This document shows, one piece after another, positions 1-64,000 of a stretch of DNA of 64,000 nt. Positions within the stretch are counted from its first letter, which is position 1. Each line of letters begins with the position of its first letter. Source of the DNA: Paraspadella gotoi (lineage: Eukaryota; Animalia; Chaetognatha); contig CM119269.1 in NCBI GenBank assembly GCA_051294375.1, positions 6,309,919-6,373,918 of the forward strand, in the 5' to 3' direction. Both the position numbers and the translations under genes were made by a program. The notes below the pieces were generated by a model. The model ran no database searches. It was not told where the DNA came from and worked only from the letters and a program-made list of their open reading frames with translations.

Positions 1-2
1 AG

Positions 3-110
3 CGATTAAAGTTGCTGGAGCAACAAGACGCAGAGGCGGCTGGAGTTCCTTCTGAAGCGCCGGCTCTCGAGGCCCTAGAAGAGGCGCCCGCTCCGACCAA
101 CGGACAGTAG
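3..110 (+). CDS. 3' end of an upstream gene, partial and unidentified (…RLKLLEQQDAEAAGVPSEAPALEALEEAPAPTNGQ*)
   Basis: Open GC-rich frame from the window start to TAG at 108-110, with composition like neighbouring exons. Confidence 0.65.
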   Translation, partial: RLKLLEQQDAEAAGVPSEAPALEALEEAPAPTNGQ

Positions 111-136
111 GAGGTCGCGAAAGACTGTCACTCCCC

Positions 137-931
137 ATGTCAGGGTCGATCCCCGTGAACAGCTCGAGACCGTCGCCGGCCGCGGTGGTTCTGCTCTCCG
201 GGAAGCGAAAATCAGGCAAAGACTTCATCGCCGACCGATTGGCCGAACGTCTTGCGCCCCGTCGGGTTTTTGTTGTTAGATTAAGCGCTCCACTCAAGAG
301 GCAATACGCGCTGGAAAATGGGCTCGACTTTAAAAGGCTGCTGGATTCCTCCGGATATAAGGAGTTACATCGAAAAGGTTAGCGGGTGAAATAAATATTT
401 TAGATGCTTTTTATTAGTAACTTAAAGTTAGTATCCGCTTGTTTGTCTTTTTTCTTTTAGCCATGGTCGTTTGGGGAGAAAAGAAGCGAGACTGCGATCG
501 CGGATTCTTCTGTCGCGCCGCCATCGATGACGCTCTTCTCGGCGTCGACGACGAGGTCGTCGGGGAAAGCGTTTGGATCGTGCCCGACGCCCGACGACTC
601 TCCGACCTCCAGTTTTTTCGGAACTTTTTTTCCGACTGCCTGGTGATTCTGACTTTCGTCGCGTCTACGCGTCGAGGCCTAAATATTAAGAGACTATCGA
701 GCCTTTTTATTTCCATCACTCTTTCAGATGACTGTGCGCGTTCGGGCCTCGGAAGAAACTCGACGCGGTCGCGGGTGGGCGTGGTCTGCTGGTGTGGATG
801 ACGCGGAGACGGAGTGCGGACTGGACGCCGTGTCCGAATGGGACGTCGTGGTTGATAACGAAGGCGTCGACGGAGAGTTGGAAGAGTTGTTCAGAACATT
901 GGAATATGCCTTCGTGAAACACTCGCCGTAA
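137..931 (+). CDS. PMVK: Phosphomevalonate kinase, animal type; exons 137-377, 461-642, 728-931
   Basis: LLSGKRKSGKDF P-loop, RLSAPLKRQYA, YKE.HR..MVVWGEKKR, W.V.DARR.SD and GVDDAETECGLD motifs; GT-AG introns are phase-compatible. Confidence 0.95.
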
Positions 932-1170
932 ATTCTTCGTCTTTTGGAGGGCCTTTCTGCTCTGATTATTATTGTTAAATGTTCAATGTGTTAAATATTC
1001 TAGCTTATATATAATTTAAATATTCTTTTTCTGATATTTTCTTTAGATTCCAAGTATGACTAACATGACTCGTAGCCTTCAACGTCGCTATTCACCGTAA
1101 TAACCTTTCCGATTTTAAACTCACGTGATATTCCGCATGATAAAAAAAATAAGCCCTCGAAAGAAAAAAT

Positions 1171-1808
1171 ATGATTGTCTCGGACACCAGCGCCCTCTTG
1201 TTTGATCTCTTTCTATTTCTCTCTTGGTTCCGCGGCACTTACGCAGACGGCTCCGAAGATGTCGCCGCATCTCTTAATGATACGGCTTCATCGACGGCGG
1301 CGCCTGTCGTGGAGACCACCGCATTTCCTTCAAACGGGACATACCCCGGCAGAATTGGCGACCTCTGGCAGAATCGCGGGATGATTCTGAGGATGACCTA
1401 TGTCTTAGTCGGCGTCTCTCTCCTCGTCCTTTGCTACTTTCTCGTCAAGGCGATTAGGATGAGGAGGAAAAGGTTAAATCACTTTGGAAAACAATTAAAT
1501 CACGGTAACAGGGGATTGCCTATTAATATATTTAATTCCAGTTCGTTTGCGTTTGTTTACAGAACAAAACCTCGCAAGTACGGAGTGCTTATAAACGAGG
1601 ATAAAATGGAGATATCAGCCCTGAGGGATGACGAGGACGACGACGAAGTACGATTGCGCATAATTGTGTATTTTGAATTGTAAAGGACGGTGACTTGTAC
1701 TCATGATTTTGTTTTTTTTTCTAGGTTGAAGTTTTTGAGGTCAACGGATCAAACATCCGGGGTGGGAGAACTTCTGACGGTGGCGCCGCTACTCGCCTTT
1801 TGCCTTAA
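1171..1808 (+). CDS. FAM174: FAM174 (DUF1180)-like single-pass membrane protein, 3 exons
   Basis: Signal peptide, S/T-rich ectodomain, TM helix YVLVGVSLLVLCYFLV, then RKYGVL…MEI..L.DDEDDDE..VFE tail typical of FAM174. Confidence 0.8.
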
Positions 1809-2651
1809 GTAGCGCCATTGTCGACAGTGAGAGCGGCCCCCCTATTTGCCACGTGGTTACAAACTCATGCCATGCCAGGAAAAAAACCTGGCCAAACATA
1901 AGTCATATCAAAAATGAATCTACTTCGATTTGATGCCAATTGAAAGTAAAAATCGCCTCAGAACTTGTCCAGACTCACTTTGGCGCAATATTTTTCAAAC
2001 TGGTTGTTAGATTTTAAAAAAAAATGATTATGGGATGTTGTAAGAATCTGTGGATTTTTGGAATTCCTAAAACAAAAACTCGATGGTGTGGTATTGGTAT
2101 CATTTTGCTCTACCACACTCTACCAAACTACCACAAAGGCGTTTTTCATATTCGGAGCCTCCTTTTATGTTTTTCCGCCATTTCTATAAAATTATAGTAA
2201 GGTCAGTAGTACGTCCTAAAAGTATTTATTTCTATAGATTCAAGTTATTTTTAGAATAGTGAAGATATAAATTTGCTGAATTAATGTTTATCGGCTGTCG
2301 TCATCAGCGACAGGACATGAGAAAGTTGTATCCTTCGTTCATTGCCTAATTTGATTCGTCCGTATTCTTGTTACATTCGTTCGCCTCGTTACCTTCAAGA
2401 TTCTTAAACGATAATTTGATCTTCGCCACGAACAAAAAAAAAAACTTTTTCCAATCTTTCGTCCACCCGGATGAAGGTCATGAATTGAACGGACGTTCAT
2501 CCACGGATCTTTTAGCGTCGGCAATGATTTTTCGAATCGCGTCGTCTTTTTCGCTTTCGCTCGACTCAACTCTGCACCTGCCCTCTGCCGCCAAGCGCGC
2601 TCAACGAGCCCTGTCTGTCGCGGAACCGTCTCCGCTCGAGACGTGTCCGCC

Positions 2652-5600
2652 ATGGACCGGGAACTCGGACCCTCGAGAAAGGAGAGACTCACGCGGATGG
2701 TGAGCGATCCCGGCGTCTTGTTGCCGCGAGAGGGCGCCTTCGATCGGCGACTTTCGGAGGCCCGAACCGCGCCCGCGGCTAGAATGCGGGTGCCGCAAAG
2801 GTGATATAACTTATAAGAGAAATGAGAATTAAACCATGTCTGTTATCAGTTACGGTTCATTTCAGGACGACAGTCCCGGCCGAGGACACTTTGGCTCAAA
2901 TCGCGCTGGACGCGGAGTCGCGTTTGGCGGCGAAACGTCGCGAGCGCGCCGAGAGGCGGACGATCAAACTCGCAGAAATCAAAAGACGACAGACGATCGA
3001 GGAGGAAGAGCGAAAGGCCGCCGGAATCAAGTCTCCCTCGGGTAAGAATCAATCAAGTTAGTTTATATACTTATAGTATGCTATGAATTTTAGAATGTTT
3101 TTTTTTGTTGCATGCAACGTGTGACTCACAGGTCACCCCAGATTCTATATCTCAAATGATGTCCGTAGTGAAAGTCGCATATGAAAATTCTAATGGTTAT
3201 TTACGAACAACGTACCACCAGTAAACATTAATTTATTAAAAAAAAAAAATTTTGTTTTTTAATTTTCGCAGTAGGCTCTATTTTTATATAGTACTTTCCT
3301 TAGGAGAAAAACAATTTTTATTTGTTTTGACAACGAATTTTAGTGACAATTTGACAGACATGTTTCGACTCTGTATTTTTAGAGTCTTCAACACTAGTCT
3401 TCAACACTAATGCCCATAAACAACGAAATCGAAAGTCTATACACAGTACTTTCCTTAAAAAATCCTAAATTAAAAAAAACTATATTTTATATAAAAATTT
3501 AATGTTCTACTTAAAATAAAGGTTTTTTTATACATTAATAATGTTCATTAGTGCAACATTGTTCATTCCTCACTTTTAGAATTTTAATTAAAGTTATATT
3601 TATAATTTTTACTACGCCTTAATGTCTGTCCCTAAGAAAATTATTATTATTATAATTCTAATTATTATTACTATTGGCCGGTGTTAACTGCATCCATTAT
3701 AATATTATTCAAGTAATAGTTCCATCCAACTTCCTTTTGACGAAAGAGCTTCAAAACTATATTTACCTATGCGAATGATGTACGTAACGCTAATGTCGAT
3801 CTTCATCTTTTAAGATCCTTGATATATTTTTCGACAACCACCTGTTTTGAGAGATTTTCTGTCTGCCCTCAGCGCGAGAATGGGGACCCGCTTGCTTCCC
3901 GAATTCGCTTGATTGAGTTGCCGCCTCATGTAGATGGAGTTGCTTGACTTTGTCCCCTGATCTCTTTTTTCTTGTTCGCATTTATTGTTAACATAGGAAC
4001 TTTTTGCAACCATTCCTGCAATAATTTGTTTGCTCTGTTTTCCTGTTTACCACGTCATTCTCGACTAATTTGTTACTCCGACAAAACCGGTTTAATTTTT
4101 TACGTCGATGCTTTCTTCTGCATATTGGGGTTTTTCTGTATAATTTAGGCTTTGCCGTTTTCGCTTTTACGATTAAAACGTTTTCGTAATGGACTGGATT
4201 AAATCACTCTTACGTGAGTCACCAATTTACTAGGGTTCGAATTGTATTCAACGCAATTAGAAAATATATTTGTCATTTTTTTTATCAGTTCTTTTTTAAA
4301 ATTTATACATATTAACTTTTCAAAAAACCGGTTTTAGAATATATTTACGTATTAATTACAGAGATATAAATAATTTTCTAAGTTGAAAAACATTTTTATA
4401 TGATGCTTAATTTTCAACGGCGTTAAAAATTAGTAATTAGTACTTGCGTCGTTATTTACAGAAAACTTGTAATCTAAAGTTTTGCCCCATCATCGACGCT
4501 TTAGAGAACGGCGACGGGATGGCTTCCAGCGCGTCGTCAACTTCGTCCGGATTAGAAAAAGAGGGTCGCCTCAGGAGCGAGAGTCAATCATCTCTTCCCA
4601 AGGAGCGCGCTGAATCTTTCGAACCTGCTCGTCCGGGTAAGTTCGTATCGCTATAACGTTATTTCCACCAGTTTAGAAAACAATTCCTTTAAGCCGCAAC
4701 TTTTTCGATGATTCAATTGATTCTCGTTACGTCACTTTAGACGTTCTGCCACGAAGCGGCAGCGCGAGCGGACGCCGCGGCAGCGACGCCTCCTCCCATT
4801 CGAACGACGCAGACGGAGAGTCGCGTTTCGTTGCTCACCGAGAACACAAGGAGCTCAAGCAAAAGTTCTCCGAGTTGGAGGAAAAGTTCAAGAAGTGCAT
4901 GTTGACCAACGAACAGCTGGACAACGAAAAGTCCGCCCTTGCCTACAAGCTCGACCTTTACCAGGACAAGTACGATGAACAGACGGAACACTTGGCCGAG
5001 GCCGAGCGGATGCGACGAGAGAAAGCGCGGGAAGTTGACCGCGGGAAGAGGGAGATCGCCGAACTCGAGCGTAACGTCGGCCTGCTACGTCTGCAGCTTC
5101 AGCAGCGGCAGGACCTGATCGAGGAGCACGGACTCGTTTTAATCGGCGGTGAAATCGTCGACGTCGCGCAAGACGAGGGTGATGGAAGCGGCGACGCTAA
5201 CAAGACGTCCATAGTCGGCTCGGCGGCGCTCGTCACGCCGGCGGCCGCGGCGTTGCTGCAAAAGTCGGCCGGCGTTGAGGGAACTTTGGATGCTCGGCTC
5301 CGGCAGTTCGCCGTCGAGAAGGAGGAATTGCGGGAGACGGTTCGTCGTTTGAAGGCGGAGTTGGAGACGTCGAAGGCCTCTCCCAACGTCGTCGTCACGA
5401 ACGGACTTCACAACAACGACGACGACCCCCACGGCACCATCGAGGAGATCGACGACGTCTCAAAAGTCAAAGAGGATCGAAAGAAACTAGAAGAGAGCAA
5501 GCTGAAGCTGGCCAAAGCAGAGCTGGAGATGACCAACCTCGAAGCCACCGTCGCCCGCTTGGAGCAACAAATCAAACGCCATCAAGAACTGCTCGTCGAA

Positions 5601-5777
5601 AGCGAGCGGTCCGAGGAAGAGCAGAAGACGGAGAAGCGAAAGTTGCAGCGAGAGTTGAGAGACGCCATGGTGCAGGTGGAGGAACTCACCACCGCCAACA
5701 AGCACCTGCAGACGAGACTCGAAAAGGTCAGGGCCGTCAAGGGAAACCTGCAGAGCGAACTCAACAAACCTATTTAA
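2652..5777 (+). CDS. LRRFIP2: LRRFIP1/2-like coiled-coil protein; exons about 2652-2800, 2866-3041, 4504-4637, 4741-5777
   Basis: N-terminal EDTLAQIALDAESRLAAKRRERAE and coiled coil EEKFKKCMLTNEQLDNEKSALAYKLD…KTEKRKLQRELR…NKHLQTRLEK. Start ATG is in ccgccATGg context; in-frame ATGs at 2697 and 2784 are alternatives. Confidence 0.9.
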
Positions 5778-7013
5778 AAAAGGGAGAACAAAAATTAGAT
5801 TTTAAGGATAGATAATAATTATTGTTCTACTATTATTGTGATACGCATGCGCTTCCATTCGGTTTTTCTAAACGGCAGCTCCATATTTTTTTACATAGAT
5901 GGTAGGTAAGCTGATGAAAATGGACTAAATATAAAATATCTTTTTTTTGCTTTTTACATGTAGTCTTTCTGGCAAACAAAAAACTGCTGCATTAGTCGAT
6001 GAAACTATAGTTTGCCATTTAGAAAATTTACGTCTAAAAAGCGGGGTTTTTTCCCTTAATTTACCGGTCAGTGATCGACTATCTTTTCCGGCTTTTTTTA
6101 CTCTTTGGACTTAAAATTGAATGGTCCACAGTATATAGTTTTTTTCGATGTTTTCCAGCTCCTCGGCGAAACCTTTGTGAGCGCTTATTGTAGTAAGGGA
6201 GTATTAATATTTCCGTCGTATGCTCAATATATATATATATTATATTCAGTAATCATATTTACTATAGTCTTGCGGTCGCGCCTTCACCCCGTCTATTTTC
6301 TGCTTGAATTTTCTTCCTCATGATTCTGTTTTCGATCGGAATCACGTTTCGTAGAAAGAAATTCGTTAATTAAACAAATTTTTCTTATATATATATATAT
6401 GTACCAACAAATTGCCTTCCAAATAGCAATCGCACTTAAGATTGTGGAGCCGCGAATGGCGAGTTTGAAGGAGAAATATTATGGGCTTTTATATGAATCA
6501 TGATCGCGGCTCGGTCCGAGATTCGGTTTTCGTCCAGTGCCATTAAATCCTCTGTTTTCCTCACCCTCTGAGGGCCTTGCCTTAATCGTTAATGTTGGTG
6601 AAAGAGAGCACGCGGTCAAACGAGTTCTTTCGGGACGTTTTTTTTTTTTTTTTGGTAAGGTTTTAAAATAATGTAATGTAAATACGTTTTCTTCGTTAAA
6701 TGAACGCTAAATAAATAATTGTTTTATTATATTTTGAGATTTGTTGGCCTTTACGTCCACATTGTCTGGTGATGAGCTTATTTGTTTAGCCTCGCGTTTC
6801 AGAAATCCCCCTTGTTGCCTTGTTCGCCAGGCCGTTGTTCGCCCATTTATTTATCATTGTAAATTTGGTCAATTTTTTTTTTCTGTCCGTTGGATCTTGA
6901 AGAACCTCGCCTTTTTACGTTTCAGGCAGGAAAAAAAAAGTTTACGTAAACATCTATCATTCCAGAGACGATTTTGGTTAAAAAGAGAAGAGATAAGTTA
7001 AAACTCGTACAAG

Positions 7014-9160
7014 ATGGCGACGGTCGCGCAACACAATAAAAAGAAAATATGTTACTATTACGACGGAGACGTGGGAAATTACTACTATGGACAGGGGCAT
7101 CCGATGAAACCGCACAGAATTCGCATGACTCACAATTTGCTCCTAAACTACGGACTCTACCGCAAGATGGAGATCTACCGGCCACACAAAGCCACCATGG
7201 AGGAGATGACCAAGTACCACAGCGACGACTACGTTCGGTTTTTGCGAAGCATTCGACCCGACAATATGTCCGATTACAATAAACAGGTCTGAAGCTGTAC
7301 TTGTTTAGAGACGACTCTTTCAATCTCTCTACCACTTTTTATCTTTCGAATCGCCTCTTTCTAACTTTTCTTTCTTCTTCTTTCTTCAGATGCAGCGGTT
7401 CAACGTGGGCGAGGACTGTCCCGTCTTCGACGGTCTTTACGAGTTCTGCCAGATCTCGACTGGCGGCTCCGTCGCCGGCGCCGTCAAGCTCAACAAGCAG
7501 GCGACAGACATCGCCATCAACTGGGCGGGCGGGCTCCACCACGCCAAAAAGTCTGAGGCGTCGGGGTTTTGCTACGTCAACGACATCGTCCTCGCCATCC
7601 TCGAGCTGCTCAAGTATCACCAGCGCGTTCTATACGTGGACATCGACATCCACCACGGAGACGGAGTCGAGGAGGCCTTCTACACCACCGATCGAGTCAT
7701 GACCGTCTCCTTTCATAAGGTAACCCTTTCGAAATTCTTAACATAAATTTCAATAAGAAAATAATATTGATATTCTTTTATACTGTTCCTCACCCTCCGC
7801 CCAGTACGGGGAATACTTTCCCGGAACCGGAGATTTGCGCGACATCGGCGCCGGAAAAGGGAAATATTACGCCGTCAATTTTCCCCTGCGCGACGGCATC
7901 GACGATGACTCTTATCAATCGATCTTCCAGCCCGTCATGTCGAAAGTGAGCGAGAGAGAGAGAGCGAGAGCGATTTGACAGACGAAATCTTAATTCTTGT
8001 TAAACTTTTGCCTAGGTGATGGAGCGTTTTCAGCCGTCGGCCATCGTCCTGCAGTGTGGTGCCGATTCTCTTACTGGGGATAGACTTGGCTGCTTCAACT
8101 TAACCCTCAAAGGTCACGCCAAATGCGTGGAGTTTATGAAGGGCTTCAACCTTCCGCTGCTCATGCTCGGCGGTGGAGGCTACACCATCCGGAATGTTGC
8201 CAGGTACGCGGATTTATTAACTGAGCGTGAGGGAAAATTGAACAAATACTTAACTACGCTTCAGTACAATCCCAGACAAAAATCATATAATTTTTATATC
8301 CCAATCACGTTCAGATGCTGGACGTTCGAAACGGCGACGGCCCTCGACGTCGACATTCCCAACGAACTCCCCTACAACGATTACTTCGAGTATTACGGCC
8401 CCGACTTCAAACTCCACATCTCTCCCAGTAACATGGCCAACCAAAATACCACGGTAGTCATAATCCGTCAAAAGGGATTATTTAATTATTGTAGATTCGT
8501 TAAGAAATATGAATTGCATTTTTATTAGGAGTATATGGAAAAGATAAAGACGCGACTTTTCGAGAATCTCCGAATGTTGCCCCACGCCCCCGGAGTCCAG
8601 ATGCAGACGACGCCCGAAGACGCCATCAACGATGAGAGCGACGACGAGGAGAAGGAAGATCCCGACAAACGAGTTTCAATCCGCGCCAGGTAGTTTGTTA
8701 GGTCTTTTTTTTAATTATGCTATAATTATTAATTAATCTTCGTTGTTTTTCAGTGACAAACGCATCGCGTGCGACGAGGAATTTAGCGAATCCGAAGACG
8801 AGGGTGATCCCTCTTCCGGCGCCGGCGGTCGACGAGACCGGACCCATCGCCGGAAAAAACCCAGGACCGACGCCGCCGCGGCCGGATCGAGCGCGGGTGA
8901 GGGGCGCCGGCGCTGCAATGTTTTAAAATTCGGTCGTTGAAATTAATTTCTTTCCCTGAAATCAATTCTAATTAGGAAAAGACGCCGATTCCAAAGAAGG
9001 CGGGGACGATTCTGGGTCAAAAGACGCCGAGGCGAAGGAAAACAGCGCAGCCGGAACCTCGGAAGCGCCGGCTTCGAGTTCGGGCGTCGCCTCCGGCAAG
9101 ACGACCGAAGTCGCCGCGTCATCCTCAAAAGACTCAGCGCCCGACTCTTCTACAAAATGA
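7014..9160 (+). CDS. HDAC1: Class I histone deacetylase HDAC1/2 (Rpd3), about 8 exons
   Basis: [66 protein letters not shown] and [17 protein letters not shown] motifs. Confidence 0.98.
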
Positions 9161-9621
9161 TCCTTTTTTTTTTTAATTTCGCATTCAGTCATTTTAGTCA
9201 TTTATCAGTTAAAGCGAATAGAATGCTTTAGGTTTTTTTGTTTTCATTCCCCATCTTGTCATTTTGGCATCGTTGTTTGGTCTCGATCTTTTGACCTTTT
9301 TTCTTTATAAGACAAACTTTAACGAGGAAAAAAAGTGTGATATTTAATTTTTTTCGCCGCCGTTTGTTGCTAGACGTAATTCATCGGAACAAAGTCACGA
9401 GAAAGACAATCTCACATTGAAAGTCAGAAAGTTTTTATTTAGCTCGCATCCCTCAACGCAACCCATGCCCGTTGTTTCTCTACATTCTTGTATATTGTGT
9501 TTTTTTTTGTTGTTTTTTTTTCATAAAGGACTTCATTTCGACTATTTCCAAGTATTTTAACCAAATGTTTTTCTTCTTAATACGTTAGATTTTTGTTAGA
9601 AGCTTCCGACAAATAGGAAGC

Positions 9622-11432
9622 ATGGACGTATACATGAGCAGTTTGGAGGAATACCTGTTCGACGAAGGACGGACGGTGACGTAAGTCGAGGGCCTCAGCG
9701 ATGCTTTTAATTTAAAGGTTCTCTTTAGCCATCGTCTTTTTCTCTCTGGCAGCTACAAATGGCTGAGCTGTACCCTCGATGTCCACGTCAACGTAGCCAA
9801 ACAAATGCTCTGGCACTTTTTGGAATCAAAGGGCGAGGGGCTGACGGCGGTGTTTCTCCTCGCCGGCGAAAGGGAAGAGCCCGCCACGCGGACGACCAGC
9901 CTCGTCGTGAAACTCGTTCGTCAAACTGGTTTGGAAGAAGCCAAGAAAAGTTTGAAGACCGTCGTTGGCCTTCACGTTTACAGGTAGTTTATTTTTTGGT
10001 TTGTTTAAAAGATAAATCCTTCCTGTCAAAGATAGATCCTCCCAGTCTCAGCAAAAGCGCGGTCAAAGACTCTTCGTCTCTCTTGTTGGCGAACAGAGAG
10101 TCGGCTTCTTTTTCCTCCCGCGCCAACTCGGCCGTCGTCTCGGATTCTTTACGAGTTCTCTCAGAAGAAGAGGCTCTGGCGAGACGGAACTCTGTCTCGG
10201 CGCAGTTGCAATCCGTTCCAAAGTCGTCGACGGGCGCCGCTAAAGTCGCCAAGAAATTGGAAAAGAACGAGGAGAAAAAGCCTGATGTCAACGGCGCCGG
10301 TAGTGGACCAAAAGGAAAGGCACCGGCCGGCGTCGCCGCCATGTTTGGCAATGCCAAGGTCAAGCAGAAGACGGCATCGCGACCCGTCAAGGCGTCCGAC
10401 GAAGTCGTTGAGATTAAAAAAGAGGATCCGTCGGACGACTCCAAGCCCGTCGCCGTCGCCGTCGCCAAGGCATCAGCCAAGGCCAAGTCCGCGGCGAAGA
10501 CCTCCTCCATCGGGTCGATGTTCGCCAAACAAGCGGGGAAAGTGAAGAAAGAAAAGGAGGAACCAAAGAAAGAGACGACGACAACCGAGCCGACGAATAA
10601 GCCGACGATAAAGGAGGAAGCGAAAGACAGTCCCACTGAAAGAGAAAAGAGTTTGAAAGACAGTGTGGCAGGCGATACCAAACCGATAAGCAAACCAGAG
10701 GAAAAAAAGGAAAAAACGCCAAAAGTTCAAATTGAAAAGTCGGAAAAACGAAAGCACAACGCCGCCGAGGATGACAGCGACGCCGGGAAAAAGGTCAAAA
10801 GGCGCCGGGTGAGGCAGATGTCCGACTCGAGCGACGAAGAGACTCCGATGGAGGCGGAAGAAGTTGAGGAGGAGGAAAAGGAGGTCGAGAAAAAGGAAAA
10901 CGAAGATCCTAGGTTCGAAAAATTTTTTTATGGAAATGTTTATTTCGTTTTCGTCATTTTCTTTTTTTAAGATGTGTTACGTTTCAAAATTTATCGTTTC
11001 AGCTCCAAATCGACGGGATCTCAGAAACGACCTCTTTTGAGCGACGACGACGACGTGATTCCCGCCACGCCCCCGCCAGCCGCGACTTCGGCGGGAAAGA
11101 AGAAATTGATTAAGATTCGTCGTCTCAAAGATAAAACCTACGTGGACGAGGAAGGGAATTTTGTGACGGAGAAAGTGATGGGTTCGGAGGAAGAGGAAGA
11201 GGAGGAGGAGGAAGAAAACTCGCGTCTTGGTCAGGTAAAACAAATGTTTCAGGAGAAGAAAGATAGGGCGGAGAAAGCGGCGAGGGAGAGGGAGGATAGG
11301 GAGAGAGAGATGACGGCGATGGAGGACGAGGGTGAGGAGAAGAAGAAGAAGAAATCTGTCGCGGCTAAAAAGAAGAACTCGCCGGCGTTCGGAAAACAGA
11401 TGACGATATCCACGTTTTTCAAAAAAAAATAA
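9622..11432 (+). CDS. POLD3: DNA polymerase delta subunit 3 (p66/Cdc27)
   Basis: N-terminal VTYKWLSCTLDVHVNVAKQMLW, KTYVDEEGNFVTEKV and a C-terminal PIP box KQMTISTFFKKK. Confidence 0.93.
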
Positions 11433-11659
11433 TTTTACTATTTGTCATTGTTTCGAGCTGAACGTGGATAGTTGTTTTTGTTGAATTCTCGTTTGTTGAT
11501 TTTCACGAATTTTTTTGTTATATATATATATAAATCGTTAAACGTTATTTGCGGAATTTGTGATATGTTTTTATTATTCCGATGAAGAGATTTTTATTTT
11601 GCATGCTGGTTTAAAAAACAATAACAATCTTTGAATCTGGTAAGCGGGTCAATTTGGCG

Positions 11660-12968
11660 ATGGCCTTCAACAGCATCCGTCGGATTTTCTCTCGCAAATC
11701 CCGCTCCGACCCCAGGATGGGAAACGCCAACGGCGTCAAGAATCCCTGCGGCGAAGCGGACGCCAAGTCTCCCGTCGAGATCAAGTATTCGCTCTCTAAC
11801 GGCGTCACGTTGAACAACGCCAAATGTCGAAATTCCTCTTATCCGCAAGATCCCGCCATCGAGAGGTTTCACGTTCCCGACGACAAAGTGTCTTGGGCGC
11901 AAGCGTGGAAGGAGTATACCCCTGGTAAAGTGATTACGAATGTCGAATAACCAGAAGAGCAAATCGTCGAAATTAAAGCAACGAATCATCCTTCAGTCGA
12001 TTACACGTCTCCTGTGGTCGCTCAACATCCTCCCTGGGCCGATCCTGACATCCCCGACCGCAAATTCGCGTGGAACGAGAGAGACGGGAAAGTTAATCGC
12101 CATAGTTTCGTCAAAGACTATGAAATCGTCGATGGGAGACCACGAAATCCCGTCGGCAGAACCGGAATTGTCGGTCGGGGTTTGTTGGGTAAGTTGCGCC
12201 GCTTTGGTCTGTCCGATCCGTTTCTTCTACCTACGGCCTCTTTTCGCTCAAAAAAGGAAAGTGGGGCCCCAACCACGCGGCTGATCCCATAGTGACGCGA
12301 TGGAAACGAGACTCAAGCGGAAACAAGGTGCTCGACTCAACCTCAAAACGCCCCATTCTTCAGTTCGTCTCCATTCAGCGCAAAGATTCTGGCACATGGG
12401 CTATCCCGGGTAATTAAGGATTTCATTCTTATTTGTTTTTTAGGATAACAGCAACAACGTCCTTGTTTCCTCCTCCAGGAGGCATGGTTGACGACGACGA
12501 AGAAGTCAGTCTCACATTGAAGAGAGAATTTGGCGAAGAGGCTCTCAATTCCCTGAAACTATCGGCCAAAGAACAGGCCCAGTTCGAAAACGAGCTCAAG
12601 ACTTTCTTTCTCAAGGGATACGAAGTTTACAAAGGTAGTGGCTTTCGTCAATCTTCCACTCTTTGTCGTAATGATAATTTATTGATAATTAATAATTAAT
12701 AATAATATTAATTAATTAATAATTACTAATTGTTTTGTTTACAGGCTACGTGGACGACCCCCGCAATACGGACAACGCTTGGATGGAAACGGTGGCGGTG
12801 AATTTCCACGACGACGACGGGACGCAAGTCGGACGATTTCCACTCTCGGCCGGCGACGACGCGGGCGCCGTTGCCTGGTCGGACATTGCAGATGGCCTTT
12901 CGCTCTACGCCAGCCACGCCCAGTTCGTGCGCAAAGTGGCGGATCTTCGAAACGCCCATTGGGAGTGA
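11660..12968 (+). CDS. NUDT9: ADP-ribose pyrophosphatase NUDT9
   Basis: [43 protein letters not shown], Nudix box PGGMVD…LKREFGEE and [16 protein letters not shown]. Confidence 0.96.
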
Positions 12969-13641
12969 AGCCGTCGTAGGGAGGAGGGGGGAGCGATTTG
13001 AATTAAGCCCCCTCGACGTCGCCGCCTCGACGTCGCCTCCTCGTCTTCTTATTTTGAGCGCTTGCGAAGTGTGATCTGCCTTCCGATTTAGATTAATGAT
13101 ATTTATTATAAAAAAAAAAAAAAAAAAATAACAAAAACTTTGCCTTGAAATGAAAAGACAATCGATGAAAAACAAACTGTGATCGTTTTTTCATTATTTT
13201 CCGTTGCCTTCTTGGTCGATGTTTTTTCGTATTTCCGCATGTCTCGATTTCTAAACTTCATTCCGCTTTCCCCTTTTTTCTATTTATATTCGGATAGTTC
13301 GAAATCTTTGTTTTTTTAATTTGGGATTTTCTTTCATCCTAATTATCTTTTTCTGACTTTCAGAGCGGAGAACAAAGCCGTCTTTTTTTTAAGGGCACAT
13401 TATCGTTTGGAAGGTCAAGCAATCCCTTGTCCGTCTAAACTTCGATTGCCCGCTCAAGAAAAAGATGCCTCATTGTTTCTGCGACTTCACCCTGAATAAT
13501 TTTGACTTAGAAGAATAAAGACTGTACTTATACCAGTTTTACCCACGACAACAACCACGATCCTTAGCTTCGTTTTTTTCATTTTTATTATACCTCGCAA
13601 TCACGATCAAGTCGTAGGACTTTTGTTATTATTTTTGGAAA

Positions 13642-16398
13642 ATGGCATCGACGATCGACGTGGATTCCATCACCCCCGCGGACGATGTCCTTTCAAGGCC
13701 GAAACTCCCGACTCCGGTCCCGGACGGACTCCCCGCGGGCGATCTGTCTCATCAGGACATCGCGCAGTTCTTCGCTGGGAGATATGTTTTTCTCACGGGC
13801 GCCACTGGATTTGTCGGGAAAGTGAGTAGAAGAACGCAGCTACGTAGATTGTGACGTAAAGTGAAACCGAAACTAAATTGGATCAACCAATATAAAAAAT
13901 ATTTATTCATTCGATAAGTAAGCTATCTTGCCTCCGACTTGGGACAACTGCTATGTTGTCTTATATTTTATATTTCTGGTGACAAAGTAACAAGAGTTAT
14001 TTTATTTTTATTTGTACAACGATGATTAGTACAACGATGATTAGTACAACGTAATTATTTAATCATCGTTGTACTAATGAAAATAAAATAACTCTTGTTA
14101 CTTTGTCACTAACTTCCAAAAACAACGAAAATGCTACGTTTATATTTCTAATATTTCTATATTTTTTCCTTACCTGCCCCTTTCCCCATCCATCCCCAAA
14201 TCCGACACATTCTCCAGGTGTTGATAGAGAAGATCCTTTACTCTTGCCCTCGAATTGCGGGATTCTACGTTCTCATTCGACCCAAGCGTGGACGAAGCAT
14301 CGAAGAGAGGGTGGCCCATTTGGTCAATGTCAAGCTGTTTGACCGCGTTAGAAGCAGAGTATGTGCGCCATTTGGGTTGAGAAATAAATATGTAGCACCT
14401 CAGGTTGTCATCTCTCCTCTTCGATCACAGGATCCGGACTTTGCCAAAAAGATTCTGCCGATCAATGGCGACATCTACGAACCGAATCTGGGAATTTCGG
14501 CGCAGGACGAAAAGCTCCTCGTGGAGAATGTCTCCGTCGTGTTCCATTCGGCCGCCTCGGTCCGATTCGACGATCCTATCAGGCTCGCCGTCGAGATGAA
14601 CGTCAGGTATCATTTAATGTTTTGGTTTTTTTTTCTCATACGTATGTGTTTATTTAGTTTAAAATCGTTCCTGAATTTTGTATTTTTTACATTAGAGGGA
14701 CGGAAAAGATCTTGGCCCTCTGTCGGCGAATGAATCGTCTCCTGGCGGCGATTCACGTCTCGACCGCCTACGCCAACTGCGACCGCGCCCAGGTCCTTGA
14801 ATCCGTCTACCCACCGCCGGCGGATTTTCAGAAATGGACGGCACTGATCGATTGGATGGACGACGCCACACTGGACAAGCTCACTCCTTCGTTGCTTTGT
14901 TAGTTTTAATATTGATTTTTAATATTAATACATTCTAGCTGTCCTTACTTGACTATTTCCCGTAGGCGAGCGGCCTAACACTTACACATACACTAAGGCC
15001 ATTGCGGAGCACATCATCTCCGAAGAGTACGCCAAGGAAGAAGATCCCGACAAGAGAGTTCCGATGGCAATCGGTAGGGAAAGATTCCCATTTTTTCAGT
15101 CCCCTTCTCTATAATTCATTTTATTGAGAAAAGTATGAAAAATAAGTTTCTTCGCAGTCCGCCCCTCCATCGTGGGCGCTTCGTGGAAAGAGCCTTTCCC
15201 CGGGTGGATCGATAACTTTAACGGACCGACGGGAATCTTCGCCGCCATCGGCAATGGCCTCCTTCGCGTGATGAAAGGTAAGCGTGTCCCCCCGAGGGAA
15301 GTTGATTTAAAGTTTCGCCAACAACGAAGAGCTTCAGTGAGATCCTCTTTTGATTCCAGGCGACGCGGAAGCTACTGCGGATGTCATCCCCGTCGACGTC
15401 ACTGTCAATGTCTTGATCGCCAGCGCCTGGTTTACCGCCACGCAACGACCCAACGGCATCGTGGTTTACAACTGCACCACCGGTAATTGGACCCCTCTCG
15501 CTTGTTTTTAGCTTTTTCTTCTTTAAAACATAATTTTTGTATGTAGGAGCCATCAACCGATTGACTTGGGGTCAGATGGAAAAAGTCTGCACGGCGACGT
15601 TGATCGAGAATCCGCTAGAGCGCGCCATTCGCGTTCCCCACGCCGTTTTCACCAAAAGAACTCTGTGGCATTCGCTCAAAAGATTTTTCGATGAGGTTAA
15701 AAAAATATTTTCTTTTCTCTTTTTCCTTTTATTTTATCGAATTTGCTTCTCTTATGTTAGGTGTTACCCGCCTACGTGTTGGACCTCGGCCTGGGCCTGA
15801 TGGGTCGCAAGACTGAGTTCATCCGCCTGCAGGATCGCCTGGCCAAGACGACCTCCTGCCTGGAGTTCTTCACCTCTAACGGGTGGGAGTTTTCCTCCGA
15901 CAACGTGCTCGTCCTTAAGAAGGCGCTGGCCGCCTCGGATCGTCAGTCCTTCAATTTTGACGTCGAGGGGATGGACTGGAATGATTATTTGGAGAACTAC
16001 GTCATCGGTACGCTCCCTTTAAGACTTTTGCCTTCACAGTTTAAAATACATTAGCCGAAGGCGTTAAATTATCTTTAAATTTATTTCCGCCTCTCTAAGG
16101 AACCAAAATCTACGCGCTCAAAGAAAACATTCAAAATCTTCCTGTCGCTCGAAAGCATTTACGCCGACTGAGATACATTTCATGGGCAGCGCAGGTAAGG
16201 CGTCGCAGAACGAAGCCTCTCTTACGGCGATCAAACGAAAATATTCTCGTTTATGCCCCCCCTAAGGTGTTCTTGGCGGTGCTGCTGTGGCGATTCCTCG
16301 TTTCCAAAACGGCGTTCGCCCGACGCATTTGGCTCTTGATCCCCACGGCGTCGGCGGCCGTCGTCAAGGCGCTCCCCGACGTTGCCAAGGCTCGCTAA
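13642..16398 (+). CDS. FAR1: Fatty acyl-CoA reductase
   Basis: TGATGFVGK Rossmann motif, [51 protein letters not shown], Sterile domain and C-terminal TM. Confidence 0.96.
13979..14109. repeat. 131-bp foldback (palindromic, MITE-like) element in FAR intron 1
   Basis: Perfect 30-bp terminal inverted repeat GTGACAAAGTAACAAGAGTTATTTTATTTT / AAAATAAAATAACTCTTGTTACTTTGTCAC, with internal TAGTACAACGATGAT units. Confidence 0.85.
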
Positions 16399-17775
16399 AT
16401 CCTCCGGGAGAAATGGGGGGTTAGGTGGAAAGCGAGTTGGGATGGGTGGGTGTGTTTGGGTGTTAAGCCTGCGGAAACGATCTAGTCACCTCTATATTCA
16501 TTTTTTTTTAAAGTATTAATTAAAATTAAATAATAAAGGTTTATGAGCAAAAAGGAAATTATCTATCCGTTTTTTTTTTTATATCAACGAGATGATCCAG
16601 CAAAATATATACATATATCTACGTACGCGGAATCAGCTAATCTATATCGAATCATAAGAATGCCAATTACACGCATTTTCCTTTTTTTTTTCAAACGGAA
16701 TCGATTTTTGGTGTTGCCCTCATTTAGCTTGATTTCTCCTCCACAACAAATCACATCAATTTTTTCCCCTTCATCTCACCAAAAGCTTTTCTTAGGACTT
16801 TTAAACATTAAAATACGACAATTCTAAGTATTCCAATTTTTATTTATTTATTTCGTTTTTAACCAGTTACTATCATACTCAAACAACTGTGACATTGTTA
16901 ACCGTTGGAAATATTGCTTCGAAGAGCCGTGAAGAAAAAGCCGTTGACGTTGCTGCAACTACATTCTGTCCTTTTTTTCTTTTTTCAACCGTTTTAAAAA
17001 AAGCATATTTATGTATTTTTGCCATTTTGGGTATGCACTATTGTTTTATTGCCATATTCCTATTGCGTATCTACGTATATGTATACGTATCTTTATATAC
17101 GTATATATTGATTTATACATGGTATTGCTCGGTTTCGAAATACTCGAGGCTTGCGTAGTATTTGTAGTTTGTACGTCTTGGAATGGAAGATCTCATGCTT
17201 CACGATCGGAAAGTGATAATTGGCAAATTTACTTTTAGGAAGCGGAGCTTTTTTTATCGAGCGGCTATTAGGGTCATCATCTCTTTACAAATCTGTCAAG
17301 TTATGACGCGTCTTTTCTGGGATCATACCGAAATGTCAATGTTATTCTTGAATCGTTAGCACTGTCCAAATACGGGTGGCGGTTTAACATCTCACCACAA
17401 CATAGTTGCAGTAATCAATCAGCAAAACGATTTTTCTCATTTTGGCGGATTTGAAATCATTGGAGAAATAAGTCGTCTTATTTTTAGCGAAGGATGTTCT
17501 TTTTTTTTTTTAATTAGATTGATCGTCGATGAACAAAAAAAAAAGTTAATTATGAATCATTCATTTGTGATAGCTTCCTTGTTTTTAATTTACTTTATAT
17601 ATTGCCTTATTTGGTAAGGTCGTAATCGTGCTCGAACTTTTAAAAAATGTGGCCGGAATTTCATTCTCCTTGACGATCGAAGCGAAGGTCCCGAACTTCC
17701 TAAAGTTTTCAAAAGAAAAGAAGAAAAAATATAGAAACTAAAAACATTCCTTTCCCCTCGCATTTCCGTCGCACG

Positions 17776-18906
17776 ATGCCCTCCACTCCGGATTTTACAT
17801 TGAACGTCTTGGTGGGCGGCGTTCCGCTGCCGGAATACGTCGGCGCCGATGGGCGCCATTTTGTCGAGTCTCCGTTGACGACGCCGGTTTCTTACAAGGT
17901 CGAGACTTCAGAAATGACCGCTCATGGAGATCTGGAGACGCAACGGTGGCCGGTTACTCCTTATCAGGTGAGGGAGAATGGTTTTTTGAAGAAGCACCCT
18001 TTGCAACTACCGCTCATTGTAAACGCTCTTGCACATTTCTATCCCTCAAGGTGCGAATCCAGGCTCATCTCTCCGCCCCGCACACCTACTATCACATCTA
18101 CGTGGACGGGGTGCTCGCCAAGAAAACGTCGATCCGCCCGGGAGCCAGCGTCACCATCTTTGGGTTCGACGACCAACTCGCCGTCAAGGAGTTTCTCTTC
18201 TCCCTCCCGCGATTTCCTAAACACGAGCACGACAAGTTGGAGAAGACGCGAGTGTCCAAGGTCGGCGTCATCGAGGTCGTCGCCTTCAACGCCACCAAGG
18301 GTGAGGAAGAGAATGCCAAAGGGTTTTCGTAATCGAGGTTTTTAAATAACCTCAGTCTTTTTCGATTCACCAACAGTGAAGGAAAGGATGGAGCACCGCT
18401 CCAAGGCACTCAGCTTCGAACAAGCCTCCAAAAAAGACTGCTCCTCAGTGACGCAAGGCAACCACACGATGAGCACAACAAAAGTGGGAAAAGTAGTTCG
18501 GCAGAAGGCACTCTGCAGAAAAGTGGACAAATGGCGGAAGCTCGGAGTCAGGAGCACGGCAGAATTGCATTACAGGTTTATAACTTTATAAATCTTTTTT
18601 TTTTTTTTAACTCTTATCACCTTTTGGCCAATGAAATCAAAATTAATCTAAACTGGAATTCCTAGAATGGGTCACTCTCTCGAAGACATGGGATTCGTTC
18701 TTCAACCAATCAACGTTCCGCAACCCGCCCTCTCACAACCCACAAACGATAACTGTAAAGTGAAGCCAGGCACGCCCGCCCCAGCCTCCTCCGGCCCCGC
18801 GACCGAGACCGAACCCTCCACCTCTCAAGTCGTTAAGCAAGAACCCATTCCCTTCAACCCTCCAAACCCCATTGTTCCCGGGGAAGTGATCGTTTTGGAT
18901 GATTGA
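17776..18906 (+). CDS. Uncharacterised protein resembling the DUF7918-type family; exons about 17776-17967, 18051-18300, 18376-18574, 18666-18906
   Basis: Four phase-compatible exons. Motif order V.VGGVPLPEY…VES…IYVDG…FGF…EFLF…VGVIEV…LHYR…LEDMG recalls DUF7918 (from memory, not searched). Confidence 0.75.
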
Positions 18907-19248
18907 TTACTTATCTTCACCGTACACTACAGTGTACACAGTCAAGTCTAACCGGATCTAAAGAGATTGATTAATTTAATGATATTTTTCAAGAGGGATA
19001 TTTCTTGTAAAGAAATTTATGATTTTTATCTCATAGGTTATGGTATTTTAAAAAAGAAACATAATTTATATGATCCTTAGACGTACGTACGTATGTATTT
19101 CTCATTGTCCAGCTCGTTTATTCATTGAATATAAGTTTCCATTTTTAGAAATCGTTTTATTCGTTTTTAAAAAAATATCGTTTTATTCTGATATCACTTA
19201 TGTTTTGTATAAATTACAGATTTTACATATTCGTTAATTAAAAAAAAA

Positions 19249-19717
19249 ATGGCGCCGAAATACGCGATGGCCATTGGGCGCGTCCGAGACAAGGGATTCC
19301 GCACGACGAAACACAAGGCTCCGGTCAAACCCTCCCGTAGAAAGGGAGTTCAGCACAAAGTAAGATTAAATTTTAAAATCCGTGACGTTATGTAAAAAAT
19401 ATTTGACTAAAAATCTAATTTTCGCAGCGCGTAAAATTCGTGAGGGAGCTCGTGCGCGAGTTGGCGGGATTCGCTCCTTACGAAAAGCGGTGCTTGGAGT
19501 TGTTGAAGGTGAGATTCGTTGATATCTGACGATCGACGGCTTCGATCTTCTGTTTTACTCCTTTTTTTTTTTTTTTTTTTTGCAGGTCTCCAAAGATAAA
19601 CGCTGCTTGAAGTTCGCCAAGAAGAGGCTCGGTGCCCACGTCAGAGGAAAGCGAAAGCGAGAGGAAATGCAATCGGTCTTGCAAGCGCAACGCAAAGCCG
19701 CAAGCGCCAAACAATAA
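19249..19717 (+). CDS. RPL36: 60S ribosomal protein L36, 3 exons
   Basis: KPSRRKG…[54 protein letters not shown]. Confidence 0.97.
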
Positions 19718-19936
19718 AGACAAACTCCATCGCATGTTTTTTCTTTTTCTTCCTCGATCATAATGCGCCAATTTTGGTTCTAGTTAACGAACGTTTCGTG
19801 AGAATTTTTATCTAAAAGTTGATTTGTAATTTCATTTTGTTTTTTCAGCCCAGAGTTAAAATTTAACGATACTTTGTGATAAGTGGAATGTGTTTACGCT
19901 AAGAATACACTCTCCCAAATTAATTATATAGAGACC

Positions 19937-21252
19937 ATGGCTCTTTCTAACGACGTCAGGTCCGACCCTTTCCACACTGGCGTGACAAAGATTTTATTGG
20001 AAGCCGTAATGAAACTGGCGGCTCTTACCGGTACTTCGGGTTTTTCTTGATTTATTTAAATCAATGAATTTTTTCTCTATGTATCTAATAGTAATATAAA
20101 TACAAAACGCATATGATATTTCAGACTCGCGCCTCTTCGTTCTGGTGGAGAATTTCGAAGGTGGGCGTCAGTTCGCAGGATCGCGGCACCTGACGCAGGC
20201 TTTCCGCGCTGGCGGCATCGGCCCACTGCCCACCGACGTGGAAGTGCAGATGCCGGTCGACGTGGCGCCCGTCAAACACTCCTCCATCGGCGCCCCCAAC
20301 GCCCACCATCACCACCACCACAGCAGCGGCGTCCGTCGCCCGGCGCCCTCGCGCGATCACCACCACTCCTCCGGCGTGAAGAGGCTCAAGATGAGCGACG
20401 GCTCGGAACACGTCCTTGAACAACAGGTGCCGCCGCCCGTCTCCGGATCTTTGCCCCTCGATACGCGGTATTCGACCGGCGCTCCTGCCGTTGTGACCTC
20501 GCCCTATGGCCAGTCTTACGTGAACAACAAGTCCGGAAGGTGAGTCTCTGCGATTTGATGAATACGATTCCATCTTTTAACTTCCTTCCTTCCCTCAAGC
20601 GATTGGAGTTCGGGAAACCTTCAAACTGTCCAGTTCGACGCCGTCGACGGATTCCACTCTCCCCATCATCCCCAACACCATCACCCCGATCACCATCGCG
20701 ACCACCATGGCCTCGTCGACGAAGGCAGCGACTCTTGCATCCCCGAGGAGCTGAAGAAACAGTGGCAGGAACACCGGGCGCTCAAGGAAAGGTCGCCGAA
20801 ACAGTTGGCCAGATTAGAGAGGGAAAGAAGGTGGGGGCAGCCTCGTTTTTTTTCCAAGTCCCACCGGCGCCGCTTTAACGCCGATCGTATGAAAGAATTT
20901 TTTTCCTTGTTTAAAGTTTTCAATTCTTTCCAGGAAGCGCGAGAACATGTCCGAGGCGGAGCGCGAGATGTTGCGCCGCAAACAGGCGATGCAGGCGCGA
21001 GAGCGGCGCCGAAACCAGTCGCGGGCTCTGGGCGAGGCGCGCCGCAACCAAGACGTTGAGTTCGAAATCGAGGAGCGGGCGCGCCTCGTCGGCGCTCGCT
21101 ACGACCCGCCGCTCGAGGGAGAGACTCTGCAGGAGCAGCGGAACCGCCGGGCCAACAACCGGCGCCGCGTCAAGTTCGCCGAGAACAAACTCGACGCAGT
21201 CGGACTCGGGAATTTCGAAGTCAAGCCCATCGACGTGCACGAATCCTTGTGA
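19937..21252 (+). CDS. Novel protein A: MADS-like N-terminal module, His/Pro-rich linker, basic RYDPP repeat; exons 19937-20030, 20125-20539, 20600-20830, 20934-21252
   Basis: Four phase-consistent GT-AG exons. N-terminus is homologous to the gene at 30185; C-terminus is homologous to the modules at 22800-25839. Confidence 0.85.
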
Positions 21253-22116
21253 TCGATTTTTTCCAAATCATTTGGCGCCAAAAAATAAAAATAATACAGT
21301 TGATTCGTACCGACATATTTTCGACAAAGAAGAATTGTTCCCATGACAACATAGCCGATGTCTTGGAGGGGAAAGCCCTGAGGATGAACTCGTTAACGGC
21401 GCCACTTCAAACATTATGTTGTTATTATTTGGGAAAGAAAAACATATATTATAAGTCGACAATAGGCGCGTGCTACATTATCGTATATGCTATGTTTTGA
21501 AAACTCTTTAAGACATTGTACGGTCGCGTATATTCTTTGGATTTTTTTTCTCGAAGATTTACATTTCATCAAGTATTAGTTTTACTTAGTCGGGCTGCAG
21601 AGTGTTTTACCTAGTCTATTTGTTTTAAAATAGACGAGTAAATCAAATCTGATTTTTATATTTACATCGTTGAAATTCTCAGAAGTTATTAGTTTTTTAG
21701 TTTGAAGCCAAGCAAAGGTAAACAGAATCATTCATACGGTTGTCAATTCAGACGACTTATCATTCGACGACATATTACCGATTGTGTTATTTTTGGTTAT
21801 TAAAACTTCCTTCACGCAATTCTTAGACAACAAAATTTACTTAATTCACGATTTTGTATTGTAAAGTACGTGTGCATGTTTACTTTGTAAATACCCCGAT
21901 CCTTCATCTGTAAATTAATTGCCATACTTTTTTTTGTCTCTCTTTTAACGACTTTAAAATTTGAGAATCGAAAAAAAGACTGTAGGCTATGAACAACAAT
22001 GTCGCTTTCTCCTCAACCCTTTTCACGTCCCATTTTCGATCCTGCCCTTCCCTCGTTTCGATCTCTCTCAATCTCTTTATCTCTTTTACTTGCAGCGATT
22101 TTAGTTCGCCGCCAAA

Positions 22117-24950
22117 ATGAGCGTCGGGAACATGAACGTCGCTTACCCGACGATCTGGACGAAGGTAAACACCAACTGGTCAGCGGTTAATCTGCAAACC
22201 GTACACTTTGAACCGGTTACCATGGAAGCGTACCAACAGGCGCAGCAGAGCACCCCGGGTGAGGCGAAAGGTGAAGATCTTCCAACATCTTTTCTTTTCT
22301 TCAATCGTTGAAATTTCGTTTTAAAACCAAAGGAAGGGTATCAATTTTTTTTTTCCCGTTTTCCCTTGTCGTCAAGGCAATGCCATTATCGCCAACGCTG
22401 CCGCCCTCTCGGGCGTTCAGGTCAACGGCCTTCCCATCAAGAAAGAATGGCCCCCTCAGCAAGTTTCCCAAGGCCAGCTGCCCCAGACTCACATCACCCC
22501 CATTCAAGTGACCGCTGGGCCGGGACAACAGTTACCCGGCCAGCCCCAGGTCATCCAACTCCAACCGCAACACCTGCAGCAGCTGCAGCACCAGCAGCAA
22601 CATCAGTCGCAGCAACAGCCTCAGCTCCTCCAACCCATCCAGCTCTCAGGCGAAGCTTCCAAGGGTCTCTCCATAGTGACGGCCGTGACGCCCGTGACGG
22701 CCGTGACCCCGGGACCCAATCATCCGCAACCCTCCCAAACGCCCACCAGCCACCACCAGTCCCACCCGACGCCCAGCACCACGCCCGCCATGTCCGCCGC
22801 CGATCGTTCTCCGAAATATCTCGCGCGTCTCGAACGCGAGCGGAAAAAGCGCGAGAACATGACGGAGGAAGAAAGGCTCCTTTTGCGACAGAGGCAGGCG
22901 CAGCAGGCGCGCGATCGCCGCCGCAACCAGGCCCACGCTCTCACCGAGGCGCGCCGGAGCCACGGGGGCGACATCGAGAACGAGGTCGAGAGGCGCGCGC
23001 GGCTCATCGGCGCCAGATACGACCCTCCAGTCGATGGGGAGTCAATTCACGAGCAGAGAAACCGGAGGAACAACAACAGGTTCTATAGAAATAGAGAGAC
23101 GAGAGATTGCGTCGTCACCTCTTTATTTGTACATACAAATAAGTATTTTGAGATATTGTTAATTTAGATACGTAAATAAATTTAAAACAGAGATTAAGAG
23201 TAAGAGAGAGTAAGAGAGTTATTAAATTGGTACAACAAATATAAGAATTATCCATTCATAAAATAAATACTATCAAGGAAAAAAGTATATCACATTTTTA
23301 ATAAAGGATATCTAATCGAAAACTTATTTGATTTAAAAAAAATTTGAATGTTTTCGAATTTAAATTAAATTTATTTTCAGTAGCTTCCTTCTTTTTTTTG
23401 TAGGTCAAATCGTTTAGAAGTTACAGGCAAAAAAATATTGTTACTTCAAATGAAAAATGGCGAAAAAAGTTTTTTATTATTTTTGATATTTAATTATTTG
23501 TTTTTATTTTGAATAAAGTAATTTTTTTTCAATTTGGCAATGCTAAAGGCCTTATATCTCATTTTGGTTCAAAAAAATGCTTTTATAGCTTTCAGAAAAG
23601 AGAGAAAAACGCGTAATATCATCGAGTCTTAAAAGAATTTCATTAAAGATGTGGAAAAACATTTCACTGTCAAACCTCAATTTACTGTATGAGAGCATAC
23701 CCAGATAAATGCAGGCTGTAATCAATACCGAAGAAGGGTATACCAAATATTAAGAATGTTTTACTCATGTTTTGTATATTTTTTATTAAATAAATGAATT
23801 ATGTGATATACTGTTTTCCTAGATAGTAAGCTATCTTGCCCCTGACAATGGAGTGGCTATGGTGGGCTAAGGCCTACATCTCTCCTACGAAATAGTATCT
23901 TAGCATAGTTAGCATAGTACCTGACTTCTCCATCAATGAAGTTATATAATGTTTCAATTGTGAGTCCCTAAAATTAAATGTAAAAAATAAAAAAGGTTTA
24001 GTCGATCCCTTACCTCGTGACGACGCAATCTCTCGTCCGCGTCAGGCGACGAGTCAAGTTCGCGGAAACCCGCGGTATGGACATGGAGTTCGAGATAGAG
24101 AAGCGATGCCGCTCTGTCGGCTCGCGATACGACCCTCCCGTCCCCAACGAAACCATACAGGAGAAGAAAAACAGGCGTCAGAACAACAGGAGACGCCTGA
24201 AATTCGCTGAAAAAAAATTGAGTCAAAATGGGGTTGGTATATTGAATTTAAATTTGTTATTCGGAAATTAAAAAAAAATAAATCAAAGGCTGGGTTTCGC
24301 GGCAGGGTAAACGAATGAATTTTTTTCTTAAAGATTGCTGACTTTTTCCAACGTATACTAGTAGAAAAAAATAATGTAGTCGATTAATTAGGAACTGGCT
24401 TCTGTGTGTTGAAAACAAAAAACACTAAATACATATGGAAATGGAATAATTTTATTTTTAACATAACGTGCCTTGAAAAAAAATATTTTTTTGGACTTCG
24501 AAGATGTGCAGCAATTTTTAATTTTCTGATTCATTGTCTATTTTGCCGTAAAATCAAAGAATGAGTCATAAATGTCTTTAAATACTTATGCCAATATTTT
24601 GTAACCCACGGTTTAAATTTTTTTTAGTTTTTAATTTTATTTTTGCATGAGAGTGATATTCCCTGCTCATGTTAACACCTTAAACCTATTATTATTTTAA
24701 ACATTTCTTTTTATAAAGTGATACTATATCAGCGTAATTGTGCCTTCTTTTTACAGCGAAAATCTTTGATGGTTAATGGTTATTGATTAACTTAAATCAA
24801 ACCCGATGTTAAAAGTTTGAAAGTATAAGTAATAATGCGATATCTTTTAAAATCCCGATTTTAATTTATTTTAAACTTGACCTTTAGATCTTGTTCCAAT
24901 TTCAGTTTTTGGAAGGCCCTTTGACGCTCGATGCGGAGAAAACAGACTGA
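22117..24950 (+). CDS. Novel protein B: Gln-rich region plus two RYDPP repeats; exons 22117-22270, 22377-23080, 24045-24232, then last exon 24906-24950 or 25441-25839
   Basis: Phase-consistent splice sites. Shares the WS.xNLQTV.F..V motif and the RYDPP domain with gene A. The final exon is ambiguous. Confidence 0.75.
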
Positions 24951-25398
24951 CTTTGCACATCTTAAATATTTTATTTTATTTTAAATAATTTTAAAAATAA
25001 AAAATATTAGCAATTTTTTTTTTTAATTTACGAGGGGCCAGCGATGAATTTTTAGACTGAAGTACTAACTACTACATAGTAAATAATTTAAATTTTAGAT
25101 TCTTTTTAATATGAATTTAAAAATTAAAGAATAATGCGTAGTTTCTTATTTCTCTCGAAGACAAAGTTTTATTTAATAAGTTACATAACGTTACATACGT
25201 GACATTTTAATGGTTTTTGTCGCGGGTCCTTCGTAATATTAAACCTTTCCCTTTCTCATTTCAAATTTCCGACCAAATTATATTCCAAAACAAATTTGAA
25301 TCTGATATACCGTCCTAAAACTCCCTCTCCCCCTCCTTTCGACTCTTCTCTGCATTTCACCGCCGCCGCAACCACCGCAACCCGTGCTCGACCGCGAC

Positions 25399-25839
25399 AT
25401 GCACCACCACTCTCACCAAACGCCGCCGCCGCTTCCTCAGAATTGGTGCAACCGTCAGAATCAGCCCGCGAAAGACGCCTCCTCCAAGTACATGGCGCGT
25501 ATGGAGCGCGAGAGGAAGAAGCGCGAGAACATGACGGAGGAGGAGCGGGAGTCGTTGCGTCTCAGACAGGCGCAGCAGGCGCGCGACAGGCGCCGCGCGG
25601 CCTCCCGCGCCCTCAGTGATGCGCGCAAGAACCAAGATATCGAGCTGGAGATCGAGGCGCGCGCGAGGATCGTGGGAGCGCGTTACGATCCGCCCAACGA
25701 GGGCGAAACCCTGCTCGAGCAGAGGAACCGACGCAACAACAATAGGCGACGCGTAAAGTTCGCCGAAAACAAACTGGGATCCTCGGGACTGGCAGACTTC
25801 GAGATCAAGTCCGTCAGCGTCAGCGACGCCGTGGCGTAA
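25399..25839 (+). CDS. RYDPP-repeat module C: either a single-exon gene from ATG 25399 or an alternative last exon (25441-25839) of gene B
   Basis: KYMARMERERKKRENMTEEER…GARYDPPNEGETLLEQRNRRNNNRRRVKFAENKL is a close paralog of the gene A and B C-termini; phase-0 acceptor at 25440. Confidence 0.75.
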   Translation: MHHHSHQTPPPLPQNWCNRQNQPAKDASSKYMARMERERKKRENMTEEERESLRLRQAQQARDRRRAASRALSDARKNQDIELEIEARARIVGARYDPPNEGETLLEQRNRRNNNRRRVKFAENKLGSSGLADFEIKSVSVSDAVA

Positions 25840-25869
25840 AAAATAAAATTACTTCTTTTTTTTCGTTTG

Positions 25870-25874
<5 letters not shown>

Positions 25875-25937
<63 letters not shown>

Positions 25938-25955
25938 CTCTCTCTCTCTCTCCTC
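25875..25955. repeat. (CT)n microsatellite
   Basis: About 80 bp of CT dinucleotide repeat with minor interruptions. Confidence 0.95.
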
Positions 25956-27485
25956 ATTCGCGAAGTATAAGCATATGTAACGCGCGAGAGTGATTTACTT
26001 TATATACGTTGGATCGAAGCGGCGTCGATTATTTTATCTCTTTCGCTCGGAGAAACGTCGAAGTGGCTGATGCCGACGCGTTTGCGCTCGACCTTTTCGC
26101 TTCCCAGATTGAAACCAGTTTTAATGATAAAAAATAATCGAAATACAAAACTAAAGACATTTCCCTTCGCCCCCCATTTTCATCTTTGGAGAGAGAGAGG
26201 CATATATCGAGGAAGAAGCACGAAAATGCCGATTTTTTTTCCCCTTTTTTTAGATTTTTCTAAAAAAATTGTTCATAAATGGATTTGACGATTTTCATTG
26301 CATGCATTGATTTCTGCTCGCAGGATTGATGTTATTTTCGACATGTACCGTTTCCCTTTCCCTCCAAGCCCCTTATTTTTATTTCGGTGCGCGGATATTT
26401 CACCCTCTCCCCTCCTCGCCCCCGTTTCCAAACGAATCTCCGGCGTGTATTTTCTGCTGCATATTTTATTTTCACTTGGGTCTTTTCGAGTTCCAGTCCG
26501 AATCGGGAGTGAAAGATCTCGTGATTTAAACAAACTTATCAGTAATCACGACTCTTTTTCTCCCGCTCTTTACCCCTCGAGGCCATTCGCTCCCTCCCAG
26601 TTTTCGCCCCCAATCTCATTCCAATCCTACCTCCAGTTTAAGCGTTGGCTTCCCAACTCCCCCGTCCCCTTCCCCTACCCCGGCGATGACGGACGATGGA
26701 CTCGAAATGGTTTGTTTTCTACTTTGATGAAAGGATTTCAAAATGTTACAAGTCTGGAGATACATTGCGACTTGATTGTCTATTAATCGCGGAATTAGGC
26801 TCCGTTTAGTTACGCCGATCCACCGGCTCGTTGGATTTTTTTTTATATTGCGGAGATTCCCCAATTTTGCGAGATATGATTTCAACTCGCGAATTTTTAT
26901 TGTATAATACAAAGTTCAAAATTTCGTGCTTTGTTTACACTATCATGGCCACTTGATTTTTTTTTTTTAGTTCTTATTAAGGATTTCAAAAATGAATTTT
27001 ATGAGGTTTGTACAAAGTACATCGAGTTTTGTACGTCAAGAGGCTCTTTATTTATAGTTTTTACTTTGCTATAGATTTCATAGATAAATTACCAGTTTGA
27101 TTTTTTTTTTGTATGTCGGTAATGAAGACTTTTTGCATAATAGGCACCTCCTGCAATAAGAGATTTTTTTTCTTTCTCAGCATAATTTTCTTTCTCATTG
27201 GTTTTCACGTCTTCATTACTTTCGAGTTAATTTTACTTATGGAGTGGCATTGCATTTAAAAAAAAAATCGTTAAAACACTTTCTTCAAACGTATATATTT
27301 TGTTTAAACGTCAGAAAAGATATGATGGATCACAACACGAAAAAAAATAACAGTAATTTAAAAAAAAAACGAAAACACCCACACGTTGTACATATTTTAT
27401 GTACTTATCACCCTCTCTCTCTCATACTATTTGATTAGAAAGTCTCGTCCTCCATAATGATACAATTACTTCTTTCAATATAGAG

Positions 27486-29510
27486 ATGTCAGTGAAGTCC
27501 TTGACGTGCCTCGTTCGAGGCGGAAAGCGGTTCTATCGATCTTCGGCCGGAAAAACTTTTGTCTCGAACGCTCGTTGTTTCGGCCTCCCCTCGCGTTTAC
27601 CGGACTCGGCCACGCCCACCGCTCGAGGCTTCTCCACATCCTCCCGCCTCGAGGCGCAGTTTTATGATTCGGCGGCCGAAGCCGTCGCCGACATTTCCGA
27701 CGACTCCAGGCTTCTCGTCGGCGGTTTCGGACTCTGCGGAATTCCCGAGAACCTCATCGACGGCCTCTTGAAAAATGGCGTCAAGAATTTGACAGGTGAG
27801 ATGAACAAATTTGTGGAAACGACCGATGAAAAGCGATTCGTCTAAATCCCTCGACTCGACTCGACTCAGCGGTGAGCAACAACGCGGGCGTCGACGACTT
27901 TGGCCTCGGCCTTCTTCTCAAAACGCGGCAGGTGAAAAGAATGATCTCTTCATACGTGGGCGAGAATCGTGAGTTCGAGCGCCAATACCTCAGCGGCGAA
28001 CTCGAGGTCGAACTTACCCCGCAAGGCACGCTCGCAGAGAGGATACGCGCCGGCGGCGCCGGAATTCCAGCTTTCTTCACGCCGACCGGTGAGAGACCGG
28101 ATTTTGATTTTTGATTTAATTTCTAAATGTGTGCAAATTTTGCTATCTCTAATTTTGTTTGGTTATCTTAGGGGAAGTTTAGAATATTAAAAAATAATCA
28201 CTATACTAATAATTAAATAAATATAAATAAATAGATTGGTTTAAACCAATACAATAAAAATTCGCCCATTCAATAAATAAGCAACCTAGCTTATCGAACT
28301 TTACTTATATTTTGAATTTGTATTTAACAAGATATAACTAAGAACTGACTATCATCTCTGCTAGCTTACGGAACGCTCGTCCACGAGGGTGGAGCTCCAA
28401 TCAAATACTCTCCCGAGGGTTCTGTTCTCATTCCATCCACCCCGCGCGAAAGTCGCCAGTTCGCTGGGCGACATTACATCATGGAAGAAGCGATCACGGG
28501 CGACTTCGCCCTCGTCAAGGCCTGGAAGGCGGACAAAATGGGAAACCTCGTCTTTCGCAAGACGGCGAGAAACTTCAATGAGCCCATGTGCAAGGCGGGT
28601 CGGGTCACCATCGCCGAGGTCGAGGAAATCGTCGAGACTGGCGAACTAGACCCTGAGTCCATTCACGTCCCATCCGTCTACGTCCAGCGGGTGGTACATT
28701 CGCACCAGCTGCAGAAGCGGGTCGAGCGCCTGACTCTGAGTCAGGAATCAAACACTAACGCCTCGAACAACGCAGTTTCGCCGGCTGAGGCCATGCGGGA
28801 AAAAATCGTACGCCGGGCCGCGCGAGAGTTCCGCGACGGCATGTACGTCAACCTGGGCATTGGTATGCCAATGCTCGCGTCGAACTTTCTTGAGGACGGG
28901 ATCACTGTGCACTTGCAGAGCGAGAACGGAGTACTGGGTCTTGGACCTTATCCCGCAGAGGCTGAGGTTGACCCCGATCTGATCAACGCTGGGAAGCAGA
29001 CTGTCACCGTCGTCCCCGGCGCTTCTTATTTTGGAAGCGACGAGTCCTTCGCCATGATCCGTGGCGGCCACATCGACATCACCATCCTCGGCGCCATGCA
29101 GGTCTCGCAAAGCGGAGACCTTGCCAACTGGATGATCCCCGGCAAGATGGTCAAGGGCATGGGCGGCGCCATGGACCTTGTCGGCAGTGGGGGGAGCAAA
29201 GGTTAGAGGATTTTGTTTTTTTAAACTTAGTTATCACAATAATTTAATGTTATTGTTTTTACTTGTTCCAGTTATCGTGACGATGGAGCACACCGCCAAG
29301 GGAAAGCCTAAGATCTTGCCGGAATGCACGCTCCCCCTGACGGGCAAAAACTGCGTCGACATGATCATCACGGAGTTAGGAGTTTTCGAGTTCGCGGACG
29401 GAAAAATAATGTTAACGGAGATTGCGGATGGCGTCACCGTTGACGAGGTCGTCAAAGCCACCGCGTGTTCCTTCAAAGTTGCCGACGAACTGCGACCCAT
29501 GCTTCAATGA
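27486..29510 (+). CDS. OXCT1: Succinyl-CoA:3-ketoacid CoA transferase, mitochondrial
   Basis: Mitochondrial presequence, [37 protein letters not shown], catalytic SENG and [11 protein letters not shown]. Confidence 0.97.
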
Positions 29511-30184
29511 CCCCTTATTTAAACTAAATTGTCCCCTTTTTTCGTTCTCAAGCGCTTCGACGGGTTACATTATCTTGTCAAATTATACATCTCGTCTTTT
29601 GTGATACTATCAAATTTTTTTATCACCACGCTGAAAAATTACTTAAAGAGTTTGTGAGCAAAGCCGGAACTTCTCACAGGTTTTTAATAATGTGAAGTTT
29701 TTTATTTTAATTTTGGATCTTTTGAGTTTACTTAGCTACCGAGATTCCCTCACAAATTAGCATGGAAAATAAAAATCGTATGACAGACAAAATAAACTTA
29801 CACGACTCAGTCGAAACTAAAGTGATTTCAAGCTCAAACATCTACTTTCCTACCGACACAAAAGTTTACTCAATCCATCCATCCGATCACGAGTAATTGG
29901 AGTTCAATGCTTAAGGTGGATGGACGGATATCATTTTTTTGCATATTTTTTTGCCCCCTAACAATTCGACGTTCTGAAATGATTTAGGTGACTGACCGAC
30001 ATAACTATAAGAGGTAACCGACACTGACAAAGTGACTTAAGATCCAGAATTCGCAACAAGAAGATTCGATTAAAAATGTTAAAAAACAGAATAAATAAAT
30101 GGAAACTTCATTCCAGTCTGAAAGTCATTTTTTTATTAATTCGTTTGTTTTTCAGTCTGTAAAAAATATAAACCTCAAAAGGCA

Positions 30185-33100
30185 ATGTCGTCTTCACAGA
30201 GCCTTTTGGGTCTCGTGACTCAGTTACAGTCCATGGAAATGAATTTGACGTCGGTGCTCATGGAAGCCGCGCTTAAACTTGCCTCGTTAACAGGTGCGTT
30301 TACGTACATTTTAGTTTGATTTTTTGAGAAAATTGCAAATTTCGAAAATCCATCTTCATTTTCCAGACGCGAGCGTCTTTTTTCTCATCGAAACGCCAGA
30401 AGGTCGACGGTTTGCCGGAAGGCATCATCTCTGCGACGCGTATCTGCGTGGATGTCTCTGTCCTCTTCCCGATGACAAGGAACTTGAGGTCGACATTAAC
30501 GTGTCGTCGCTGAGGGAGAAGTCGCGGCCACCGATGCCAGATCCTGGTGAATGATCGATGATTTACGAATTTAAGTCATTACTGATAACAGGGTCTTATG
30601 TTTCATCATACTATGGCAACGGGGAGACATGTGTGATGCCCGGGGTGTGAGGCAACTCCCGACAGCTGGTTGTCCAGCTTTTCTCTATCTTTTTTTCTCT
30701 TTCTCTCTCCCATACACGCAGTTTGTTTGTTTTTATTAACAATGAATGACCAATGACCATCGCGTCAATGAATGACGATCATCGCATCAATGAATGACTA
30801 TCATCGCGTCAATGAATGATTATCATCGCATCAATGAATGATTATCATCGCATCAATGAATGATTATCATCGCATCAATGAATGATTATCATCGCATCAA
30901 TGAATGATTATCATCGCATCAATGAATGATTATCATCGCATCAATGAATGACTATCATCACATCCATCATTTGGTTATCATCGCATCAATATTTGGTTAT
31001 CATCGCATCAATAATCAATTAATATTACATCAATCAATCAATTACTATTACATCAATCATTCGTTATCGCAACAATCATTCGTTTTTTTTTTCTGGAATT
31101 TTTCATTAATTTTCTTTGATAGTCTGCCGAGATCACTATACTTTCAAGATTTTTTTTCAATGTATGCAATACTTCATTCAGCGAACGATCGCGCCCTCGC
31201 TTCCTTGCCCAACGTGTCTTCCCTTCCTCCGTCTATCCGCCAGTCGCCCTCCGGCCGGAAACGTCCCTCCCCTTCGGCCGCCTCTTCCTCCTCGCCTATC
31301 AAACAGTTAAAGACGAACTCTTCCCGCGCCGGAAGCGTCGCCTGCAGCTTCTTCAACGCCGCCTCTCCCGTCCTAAAACGAGAGGCGGTGGACGTCAAGT
31401 CGGAGGCTTACGAGATTGACGACGAGGACAGCGACATCGAAGAGATTTTTGCAGTGGAGAGCGAAGAGGCGGTCGGCGGCGTCGGTGCCTTCGATTTTGA
31501 AGGAGCAGGCAGAGGCGCCATTGCTCCCAACGGCCTGGCGGTGGAATTAGCCGGCGCTTCCGGGATGGAAAGCGTTCTCAACCAATCGGAACTCGAATCG
31601 GTGGGTATCAAAACGGGCAGGTCGGGTTATGGGTGGGGCGGAAGAGGAGGCTTGCGATGGTTGGACCGATGATTTTTTTTCCATGGTTTCTTTTTCTTCG
31701 TACTGGCGGCGGTCATTCAAAGCAAGTTTGCCCAGTCTCGACCCCCGATCGGTGCGATGAGGCTTTTTTTGGTGGCTGACAAGATCCTTTCCTCCTTTCT
31801 CGCTCTTTTTCTTTTGTTATGTGTCTTCTCTATCTTACTCTTAACTGGCTCAACTTATTCGTCCTTTTCTTTCTTCTGCTCTCCCCTCCCCTTTCAAACC
31901 ACAGGAAATAATGTCTTGGGTCGAGACTTGGGTCCAGAGCAACGTGAAAGCGGTAGCGGTTCGGTCCATTGCCGACCCAGCCGCGCTGAGCGGTGAGAGA
32001 GGCGGCGAGCGCCGCCTCCTCAGTTCCCTCTGCTACGACTTTGGCAAAGATTTCGCCGTCAAGTTTCGCGGCGGAGGCAACCGCCGCTTCGCCTTTCGCC
32101 TTTTCTGGGCACAATTTCCTAACTTGCACGTCCACCTGGGAAAAGATTTCGACTACGGCGGCCGACCGAGGACGTTGATGGTCTGGTGCTCCGCCATGGT
32201 GTCCACGGCTGTGTCGAGGACGAACCATCGGGCGGCCGTTTTGAGCCGTGATCGCGTTCGTTTAGAAATCGGTTGAGAGAGGAGCGAGCGAAAGAGAGAG
32301 GGAGTTTGGAATACTTGATGAATGGAGTGTTGCTTTCTTCACCAGGTTTAGATTGATTTTTAAAAAGCAGAAAAAACCCTTCGTTAGCGGGAAAAAAAAG
32401 TGTATTCCTCTCCGTTTTTTCCAGGCGATGGTTAAATGGGTCCGGGAGGACTTTGTCAAGAGCAACCGAAAGTTCTCCCCTCTTTCTCAGATCAGTGACC
32501 CCGCTTGTCTGTACGATAAGAACACGATCGAGCGGAAGTTGATGAGCTCCCTGTGTTACGAGTTCGGGAAGGAGTTTGTCGCGCGCTTCTCCGCGCTTCA
32601 ACTCTCCCGCCGGACGGCTTTCGAAACGTTCTGGGCTTGTTTCGAAAACCTTCATCCCTACGACGACTTCATCTGCGAATTTAAGGAGGGTCAGAGAAAC
32701 TTGAAGAGCATGTGCAACGCCGTCTTTTCCACGGCCGTCTCGTACACCAAAAGAAAAGTGGTCGCGTCTTGAATCTCTTTCAGTTCGCGCCCCTGCCGCT
32801 CCCCACGTTGACTGCAGTTCGGTGTATTTTATTTGGGAATCAGCATTAATTATCTGTACTTGATCTTTCATTGAATTTTTCTTAAATTTTAAACGTTTTA
32901 CTAGATGAAAATCCAATTTAAATTTTTTTTTTCTCCGTTTCTATTTGCAGGCCATGGAATCATGGTTTTGGAATGTCTTCTTACAAAATAATCTAAAGAT
33001 CGAAGCGGTTAAATCTATTCAAGACGCGAATTGTCTGACGGAAAAAAGTACTAATGAAAGGAAACTCTTGAGCTCGCTCTGTTACGATTTGGGAAAAGAA

Positions 33101-34247
33101 TACGTAGAAAAATTCATGCATCCGGCCGTTTCTCATAAAATATTGTTCGATCTTATGTGGGGTTATCTCAGCAACTTGCACCAATTTCAACTTCACATCG
33201 TAGCTCATAAAAGTAGAAGAGTCAAATTGAAAACTCTGTGTTTAGATTTGTTTTCCTCGTCGATTTCTTACCGACGAAGCGTTTCAGTCGGAAAAAACCA
33301 TTAAAAATAGCAAGATGCTAAATTGAATTTCCATTATTTGGAATGTGTCATAATTTTTTCTCTCGAATAAAAATTTACTATAGAAACTTTAGAGGAATCT
33401 TCTTTTCCTTTGCTTTTCAGAACTTGTGGAAATTTGACGACTTTGTCCGTAACAACATAAAGTATGAGGCTTTAAAACAAATTCGAGATGAATCGATCGT
33501 TAATAAGGACTCTGCCTCCTGGAAAATATTCAATAGCGTGCTGTACGATTTCGCCAAGTCCGTTTCTGTTCATTGTAGAGACATGGAAAAGCGCCAAGTC
33601 GGCGCTTTTTTGAACATCTGTTTCCGCCAGTTTTGGGAAAATACACCCAACTTAAAGGACTTGCACGACGCTGGACTGGGGGCTAATTTAGGAAACGCTT
33701 ATCTCAAATTAAAAGCTTTTGCTCGTAATCGCGCTCGCAGCCTTTTGAGTAGTATGTTGAAAAAGTTTACGCAGCCTTAAGCTGAATATTGTTTTTTTAC
33801 GAAGTTTGTTTATTATTAAAAAAAATGTTTCATCGATTTTTAAAATGAAGTACTATTTAGCCTAAGTTAAGATTCAACCTCGTTTTCTAGGTGGCTTGGA
33901 TACATACGGAGTTTATCACTCAAAGCCCCAAAGTCCAATCCATTTTACAAATAAGCGACACGAGTGATTTAAAGTTCCGCGGAACAGTTACGAGAAAAGT
34001 ATTGGATTCATCTCTGTACGATCTGGGAAGATTAGTAGCGCTCAAATGTCCTTTCGATGACCCTAAGGGGGCGGCGGCGAAATCTTACCTGAATTTAGTC
34101 TACAATCGATGGTTCAATTCCTTTCCTAATTTCGATCTATTCAAAAATGACATGATTAATTATTCCGACGCTCGTCAACTTTCGGTGACGGCCTACATGA
34201 AGCAATACATTTACAAAGTATTGCTGTCTGTCAAAAAGCGTCAATAA
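30185..34247 (+). CDS. Novel gene with constant exons 30185-30293, 30367-30546, 31182-31600 and five alternative paralogous terminal exons (31905-32276, 32425-32772, 32951-33304, 33421-33780, 33891-34247)
   Basis: One phase-0 donor at 31600/31601. Each terminal exon has a pyrimidine tract plus AG, is phase 0, ends in its own stop and encodes a homologous domain of about 115-120 aa (I.D…RKL.SS..YD.GK…FW..F.NL). Confidence 0.85.
30680..31157. mobile_element. Dispersed minisatellite-bearing element, copy 1, with tandem 22-bp AATGAATGATTATCATCGCATC units at about 30741-30966
   Basis: Both ends (CT-rich…CATACACGCA and TCGTTATCGCA…GAGATCACTA.ACTTT.AAGATTTT) are shared with the copy at 40860-41512. 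Confidence 0.7.
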
Positions 34248-34606
34248 AAGTTTTCGAGATTTTTTTTCGTTTGTCCTGTCGCATATCTACTATATTTTTA
34301 TGTACTTTTGTTGAAAATTTAATCGTCAATAAACGAATAAATTATTGAATCCATCCCAGTTTTGTTTTCAAATATTCATCGCCTCGTTGATTTTGATCGA
34401 ATGGCTCCTGTTTTTACATTCTTCGTCTAGTTCTTAAGTTTTCTTTTCCCTGAAACGGAATCGACGAATAGAATCGACTCGGGCGAGTAACTACTTACGA
34501 GGGACTCCATTGTTTTTCTCACACGAACGGGTCCCGCGGCGTCGCCTCCTAGACTCGTTCTCTCTCATCCACGATTGCCGGCACCTCGTTCCGCCCTCTG
34601 GTGACG

Positions 34607-35265
34607 ATGTCCGTGGCGACGGCCCGCGTGCCTTCCAAGAAGCAGACGCTGGACGAGGCTTATTCACCGCCCGCCAACTTTCTGGAGATCGACGTGGCTG
34701 ACCCGGCGACTCACGGCTTCGCCAAGACCCGTTACACGGACTACGAGATCCGGATGAAAACGAATCTGCCCGTGTTCAAGATGAAGGTGAGACCGTATTC
34801 TTCAGTTTTAGCTACTTTCTTTTGTTTAATGTCAGCTGACCAAAGGTTGATCATGTTAAAATAGTGTAATCTTTCAATTTTCAGGAATCTTCGGTCAGAC
34901 GCCGCTACTCCGACTTCGAATGGCTCCGAGAAGAGTTGGAGCGAAATTCCAAGATCGTCGTTCCCCCTTTGCCTGGAAAGGCGCTCAAGAGACAACTCCC
35001 CTTCCGCCAGGTGGACGTCGTTGAATTGACAGTAAATTTAGATTAACATTGAGATCGAGCTTTTCTAATGGAATCCTAATTCTTCCTCAAGGACGACGGA
35101 ATCTTCGAGGACGAGTTCATCGAGGAGCGTCGCAAGGGCCTAGAGTCCTTTATCAACAAAGTCGCCGGTCATCCTTTGGCACAAAACGAGAGGTGCCTCC
35201 ACATGTTCCTTCAGGAGCCCACCATCGACAAGAACTACGTTCCCGGAAAAATCAGGAACACCTGA
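34607..35265 (+). CDS. SNX3: Sorting nexin 3/12 (PX-only)
   Basis: AYSPPANFLEIDV, RYTDYEIRMKTNLPVF, VRRRYSDFEWLR, PPLPGKA, FIEERRKGLESFINKVAGHPLAQNERCLHMFLQ. Confidence 0.96.
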
Positions 35266-36166
35266 TCGTCCGGATTCGTGGACGGAGATGCAAGAACTGT
35301 CGCGCACGATGCGACGAAAAAAAAAGGGGGGGGCTGAACAGTTTATTTAGTTTATTCGTAGTCGCGATAGACATGGGACAGAGTCTTTGAATGTGTTTTG
35401 GTATGAGAAAAAAAAATTGCTACCGGTGATTTGTCAGTATTTCCCGATCGGATAATATTTAACGGTTTGAACAAAATAAATCTTATCTCAACAACTAGTC
35501 TTACAAAGTTGCCTCAACGTAGCTAACGCAACTCCAAACCCCTAATGCATAATTTTCGGGCCACATCTCGAAGGTCGACACATTCTTTGCTTCTTTTTTT
35601 CTTTTTTTTGTCGTATTCTCTTCCCACCTTCGTTATTAACTTGAAGAAGCAATCAGCATATATACAACTGTCCGAGCCGCCTTCTTTGCTCTTTGTTTCT
35701 GGTTTTATTGTAAGGAAAGAGGTTCTTATTTATTTTTTAGAGTTTAATCAAGATTAGATTATTTTTGTGCAGTAAAAAAATGCTTGAATTTATGAAAAAT
35801 TAAAATTTTAAAAACTTGTCACTCTAATAAATAAAAAATCTTATGAACAATCTGTGATCAAAATTTCCTCCCCGGGGTACCTCTTCCCTTAAGCACTTTT
35901 GTTTTTACAATTTGACTCGCAAAATCTCAAATTTCTACTCCCTTCCCTCTAACGCCCAAACAAAGTCGTTAATTACATTCTATCATGTACTGTAAACTGT
36001 ATGGAATAATGATCTGTATGCTATAATTATCACTTAGAATTTTACCGTACATTTTCTTTATGCCTAGGTTTTATACACTTAACTCGATCCGTGCCTTGTG
36101 TAGTAAAGATTAAACGAAAAATGAGATTTCGTTGACCCTTCTTTGGTTTTAACGTCAAAAAAAAAG

Positions 36167-39143
36167 ATGGGAAATCCTCGAGGTCACTTAGGCCGCGCCC
36201 TCTTTGCGATGTTCGCGTTTCTAGTCGCCGGAAACGTCCCGCCTACCCGCAGCCTTCAGTACAAAGACGGGGAGAAAGTGGCCGTGTTCGTCAACAAAGT
36301 CGGGCCTTACTTCAATCCTCAAGAAACTTACCATTACTACCAACTGCCTGTGTGTCGTCCGAAGAAAATTGAACATCGCAGCCTTACTCTAGGTTTGCTG
36401 TCATGAAAATGATCTATTGCGATGTATCAATGAAGGAAGTAGACGTGGTTCATTACGGATAATTTTTATGACTTTTATTTACACAAATAAACGAGACAAG
36501 CAACACGATCAATCCGGTTCCTGCGATGGTATTTTGTTGGTTTTTTTTCTTCTGATAACTGACTGTTCAAATATGTTTATTTTATTCAAATGTTTTAGGC
36601 GAAGTCTTGGACGGGGACCGCATGGCGGCGTCTCTCTATACGATCGAATTCCAGCGAGACCAGAACAACGCGCGGCTCTGCAAAGTTATCCTTGGCAAGA
36701 AAGACGTGGAGCAGTTGAAGGAGGCCATCGAGGAGCTCTACTACTTCGAGTTTGTCCTCGACGACATCCCCATCAGGGGTTTCGTCGGCCACTTTGAGGA
36801 AGGCGGCCTCGTGCCCCTCCATCAGCACAAAGTGAGAAGTGGATGTCTCATTTATAGTAATCGGATTCTCGGTTCTTACTTCTTAGCAGTATTTATCACG
36901 TTAAATATTTACAATAACCTCTAATATAATTTAGTCCTAGATTTTCCTTTGACCTAATTTCTTTTATTTTCAGATCTTCTTGTGGACCCACCACCATTTC
37001 AACATCCACTACAACGGTGACCGAATCATCTCGGCCAACGTGACGACCAAGAATCACGCGCCCACGAATCTCGCCGACATCGAGGGCGACAAGGACGTCG
37101 AGTTCACCTACAGCGTCAAATGGATTCACACGACAATGACGCTCGAGGACAGGGAGAGGATTCTCAGGGCCGGTTAGATATGGTGGATTACCTAAAAGGA
37201 GGGTTTGGAGTTTCGGTCGAAATTCTCCTACCTTTCCTCCCCTCAGGAAAGACAACCTTCCTTCCCCGCACCCTCGAGATTCACTGGTTGGCGATCATCA
37301 ACTCGCTCATCCTCGACTTTCTCCTCGTCGGGTTCGTCGTCATCCTTTTGTCTCGAATCCTCAAGAACGACTTCGCCAGGTGAGAGGCGGAGGCGGTGCT
37401 GCTTATATATTATATATCATTTTTGTTTTGTTTATTAATATAAATAAACTTAATTTAAAATTAAGATACAACGTGGGAGGATTGGAGGAGGACCAGGATG
37501 ATCAAGACTCGCTGGATCAAGAGGAGTACGGATGGAAGATCATCCACGCGGACGTCTTCCGCCTTCCGACGTATCTCCCGCTCTTTTCCGCCGTCATCGG
37601 AGTCGGGGTCCAGTTTCTCGGTAACTTGTTAGTCTGATGATTGTGACAAAGGATGAAAAATTTTAAAAAAATCTAACCCAATTTGCAATTTTGTTCAGTC
37701 TTCGTAAACTTTCGCTAGTATTTAAATCATCGGACGTTATTTCCTTTGATGTATATTGATTTAATTTTTCTCCACTAATTTTCTACAGTGACCATCACCG
37801 GTATTCTGGGCATGGCTCTAATGGGATTCTTCAACGTTCACCGCCACGGGTCTATGAACTCTGCGGCCATCATTCTTTACGCGCTTACTTCCTCCGTCGC
37901 CGGGTTCACGGCCTCGGCCCTTTACCGCAAATTGTCCTCCCTGGCCCCTAGTCACGTGGTCGGATCAAATTACAGCTGGGTCTGGACCGTTAATCTCACC
38001 GGTGAGACTCGCTCAGGGGTTATTCGTTATTCGTTAATTGTGATCCCGTATCATTTCGCAGCTTGTGTCTTCTTCATCCCCTTCTTCTTGGTCTGGAGCG
38101 TGAACAACACGATCGCGTGGGCGATGGGCGCCACTCAGGCTATCCCCTTCACCACCGTCGTCCTCGTCATCTTCCTCGTCGTCTTCGTCGGGTATCCGTT
38201 GACCGTCGTCGGCGGGATTCTCGGCAAGAACTTTGCCACGCCCTTCGAACCTCCCTGTCGGACGAAAAATATTCCCCGAGAGATCCCGCAGGTACGGGAC
38301 AAAGATGGAGTTGTGAGATGGTTTTGCTTATCTTTTGTGGTCGAAACTCTTTCCTTAAACTCTCACCCCCCCCTCCCTATCCCGGTCTAAAGGTTCCCTG
38401 GTATCGTTCCTCCTTCGCTCACTTCATCGTAGGCGGATTTCTCCCTTTCTCCGCCATCTCCGTCGAATTGTATTACATCTTCTCCACCCTGTGGGGCAGA
38501 GAGCAGGTGAAAACATTTTAGTATTCCGGTTGTTTTTTTTCCTCCGAGGTTACAAGAATTTTGTCACTTTTTTACGTTTCTTTTTCTCCAGTACACCCTT
38601 TACGGAATTCTGTTTTTGGTCTTCGGGATCCTGCTGTCGGTGACGGCCTGCATCTCCGTTGCGCTTACCTATTTCCAGCTGGCCGCCGAAGACTACAGAT
38701 GGTGGTGGCGCTCCTTTTTCACCTCCGGCGCCACAGGTTGGGAGAAATCCTCTGTCGTCTAAGATTTGGAATTTTCTAAAACTTTTCCCCTTCCTTCACT
38801 TGTCCGTTTTTTTCTTTTGTTTTTTTTTATTTTTATTTTATTTTTTTTTATTTTTCACAGGGGGCTTCGTCTTTCTGTACGCTCTGTTCTACTACTTTTG
38901 GCGGTCCAATATGTCGGGCTTGCTGCAAACGCTGGAGTTTTTTGGTTACACCATTCTCAGTTGCTACGTTTTCTTTCTCACGCTGGGTGCCGTCGGGTTC
39001 TTTACCTCTTTTCAGGTAGGGCATTTTTTAAAGCCCTGCTGGAGGGAATGGGCTTCTCTGACTGTATTTTTAAATTGTTTTTATCCCATCTTCTCCCCGT
39101 ACAGTTTCTATGTTACATCTATAGAAGTATAAAAATGGATTAA
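36167..39143 (+). CDS. TM9SF1: Transmembrane 9 superfamily member 1
   Basis: [61 protein letters not shown] and C-terminal YIYRSIKMD (KxD). Confidence 0.96.
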
Positions 39144-39616
39144 AGAAGACAACGTCGTTCCTCTGCCCAGTTTTTTTCGTGGAAAAAAACTGTTTTCTTC
39201 TAGTCTCAGTAGCACACACTTAAAATGACTACACACAAAAAAAGTAATGCAGATCATTTTATTCGCATCATTCCTCCCGTGTCCACCGTTATTTCATTCC
39301 TATTGGAGAAATATAGATAGTTTTCTTAACTGGCCATTTTCTTTGTAGACTTTTTTTTAACTGACCTATATATTGTCGAATGTCGCTGGTCCTTTATACA
39401 TTCAGAACTGTAAATATAAAAATTCGCGAATCGTTCCGCTATTTAGAATAGTAAATTTTTCGTCAGCCAAAAAAAAAAAAAGAAAAGAGAAAGAAATGAC
39501 CGAAACCTTTACTAAACGATTAATGATAACGATTAGATGACCCCTGTTGCTTGATATCACCTCGCCTTCGGTTGAGTTTCAAGCAGCCGCGGGACTGACT
39601 CGCTTCGGATCGAAAG

Positions 39617-42600
39617 ATGCCGTTGACGCGATCAAGGATCGTTGGTGTTTTCTTGGTTCTCGTCGCGGTCTTTATGACAAGCCACCACGGAAAGGCCCAG
39701 ACCGAAGCTGATGAAGGACGCCTCGTCACGTTGAGTGAGTTTAAAATGTAATACATTACGTATTTATTAATAAGTTATTTTTACCTGGCCATGTTTACAA
39801 TTCACAATTGACCCACCATCGTCTCAGACATGAACTGCTCCACTTGGTTTCGTCGAGTCATTTCCGCTTCTGAGGTCTACGTCCTCGACCTGTCGAATCA
39901 TTCGCAGTCGTGCGACGGCGACTTCGTCCTCTTGCAAGTTCACTCCTTTTCAGTCCCCGTTCGGCTTTCGAATTTCGTGGATTTTGCGTAAGCAAACGAA
40001 AGTTAACTCGCTTCTTTAATATTTCTGTCGGGAAGAAATATTAAGAAATATTAAGAAATTTTTTTTATCGTCGCATTCGCTTGCACTCGTGATTTGTGAC
40101 AACGGTCCCCATAAATGGCGTCGTTGTCGTTCTCCAGAGACTCGGAATGGACCGTCAACGGCACAGACGTTGGTTTGGTCGGGTCGCTTCGCCATCGCCG
40201 CCGACGTCTCTTGTGGTATTTGTCCGCCCTTGAAAACCGCAACGCCTCTTTTTCGGTCTTGTTTAAGGCCATGCCTTACTCCTCTTCCTTTCCCGTTCCT
40301 GGTAAATCAAATCACGTTTCTTTATAATTATATCCCCTTAACTTAAGGCTTAAGGCTTAAGTTAATAATGATGATGATGATAATTATTATTACGGAAATT
40401 TAAACTTTTTAAGGCGGATGCAGTTTAGAGTTCGATTTGGAAATCGCTCCCCAAATCGCCGTCAAAATCATCGACGACGTGATGCTGGAAGTCACCTTCC
40501 AGAGAGCGGGCTGGATAAAAGACGGAAGTCAGTTTCCTTGAAATTTATAAAATCTTCTCTCCTTGTTCGAACCTTTTTTTATCTCGCCAGACGGGCTAAG
40601 GCTCGTCTTGGGCGGCATCTTGGTTTGCTTCTGCTTCTTTGTGAACGTCGTCGTCGTCACGTTTTTTTACAATTGGAAATTGGAAAGTGTTTAACGATAG
40701 GAAGTTAAAAATTTAATTTGGTTTCTTATCGTAAAAGTTTTTTAAATTGATAAGTTTCATATCAAAATTACTACATATTACGATTGATTCTTTGTTTTAT
40801 TTACATAACAATTTTTATATAAAAACTATTACGAATTACATTTTAATTATATGTCGTTCTTTCTCTCTCTCTTTTTTTCCGTCGCTGCTTCTCTTTTTTT
40901 CTCTTTCACTCATACACGCATTTGCTTTATTTACGATGAATGACTATCATCACATCAGTGGATGACTATCATCCCATCAGTGAATGATTATCATCGCATC
41001 AATAATTGGTTGTAATTGCGTCAATAATCAATTACTATTACATCAATAATCATTTATTATTATATCAATAATCATTATTACATCAATAATCAATTATTAT
41101 TACATCAATAATCAATTATTATTATTATGAACGAAATACACGTTCGAAACATGTCTGCTACTATGCAAATAAAAATTCGTTGCTAAAAACTAAAAAAATG
41201 TTATTTCGTCTAATCATTCTACCAACAAAAAGAAAGATTTACAAACAATCTACATCAATAATCAATTATTATTACATCAATAATCAATTATTATTACATC
41301 AATAATCAATTATTATTACATCAATAATCAATTATTATTACATCAATAATCAATTATTATTACATCAATAATCAATTATTATTACATCAATAATCAATTA
41401 TTATTACATCAATTTTTATTACATCAATAATTCGTTATCGCATCAATCGGATTTTTTCATTAATTTTTTTTATAGTAACGTCCGTCGAGATCACTAAACT
41501 TTTAAGATTTTTTATTTATATTTTTCTCTATCTTCCAACAGCGATGGACAACTGCGACCGCCCTCACGGATTCACTTACTGTGTCTTCATGAAATCCCTT
41601 CCCGTCCGCGACTTGACTCTCGCCACCAACTTCGACGTCATCGAGAAAATGTCGGATGTGGATCAACTCCCGTCCAACGGGGTCAGGCTTTTGACCATAG
41701 ATCGAAAGGACAAGACGCGGTTTTTCCTGCCCAACGTCAAGATGCACGGGACTCTCTTCGTCGTCGTCGCCACGAGCCAAGTGACGGGAGCCTCTTCCGC
41801 CTACGTCCCAGCCGTCAACTATGGCTGCGACATCACGGAAGAGGGTTCCTGCAAGATTAGGTAAAGCCGGATGAAGCCGGTTCGATTGATTGATGGATTG
41901 AATGTTTTGAATAATAAAAATGGATTCAATAGATTTGATTGATTTCTCGATATGCGGCTCCCCAATGGGGGGAGTCCCCATTTGATTCTTCTAGATACGA
42001 GGCCTCTACCTTCGTCCTCCTCCCCGTCCTCCTCCTCGCCGGCTTCGTCTCCACCTTCCTCGGCCACCGATTTTTCCGCCTCCACATCGCCCTCTATTCC
42101 TTCCTCTGTTCCGGCTTCCTCGCCCTACTCGTTATCGGCTTCCTTACTAATCTCAGCGTCAAACGAACGGTCCAACTCTCTGCCGGTAAACTATATATTG
42201 CGGCGATTCCTAAATTCGCGTCCCGTATAGCATGGTGAAACTCGGCTCGTTCCTTTGGCTTGGACAGTTAAGTACTTGTTCACCAACTGTGAGTTCTGGG
42301 TTCACGCAGGTTAAGGTGTGATTGTGTCGGGCCTGTCGGCATAAACACACACAAAAATTACCAGTGACTTAGATTTCCAAGCCAATGTGACGAGCTGAGT
42401 TTCAACAAGTTATACGGGAGGCGAATTTTAGTATTCGCCACAATTCATTCATTCATTCATTTAATCTTTTACACATCCGGTAAAACGTCCCCTTTTAATT
42501 CTCTTTCCCAAGGAGTCGGAATGTTGGGCGCTTTGTTCATGCTGTGGCTTTGGTGGTACAAAGGTTATCCCTTCCCTTGCGTCTTCGCCGCCACATTGGT

Positions 42601-44019
42601 CCTTGGTTATCTAATAAGCAGCGCCATCTTCTCGACGCCAATTTCTGAAAAGCTTCCGGATCGCGATGGAGGTAAACTCAAAACTTATTTTCTTTACTAC
42701 TCTTTTCTTTTTTATAAAGAAGAAATTTGCTAAAATTCATAATAAGATGAAATTTTTATTTCATTATCTCCCTTTTCTTTATCCAGCGTACACCCTTGTC
42801 TTCGGTCTAGTGGCCTTCAGTCCCATCATCCTCATGTATTGGACGCGACCCGTCAACATCTTCGCCTCATCCTTTTGCGGGGCCTACATCGCATTGGCGT
42901 CTCTCGATCTCGTCCTTGACTCCACCGACCTCTCCATCGTCGTTTGGCAGTCGATCCTTCGTCAAGTCTTTCCTAAGAGCACGCCGCTGCTCTTGCGGTG
43001 AGTTACGAACCGATTGGTCTAATATTAATTTCGAGGAATAGATTTCCTATTTTTATGGTTTCTATTTTTAGAGATTCTTCATAGAAAAGATACAATACCA
43101 TCTTGAAACGATAGCGGTTGCTATGGTTTCAATCCCAAGAGAATCTTGATACAATTTATTCAGTACCATTTCAATACAATGTCGGCTTCAGTGAAAATCG
43201 TTTTAACCTGGCCTTTGGCATTGAATCCCTTTTTTTATTGTTTTGGCCGAGGTCTGGAATTTATTCTTATCAATTACCATTTTTCGAAAGCTCATTGTTT
43301 GAGGCGCTCTCTCTTTTTCTCTCTCTCTCTCTCTCTGACGGAAGTGGCTTCCATTTCGAAAACCAGTTCATTCATTTTAATTTCGGGCTTCCTTAGTTCA
43401 GTTGTTCACCTACTCGGTTTCTTTTTTAGCATCGAATCCTTTATTCGTTGCCTCGAGTATTTAAAGTCGCCGCGAATTTAGTTTTTAACTTTCTATTTTT
43501 CTATCGATTTATCTGCGCATTATGGCATTTATTTTAAGAATTAAAAAACAAAAAGAAAATTTTAAATTTTAAAATATCGTTTTTGTCCATAAGTTTTTCG
43601 TGTTTCTACCAGACATCAACCTTTAACGACGCCGAACATTGTTCTCATTTGCGCTTGGATGCTTTTAGCCGTCGGAGGATTTGCCTTTCAAGTTCGTGCG
43701 ATTTTCAATTTTTGTTTTTCGTTTCGGACCAAAAACTTATTCATCGATTACATTGCCCTTTCAGTGGCGCCGCGAAAGAGGGAATCCGCCTTTTCCTCCG
43801 CACCGCAATCTGACCAAATCCGTCGTCGAGGGACGCCTCGAGTCCGATCACCCCACGCCCGCTGCCGCCTCCGCCCCTCGACCACCGGGCGGCCTTGTTG
43901 ACGTCGGCGTCGGTGAGAGGGCGCCTCTGAGGCGTTGCGTGTCCGGTCCGAGCTTCCGCGTGACCAGCCCTCGATATCGAGGCTGGATTCGACGCCCTAT
44001 CGTCAGAAATAACCAGTGA
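39617..44019 (+). CDS. TM7SF3: Transmembrane 7 superfamily member 3-like
   Basis: Signal peptide, PVPGGCSLEFDLEIAP, SAYVPAVNYGC, FLGHRFF, multiple TM helices and RERGNPPFPP tail. Confidence 0.85.
40860..41512. mobile_element. Dispersed minisatellite-bearing element, copy 2, with tandem 22-bp AATAATCAATTATTATTACATC units
   Basis: Ends are homologous to the 30680-31157 element, but a different internal unit is expanded. Confidence 0.7.
42197..42444. repeat. Foldback (MITE-like) element with imperfect inverted arms of about 68 bp in a TM7SF3 intron
   Basis: Left arm …AAATTCGCGTCCCGTATAGCATGGTGAAACTCGGCTCGTTCCTTTGGCTTGGA matches the reverse complement of TCCAAGCCAATGTGACGAGCTGAGTTTCAACAAGTTATACGGGAGGCGAATTT…. 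Confidence 0.8.
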
Positions 44020-44793
44020 GTTATTTGATCTCGATCAGAATTTCTTGGCGCTTCGTCAAACTATTCGATATTAGTGCTTTCGTTTGAAGTGATCTCGTTC
44101 GGCCATTCAGGTCTCCCTTGCCATTCCTGCACGCGCCTCTCGGTCAGGGTCATCATTACGGCGCCATTGACACCGAAGAGGGCAGGCGCCAGGTGCAAGC
44201 GCATTGGCCTCCGATCCCAGTCGCCGCGCTCTCCTCTACCCAGACCTGATTACTTTCTCTTGGCTCTGATTGTCTCTCTTCGACGTTTTCGATAAATATT
44301 TTTCGCTTTATTTTTATATTGCAATATTAAACCATTAGCATTTATGTTTGCGTATTTATCCAATTTTATTCGTTTCAAACCACCCATCCGTCTTGTTGGA
44401 GAAAATCGCACTCGTTAAAATTTTGTTTTTAAAGAACCCCATAAGTTATAACTGCTGCTGATTACGCGCATTGTCTTCCGAGAATCTTAGGTTATCTGAT
44501 TTTGGGAATTTCGTTTTGGCGTTTCTTTTTGGGCCGTAACGACGCTGCAGAGGTTGAAACCTTCGAATTTAGCCGCTTCCGACATTCATGTAGTTACTAG
44601 TAATTAGTTCGCCTTATTGTTTCTCATCGGAGGCTAATTTGGTTACATAATTTTTTTTCCTCGATTGTTATTCAAACGACATTCTGGATATTTATAAACT
44701 TTGACTTTGTTGACAGTTAAATTACTATTTAAATCACTCTCCTTGTTAGGAAAGAACAAACGTGAAGCGAGACTGCGATTCTCAAAAAAAAAC

Positions 44794-47700
44794 ATGGGTA
44801 AGTCACGACGAAGTAAATTCGTCTCTTCCCGAATTACTTCCCTCCCCATATCCCTTAAAGATGAAATCCGTCCAATGTCGCCCGATGAGGACGTGCTCGT
44901 CGTGCCCACCCACAAGTCGGTCGTCATAGATCAAAATAAGAATGACGTCGAGTTCTTCTTCCGGGTGACCATTCGGTGGAAGAATGACGACGAGGCCTTT
45001 GGTGGCGTCTGGGGCGTCGAACAACAATTCCTGCGTTTATCCGTCAGGGGTGAGTTCCTGAAAAAAAAGGGGCACCTGTCTTAGTGTCTATGGATGGAGG
45101 CATATGGACCGGGTGTCTTTATCTCGTTTCCTTCCACAGGTCCTCAAGCTGAACGGGAACCGGCTTCAGTTTTCATACGCGCGCTCTACGACCATGTTGA
45201 TCACGACAAGATGGTTGAGACGCCCGTGGCATTGTTCGGACTTGTCTCTGCCAAACCCGTGCTAAGGCACATCGTTCGGAAGTCCCAGGCCTCTGTCTGC
45301 CCGAGTCTCTTCGGCTGTACTCAGGTGAGATTTTGACGATTTTATGTTTCCGGAATTAATTCTGAAATGACCCGTGAGCCTTTTTTTAAACTTATTTTTA
45401 TTATTAAGATGAATAAAGGTATTCTTGCCACTGCGGTTTGCTATTACAGGTCGCTGTGTGTCAGGTTAGTTAGTTTCGTCCTAAACGTTAAAATACATTT
45501 CAGAACTTCGTTGTTTTTTTTGGTTGTTTTTTTTTTTTCAGTTTTATTTCGTAAAAAAGTTTGTTAAGGACAAATTTTTGACTTTAATGAAAGTGTACAA
45601 GGGTACAAAGTGTCTTATATTATATACATTCGTTTGAATAAAAAAATTTTGGTTTTTTTAGCTTAAACATAAGTAAAACTAATAATATTTTTATGTATAC
45701 AAGGTATTCGGTATAAATTGGGGTAAAATACAATTTGTGACGTACGTTGTTGTGTGTCCTGACTCTTCCTCGCTTTCGTTGACTCCCGTTTTATTTTTTA
45801 TTTTGCCGTTTGGCGCTTTCGAATGCAATGGCAATTGACTGGGAACCAAAAGTCCAAGGTCGAAGTCAAAGATATGAATCTCCATAATTGTTTTTTTTTT
45901 TTTTTTTTTTTTTTTTCTTTTCTGTCTTTTCGTAGGTCTACGGTACTGAGATGGCAGTGGCCCTCGCTGACTCGCTCATCGAGGGTCTCGTCCACGACTT
46001 CAAGTGCGCGATGAATTCCGCACCCGCGCAACCTTTCGATATCTATCATCCCTTGGCGTGTTTCGTTGCCGCCAACCAGGCTCGTCTCAACTGGATAGCC
46101 GACGACTGCTGCCTGGAACTACCCGTCGATGTACAGAAGCTAATAGTCACCTGGCTCATAGAAGATTTTCAAGAAATGGGTGAGGACGGAAGAAAAGCTG
46201 TTTCAAATATATTTCGTTTTTGTCCATTTTAAATAAGCGAATACAAAAAAATCTAATTCTGTTTGCTCCTCCTATAATTCATGTTGAGAGACATGTAGAC
46301 TGTAGAGTGTAGTGTAGACTGTAGAGTGTAGTGAGCTGTACCTGTTTTTTTTATGTTAACGTGGGGGGTTGAGGGGCTGCCTCATTCAGTTCTTTAAAAG
46401 GTTTCTGATTCAAGATTTCACTACAATTAACCCATTGACTCAATTGGTTATTAAAAATTTAGTGTTACTCTTTTTTTTTTTTTTTTCTTATTCTGAAGGG
46501 TTCGCGTATAATAAACCGGAAGTGCCACGCGAAACGTCGCCCTCGCCCGTATCCGGGCTTGCTGAGGCCTTCAATGGCGAAATGTCGCTCAACGGCACAA
46601 TATATCTCGACGACGACGACGATGATGCCGATCAAGGACAAGTTCCGTTGGGACATTCGTCCAGAACCGTGTACGTCGCTCCGAGGAGATTAAATTCAAG
46701 GTAAGTTTAAGGCATTCGCTTCGCGATTGCGTAAATATAGTTTTATGGCAACAGCCGGGTTGCCTGTGATGCCCCTTGGGATGGGGCATCTCACTGTTGA
46801 CTTTGGGGGCTTCCGACCCTCAGTGACACCTCCAGTCACTGGCGCGGTTACCCTAGGACGGTCTCGCTTTGCCAACGCAGAGGGAAGTCGTTAGGACTGT
46901 GGATGGAACACTACGCCTGGGATGGTGTGTTCCCCCTCTGAGCCAATGGATTTGGCTGAAGGATGGTGGACGTGAGGCGGTGCGAATATACCACCACAGT
47001 TTCAACTTAAAAAAAAAATTTCATGCAGTTCAAATTCTCACGCCGCCAACGCCTTCAACGGAGTTCTACCCGCCGAATATTTAGAAACCCTGGTGCGCGA
47101 TGACGAAGACCTTGAAGATGCCACGGCGGATCAAAACAAAGAGGCAGCTTTGGAGAGGATAAAGATATTGCAGGTGATAGAAAATTAAGATCTTATGGCA
47201 ACGGGAGGATAGCCTGTGATACCCGGGGCGCTGGGTCTCACCAACTGGCGTAGGGGCTGCGGACCCTCAGTGACCGCCTCCTGTCACTGGCATGTTTATA
47301 CCGGCACCGTCACATTTAAGCCAGAACCGGGATACCCAGGGATTGAACCCGGGACGCACGGATGGAATGAGATGATTTAGCCTGCTCAGCCATTGAGACG
47401 AGGCTGAGGACGGACAGCAGTGAGGCAGCTTTAAGTCTTGCTGCCACAATATACATGAAGGGAGAGGGTTTTCTTTTGCCCATTCGTTTTCATATTTCTG
47501 TAAAATGTTTTTCTCTATCCAACCTTTATTGATCGACGCTTTCTATTTCTTCTCACAGCGAGCGGATCCGGCGTCGACTCCGCCGCATCCTCTTGTCGCC
47601 GGAAACCCGATGGCGTTGATGACTTCGCCACGAGCGCCTCCGGTCAAAAGAGGAAGAGGAAGGTGAGACGGACTCTGCAGTCTCCATTAGAATTCCGCAT

Positions 47701-50072
47701 TTTCTTTCTTGTGCTTCTAAATTTATTAAAAACTCTTTTTTACTTTTTTTTTTCGCAGGGCTACCTCTGACGATTCGGACCAAGAAAAATCTAATACGAA
47801 TAATAATAATAGTAATATAGATAAAAATAATATAAAGCATAATAAAAATAAAAAAACTAATAAAAACTTTGGAGAAAACTCCAAACAAAAAGAGAAAGAG
47901 GAAGATACGGTTGTAATAACTACCTCTTCGTTCCCCGGAATAACTAGTAGAAAAGTAAAGATGAAAAAGAATCACGACGAAGAGGACGACGACGTGTCGT
48001 GGATGGAGGGATTGACGGAATCTCAAATCGAGATGATTTTGAACGATACGGGTTAGTTGTCGAAATCGAATATCGATTTGTAAATAAGGGTCGACTTCTT
48101 ATATTATATTAATTCATATTAATTTATTGTACATTTTTCTCTGCAGAATCGTCGAAGGAAAACGCGGCGACGTCCCAACTCGTCAACGGCGTTCCTCTTC
48201 CTCCGCATCGTCTTCTTAACCAAGCGGTAAGTTTAAATTTCCCCCCATAATGAAAGTAACTGAAGAAGCCATTTCTTTATGTCTACATAACATTTCGGAC
48301 AAAGAATTACTCTTAATTGATTATTAAAAAAATGTCTTTTTCCCAGACTCCCGCGTGGGTCGCGACATCCGAGCAGGATGTGTTATTCGGAGCGGCTAAA
48401 CCTTCGAACGATTCTCCTCGTCAGGGTGCACAAAATATCGTCCCTGGAACTTCGCATCCGCCCGCGCCAGGTCCGCTTAAAGCCCCGATTCTCATATCGG
48501 TCCGCTTCGCCACGAAAGCCCTTTGGTTCGCTGCTCGTCGATAGATCGCGGAAAAATAAAAGAAATCGTGGCGAGGCGGACCGATATAGAATCGTCATTC
48601 CATAAAAGAATTAAGGATTATAACCCCGCATATGGCCTCCTTGGTCGACAACCTGGGCCCCTCACTTTTCCTGCCCCTCCATTGGCTATCTTCATGGCCC
48701 TTAACGTGATTCCCTACTTACCCTCTCTTCTTGCCCTCTCTTCTAGTTACGTCCTCTGACGCGTCCGTTCCCGCTCCCTTTTACACGCCTACTACCTTAC
48801 CCGCTCCCATAATCCCTGCCATGCCCTCCTCCTCAGCCTCTGCCGCAAGGAACGCTGGGGGTTCCATCATCCCGCCGTACGCCCCACGGCATATAATTAT
48901 AGACGGATCCAACGTCGCCATGCATCACGGCAACAATAAGGTTGGTTTATTTTCGTGGCTTTCCAATTTAGGTATCACGTAAAGTGATTAAGCATCGTTT
49001 TTCGATTTTTTTTTCAGATATTTTCCTGTAAAGGGATCAAACTCATGGTGCAGACTTTTAAAGAACGAAATCACGAAAACATCACCGTCTTCGTTCCGCA
49101 GTGGAGACAAGCGACAGGATCCCACAATAAGATTAAAGACCAAAAAATTCTTTTGTAAGTTTCCCCCCTCCGACTATAAAGTATACATTATACAATAATC
49201 AATATACATACGGAACTTTTTTAACGGCTATTGTCCAATGTCCATATCAAGGTTTATTTTTTGTTTAAATTTTCAGTCAACTGGAGAAAGAAAATATTGT
49301 TAAGTTCACGCCATGTCGCAACATTCCCGGGGTGCCACGGATGAACAGCTACGACGACAGGTTTGTCGTGGAACTGGCCGTTAGGACGCGTGGCGTTATC
49401 GTATCCAACGACAAATTCCGGTGAGGAAAAAAGGAAAAGTAATTGTTAATATAAAAAATGATTCTTTCGGAATATTAAACATTACTTATGTCTGTTTATA
49501 TTATATATTACAGTGACCTAATGGGAGAAAAAGAAGAGTTCAAGGACGCAATAATCAACCGTCTTCTCCCTTATGTCTTCGTCGGCGACTTGGTCATGTT
49601 GCCCGAAGACCCGATGGGGAAGGCGGGGACTCATCTGGATGAGTTTCTGCGCATCTCGAAGTAAGTACTATTTTTCAAGGATCATGATTGTAGCGATTTT
49701 GTTCATATATTGAGTTGCTCTTTTCTCCTTTCCTTTGTAGATTCGAAATGAAACGTTTTCCCAATTCAATTCCGGACTCGGTAAAAACTAATCAGATCTC
49801 GCAAATAAATTTTACAACAAATGATCCAGTCGCGCAGGTCAGTTAAAAATTTGGATTTTTCCTATCGCTGGTTTATTATTATGTCATAATTAATTGTTCT
49901 TGGACGCCTTTTTTTTCAGAACTTCCGTTCCGAAGAAGAGACGGAAGATTTCCGTCTGCAACTGGGGGAAATGTTCCCCCCTTACAGGGCGCAAGTGGAG
50001 CAAACCCTTGAGAAATTGCCGAAAGAAAAAAATTTGAACGTTTTGGCGACGTATCTTTTGACTCTAATTTAA
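44794..50072 (+). CDS. N4BP1: N4BP1/KHNYN-like protein: KH-like N-terminus, NYN/PIN RNase, C-terminal CoCUN/CUE-like domain
   Basis: [37 protein letters not shown]….[29 protein letters not shown]…LDEFL; last exon 49920-50072 [18 protein letters not shown]…[11 protein letters not shown]. Confidence 0.88.
46744..46850 (-). mobile_element. Related copy of the 3' part of the SINE family (intronic)
   Basis: TATGGCAAC…GCCTGTGAT.CCC…GACCCTCAGTGAC..CTCC.GTCACTGGC is shared with 47194-47300; a shorter related tail lies at 30612-30680. Confidence 0.65.
47194..47400 (-). mobile_element. tRNA-derived SINE in an N4BP1 intron
   Basis: Minus-strand Pol III A box TGGCTGAGCAGG (47381-47392) and B box GGTTCAATCC (47340-47349); no tRNA cloverleaf seen; related copies elsewhere in the window. 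Confidence 0.7.
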
Positions 50073-50453
50073 TCACGTGGTTTTCGTTAATAAATGTATA
50101 TTCCACGATCTTTATTTGATTTTTACCGAACAAATCGCTCAAAGTAGTTAGAACATAAAGCATTTTTTTGTTATCAGAAGATATTGTACTATAAGTCTGA
50201 GTTAAGAGCTGTTGTTTGCTGTTTGTTTATATGTTTTGGTTTTTGGAGCTCTGATTATTAGTAACAAAAGGATGCGCCCGTCTTCTATTTGAAATTTTGA
50301 CCATGCAGTCTTATCATTTTTTAGTTTTATACATGCTTATTGTAATATGAATTTTATTTCGGACGCTTTGATTTATTTTTCTAAGATTTATACATTGATC
50401 TCACGAAGAAAATAATATTCTACTTTTGCTCGAGCCGTAACTCTTTCGACAAA

Positions 50454-53400
50454 ATGTCGGAATTGGCAATGCCGGTGGCCCCGGCTGTGGAAGGCGCTGC
50501 CCAGCCCAACGGTGCCGCCCCTCAACAGGCTCAACAGCAGCAAACGTCGTGGGGGGAAATGGTGAAGGGGCTCCTGTGGAGATTTCTCATTATGTACTTT
50601 ATCATGAACCTGTTTCGTGGCAACAAGAACGCCACGCCTCCCACGACCGCCAAGGACGGGAAAGCCGTAGTTCCCGGCGCGAATCTTCAGTCGAGTAACT
50701 TTTTCGAGAGAGGAACTCTCATGGATTTGTACATCTACGCCTCAGAACACGAGAGGATGAAATGGGTCGCGGGGAAAAAGCCCACACATCCCGGTGAGAA
50801 TTTTGCTGAGGGAAACAGTTACTCGAAAGGCCGTAGCTATAAGAGGAACAGACTGATACATAATGCTACGGTACATAAACAATTTTCAATAAAAAGCTAG
50901 ATAATAGAACTCAACATTTTTTGGCTTATCACATGTTTATTACCAAATATTAAATGATAGAAAACAGTAATGTTAAATTGGCGGAGAAATTGTACTCCGA
51001 TTACACAACAAATTACTCTACTCTAATTTCTAACTATTTTAGGTTCCCACCCCAACGCCGTTTTGTTGTGGAAACTGGAGGACATTGAGTACGGTGACTG
51101 GACGAGTGGACCCAAAGGCGACGGCGTCCACTCCACCTCGATCACCATCCCCATCTCCCAGAAGGTCCAGCGCAACGCTTCGGTTTTCGCCCACGCCTTC
51201 TTCGTGCGCGCGGGGTACTCTCCCAACCCCCACGACACGGACACTTACCAACGTACGGCCACCGCCTACAAGTCCGTCAGGCTCAACAAATATAAAAAGA
51301 AAAGGTTGGTTGTTGGTAATTGGATTAACATTTTTTTTTAAGTATTTTTTATCATGCAATATCGCCTCCAACAGATTTGTACGAAAAACGTCAAATCTGC
51401 TGACGGGCGCGACAGAGGTTGACCAGACGACGGTGGTCGAGTTGGGCAAGAAGATGCCGGTGGAGATCGTTTCTCACCTTCACCCAAATATCACAGTGCA
51501 AATAGTGGACGATCACACGCATTGGGTTCAAGGTCAAGTCCCTCAGCCTCTCAGCGACTTTATCGAGTTCGACAAGTGAGTTTTTTTTTAACTACGACAA
51601 CAACGCGGCCGCCGTCCTGTGGACTTCGACCTCTTTGCCTGTCGAGGTCCTTCATAGGCGGCCTAGAATAAAACCGAATGCTCGTAAGGCGATCCCAAAA
51701 GATTGCGGCCGATAGCTTTAGGGTCCGTTCGCAAGCCCTGCGAGCATGCACAAAAAGAAAATGAAACTTTAACAAATGATCTTTGATCAATGGGTAATTT
51801 CGTCTTTTTTTCAACGATTAACGTTTCCTTACCTTCCAGATTCTCTGCTCGTTACTTTCCCATCGTCTTCTTCAACGACTACTGGAACTTAAACAAAGAC
51901 TACGTGGCCATCAACGAAACGGTGGAGGAGTTTAACCTTACCCTCACCTTCAACCACCTCACCATGTGGAAGTGGCAGATGTATGCCGCCCAGAGCGTTA
52001 AGCACAAGTGGATGGGCGGCTTCACCGAACTCATGGTCGACGAGTCCGACGAGGATCAGGTTAAAATATTTTGCTCTTCCATTTTTTAGATATGGCTTTA
52101 TAGCTTTACATGATTTATTTTATATCAGGACGCTTTAAAAGAGGCAATGCTGGACACGAACCCTTACCTTCTCGCGATGACGATCGCCGTGACCTTACTT
52201 CACTCCGTCTTCGAATTCTTGGCCTTTAAGAACGACATTCAGTTCTGGAAAAACCGAGAAACGCTCGAAGGCCTTTCGGTTAGTGCTGGATTATCTTTTC
52301 GTGTTGCAGATTAAGTTTATTTGGATATTGTCGTGTTTTGATTAGTTATAGATAAATTTTTATTTTGTTGCTTAAATCTAAGATTTGATGTTATTTTTTA
52401 ATATTAATATTCAATTACGAGACACATTGGACATCGTGGACTAAGAACTACTCTTAGCAAAAAAAAAAAATTTTCACCGTCGCAATCCAAAAACAGGTTC
52501 GCACCGTATTCTGGAACGTGGGACAAAGCGTCATCGTTCTTCTCTACGTTTGCGACAACGAGACCAACTTCATGGTAAAGATCTCCATCGGTATCGGACT
52601 CCTTATAGAAATCTGGAAAATAACCAAAGTCACCGACGTCTCTTTAGATTTCGAGAACAAGTGAGCCTTGAAGCTTTGGTGGGGGACTGGGGAGGGTGGA
52701 AAGTAGCCTCGAAATTAGTCCAAGTCAATGACTGTGAAAATGCTCACTAATCAATCTTTTCTTACGTTTATCCCTTCTCCTCCTCTTCCCCCCCTCCCCC
52801 TGTCTGCGTTTAAAGATTTCTCGGCCTCGTTCCTCGCCTCCTCATTAAGGACAAAAAGACTTACACTGATTCCGACACGAAAAAGTACGACAAGCTGGCC
52901 TTTCGCTACCTGTCCTGGCTGCTGTTCCCCCTTGTGGCCGGCTACAGCGTTTATTCCCTTTTCTACAACGAGCACAAGGGCTGGTACTCGTTCGTGCTCT
53001 CCGTCGCCTACGGTTTTCTTCTCACCTTCGGCTTCATCATGATGACGCCACAACTCTTCATCAACTACAAGATGAAGTCCGTTGCCCATCTCCCCTGGAG
53101 GATGATGACTTATAAGGTGTGCGCGGTGCCGGTGGCTGAGGAATATACTGCAGCTGGGTTAAAGGTTTGGTGGTCGATGAACGATCAAATATTTTTCTAC
53201 CTTCAGGCGCTCAACACCTTCATTGACGACATCTTCGCCTTCATCATTAAGATGCCGATGATGTACCGCATCGGTTGCCTCCGCGACGACGTCATCTTCT
53301 TCATTTTCCTCTACCAGCGGTGGCTCTACCCCGTCGACCCAACTCGCGTCAACGAGTTCGGAACCTCGGAGGAACTCCTGCGAAAGATCGAGCTGGAGAA

Positions 53401-53512
53401 GCAGCAGCAAAATGGCGCCATCGTGGCCAACGGGGATGTTCACGAAGTCGAGGCCGACGACGCCGCTGGCGGGGATTCCGAGAAGGCGTCGGTGGACAAG
53501 AAGAACGAATAA
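50454..53512 (+). CDS. CLPTM1: CLPTM1 family lipid scramblase
   Basis: YFPIVFFNDYWNL, LLHSVFEFLAFKNDIQFWK, GFIMMTPQLFINYKMKSVAHLPWRMMTYKALNTFIDDIFAFIIKMP, YQRWLYPVDPTRVNEFG. Confidence 0.96.
51606..51755 (+). ncRNA. Intronic box H/ACA snoRNA candidate
   Basis: Hairpin 1 (GGCCGCC/GGCGGCC and GGACTTCGAC/GTCGAGGTCC around an internal pocket), H box AGAATA at 51665-51670, hairpin 2 (ATGCTCGTAAGGC/GCCCTGCGAGCAT), ACA at 51750-51752; about 150 nt GC-rich island in an AT-rich intron. Confidence 0.85.
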
Positions 53513-54005
53513 CTCGAGCGGCCCGCCTCCCCCTCTCCTTGGCCTGCCGGCTCATGAGAACGCTTGGACCTCGAAACTTTTCTTTTCGTTTCATTGTCAT
53601 TTTTTTTCCTTCTTCTTCTTAATTTCGTTTTTTAATCTTATTGAGTTGATGGTGATTTCATTCCGTTCATATCGTTGTCTCGCTATTACTCTCTGATTTA
53701 TAGTTGTCTCACGATCCAATGTTGAACAAGAAATCTTTTTTTTTCTTTTGATAAGAGACGTTTCTCTAACGCGTCCGCGCGACGGAATTTCGAATTTAGC
53801 TTTTGGTTGTTTTTTTTTTTTTTTTTTATCAAGGTTTCAATGTCGTTCGTGTTTAAAAATTTAAAAAAATCTAGTCGAATATATTTTTTGGCTTCTTTGC
53901 TAATTCAGTTATATTGGTAGATAAAAGTGTAATATTCTTTATCTTTTTCTTGCCTATAGAACTATACAATTTACAATATTGAATATAACATTTACTAAAA
54001 AAATC

Positions 54006-55944
54006 ATGACTCAAACGTCCAACATTAAGAACGAGCAGGAGGAGAAAAAACGGGAGAAAAAGAGTCGGACGGACTTTCCTTCAAAGGTGAGAGTCGGACT
54101 CTGTTGCCTCTATAATTTCTCCGCATCCGCCCTGTGTACACTTTCATCTTTCCTTGCCAGGTCGTGGTGCGCCATCTCCCTCCCGCCATGACCGAAGAGA
54201 TGTTTTTCGAGGCCGCGCCGAACCTTCCTCCTCACGATTATTTTTGTTTCGTTAAGGCCGACCCAAAGCTTAAACCCTTCGCTTTTGGCAGGTTCGTAAT
54301 TCTTAAATAAAAAAAATATTTATATACTACATATTATATAATTATTATGAAAATAACCGTGCTAGCTGAAAAAAAGTTTGAACCTCCTTTAATTTTTCCC
54401 GCCAGAGCTTACATCAACTTCCTGGATCGAGAGGGCGTCATCGAATTCTCGAAATCCTTTAATCAGTTATCGCTGACCGACGCCGCCGGAAACGAGTCCA
54501 GCGTCATTGTCGAGTTTGCACCGTTTCAAAAGACGCCCCGCCCCAAGGTGCGAAAGCGTGACGCCAAGATCGACACCATCGAAGACGATCCCGACTTTAT
54601 CAAGGTTGATCGGGCTGACCTATTTGGCCCCCAGTTCTCTATGAATTATAAATTTATTCACTAAATTAATATTTATTCTACTCTCCCGCCGGTTGTCCTC
54701 AGTTCCAACAGCAGATCGAGCAGCCAGACGATTCCGCCACGGGACCCACGACGACGGATCAGATGCTGGAGGAGATCGAGGCGGCGGCGAAGATGCGCGT
54801 CACCGCCTCCAAGACGACCACGCCGCTCATCGACTTTCTCAAGCAGAAGAAGGAAGAGCGAAAGTCGGCCAATGAGAGGCTGAGAATAAAGGAGGCGGAC
54901 AGGAGGCGGAGAAGGGAGGAGGATGCCAAGAAGAGAAAAGAGAGGGAGAGACAGAGGATCTTGGAAAAGTTGGAGCGGAGGGAGGAGGAGAAGAAGAGGA
55001 GAGTCCTAGCGAAACTCGCCAGGGAGAAAGAGCGAAAGAGGGGAGCGGCGGCGGGGACGGTGACGGAGGGAAAGGAGCGACAGGAGCCGCGTTCGAGAGA
55101 GGCGGAAGTGGAGGAGAGGAACGAATACCGAAGAGAGGAAAGGAGCGAGACTAAAGGATCGAGGGAGGAAGGAAAAGCGAGGGGCGGCGGAAAGAGGGAG
55201 AGGGAGTTTGAGGATAGGGAGGAGAGGAAGAAGGGGAGAGAAAAGGAGGGATATCGCGGAGGAAAAAAAGGATCTACATCCGCCAGACAGGAAAGGGACA
55301 ATCGCGATTTCAAGCAGGAAAAGTCGGACAAATACGGTTCTTCGAAAGGCGGCAGGGCGGACGGGAGACGGGAGCGGCGCCAAGAAATGGGGCGTGGCGA
55401 TGGCCGAGATCATAATCGAGCCGAAGAGCCTCCTGTAAGAGAAGAAGTCAGTGACAAAGAATCTCTCGCTAACGAAGGTCGACGACGAAAGGACAGAGGA
55501 GCTACTCTCGAAGAATTGGAAGGAGTCGCCGCCTCCGCTGCTACCGGCGCCGCTGCCGTCAAACCGGAGGAAATGAAACCTTCCAAGGGAGGCAAGTTTT
55601 CCTATCGAAACCAGAGGTCTCTCAGGATGAAAGCGGATCTGGAGCGCGCCAACGAAAGCGACGGCGTCTCTGACTCTCCGCGCAGCCCTGTCGAAGAACG
55701 CGCCGGCGACGGCGATCGTTTAAGGATGGAGATGCAGGAAACTCCGACTCAGCGAGAAGATGAAGCTCCCGACGAAACGCGTCGATCCGGGCGAAGGGTC
55801 CGGCCCGAACGCGCCATCTATCAACCCGGCGCTCTTCGTGGTCGTAAGGGGAAAGAGGACGAGGCTGCGAAGGGTCGAAGGTCCCCGGATCATGTGCCTG
55901 GCGTCACGAGGGGCACCGGCGCAGACAAGGAGTCCAGTGTTTGA
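54006..55944 (+). CDS. UPF3: Regulator of nonsense transcripts 3
   Basis: KVVVRHLPP, RAYINF, IVEFAPFQK, TIEDDPDF, TTPLIDFLK, and an EJC-binding-like motif RPERAIYQPGA. Confidence 0.95.
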
Positions 55945-56300
55945 TGGACTCTCCCTTTTGCGGCGAAGAATTTGTTGGACCCGCGAATACCCGAAATTTC
56001 TTTCAAGTCATTACATATAGCTTATTTAGAATGTATTAACCCTATATTATTATGCTATATAATGAATGTTATCCCTTCGATTAACCTGCTTGTTTTTGTT
56101 ACGGCTGATTTTGCCTACCGTTTATTTAATAAAAAAATTCGAATTTGACTGTGGAATTGTGTATTTTGATTATTAATATACTGTAGTTGTGCGATTTAGA
56201 CAAATAGGTGATAAATACAGTGTAATATAACTATTGAATAATATAAATAGCTCGTTATTTTTACCTTTTAGTTTTAATCCATCGCCGAAATTTTGAGAAA

Positions 56301-58801
56301 ATGAATTGTAAAGCGGGACGTCGAAGATTCGTTCAGTCTAGTCAGCAGGTCGGTCATCTAATCTTTAGCTCCGTACAAAACTTATTTTTTAGGGAATAGT
56401 ATATGCAAATTGGAAGATATTTTTACCGAATTATTCAATATTTATGCATACTATGGTCGCGACCTTCCGTCTCAGTTCTCGCTTTTCACTTGGCCGAGCG
56501 ACGTGCGACTCAACGATGTTCAATGGAAAAACCGTCCAGGAAACTGTGTCACGTCCGGCGATGTCCGTTTGAAAGATGACGACGGTCCCGGAACTCGGGT
56601 CGACAGTCTCGATGTCCCATTTGAAAGAAAAGTAGGGAACAGCGCTCCCGTCGATAGCCCATTTAAAAACCTGGCGAAGTACCGAGTCCATAACGTTCGT
56701 TCGACGCACAAACCTGTAAAGCCAATTCGAGAAGTTGTCGTGTTGAAGGTTCCCGTCATCCGAAAGAATGCAGACATTTCTAGGTTTGCGCTAACATTGA
56801 GCATTATATATATGCATGTTCCATAGATATTATTTATATGTAGTCGCATTTAGCTGATTATTTTGAACAGTAAAAAATTAATGGACGTTTTACCGCCACC
56901 TGGCGTCTCAAAGAATGATTCAGTTTCCCGCCAAAGGCAGTTTTATTGGCAAATGATCCCCGCATCAGAACAGTCAGGTTTTATATACATATCTTGATTC
57001 TTTTCTATCGCTATTTTGGTTGGGTAGTGCGGGGTAATTCGGAACACTTTTGGAAGTAATAACTTTTTTGTTTTTAGTCAATTTTTAAAAAAAAATTTCT
57101 GGTCATATATTTGAGAAAGTGTCCCCGCTACAGGTTGATGCAGTCGTTTTTTATCTTGAACATTGAAGTGTTCTGGGGCAATTCGGAACACATAATATAT
57201 TATGTATAATTTTTTATAATATTTCAGAAAATAATAACTAAAACACTATTATTTAGAGCATAAAGCCTTTTAATAATGTTATATGTTTAAAAAATTTTAA
57301 ATCTCAGATTCTTATGTGGATAAAAAGATATTTAATATGAAATTGGTACAACCAATATAAAAATTATCCATTCATTTAATAAATAAATTTTGGTACAACC
57401 ATATAAAAATTATCCATTCATTTAATAAATAAATTTTGGTACAACCAATATAAAAATTATCCATTCATTTAATAAATAAATTTTATTCTCACTTATAGAT
57501 AATATAGATATGTAGTCGGGCATTTCCTTAGTTCACCCCGCCTATAAGCATGACACCTTCAGTTGTGACCCGGTGGCTCATTGAGTAAAGACATCAGCTC
57601 TTGGTACCGGGTTCAAACCTAACCTGGTAAACCGCCTTGAGGGCCTGGAAAACCCTCAAGCCTGCTTCCAAGCCCAGGACCCATTCTATGGCTGCTGAGG
57701 GGGCATAGAAGTTACGGATAGTAATCTTCAGCCCACTAAGCGCCTTATCCACAGATACAAATTTGTATACATTTTTTTAATTTTTAGTATTTTTGACAAA
57801 TTTTCTTCAATTCCTGTATTTCGTTCCCATCTTTCTTTTCAATTCATATTGGTTTTTGGCCATTTTTTATTTCCAAGGTTATTTTTTCTTATATTTTTAT
57901 ATCATTTTTAAAATATTATTTCCTATTCCAAATATTTTTATTCACATTATTTTTATATTAATTTCATCTTAATTTTGTCTCAAAATTTAACGCCTAAATA
58001 AGGTTAAAAAATTAGTTTATTCTAAACTTTTGTATCCTTTTATTGTTAAAAATAGATTAAATATTAATTAAAAATAAAATTAATAGTATAACAATTTTTT
58101 CCGCATAATTATTTAACTAATTGTTACTATTATTGAGTAAATTATTACTAACGCGTTATAAAAAGTATGAGGTAACACAGAATAATTACTTTACAGAATA
58201 CAGGTGTTCCGTTTATCCGAAATTTAATTGTCGCTCTATATTATTTTAAAAAAATAATTCAGTTAGTTTTTGGAAATAATCTATACAATAACTAAAAATC
58301 TCGTCAATCAGATATCAATATTTAAGTCATATTACGTCATAATATGAGGCTTGTAAACTGTAAAGTACTACTCAAAGACGAAATTTGACTAGCAACTTTG
58401 AAATTTCTGCTAAAGCTGCTGCAGTAGCAGCCGAATGCTGTAACTTTAAAGTTTAATAATGGAAAGTCAAGTTGGTTAAATATTTAAAGCACCAAAAAAA
58501 ATTATGAAATATCTGTACACAATTGCTTTATATGTCAGGGTTCCGAATTACCCCGCACTCCCCTATGTATTTGTTAAAGCGTTTGAACCTTGGTCGTCCT
58601 TTATATTTTTCAGCGTCCAGTTGCGATTACCTTGAGTTCGACGGCCACGTGGCATATCTTCGTGACCACGCCCACCGTTTGTCCGCTCGCAAAGCGGAAT
58701 TCACTCGCCCTGGTCCAGCATTGTTCGTCTTGGACTTCGAAGACGCGCCCGATGATAAGACTCATTATCGCAAACTCGACTTGGGTCACGGTTATTTGTG
58801 A
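56301..58801 (+). CDS. Orphan protein of about 240 aa; exons 56301-56340, 56393-56783, 56871-56977, 58614-58801
   Basis: Four phase-compatible GT-AG exons with no in-frame stops; no family recognised. Confidence 0.6.
57340..57484. repeat. Tandem repeat, 3 copies of about 46 bp
   Basis: Unit TTGGTACAACCAATATAAAAATTATCCATTCATTTAATAAATAAATT; one similar unit occurs at about 23225-23269. Confidence 0.9.
57570..57760 (+). mobile_element. Second tRNA-derived SINE-like insertion nested in the TIR element
   Basis: A-box-like GGTGGCTCATTGAG (57572) and B box GGTTCAAACC (57610) in a GC-rich island. Confidence 0.5.
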
Positions 58802-59300
58802 AACTTATATGGCCAAAAGATGACTTAAGACTTAAGTTAAGTCGAGAGGGATTTTGTCCCCGCGTTTTTTTGTGATTCGACACGCGTCTTCTCATTAACT
58901 GATTATGGTTTCATAGCGTTAGGCGAGTAAAACTTTTGCTTTCTTTCTTTATACGATTTCAATTAAGTAATTACGATCACACTTGTATTACTTTTTGTAT
59001 TTGTTTTTTTTCCTTTATTACTTTCCCTCAATATCATGAGTGTTTTGTTTACGATTTTATCATGTCGATATTCCTTATATTACATTTCTCTTATTGTTTT
59101 GCCGAAGAATTCGAGTCTTTTGTTTGTGAATGATTTTTATGTTTTGAAGAAACCTTCAATTACTTGATTTTGTAATTACGATTTTGGTATTTTATTAAAT
59201 TTTCCCTCAAGTTGCATGGAGTCTTTTGTTTATTAACGGTCTTCTCCGCTATTCCTTTTGATTTCTTTTCTTATTAAGATTTGCGTTAACATTTGTTGAC

Positions 59301-61848
59301 ATGTGGTCGCAAACGACGATTACGAGCTCCGACTATAGTGTCGTCTCCGCTTCTTTTCCCGCCGTTTCCTCGCTTGCCCACATCCGACTGACCTTCAGCT
59401 CTCGAGACCTGCCCCTCGCTGCCGACGTACGGTCCAGGGTCGTCTTGACGACGCGTCAGCTCATCTTCACGGAGGCAGATCTGTTAGCGGCGCCCGAGAT
59501 CAGCGGCGGAGACGAGGAACCGAGGTGATTTACCATCGCGTTCCCACACTCATCGCTATTATTAATTGCACGATGTTACTCCCACCCTCTCCCCCTAATT
59601 CTCTCAAGTATTTCCATTGTTTTGCCGCGCGCCGCCGACGCCGCCGCGGATTCTCCGCTCCTTCTTCGCCTGCGGAAACTTGGTCTCCGTAGTTCCCCCG
59701 CCACTGAATGCGCTCTCGCAGTTTTTCGGGTAATCTGTTCAAACCGGCTGGCTCTATACATTCTTCCCACGACCTTCAGATCATCCCGATCACGCTCGTT
59801 CTTTCCAAGGAATGCCTGTCTTATACTTTAACGGCGCGATTGGCGCCCCAGTGGAACCGCGTCGGCGCCTTCCTGGTGCAGGGACGAGACTTTCTCACCT
59901 CCGGTGCTAAGTTGGGCGCCGTGCAGGCCCGTTTCGTCGCCGGCGAGAATCAACTCACGATCGCGTTGAGAGCCAATCGGGTCAGATTGATTCCTATCAA
60001 GTTGAAAGGTGCGAGAAGGAATAAATTTAAAAGTAGAGAAGCCGGCATGGATGGTGGATGAGTTAGTTGTAAGTTCTTAGTTAATTAATTATAAGGCCGC
60101 TTTTAGGCCGCTAGAAAGTAGCTTTTATTCTATATTCAAATACATCAATGATCTATTGTTTTTACTTTCGACGACAGTCGTCGCGGGCGAATGATTGGGG
60201 AGTAAGTTAAAAACAAAAGATTTGCTCGCAACCTGTACGTAATCGTTGTACTAAGAACGTGATTGTTTACTTATTATATGAATCGACCAATAGATTTGGG
60301 CGTGGCTCCAGAAGAGGCGGATTCCTGCCGTCTTACCCAATCGAGTAGAGGGATCCAGGATCAAGCTGGAGAAGAGACGTCTCGCCGCGCCGTCGTCGAC
60401 GCTCACTGTCACGTCCTTCCGACGATGGGCAAAGGACGGATAGTGGCCGTGTCCAAGCGGGTTCCTTTATCTGGCGGAAATGATCAGTTCTCAACCTACC
60501 GGTGGTTTTGTGTTTTTTCTTTGGGCGTGAGAGAAAAAAAATTAGAAGAAAGGTTTGACGAAGAAGTTTATTCGTCTTGGCAGAGATTTGAAACGATACT
60601 GGAAAAACTCTTACGGTTATCGTTTGCCGGATGACGAAGACAACGACCAACTCTTCTTTTTTCGCGTGCGATTTTGGAATTTTCCTGGAGAATTTACTTA
60701 TCCCAGGTGTGACGGTGGACGGTTAACTCGTCTTGGTGTTTTGTACGAAACTTTGATTCATTGGGTTTCAACTTTAGCGTTTGTGTTCGTCAATCGATCG
60801 TCGAATTCGTCAGGGAAGACCCAGCTCCAATCATTAGCGATTTTCTACATGATCTCAAGGTGACATTTAATACTCAAAAGATTATTTATAGATAAGTAAT
60901 TTCAATTCTATTTCAGATTTATAATTACTACGTAGATCTTTTTCCTTCATCACCCGATTCTCGCAGACGAAAGTTGCGACTGTCTGCGGCCATGTTCTGG
61001 ACATTTCTCCTCAAATAAGTTATCCAAGCGTTCGTCTAGAGGCGGCCGGCGAAACGGACTCTTTTATATCTAATATCACATCGACGCCACCCGCTCCGAA
61101 AAAAAACCTCAAAACTGTCTATCCTTCCTCTACGTCCGTTTTGTCCTCGGGATCCGTCGAGACCGACTCCGCATGCCACGCCTCCCGCCAGAATTATTCA
61201 ACCCCGAAGAAGATCGTCCCGATCTTTAAGCCACGCATCGGTTTCGCTCGGTCTACATCGAAAATTTCGCCCTTCCTGAAGTCGGCCTCGCCGCCCCCAA
61301 AAGTCATTCCTTCATTTACGCGCCGAATCGAAGCCATTAATTTACCTACCAACAAAGCTGATAACGTCGAAAAGTCAGGCGAGTCGAGATCAGATCAATC
61401 AGCGGCCGTCCCGATGAAACTTTCCTTTGCGCCAAAGCGTCCGCCCGCGTCTTCGTCTCTTGCGAATTCCGGACCCAAAGCGAAACCTTCGTTCGCGTCC
61501 AAAGTTTTTCCTCTCTCACCAAATGGTTGTCATTCGACGGGAAAAGTCGCTCGTCCTCCTTCGTCAAATCCCCCGAAAAACTGGCCCCCGTCCAAAACTG
61601 CTCCGGGCCTCGGTGGGGAGCCGCAGCCGCCCGCCAAGAAGCCGCGCGCCAAGCCCCGCCCACAAGAGGGCGTCGATGTGGCGGCGTTGGCGGCCGCTGG
61701 CGGTACGATGAGCGGAGTGACCGTAGCGACGTTGGCGGCGTGGCTCTCCTCGCGTGGAGTCACTTGCAAAGCCAAGGATAAAAAACCAGACCTTATTAGA
61801 AAAATTTATACGGTTTTGGGAATCCCTGTTATAGAACGAGAGGGATAA
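59301..61848 (+). CDS. C18orf63: C18orf63-like (DUF4708) protein with a C-terminal SAP/HeH-like helix pair
   Basis: CLSYTLTARLAPQWNRVGAFLVQGRDFL, CHVLPTMGKGRI, YWKNSYGYRLP, FTYP; tail VTVATLAAWLSSRGVTCKAKDKKPDLIRKI. Confidence 0.85.
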
Positions 61849-62141
61849 AAGTATTAGTCTAATTTTGTTTTCTTCGCGTTTTGTTTCCAATCATTTTTAG
61901 CTCTACGTCTCCCACTTAGTGGGTTTCTTAGTTTTAATTTAGTTTTTTTTATTTAACTCGCTCATATTTTTATCCAGATTAGTCGGTGATTGTCGAACCA
62001 TTTGCTTTCCTGAATGATAAAAGAAAGAACATTAGAACATATGACTGATTGTGACTCTTGTCTCCGTCATTTTTCTCTCGGAAATAATATGGCCATTACG
62101 TGTTTTTATACTTCCTCCTTTTTCCGTCGAACGATCCCGTG

Positions 62142-64000
62142 ATGACATCTCCTGCCCCCGTCCCCTCCAATGCCGAGGCGATGGAGAAGCTGTTTGAGGA
62201 GGCGAAGAAAAACGTGAGGTCGCTTCTCATTTCCACACAGGATGGACTCTCGACGATGGATATTCTCAGAGATTATTCTAACTTCGTCAACAAGCCTCTG
62301 CCTTATGCGTAAGTAGTATGTAGGTGAGGTAAACACTACGATAAATTAGAGTAGGATTTGATGGCAAGATTAGGTAATTTTCTCTTTTATTAGAGAGTTG
62401 GGTCATTACTCGGTGGAATCATTGCTGATGAACATGCCGGACGTTTGTTACCCTATCGGCGGCTACGGTCATTTCGTTCACTGGGTGGCGGTCGCCGACT
62501 CTTCCACCGCCCACATCCAGAAACTGGTTCAATGCCAGCGCGGAACAAAGAGAAAGGAACACGCCCCCCGGTTCCGAATGCCGGATACTATAAAGGGTTA
62601 GTCTAACCTTGGGTGAAGTTTCAAGTGGAGGGGGCTGCGAATGTGGCAGGGGGGAAGGAAAGGCTTATAGAATATCAATTTTGATTTAATGTTCTAGGAA
62701 ATTACATCCGGGAAACCGGGCAGGGCCTCGGGGCGGCCGCTCCTCTTCGTGGCAGAGATAACGATGCCCGACGAAGGCCCAATCGCTCTCCCATGCCGTT
62801 CTCCAACCGGCGCGGTCCTCCGCCTAGTTTGGATTTGCCTTTGGAGCAGAGGTGAAGGCGTTTGGTAACTGATAATTGGGTTCAGATTCACAAATCAAGC
62901 CTCTTTCCGTCTTTCCTACCCTTAGCGGTCATCAGTCCATTCCGCGCGCGCTCTCTGGGCGCGACGGGACGCTTAGCAAACAGTCGTCGGTAACTGCGCG
63001 CGCCGATCCACGTTGGTTTCGCAGCGATTCCGCTTCCGGCGGGGCGCCCACACCGACTTCCTCGTCGGTCAAAGTTGCAAACGGGTCGCGACCGCCCTCA
63101 ATCGCCTCGTCGCGATCGAGCGAGTCGGGTACGTCCGTCCCCGTCACCACAACCATCGTCCCCAGCGGCGCAAGAACGGCTGTTGTCACCATTAGTGAGA
63201 AAATCAAATTAATTATCAAATACAATTATCATTGTATGGAAAATAAATTTTGGACAGAATAATTACGTCATTCACGTTATTCTATTCCTCGAAGCTGCCC
63301 CGTCAAAGTGTGTCGAAACGGAGACTATCTCCCTCGTACCAACCCCAGCATCCTCCTCTTCCGTCAACGTCAATTTCGACAAACTCTGGGATGAATTCGT
63401 CCAAGATCGGCCCGTTGCTCCGGCGCCGCTTCAGTCCTCCAGCGCGGCGTCGTCGTCGTCGATGGAACCGTCGCTCGGTCGCGACATTCGCGCGACTTGC
63501 TCTTGGGTTCCGAAGTCAAACTTGGAATCGCGGATTCCGAAAGGAAGCTCGGGGTAATGGGTTGTAACCAGGCTAATTTATTATTAACTCGCTCACAGGC
63601 TGAAGCGCCCCAATTCTCCCATTTCCGTCCTTCAGTCCAAGTCAAATGTTCCGCATCGTCTTCGAGTATCGCGACCTCATCGACGTCCAGTTCAAGGGTC
63701 TCTACATGAAGTTCCCCGACGCGTTTCCGCTCAAAGAGGTCGTCTACGTCGATCCCGAAGACGAATTCAATGGGATTCTCCAGGTCGGGAGATTGGAGGG
63801 TATTAGAGAAAAAAGAGAACGAATGGGAAAGTTGGGTAAGAGAAAAGGAACGAAGGATAAGTTTGATACAAAGTCAAGGATAAAATCTTTGTTTTTCACA
63901 ATTAATGCTTACTTTTGTTCTCTATTTCGGATCAGGCGGTAAATCATCGCATCAGTCGTATGGAGGGAGTTTGGAGTTCTATAGAAGGTCCGATGATGGG
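62142..64000 (+). CDS. Extended-LOTUS domain protein, TDRD5/TDRD7-like; 5' part, truncated by the window end
   Basis: KKNVRSLLIST.DGL….ILRDY…LPY.ELGH.SVESLL.NMPDV…AVADSSTAHIQKLVQCQR is an eLOTUS signature; Tudor domains are not visible in the window. Confidence 0.85.

What the first reader, a model, noticed from the sequence alone, without database searches (positions are those of the whole stretch)
1..64000. About 23 consecutive genes all on one strand with acceptor-bearing spacers: candidate very large SL trans-spliced operon
Seen: every gene model in 64 kb is on +; with random orientation the chance is about 2^-22. Many stop-to-start gaps are short (RPL36 to gene A 219 nt, POLD3 to NUDT9 227 nt, C18orf63 to the LOTUS gene 293 nt). 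Most spacers contain a T-rich tract ending in AG shortly before the ATG (for example about 1046, 2237, 19219, 19847, 22095, 27483, 30156, 34430, 36067, 39466, 50385, 53959, 59278, 61977), often without an obvious upstream donor. Established: nematodes, tunicates, flatworms and chaetognaths resolve polycistronic pre-mRNAs by spliced-leader trans-splicing, usually in operons of a few genes. Inference: this is one very long polycistronic unit or a chain of operons.
Basis: partly seen in the sequence, partly recalled or inferred. Interest (0 to 1): 0.8.

Follow-up and report, generated by a model that had tools for sequence, protein, structure and literature searches.

The report
Long arrow-worm leader-spliced operon block
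In what is likely an arrow worm (chaetognath) genome, 21-24 gene models lie head to tail on one strand, RNA shows one of them carrying an arrow-worm-type leader joined at a splice acceptor, and the block is likely a chain of leader-spliced operons rather than the single giant one that remains possible.

Summary
The strand run is real. There are 24 gene models (21 if three related modules are one gene and a cut-off tail is dropped), 15 with Pfam hits, all on +; 0 of 190 minus-strand ORFs hit Pfam. Leader trans-splicing is seen once: an RNA contig carries 12 nt absent from the window, joined exactly after the AG at 1045-1046, and its last 10 nt equal the end of a published chaetognath leader. 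Close relatives' RPL36 transcripts carry such leaders (11 of 15). In 1-22 kb, RNA contigs fill or bridge the spacers, leaving at most about 430 nt at all 11 junctions and at most 250 nt at 9. The T-tract+AG motifs are not above chance in most spacers, and 2^-22 overstates rarity. Promoters could not be counted, and no RNA was laid beyond 20 kb. Best reading (0.62): several long chaetognath operons head to tail, a known mechanism whose published maximum is nine genes. One unit of 21 or more genes: 0.17. The scan noted operon-like junctions in other genomes, none in this one.

The parts
3..110 (+). 3' end of an unidentified reading frame cut by the window edge; stop 26 nt before the PMVK ATG
   Evidence: sequence; no Pfam hit; RNA cover from base 1 inferred from depth
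137..931 (+). PMVK, 3 exons
   Evidence: PF04275; model
1045..1046 (+). Trans-splice acceptor AG; 12-nt leader tail joined to base 1047 in RNA
   Evidence: table 7; no exact copy in window; last 10 nt equal F. enflata SL3.1/3.2 end
1171..1808 (+). FAM174-like, 3 exons; the leader-bearing gene
   Evidence: PF06679; both introns in RNA
2652..5777 (+). LRRFIP; RNA runs on without gap to 6627; candidate acceptors 2237 and 2399
   Evidence: PF09738; record 1
7014..9160 (+). HDAC1/2-type deacetylase, 8 exons; candidate acceptors 6925 and 6965
   Evidence: PF00850; 3 introns in RNA
9622..11432 (+). POLD3; candidate acceptor 9588
   Evidence: PF09507; contig start about 9616 inferred
11660..12968 (+). 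NUDT9; in one contig with the POLD3 3' end; only a weak acceptor in the 227-nt spacer
   Evidence: PDB 1Q33 E 2e-27; record 4; score 2.5
13642..16398 (+). Fatty acyl-CoA reductase, 11 exons; acceptor AG ending 13363; RNA covers 16779-17492
   Evidence: PF07993, PF03015; 10 introns in RNA; contig start about 13362 inferred
17776..18906 (+). Unknown 293-aa gene (G8); candidate acceptor 17517
   Evidence: model; record 6; no Pfam hit
19249..19717 (+). RPL36; candidate acceptor 19219
   Evidence: PF01158; 95% identical to P0133; leaders on relatives
19937..21252 (+). Gene A, unknown family; candidate acceptor 19848
   Evidence: matches relative P0202 along its length
22117..24271 (+). Unit B: separate gene or alternative 3' module of A; acceptor 22095
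   Evidence: similarity to A; relatives P0203, P0204; frame test
25399..25839 (+). Unit C: separate gene or alternative 3' module
   Evidence: relative P0200, 77% identity
27486..29510 (+). OXCT1 (3-oxoacid CoA transferase); candidate acceptor 27483
   Evidence: PF01144; closest single-domain-length relatives unnamed, 81-83%
30185..34247 (+). Gene D: three shared exons and five paralogous phase-0 alternative last exons; candidate acceptor 30155
34607..35265 (+). PX-domain sorting nexin (SNX3/12-like name recalled); candidate acceptor 34430
   Evidence: PF00787
36167..39143 (+). TM9SF family protein; candidate acceptor 36067
   Evidence: PF02990
39617..44249 (+). TM7SF3-like; candidate acceptor 39466
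   Evidence: PF13886, below the curated cut-off
44794..50072 (+). N4BP1-like NYN ribonuclease; candidate acceptor 44749
   Evidence: PF11977, PF23054
50454..53512 (+). CLPTM1; candidate acceptor 50385
   Evidence: PF05602
54006..55944 (+). UPF3; candidate acceptor 53959
   Evidence: PF03467
56393..58801 (+). Weak unidentified unit (G20): two exon-like blocks behind + strand acceptors; strand not secured
   Evidence: sequence; no Pfam hit; missed in flip control
59301..61848 (+). C18orf63-like (DUF4708); candidate acceptor 59278
   Evidence: PF15813
62142..63806 (+). Probable LOTUS-domain gene, 3' part uncertain; candidate acceptor 61977
   Evidence: PF12872 E 0.0016, below cut-off

Best explanation
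This block of 21-24 same-strand gene models, likely from a chaetognath, is likely transcribed as a few long operons set head to tail, each precursor likely cut into single mRNAs by spliced-leader trans-splicing at an AG in front of each downstream gene. Shown: the single strand; one leader joined at 1046/1047; RNA covering or bridging most spacer sequence in 1-20 kb. Inferred: the phylum (from leader sequences); leader addition at the other acceptors; polycistronic precursors. Untested: number and place of promoters. The likeliest breaks are the widest remaining gaps (LRRFIP-HDAC1, HDAC1-POLD3, B-C, C-OXCT, OXCT-D, SNX-TM9SF).
For:: run X1 is spliced RNA (15 listed joints, all GT..AG on +) and has a 12-nt loose end directly before 1047; no exact copy lies in the window. 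Chaetognath leaders end TTGTTTAAA, and F. enflata SL3.1/3.2 share the last 10 nt with the loose end (PMC2481426 Table 3). Of 24 RPL36 relatives (76-97% identical to exon 1), 15 have an N-terminal extension and 11 of those translate a leader tail; the five-residue tail peptides occur in 0 of 120 control N-termini, while the three-residue peptide behind 2 of the 11 occurs in 2 of 120. The OXCT relative P0005 begins LFK, the translation of the leader's last nine bases (by eye). PMVK stop to proven acceptor is 115 nt, leaving little room for a promoter. Record 4 spans POLD3 end, spacer and NUDT9 exon 1; record 6 spans G8 end, spacer and RPL36 exon 1. Depth arithmetic extends record 6 over the RPL36-A spacer (203.2 expected, 202.8 seen) to about 22000, and puts contig starts at about 13362, 17526 and 9616, beside acceptors at 13363, 17517 and 9588. 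The two longest early spacers are mostly RNA-covered: gaps shrink to <=338 and <=25 nt. X1 holds 0.63 of sampled words in 6900-16500, against 0.52 for coding exons alone and 0.70 for exons plus all spacers, so it is not mainly genomic DNA. Under the 250-bp rule used for P. gotoi, 1-22 kb falls into groups of 4, 1 and 7 models, in line with its nine-gene maximum.
Against: One leader, 12 nt long, in one contig of one run; other loose ends were cut from the table (50 not shown). A contig across two genes does not show one transcript; read-through or overlapping UTRs give the same picture. Acceptor motifs are not above shuffles. In P. gotoi about two thirds of trans-spliced genes are not in operons (10,197 trans-spliced, 18% of 21,072 operonic), so a leader does not prove an operon. 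No RNA test for 20-64 kb. The phylum rests on leaders, not on a named protein match: named OXCT relatives are all at most 74% identical.
Confidence: 0.62

Rival explanations
1. The whole block, and perhaps more beyond the window, is one polycistronic unit from a single upstream promoter, like a trypanosome directional gene cluster.
For: No strand switch in 64 kb and both ends open. All 11 junctions in 1-22 kb leave <=430 nt, so the 500-bp rule used for Oikopleura joins 12 models. From TM9SF to the LOTUS gene, all 7 junctions have <=500 nt from stop to candidate acceptor. A run this long is expected only 0.02-0.12 times per genome from P. gotoi operon counts.
Against: Published maxima are 9 (P. 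gotoi), 6 (Ciona), 9 (S. japonicum) and 14 with a 3500-nt rule (Pristionchus). Gaps of 645-1646 nt at 22-36 kb are untested; C-OXCT holds a GC-rich non-coding patch (59% over 150 nt). Clustering of ordinary operons in gene-dense regions would give such runs.
Confidence: 0.17
2. Most genes have their own small promoter within or just after the upstream 3' UTR and receive the leader through a short outron; only a few pairs are true operons, and bridged contigs reflect read-through.
For: Most trans-spliced genes of P. gotoi are not operonic. 19 of 23 stop-to-ATG gaps exceed 250 nt. Compact animal genomes without operons exist (Dimorphilus).
Against: It does not explain the strand run (0.001-0.01 expected per genome at random), nor gaps of 25-200 nt between RNA cover and the next acceptor, nor 115 nt before the proven leader site.
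Confidence: 0.18
3. The acceptors belong to cis 5' UTR introns or are chance motifs, and the loose end is an assembly artefact.
For: Motifs not above chance; 7 of 19 spacers hold a good donor upstream; only 12 nt seen.
Against: The loose end stops exactly at the AG and matches a published leader end; relatives' transcripts carry the same leaders; the two donor-like sites behind LRRFIP lie inside an ungapped contig (record 1).
Confidence: 0.03

Closest known systems
Chaetognath SL-resolved operons (Spadella cephaloptera RPS14-PCNA, PMC2481426; Paraspadella gotoi, PMC12460157)
   Same: Leader ending TTGTTTAAA; unrelated housekeeping genes including a ribosomal protein; short spacers; intron-containing genes.
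   Different: Same-strand run of 21-24 models against a published longest operon of nine (250-bp rule); the 12-nt tail matches no listed leader over its first two bases; species not determined.
Tunicate operons (Ciona, PMC2760879; Oikopleura, PMC11067885)
   Same: Compact genome, one leader system for operon and non-operon genes, functionally unrelated neighbours.
   Different: Ciona operons abut without spacer and reach six genes; spacers here are mostly 100-450 nt.
Nematode SL2 operons (Pristionchus, PMC4138322; C. elegans)
   Same: Intercistronic gap between 3' end and acceptor.
   Different: Nematodes use an operon-specific leader; none was found in P. gotoi. Predicted clusters reach 14 genes at a 3500-nt rule, fewer than this run.
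Trypanosomatid polycistronic directional gene clusters
   Same: Long one-strand arrays of unrelated genes resolved by a leader (passages).
   Different: Genes here are intron-rich (109 modelled introns); near absence of introns and cluster sizes in trypanosomes are recalled, not from a call; a single promoter is not shown here.

Membership tests
SL-resolved operon, chaetognath type | Adjacent genes on the same strand | tested here: met
SL-resolved operon, chaetognath type | Less than 250 bp between genes (rule of PMC12460157) | tested here: inconclusive
   4 of 23 by stop-to-ATG; 9 of 11 in 1-22 kb once RNA cover is counted, partly by depth arithmetic; UTRs unknown beyond
SL-resolved operon, chaetognath type | Leader joined at an acceptor of a downstream gene | tested here: met
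   one site, 1046/1047, 115 nt after the PMVK stop; indirect for RPL36 and OXCT from relatives
SL-resolved operon, chaetognath type | Leader of chaetognath form and not encoded in cis | tested here: met
   last 10 nt equal SL3.1/3.2; no exact copy in 64 kb; rest of genome not held
SL-resolved operon, chaetognath type | Polycistronic precursor RNA | tested here: inconclusive
   bridging contigs (records 4 and 6) are not single molecules
SL-resolved operon, chaetognath type | One promoter per operon, none in front of downstream genes | not testable with these tools
   no CAGE, ATAC or raw reads offered (one search listed contigs only)
Trypanosome-type directional gene cluster | Genome-wide long strand clusters with all mRNAs leader-spliced | not testable with these tools
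   no genome held
Trypanosome-type directional gene cluster | Almost intron-free genes (recalled) | tested here: not met
   109 modelled introns, 15 seen in RNA

The most novel reading that the evidence does not exclude
An animal transcribes 21 or more unrelated, intron-containing housekeeping genes over at least 64 kb from one promoter and resolves them all by leader trans-splicing: a trypanosome-like directional cluster in a chaetognath, more than twice the longest operon I found in print for the phylum.
Probability: 0.17. Interest if true: 0.8.

Novelty: new member of a known kind. Interest (0 to 1): 0.45.

Why it matters
Leader splicing and operons are already described in chaetognaths, so the mechanism is known. 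What is unusual is scale: the run exceeds every animal maximum I found (6, 9, 9 and 14 genes), and those maxima depend on distance cut-offs that break long blocks wherever a UTR is under-annotated. The locus offers a direct test of how long an animal operon can be and whether operons cluster by strand. If one promoter drives it all, animal transcription units can approach the trypanosome layout.

Tried and rejected
No genome is held, so genome-wide strand runs were not computed. RNA was laid only on 1-20,000; 20-64 kb has no RNA test. Runs X2 and X3 (other organisms) gave only short pieces. Stretches without contig cover (about 933-1046 and 9339-9615, arithmetic) are not used as evidence. Contig depth was not used to rank genes. 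The metagenome scan with an RPL36 relative returned 24 distant loci (37-60% identity) and no synteny. The HDAC exon search (44 hits) showed no close named relative. Rfam found 0 families in the window. No consistent poly(A) hexamer: AATAAA in 10 of 23 spacers. A k-mer hunt upstream of 19 candidate acceptors gave mostly T-tract words and ATAAA (8 of 19 vs 3.3), uncorrected for multiple testing. A MADS-box resemblance of the A/D N-terminus (recalled) was not supported: P0202 had 0 Pfam hits at E<=1 and no useful PDB hit. The atlas gave only scores under 0.8 for a D last exon; the G8 query did not complete. I first took the AT that ends the pyrimidine tract before unit C for a sequence error; a relative shows the same LCI residues there (P0209), so an error is unlikely. 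Earlier scan notes: none for this genome, eight on other genomes, none used.
Full report
Observation. I read the whole window and built 24 coding models, all on +. Fifteen are named by Pfam, NUDT9 by PDB, and A, B and C have unnamed relatives. None of 190 minus-strand ORFs of 62 aa or more hit Pfam. A two-strand gene finder trained on Pfam and RNA exons called no minus gene. At two stricter settings it called three short single-exon minus ORFs lying over + exons, and it found 8 of 9 genes that I flipped as a control. The unit at 56.4-58.8 kb is the weak point: if it is not a + gene the run is shorter or broken there. The count is 21-24.

Spacers. Stop-to-ATG gaps run from 26 to 1646 nt, median 473; 4 of 23 are at most 250 nt. 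The listed sites do share AG|ATT more than other acceptor-like AGs (6 of 14 vs 10 of 157, p=5e-4; noticed first, tested after), and the RNA-proven site has it. The 2^-22 figure ignores operon-driven correlation: expected runs per 21,072 genes are 0.001-0.01 at random, 0.02-0.12 with P. gotoi operon pairs, and 1.7-5 if 70% of neighbours share a strand.

RNA. One run, X1, holds 0.63 of the sampled words of 6900-16500; coding exons alone predict 0.52 and exons plus spacers 0.70. Laid on 1-20,000, its contigs skip GT..AG introns on + (15 joints listed, 19 not shown). One loose end, AGCTTGTTTAAA, lies directly before 1047, after the AG of the first listed acceptor. It has no exact copy in the window. 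In PMC2481426 (passages and section 12 read) nearly all listed chaetognath leaders end TTGTTTAAA, and F. enflata SL3.1/3.2 share the last 10 nt. A paper search for this tail with 'spliced leader' returned that paper and one kinetoplastid toolkit paper (listing only).

Relatives. The RPL36 first exon found 24 unnamed proteins at 76-97% identity. Fifteen have N-terminal extensions, and 11 translate a leader tail: VSICL in 4, LHLFK in 3, YFTCL in 2, and the short ACL of the loose end in 2. The five-residue peptides were absent from 120 control N-termini; ACL was in 2. So close relatives trans-splice RPL36 with chaetognath leaders, and the window is likely from a chaetognath. The species is not determined; named OXCT relatives reach only 74%.

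Bridging. Record 4 runs from the POLD3 end across the spacer into NUDT9; record 6 from the G8 end into RPL36; record 1 runs 850 nt past the LRRFIP stop; record 5 ends 25 nt before the acceptor at 17517. Because contig depth is flat, the binned depths can be solved for cover (inference). Record 6 also covers the RPL36-A spacer and ends near 22000. The leader-bearing FAM174 contig runs to about 2390-2400, past the acceptor at 2237. The FAR, G8 and POLD3 contigs start at about 13362, 17526 and 9616, next to acceptors at 13363, 17517 and 9588. All 11 junctions among the first 12 models thus leave at most about 430 nt, and 9 leave at most 250. Contigs are not molecules, so this shows little room for promoters, not a precursor.

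Mechanism. Most likely a few promoters each drive a precursor of several genes; cis introns are removed, each gene is cleaved at its 3' end, and the leader is joined at the next AG. Under the 250-bp rule the first 22 kb splits into groups of 4, 1 and 7. Under a 500-bp rule it is one group of 12, and the last eight models form another by sequence alone. I give the chain 0.62, one giant unit 0.17, mostly separate promoters 0.18, and cis splicing or artefact 0.03.

Comparison. P. gotoi has nearly half its genes trans-spliced, 18% in operons, the longest of nine genes (PMC12460157: passages, section 10, search of three supplementary PDFs; the spreadsheet with the operon table could not be read and may already list this locus). 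Ciona reaches six (PMC2760879, passages), S. japonicum nine (PMC12582326, passages), Pristionchus 14 at a 3500-nt rule (PMC4138322, passage). Oikopleura operons are defined at 500 bp (PMC11067885, passages; I saw no maximum there). The F. enflata genome preprint has no occurrence of 'operon' or 'trans-splic' (passages). Also seen as passages: PMC7986045, PMC2776167, PMC7854359. Nine paper searches showed no report of an animal operon of 20 or more genes; the library lacks most subscription journals.

Verdict. A real, well-supported example of a known system, notable for its length. Whether it is one unit is open and testable.

Noticed in passing
window 30185-34247: Gene D has five paralogous alternative last exons of 115-123 codons (acceptors 31904, 32424, 32950, 33420, 33890), all phase 0 and each ending in a stop; 20-41% identical to the first, no Pfam hit. 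The layout recalls lola or mod(mdg4) (recalled).
   Followed up: partly
window 19937-25839: A and D share an N-terminal domain (43% over 70 aa); A, B and C share a repeated C-terminal domain found only in 7 unnamed relatives' clusters. The flank of B's acceptor resembles A's exon 3 acceptor, but splicing there from A exon 2 meets a stop after 8 codons. B and C may be alternative modules, or partial duplicates whose old cis acceptor now takes the leader.
   Followed up: partly
window 25325-25360: A long pyrimidine tract before unit C ends in AT, not AG; splicing after it would be in frame with A exon 2, and a relative has the same LCI residues there (P0209). A non-canonical acceptor is possible.
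   Followed up: partly
window 108-137: Only 26 GC-rich bases separate an upstream stop (TAG) from the PMVK ATG, with no pyrimidine tract; a dicistronic mRNA, or the stop codon serving as acceptor, is possible.
   Followed up: no
window 11433-11659: The POLD3-NUDT9 spacer has only a weak acceptor (score 2.5) and is bridged by one contig; it may be an unresolved dicistronic mRNA.
   Followed up: partly
window 1047-1170: The 5' UTR behind the proven leader site holds three upstream ATGs, including a 14-codon reading frame.
   Followed up: no
window 30720-31100 and 40900-41480: Two introns in different genes carry related AT-rich tandem repeats (units like ATCATCGCATCAATGAATG), suggesting a small mobile or satellite element; seen by eye.
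   Followed up: no
window 3300-4050 and 16850: High-depth, multi-contig RNA signal with loose ends in the long LRRFIP intron, and a joint linking 16852 to 3357, point to a dispersed repeat.
   Followed up: no
proteins P0121-P0144: Metatranscriptome proteins keep translated spliced leaders at their N-termini; at least four leader forms can be read from them, one ending like the loose end seen here and not in the published table.
   Followed up: partly

Follow-up and report, generated by a model that had tools for sequence, protein, structure and literature searches.

What is the module that two neighboring genes of the chaetognath Paraspadella gotoi place at their N termini, and what does it join together? 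The genes, termed A (ATG at 19937) and B (ATG at 30185), lie in a 64,000-nucleotide stretch of contig CM119269.1 (the window). A first-pass annotation viewed the module as a degenerate MADS-fold dimerization domain that lacks the basic DNA-contacting segment and is reused, like BTB, on different effector domains, which would define a lineage-specific family of combinatorial regulators.

Two neighboring genes with a common N-terminal module

The spliced N termini of genes A and B are identical at 30 of 70 positions (43%; BLASTP E = 2e-19), and their local alignment score of 151 compares with 23.9 ± 4.3 (maximum, 53) for 2000 shuffles. In both genes, the module is interrupted in the same Asp codon by a phase 1, GT..AG intron (94 nt in gene A and 73 nt in gene B), in agreement with the first-pass annotation. 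The introns had been called identical, which is true of their position and phase but not of their sequence: the alignment score of 28 is reached by 271 of 1000 shuffles, and we reject any sequence likeness between them. The C-terminal parts are unrelated, as claimed, with profiles of the A-type and B-type tails each matching segments that the other does not, among the 2440 obtained by six-frame translation of the window. The module profile finds no third copy in the same scan, the next match having an E value of 0.15. The features of gene A are as follows.

19937..20030, + strand: exon 1 (94 nt), start codon and long module helix in a short N-terminal form; ends in phase 1 (module profile iE 5e-4)
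20031..20124, + strand: intron 1, phase 1, GT..AG, inside the conserved Asp codon
20125..20539, + strand: exon 2, beta hairpin and second helix, then a His/Ser-rich linker with a short basic cluster (iE 7e-14)
20600..20830, + strand: exon 3, His-rich linker and beginning of the basic tail; junctions colinear with relative P0002
20934..21252, + strand: last exon, Arg-rich basic A-type tail; stop at 21250-21252
22117..23167, + strand: second A-type tail copy, without the module; ATG at 22117, intron at 22271-22376 (63% identity)
24011..24229, + strand: third A-type tail copy, truncated (55% identity)
25399..25839, + strand: fourth A-type tail copy, with its own ATG (70% identity)

The whole gene A protein measures 352 aa, of which 249 residues are identical to relative P0002. 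Judged from sequence, the second A-type copy is either an alternative exon of gene A or a separate gene; a phase 2 acceptor at 22095 would suit gene A exon 2, but a stop comes after 8 codons. The third copy is probably a remnant, and the fourth, with no [ACT]AG acceptor in 25280-25420, is likely a separate head-less gene. The features of gene B are as follows.

30185..30293, + strand: exon 1 (109 nt), full-length, non-basic amphipathic helix; ends in phase 1 (module profile iE 4e-14)
30294..30366, + strand: intron 1, phase 1, GT..AG, at the Asp codon also split in gene A
30367..30546, + strand: exon 2, encoding the module's beta hairpin, its second helix, and its tail strands (iE 2e-21)
31182..31600, + strand: exon 3, the last common exon, Ser-rich linker, basic cluster, and acidic stretch; phase 0 donor after 31600
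31905..32276, + strand: candidate alternative last exon B1, a 123-aa helical domain with its own stop
32425..32772, + strand: candidate alternative last exon B2 (115 aa); best match, P0010 tail (38%, E = 9e-25)
32951..33304, + strand: candidate alternative last exon B3 (117 aa); best match, P0011 tail (41%, E = 2e-21)
33421..33780, + strand: candidate alternative last exon B4 (119 aa); best match, P0131/P0146 tail (56%, E = 3e-40; branch support, 97); first Met at residue 55
33891..34247, + strand: candidate alternative last exon B5 (118 aa); first Met at residue 88

The coordinates of the first-pass annotation stop at 30546, omitting the rest of gene B (31182-34247) with its five candidate last exons.

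Relatives, charge, and tails of the module

The module belongs to an unnamed animal family: it is present in 116 of 117 database matches and is N-terminal in 115 of them. Two of the 117 representatives (P0001 and P0020) carry it twice in one chain, as might be expected of a fold that works in pairs. No published description of the family was found in the mostly open-access literature searched. Further searches returned little: a word-based protein search with the gene B exon 2 piece yielded no relatives (6 candidates), the same type of search with the family alignment among proteins of 1137-3245 aa yielded nothing (6685 candidates), and metagenome scans produced 128 pattern matches for the module and 199 for the A tail, with no locus confirmed in either. 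A protein atlas gave no usable match for the gene A exon piece; with P0008, it gave only scores of 0.85-0.86 to unnamed bacterial clusters, which were set aside.

As the first-pass annotation proposed, the module is reused on different C-terminal domains. A gene-B-type tail occurs in 51 of the 70 long relatives, and the tails of others are of the gene-A basic type, carry a CENP-B/Tc5 helix-turn-helix (HTH; above the Pfam cut-off in P0025, E = 2e-26), or carry a BED-like finger (below the Pfam cut-off in P0059 and P0081). With one type in 51 of the 70, the combinatorial range is narrower than the earlier reading implied.

The basic N-terminal extension and the basic first half of helix I, with which MADS proteins contact DNA, are absent from the module. 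Within the stretch of up to 26 residues before the invariant Glu, 54 of 96 aligned members have no Lys or Arg and 24 have one, a hydrophobic, acidic helix half taking the place of the basic, DNA-reading one. The statement that the module lacks the basic segment is thus right as to the residues, but the helix is for the most part replaced rather than missing: it is full length and non-basic in most members, with gene A representing a shortened form. Owing to its charge (mean net charge, −3.6, versus +5.6 for the B tails), CArG-type DNA binding by the module itself is not expected.

No known DNA-binding family or fold was recognized in either window tail. For the B tail (B1 to B5 plus six relatives), no Pfam match lies above the cut-off, and none of the five units yields a zinc-finger family at E values up to 1. 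It is modeled as an all-helical domain, whose fold searches give a best Foldseek E value of 1.1 and a best Z of 6.5, among unrelated helical proteins; BEN, Myb/SANT, and NRF1 chains are not among the matches listed, which excludes none of them. The A tail has no Pfam match and 0 matches in a profile search of PDB sequences. It shares with the STPR domain of FMBP-1 (PMC4856987) an Arg-rich, charged character and one stretch with Glu1, Thr2, and Arg9; unlike STPR, its 23-residue layout shows no run of strict repeats, and we reject this assignment.

These properties bear on whether the proteins bind DNA at all. It is possible, if rather unlikely, that the head is MADS-derived and pairs but that the proteins are co-factors, the A and B tails binding proteins or chromatin and the head sequestering SRF or MEF2 much as Id proteins sequester bHLH factors. 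Such a role would fit both the absence of a recognized DNA-binding family or fold from the two window tails and the loss of basic residues from the head. The same head, however, carries recognized DNA-binding tails elsewhere (the tail of only 1 of the 70 long members passes a DNA-binding cut-off), the B tails are basic (mostly in their last 30 residues; mean, +5.5), and mixed dimers with SRF or MEF2 are made less likely by the low identity of the head to solved MADS chains (14 to 23%). A basic cluster is found in the linker of 65 of the 70 long members. We prefer DNA binding by the tails as the likelier reading, and the proteins may act as regulators.

Predicted fold of the module

The structure was modeled on relative P0008, with the 96-row alignment, rather than on a window protein. 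The model (pLDDT, 84.7) consists of a long helix (residues 2-35), two strands (41-45 and 50-54), and a second helix (56-63), making up a 90-residue helix-hairpin-helix and not a BTB/POZ domain; nor is there a BTB family among the 25 most frequent of the 32 Pfam families listed for the 96 members. Foldseek, which the first-pass annotation had suggested running against SRF and MEF2 structures, puts MADS proteins first: ranks 1 to 40 among the matches listed are all MADS (MEF2, SRF, and SEP3), with probabilities of 0.69-0.98 and modest E values (0.18-0.9). In VIA-align, only 5 of 48,161 chains reach a Z of 5 (the next has 4.5), namely, SRF (Z 7.1, rmsd 3.1, 62 aligned), SEP3 (Z 5.8, rmsd 2.7, 56 aligned), MEF2A (Z 5.5, rmsd 3.1, 61 aligned), MEF2D (Z 5.4, rmsd 3.1, 75 aligned), and residues 97-159 of NRF1 (Z 5.1, rmsd 3.2, 59 aligned), although values of Z under 8 may reflect a common arrangement.

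At the sequence level, SRF-TF (PF00319) is the most frequent of the 32 Pfam families, matching 7 of the 96 members at E values up to 0.5. These matches sit in the same register as the fold matches (mostly profile positions 19-46 of 48); the best among the 96 members (16.4 bits, E = 0.006) does not reach the curated cut-off of 26 bits, and the window exons have no SRF-TF match. A search of PDB sequences with the family profile returns six matches, all in the low-complexity linker or tail and none to a MADS chain. A homodimer prediction for two copies of P0008 residues 1-92 scores 0.01 (mark, 0.32); it left the alignment unused, and the chain fold itself is uncertain, so that it is counted neither way. 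Taken together, the predicted structure, the two fold searches, and the weak, same-register SRF-TF matches below the cut-off support the first-pass suggestion that the module has a MADS-like fold.

Could this likeness have arisen by convergence, the head being an independent small interaction domain? Every MADS score is individually below significance, and the model has two extra strands (75-80 and 85-90) as well as an invariant Phe/Arg/Gly set of the family's own, all of which would suit an independent origin. Against this, the profile HMM, Foldseek, and VIA-align agree both on MADS as the first-ranked match and on its register, and four MADS proteins plus NRF1 head the list of 48,161 chains. 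We regard convergence as improbable and retain the predicted MADS fold.

Candidate last exons of gene B and comparison with known systems

The common part of gene B encodes 236 aa, aligns with the heads of P0010 and P0131 at 40% identity (about 240 columns), and is followed by the five units B1 to B5. All five start at a pyrimidine-rich, phase 0 acceptor situated 3-5 codons ahead of an invariant Trp, and each has its own stop. Because all gene B exons lie on one strand and in order, cis-splicing suffices to join them. The gap behind B1 and that behind B2 contain no AATAAA or ATTAAA. The relatives P0010 and P0131 are exactly alike in their first 234 residues and then continue into a B2-like and a B4-like tail, respectively, the point of divergence matching the position of the gene B junction (residue 236); this is the only isoform pair with a common head and different tails among 146 proteins. 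The grouping of B4 with P0131/P0146 is the sole use made of a tree of 70 tail domains, a quick version in which 23 of 59 inner branches are unresolved. From these sequence features, gene B likely takes its tail from one of five alternative last exons, such that the reuse of the module on different C-terminal domains, noted earlier only between genes, would also operate within one.

There is a slim chance that B1 is the only unit used by gene B and that, instead of alternative exons, the units are independent small genes or leftovers of duplication lying downstream of it. B1, B2, and B3 do have a Met two or three codons past the acceptor, the A-type copies 3′ of gene A do resemble head-less genes or remnants, and splicing in the window is predicted from sequence. 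B4 and B5, by contrast, have no Met until residues 55 and 88, the gaps between units amount to only 110-304 nt, the five paralogous frames, with mutual identities of 20-42%, are all open, and in a relative a single head continues into both B2-like and B4-like tails. Alternative last exons remain the better account.

The reading that we favor, and hold to be fairly probable as a whole, places genes A and B in an unnamed animal family. Its constant module, with a predicted MADS fold but devoid of DNA-gripping charges, likely pairs. The tail, which probably contacts DNA, varies from gene to gene; that of gene B likely comes from one of five last exons. Two antiparallel helices and a four-stranded sheet would hold a pair of heads together, as they do in SRF and NRF1. 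The disordered linker (~140 residues), which includes a basic, NLS-like cluster, would let each subunit set its own tail on DNA, and dimers of like or unlike paralogues and isoforms would recognize paired half-sites, in the way that BTB serves lola and mod(mdg4). Given the common front domain, the look-alike last exons, and the relative that joins one head to two tails, the family likely builds many DNA-binding regulators by tail swapping on a common pairing unit. A bolder version, which we offer only tentatively, is that the MADS fold became a general pairing adaptor in an animal lineage that has been little sequenced, with dozens of paralogues, several bearing alternative-tail arrays that include a new DNA-binding fold, heterodimerizing so freely that any two tails can pair on DNA, in an independent reinvention of the insect Tramtrack-type BTB system.

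Parts of this arrangement have precedents:

(i) NRF1/Erect wing dimerizes through a domain that has the MADS fold of SRF, to which it is 16% identical, and that a flexible linker connects to another domain conferring sequence specificity (PMC10810270). This known case of a MADS-like dimerization domain tied to a separate DNA-binding domain was missed by the first-pass annotation. The module family repeats the plan of head, linker, and separate C-terminal domain. Unlike NRF1, which has one fixed DNA-binding domain and a dimerization domain that still touches the DNA backbone, the family has an acidic head, >100 divergent relatives, and several unrelated tails, some apparently supplied by alternative last exons. 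An origin of the family in NRF1/Erect wing, instead of SRF or MEF2, through exchange of the tail would account for this common plan and for NRF1 being among the five chains with a Z of at least 5, but it is very improbable, with SRF standing 2 Z units above NRF1 and the sequence signal being SRF-TF, with no NRF1 family among the 25 of 32 Pfam families listed.

(ii) SRF and MEF2 occur in one to few copies each in animals, and their MADS domain itself binds DNA (bioRxiv 10.1101/2023.01.10.523452). They provide the best structural matches to the module, with which they share a helix, two antiparallel strands, and a second helix; the module differs in falling below the Pfam cut-off, in being without basic residues, and in its expansion.

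(iii) Drosophila lola, mod(mdg4), and broad each produce many isoforms from one locus, in which a constant N-terminal interaction domain is followed by a series of alternative C-terminal exons; the heads are BTB/POZ domains and the tails zinc fingers (PMC4528330 and PMC12692577). Gene B has the same layout of constant 5′ exons and a 3′ exon array, as predicted from its sequence; its head has the predicted MADS fold, and its five tails are an unnamed, all-helical domain.

If a hidden family has indeed expanded while retaining the fold, losing its DNA contacts, and swapping tails, it would show large-scale recycling of MADS as an adaptor. It would then extend the single precedent of NRF1 and add one more case in which the lola/mod(mdg4) way of obtaining many regulators from one locus arose independently. 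The B tail is itself an unnamed, well-folding domain of 115 residues, of which the window offers five natural variants for a side-by-side comparison of DNA preference.

A module shared by two genes and its family

Genes A (ATG at 19937) and B (ATG at 30185) begin with a common N-terminal module, as the first-pass annotation had proposed: their spliced N-termini are identical at 30 of 70 residues (E = 2e-19), with an alignment score of 151 against a maximum of 53 in 2000 shuffling trials. The first exons (94 nt in gene A, 109 nt in gene B) both end in phase 1 within the same Asp codon; the intron that was called identical is so in position and phase, but not in sequence (271 of 1000 shuffles score equally well). 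A module profile run over 2440 six-frame segments found no copies in the window beyond these two. Were intron 2 of gene B retained, the frame would stop two codons on (30547-30552) and yield a 98-residue, module-only protein, a possible tail-less competitor; several of the short database matches, which may be fragments, likewise consist of the module alone. The same intron contains, at 30758-31059, a 22-nt tandem repeat (11.5 copies, 92% matches) followed by 2.4 copies of a 23-nt unit.

A search with a profile of just the two exon-2 halves against 1.84 billion proteins in 50% clusters found 117 representatives (25 at E of 1e-10 or better), and a profile from 96 representatives recovers 116 of the 117. 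In 115 of them the module starts no later than residue 30; P0080 is repeat-rich and a false match. We read the full-length relatives as probably transcript-derived because their sequences span the window's introns. The counterpart of gene A, P0002 (249 of 352 residues identical), is colinear over all three junctions, confirming the four-exon model of that gene. The phase-1 Asp intron seems to be family-wide: in 103 of the 117 representatives the helix ahead of the Asp is intact; a further 8 could not be anchored, and 2 have too little upstream sequence. The upstream sequence of the remaining 4 is unrelated and breaks in every case exactly at the Asp, after the Ser or Pro that a CAG acceptor read in frame gives, and we infer that these are unspliced fragments.

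Predicted fold and surface of the module

The proposal that the module has a MADS-like fold has gained weight: we regard it as likely, with considerable confidence, because three methods agree, each score alone being short of significance. An AlphaFold2 model (pLDDT 84.7), computed from a 96-row alignment whose first row is the relative P0008 and not a window protein, consists of a helix (2-35), two strands (41-45 and 50-54), a helix (56-63), and two further strands, the order of elements in MADS plus SAM/MEF2 as outlined in bioRxiv 10.1101/2023.01.10.523452. All Foldseek matches listed for the model (ranks 1-40) are MEF2, SRF, or SEP3, at probabilities of 0.69-0.98 but E values of 0.18-0.9. 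An independent structural aligner placed 5 of 48,161 chains at Z of 5 or more (the next reaching 4.5), namely, SRF (7.1; rmsd 3.1, 62 aligned), SEP3 (5.8), MEF2A (5.5), MEF2D (5.4), and NRF1 (5.1). Pfam SRF-TF is the commonest family among the 96 members (7/96, aligned to the profile's second half), its best match (E = 0.006, 16.4 bits) lying below the cut-off of 26. No MADS chain was found among PDB sequences by the module profile.

In the independent alignment, model residues 7-68 correspond to SRF 150-212, and thus most members have the N-terminal half of the long helix, a conserved Leu-rich stripe (the gene A N-terminus is shorter and without the stripe). The DNA-contacting segment reported as lacking is therefore still there in most members, and it is its basic residues that are gone: Lys and Arg are absent from 54 of the 96 rows over the stretch of at most 26 residues that precedes the invariant Glu, with 24 more having a single such residue, and the mean net charge of the module is -3.6. 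SRF touches DNA through its long helix and N-terminal loop, according to the account in PMC10810270, and DNA binding by the module itself is therefore very unlikely. The module occurs twice per chain in two relatives, P0001 and P0020, as would suit a fold acting in pairs, and these proteins are possibly single-chain pseudo-dimers. Both have a similar short basic motif after each tandem module and a Gly/Tyr-rich C-terminus.

Tails and probable alternative last exons

Reuse of the module on different C-terminal domains, noticed at first in genes A and B, extends through the family. Among the 70 module-bearing representatives of 250 aa or more, 51 have a homologue of the gene B tail domain, as recognised by a profile built in part from these same sequences. 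P0002, with its A-type basic tail, is one of the remaining 19; others are P0025, whose CENP-B N-terminal and Tc5 HTH domains score above the Pfam cut-off (E = 2e-26), and P0059 and P0081, each with a BED-like finger that stays below it. The double-module P0001 and P0020 also belong here, as do several seemingly cut short. A basic cluster lies in the linker of 65 of the 70. The B tail is modelled as a mostly helical domain (pLDDT 89.6), basic chiefly in its last helix, with no clear match by fold (best Foldseek E = 1.1; best Z = 6.5, among unrelated helical proteins). The Arg-rich A tail has zero matches in Pfam and PDB, and its assignment as STPR fails that repeat definition. Charge and the tail types accompanying them in the family suggest that both tails bind DNA. 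Two relatives, P0066 and P0076, have two B-type tail domains per chain.

Outside the region of the first-pass annotation, gene B continues past exon 2 into an array of candidate alternative last exons, as follows.

31182-31600, + strand: exon of gene B, followed by a phase-0 donor
B1, from 31905, + strand: open frame with own stop
B2, from 32425, + strand: open frame with own stop
B3, from 32951, + strand: open frame with own stop
B4, from 33421, + strand: open frame with own stop, without early Met
B5, from 33891, + strand: open frame with own stop, without early Met

B1-B5 are paralogous (115-123 codons each, 20-42% mutual identity), with gaps of 110-304 nt around them, and each has a pyrimidine-rich phase-0 acceptor 3-5 codons ahead of an invariant Trp. 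When 146 proteins were compared, P0010 and P0131 proved exactly alike over their first 234 residues and then diverged, the P0010 tail best matching B2 (38%, E = 9e-25) and the P0131 tail B4 (56%, E = 3e-40; branch support of 97 in a quick tree). The head that they share is one of the nearest to the 236-residue common part of gene B (40% identity), and in P0011 a similar head is followed by a B3-like tail. We take this as direct sequence evidence for alternative tails on one head in a relative, and as strong indirect evidence for them in gene B itself. Counting against alternative tails in gene B are that this is the sole head-sharing pair with different tails among the 146 proteins, that B1-B3 have an early Met, and that no canonical poly(A) hexamer was found after B1 or B2.

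The most likely mechanism, held with less confidence than the fold, is that two heads would pair in the manner of SRF and NRF1, the nuclear signal would lie in a long flexible linker, and the tails would confer DNA specificity, with paralogues and isoforms mixing, presumably as heterodimers. As far as the cited accounts go, NRF1, a MADS-like dimerisation domain joined to a separate DNA-binding domain (PMC10810270), is alike in head plan, and lola, mod(mdg4), and broad, with a common BTB head and variable zinc-finger ends (PMC4528330, PMC12692577), are alike in gene layout. The present family is a member of neither group and falls outside the MADS-box family whether that is defined by Pfam or by basic DNA contacts; SRF and MEF2 genes are described as numbering one to a few in animals (bioRxiv 10.1101/2023.01.10.523452). 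The head plan and the alternative-tail layout each have a precedent, and the two together seem to have none; the literature searched, an incomplete set, contains no description of the family.

Copies behind gene A and genomic setting

Three extra A-type tail copies (55-70% identical) lie downstream of gene A. These may be head-less duplicates, since one has a compatible acceptor but a stop after 8 codons, one is truncated, and one has its own ATG without an acceptor. The short motif opening exon 3 of gene A recurs twice in the second A-type unit (22095-22200), weakly directly after acceptor 22095 and more clearly ~20 codons past ATG 22117; if one base in the AAAA run ahead of this ATG were miscalled, the acceptor would be in frame with the ORF.

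The window is animal DNA in which introns are short and genes tightly spaced; Pfam matches in 20 scanned ORFs include phosphomevalonate kinase, LRRFIP, histone deacetylase, CoA transferase, EMP70, CLPTM1, UPF3, and FAM174-like proteins. Head to tail on the + strand of 19250-35270 lie a gene that we take to be ribosomal-protein-like (19250-19717), gene A, a CoA transferase gene, gene B, and a presumably PX-domain, sorting-nexin-like gene, some only a few hundred bases apart, making operon-like transcription possible. A spliced ORF at 17704-18665 looks conserved and has no Pfam match at E of 0.01 in two frames. At 56362-56850, in A+T-rich surroundings, ORFs overlap on both strands, the + frame having no Pfam match.

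Follow-up and report, generated by a model that had tools for sequence, protein, structure and literature searches.

The genome of Paraspadella gotoi contains a gene that joins one constant front part to alternative end exons ("cassettes") lying in tandem behind it. We analyzed a 64,000-nucleotide stretch (the window; GCA_051294375.1 CM119269.1:6309919-6373918), in which the gene occupies 30185–34247 on the + strand. Spliced contigs show that at least two isoforms are made from its donor at 31600, one ending in cassette 1 and one in cassette 2. Joins to cassettes 3–5, and hence five end domains, are likely. The feature is real; its design is known, but both of its parts, an N-terminal head and a C-terminal tail, are new. 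Our best reading is that the locus is a lola-like gene of an unnamed family of predicted nuclear regulators.

Layout of the locus

For evidence of splicing, we relied on contigs from a single sequencing run of a single study (X1). We took X1 to be RNA, as it holds 0.75 of the sampled words and behaves as spliced. (X2 and X3 are runs of other organisms and gave scattered matches only.) The features of the locus are:

30185..30293, + strand: constant exon 1 (coding part); long amphipathic helix of the head; phase-1 donor; join 30293>30367 in X1
30367..30546, + strand: constant exon 2; encodes the half of the head that is predicted as strand-strand-helix (model: orthologue P0001); joins on either side
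30758..31059, no strand: 22/23-bp minisatellite in intron 2; multi-copy, outside the coding logic; very high contig depth
31182..31600, + strand: constant exon 3; join 30546>31182 and, at its donor, two more
31905..32276, + strand: cassette 1; 123 aa, Met at codon 3; join 31600>31905 seen
32277..32345, + strand: non-coding stretch 3' of the cassette 1 stop; ends in a donor spliced to the cassette 2 acceptor
32425..32772, + strand: cassette 2; 115 aa, Met at codon 2; join 31600>32425 seen; model pLDDT 97.4
32951..33304, + strand: cassette 3; 117 aa, Met at codon 2; stop overlaps ATTAAA (33300)
33421..33780, + strand: cassette 4; 119 aa, first Met at codon 55
33891..34247, + strand: cassette 5; 118 aa, first Met at codon 88; stop overlaps AATAAA (34243)

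From the ATG at 30185, the three constant exons give an open front part of 236 amino acids, which a common donor at 31600 closes in phase 0. Both constant introns are removed in X1. The very high contig depth over 30758–31059 indicates that the minisatellite is a multi-copy repeat of this genome. Constant exon 3 contains an S/P-rich linker, a bipartite-NLS-like basic cluster, a VKSE SUMO-type motif, and an acidic SIM-like stretch.

Each cassette directly follows a pyrimidine tract plus AG in phase 0, is in frame with the 31600 donor, and has a single stop. The predicted products with cassettes 1–5 have 359, 351, 353, 355, and 354 amino acids. We ranked acceptors with a splice-site matrix that was trained on 15 neighboring introns, with the cassette acceptors excluded. 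Among the 149 AG sites in 31601–34560, the acceptors of cassettes 1–5 rank 1, 3, 2, 4, and 7. The rough chance of five such in-frame acceptors at homologous positions is 4e-10. The cassettes are paralogues (17–41% identity). In 10 of 10 cassette pairs, third codon positions have diverged more than the other two, a pattern of constraint on the protein. A profile search found exactly five tail copies in the window and no sixth. All of this agrees with the original prediction, which had described three constant exons ending at a phase-0 donor, VKSE and acidic motifs in the constant part, five paralogous frames with phase-0 acceptors and their own stops, and stops of cassettes 3 and 5 that overlap polyadenylation signals. 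The first canonical signals come with cassette 3: AATAAA and ATTAAA are absent between 31600 and 33300.

Third-position GC is 0.70–0.73 in cassettes 1–2 and 0.41–0.50 in cassettes 3–5. The spacers between cassettes contain no telling repeats, and no Rfam family was found within 19000–35500. Dscam-type pairing of docking and selector sequences, between the intron on the donor side and the acceptors, was unsupported (25.6% of 500 random picks equalled the score).

Two cassettes are joined to the constant part

In X1, the donor at 31600 is joined to two acceptors, those of cassette 1 (31600>31905) and cassette 2 (31600>32425). Contig depths at these joins are flat, at 85 and 54, and are not expression measures. 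The two joins exclude the case, raised with the original prediction, that only one acceptor is ever joined to 31600.

A third join, 32345>32425, removes a 79-nt intron whose donor lies 69 nt 3' of the cassette 1 stop, and it reuses the cassette 2 acceptor. An unspliced X1 contig also spans the gap from 32345 to 32425. These contigs indicate that cassette 1 messages run on into cassette 2, which fits the missing AATAAA or ATTAAA before 33300. Cassette 1 is therefore not strictly a terminal exon, as its 3' UTR continues by splicing into cassette 2. The pattern resembles a choice among alternative 3' splice sites on one downstream region that the cassettes share, rather than among five neatly distinct last exons. 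Thus, of the claim that the cassettes are mutually exclusive terminal exons, the alternative joins stand, but cassette 1 does not behave as a strictly terminal exon. The intron between 32345 and 32425 might act as a decay signal, or it might be a route to expose the ATG of cassette 2.

The original prediction also had the locus giving five proteins in the manner of lola. The joins to cassettes 1 and 2 bear this out as far as they go, but no join from 31600 to cassettes 3, 4, or 5 is listed in X1; contigs drop rare variants, so this does not imply that such joins are absent. A single contig is unbroken from 32950 across cassettes 3–5 and into the next gene (32950–34784), although contigs cannot show the 5' starts or 3' ends of transcripts. 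Depth bins show no X1 cover at 32818–32949, which proves nothing. The contig start at 32950 is one base before the cassette 3 acceptor (compare the contig starts at 31904 and 32424, at the joined acceptors). We take this start as a weak hint that the cassette 3 acceptor is used. We saw no leader-like loose end at any cassette acceptor in the X1 contigs, from which short dead ends are dropped.

Relatives of the cassettes and the use of cassettes 3–5

Searching 1.84 billion representatives with a profile of the five cassettes identified 136 proteins at E ≤ 0.001. Cassettes 3, 4, and 5 are nearer to their counterparts elsewhere than to their neighbors. The counterparts are P0009 for cassette 3 (50% identity), P0017 for cassette 4 (51%; same acceptor-type position), and P0035, P0052, P0094, and P0108 for cassette 5 (42%). 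Because both these counterparts and the acceptor positions are conserved in other organisms, we infer that cassettes 3–5 are joined to the constant part as well. In a quick tree of 126 rows (which left out the repeat protein P0034 and 14 short matches), cassette 4 groups with P0017 (support 98), cassette 5 lies in a five-row clade (97), and cassette 3 groups with P0009 and P0022 (92). The cassette 4 clade and the small cassette 5 clade hold no protein with a head, which counts against the use of cassettes 4 and 5 with the head.

The conserved frame of cassette 5 would need an upstream exon, since it has no early Met and an in-frame stop lies immediately 5' of it. Cassette 4 would need one too, as it also lacks an early Met, although an in-frame ATG at 33343, in the spacer upstream, counts against this.

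Many of the headless relatives look like frames that were read through an intron. Nineteen headless relatives retain the conserved Trp and have six or more residues upstream; 14 of these carry Gln at position -3 or -5. These offsets match the window's own acceptors, and a CAG acceptor read through in phase 0 would give just this. (The background for Gln is 0.038; upstream F/L/S/P in the headless relatives is 0.51 vs. 0.30.) The count is better taken as 13 of 18, because P0031 carries a fragment of 5MP1/2 upstream. In P0031, the tail domain lies behind a HEAT fragment of 5MP1/2 (BZW; E = 3e-13) and there is no head; this could be an exon fusion or an assembly chimera. P0064 and P0088 are single chains with one head and then two tail domains.

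The closest full-length relatives, P0013 and P0011, align over the entire constant part at 42% and 40% identity. In P0011, P0013, and P0023, a similar front part passes into the tail domain at the same junction point. None of 16 clusters of relatives has an NCBI or UniRef source, and the only one with a name is P0023, labelled automatically as Tma20. No description of the family turned up in the titles and opening abstract lines that we searched; orthogroup tables of genome papers might list it unnamed.

The tail is a predicted helical domain

The tail is a predicted helical domain that does not clearly match any known protein family. The model for cassette 2 is helical and confident (pLDDT 97), so the original description of the end domain, as unrecognised and helical, was apt. 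No C2H2 or FLYWCH family from Pfam was found in 73 tail sequences, and no Cys or His is conserved among the alignment columns at ≥50%. The domain is closed by a conserved basic helix. The end of the hairpin and the last helix are net positive in all 68 of 68 tail rows (mean +6.1), while the rest of the domain averages 0.0. We predict that the tails bind DNA, each at different sites.

Across the 45 relatives that have a head, 26 have NLS-like patterns, 37 have psiKxE, and 16 have SIM-like patterns, compared with shuffled means of 1.3, 12.6, and 3.3, for patterns that were picked after the sequences had been seen.

The head is probably derived from a MADS dimerisation module

The head was present in 45 of the 136 relatives of the tail, and in 43 of the 53 that have at least 280 amino acids. 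It has about 80 amino acids and is predicted to fold as helix-strand-strand-helix (in the model from P0001). With the head as the query for Foldseek, the first 20 rows and 25 of 33 overall are MEF2, SRF, MCM1, or SEP3 (E = 0.056, below threshold). Similarly, SRF-TF (PF00319) is the commonest Pfam family among 22 heads, with matches to 4 of them (best E = 0.088, under the cut-off). SRF-TF was not listed for the 45 full-length relatives at E ≤ 0.5. We propose that the head is probably a MADS-derived dimerisation module.

In MADS proteins, a basic N-terminal stretch contacts DNA. The head lacks this stretch, as far as the alignment tells: the first 32 columns for 22 heads have a mean of just 0.6 Lys+Arg and 2.7 Asp+Glu. 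Because the head weakly resembles the pairing half of MADS proteins, the gene likely makes a set of regulators that are predicted to form dimers.

Other searches with the head did not point to MADS. Constant exon 2 alone as a query found nothing; Atlas had no usable match for residues 1–83 of P0001; head profiles run against solved sequences (E ≤ 10) did not return a MADS chain; and a wide VIA search with the monomer model had no MADS among its best 50 rows. Prediction of a head homodimer scored 0.26 against a mark of 0.32, which we counted neither for nor against. A scan of metagenomes reduced 597 pattern matches to 3 loci, one of which, L001, resembled unrelated coding DNA of high GC on visual inspection. 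As the original prediction held, the N-terminal module differs from BTB: Pfam found no BTB family in the constant exons (E ≤ 1) or in the 45 full-length relatives (E ≤ 0.5).

A second gene with the head and the surrounding cluster

A paralogous head is encoded 10 kb upstream:

19937-20030 and 20125-20539, + strand: head exons of the second gene; 39% identity over 74 aa
~20600-21252, 22118-24270, and 25306-25840: repeat units 1–3 of the second gene

The intron within this head has the same place and phase as in the five-cassette gene. Behind the head of the second gene (19937–25840) lie three paralogous units in tandem, each of a basic helical repeat domain, and so this head is paired with an unrelated basic helical tail. 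The full-length orthologues P0001–P0003 match the head and unit 1. In unit 2 there is a separate ATG (22118), and the acceptor of this unit (22097) is out of frame with the donor at 20539; units 2 and 3 thus resemble duplicates that lack a head. The repeat units have no Pfam match near the cut-off.

The five-cassette locus is flanked by a CoA-transferase gene and a PX-domain (sorting-nexin-like) gene. Within the window (1–64000), we scanned 82 hand-picked frames against Pfam, and 21 of the 45 frames on the + strand had matches (to 13 families, mostly housekeeping), as compared to 0 of 37 frames on the - strand. The window also contains LRRFIP, FAM174-like, and DUF4708 genes, which are animal families. 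The 15 introns that were seen spliced are 60–635 nt and have GT-AG ends throughout. This gene content and the intron sizes fit the compact DNA of an invertebrate animal. RNA-like X1 contigs cross intergenic DNA at 26000–27792, 29270–30290, and 32950–34784. The strand bias and these contigs suggest an operon-like or strongly co-oriented cluster. This cluster, the second gene with the head, the family of at least 45 proteins with both head and tail, and the weak likeness of the head to MADS all go beyond the original prediction. A small three-exon gene at 19250–19718 resembles ribosomal protein L36, judging by eye. Its stop overlaps AATAAA, like that of cassette 5.

Comparison with known systems

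As described in PMC11426971, Drosophila lola has a TTK-type BTB and 20 isoforms, 17 of which have different C-terminal C2H2 fingers. Both lola and our locus have a constant N-terminal module (an interaction module in lola) and a linker, followed by alternative 3' exons with different end domains. As in the lola design, a single donor is spliced to at least two alternative 3' coding exons. In contrast to lola, our locus has no BTB and no zinc finger, its five cassettes lie inside 2.4 kb, and cassette 1 is spliced onward past its stop.

According to PMC4667647, Drosophila mod(mdg4) has at least 31 isoforms with common BTB exons and mostly FLYWCH ends, some of them on the opposite strand. Shared 5' exons and duplicated acceptor exons that code for paralogous end domains are common to mod(mdg4) and our locus, but our locus has no match to BTB or FLYWCH. 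Also, all of its cassettes are on one strand and downstream of the donor, so ordinary cis-splicing suffices. On the basis of sequence comparisons, the locus is not a member of the lola/mod(mdg4) gene family, but it appears to work like the lola design.

The MADS dimer unit consists of two helices linked by two antiparallel strands (PMC13281830). The predicted order of elements in the head, its N-terminal position, the top Foldseek rows, and the commonest weak Pfam family are as for SRF, MEF2, and MCM1. Unlike for MADS factors, all of the head's matches are below threshold, the basic stretch is absent, and a separate C-terminal domain is predicted to bind.

BTB, ZAD, SCAN, and KRAB are the heads of lineage-expanded transcription-factor families. 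Like them, our head is small and is reused on many genes, with more than one kind of tail. However, its sequence is unrelated to theirs, and the tails are not C2H2 arrays.

Proposed mechanism and alternative explanations

On balance, we favor the view that one gene splices its 236-residue front part to cassette 1 or 2, and likely to 3, 4, or 5 as well, to give up to five predicted nuclear proteins with a likely dimer-forming, probably MADS-derived head and with tails that are predicted to bind DNA. The donor at 31600 would select among the five tandem acceptors. The first cassette that is joined would be translated to its own stop, which would fix the end of the protein, and any cassettes beyond it would stay in the message as 3' UTR, up to the poly(A) signal in use. 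In the head, the helix-strand-strand-helix pairing core of MADS would be kept, with a hydrophobic helix in place of the basic DNA-contacting stretch. With the core kept and the DNA-contacting stretch replaced, the head would act as a module for homo- or heterodimerisation, which is the role of BTB in lola. The basic hairpin and the last helix of the tail would contact DNA, with a preference that depends on the cassette, and the linker would supply nuclear-import, SUMO, and SIM-like motifs. Pairing of isoforms and family members with one another would then give combinatorial choice of targets.

A broader version of this proposal, which we hold only tentatively, is that a MADS-box dimer core became a DNA-blind pairing module (like BTB or ZAD, and in dozens of genes) and was combined with a DNA-binding domain of undescribed fold. 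One head would be spliced to five tails, and the same acceptors may release competing headless tails in a one-strand, operon-like cluster.

We also considered that we might be right about the splicing but wrong about the biochemistry. The head might merely converge on a MADS-like shape, or the tails might bind protein or RNA, or both. This seems unlikely, because two different methods (Foldseek and Pfam) agree on one family for the head; the nuclear-import, SUMO, and SIM-like motifs, along with the confined basic helix, fit a chromatin factor; and the neighboring gene has the same head on another basic helical tail. Or there might be only two or three isoforms, with cassettes 4 and 5 (and perhaps 3) never joined to 31600 and either riding silently in the 3' UTR or being duplicates in decay. 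Consistent with this, no join from 31600 to cassettes 3–5 is listed, one contig is unbroken over them, and their third-position GC is below that of cassettes 1–2. However, their frames are intact, with strong in-phase acceptors and the pattern of constraint, and they have counterparts at 42–51% identity in other organisms. Unused duplicates that are so diverged would be expected to have decayed, so we consider this explanation improbable.

The cassettes could also, or mainly, be separate headless genes of a polycistronic cluster, with spliced-leader trans-splicing at the same acceptors, so that the joins from 31600 are one of two uses. The confinement of Pfam matches to the + strand (21/45 vs. 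0/37 frames, 13 families) and the X1 contigs across intergenic DNA would fit, although contigs over two genes are no proof of a single transcript. So would the early Met in cassettes 1–3 (at codons 3, 2, and 2), the join 32345>32425, which sets the ATG of cassette 2 behind a second use of its acceptor, and the tail copy with its own ATG at 22118 in the upstream paralogous locus. But two cassettes were directly seen joined to the constant exon, cassettes 4 and 5 lack an early Met, and an in-frame stop lies right before cassette 5. Overall, we think that there is little chance that this is the explanation.

Significance

Under the reading that we favor, this locus assembles a design known from insect BTB genes out of two unnamed domains, and spliced contigs support at least two of its products. 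Should the head be derived from MADS, then an ancient eukaryotic DNA-binding domain lost the stretch that contacts DNA and was redeployed as a pairing module across a family. We found no description of such a redeployment of the MADS box in the literature that we searched. Since the entire locus is 4 kb, the choice of splice site should be amenable to study with a minigene. And the tail is small and confidently modelled, with more than 130 natural variants and five adjacent paralogues, so it would allow a direct test of how binding specificity diversifies.
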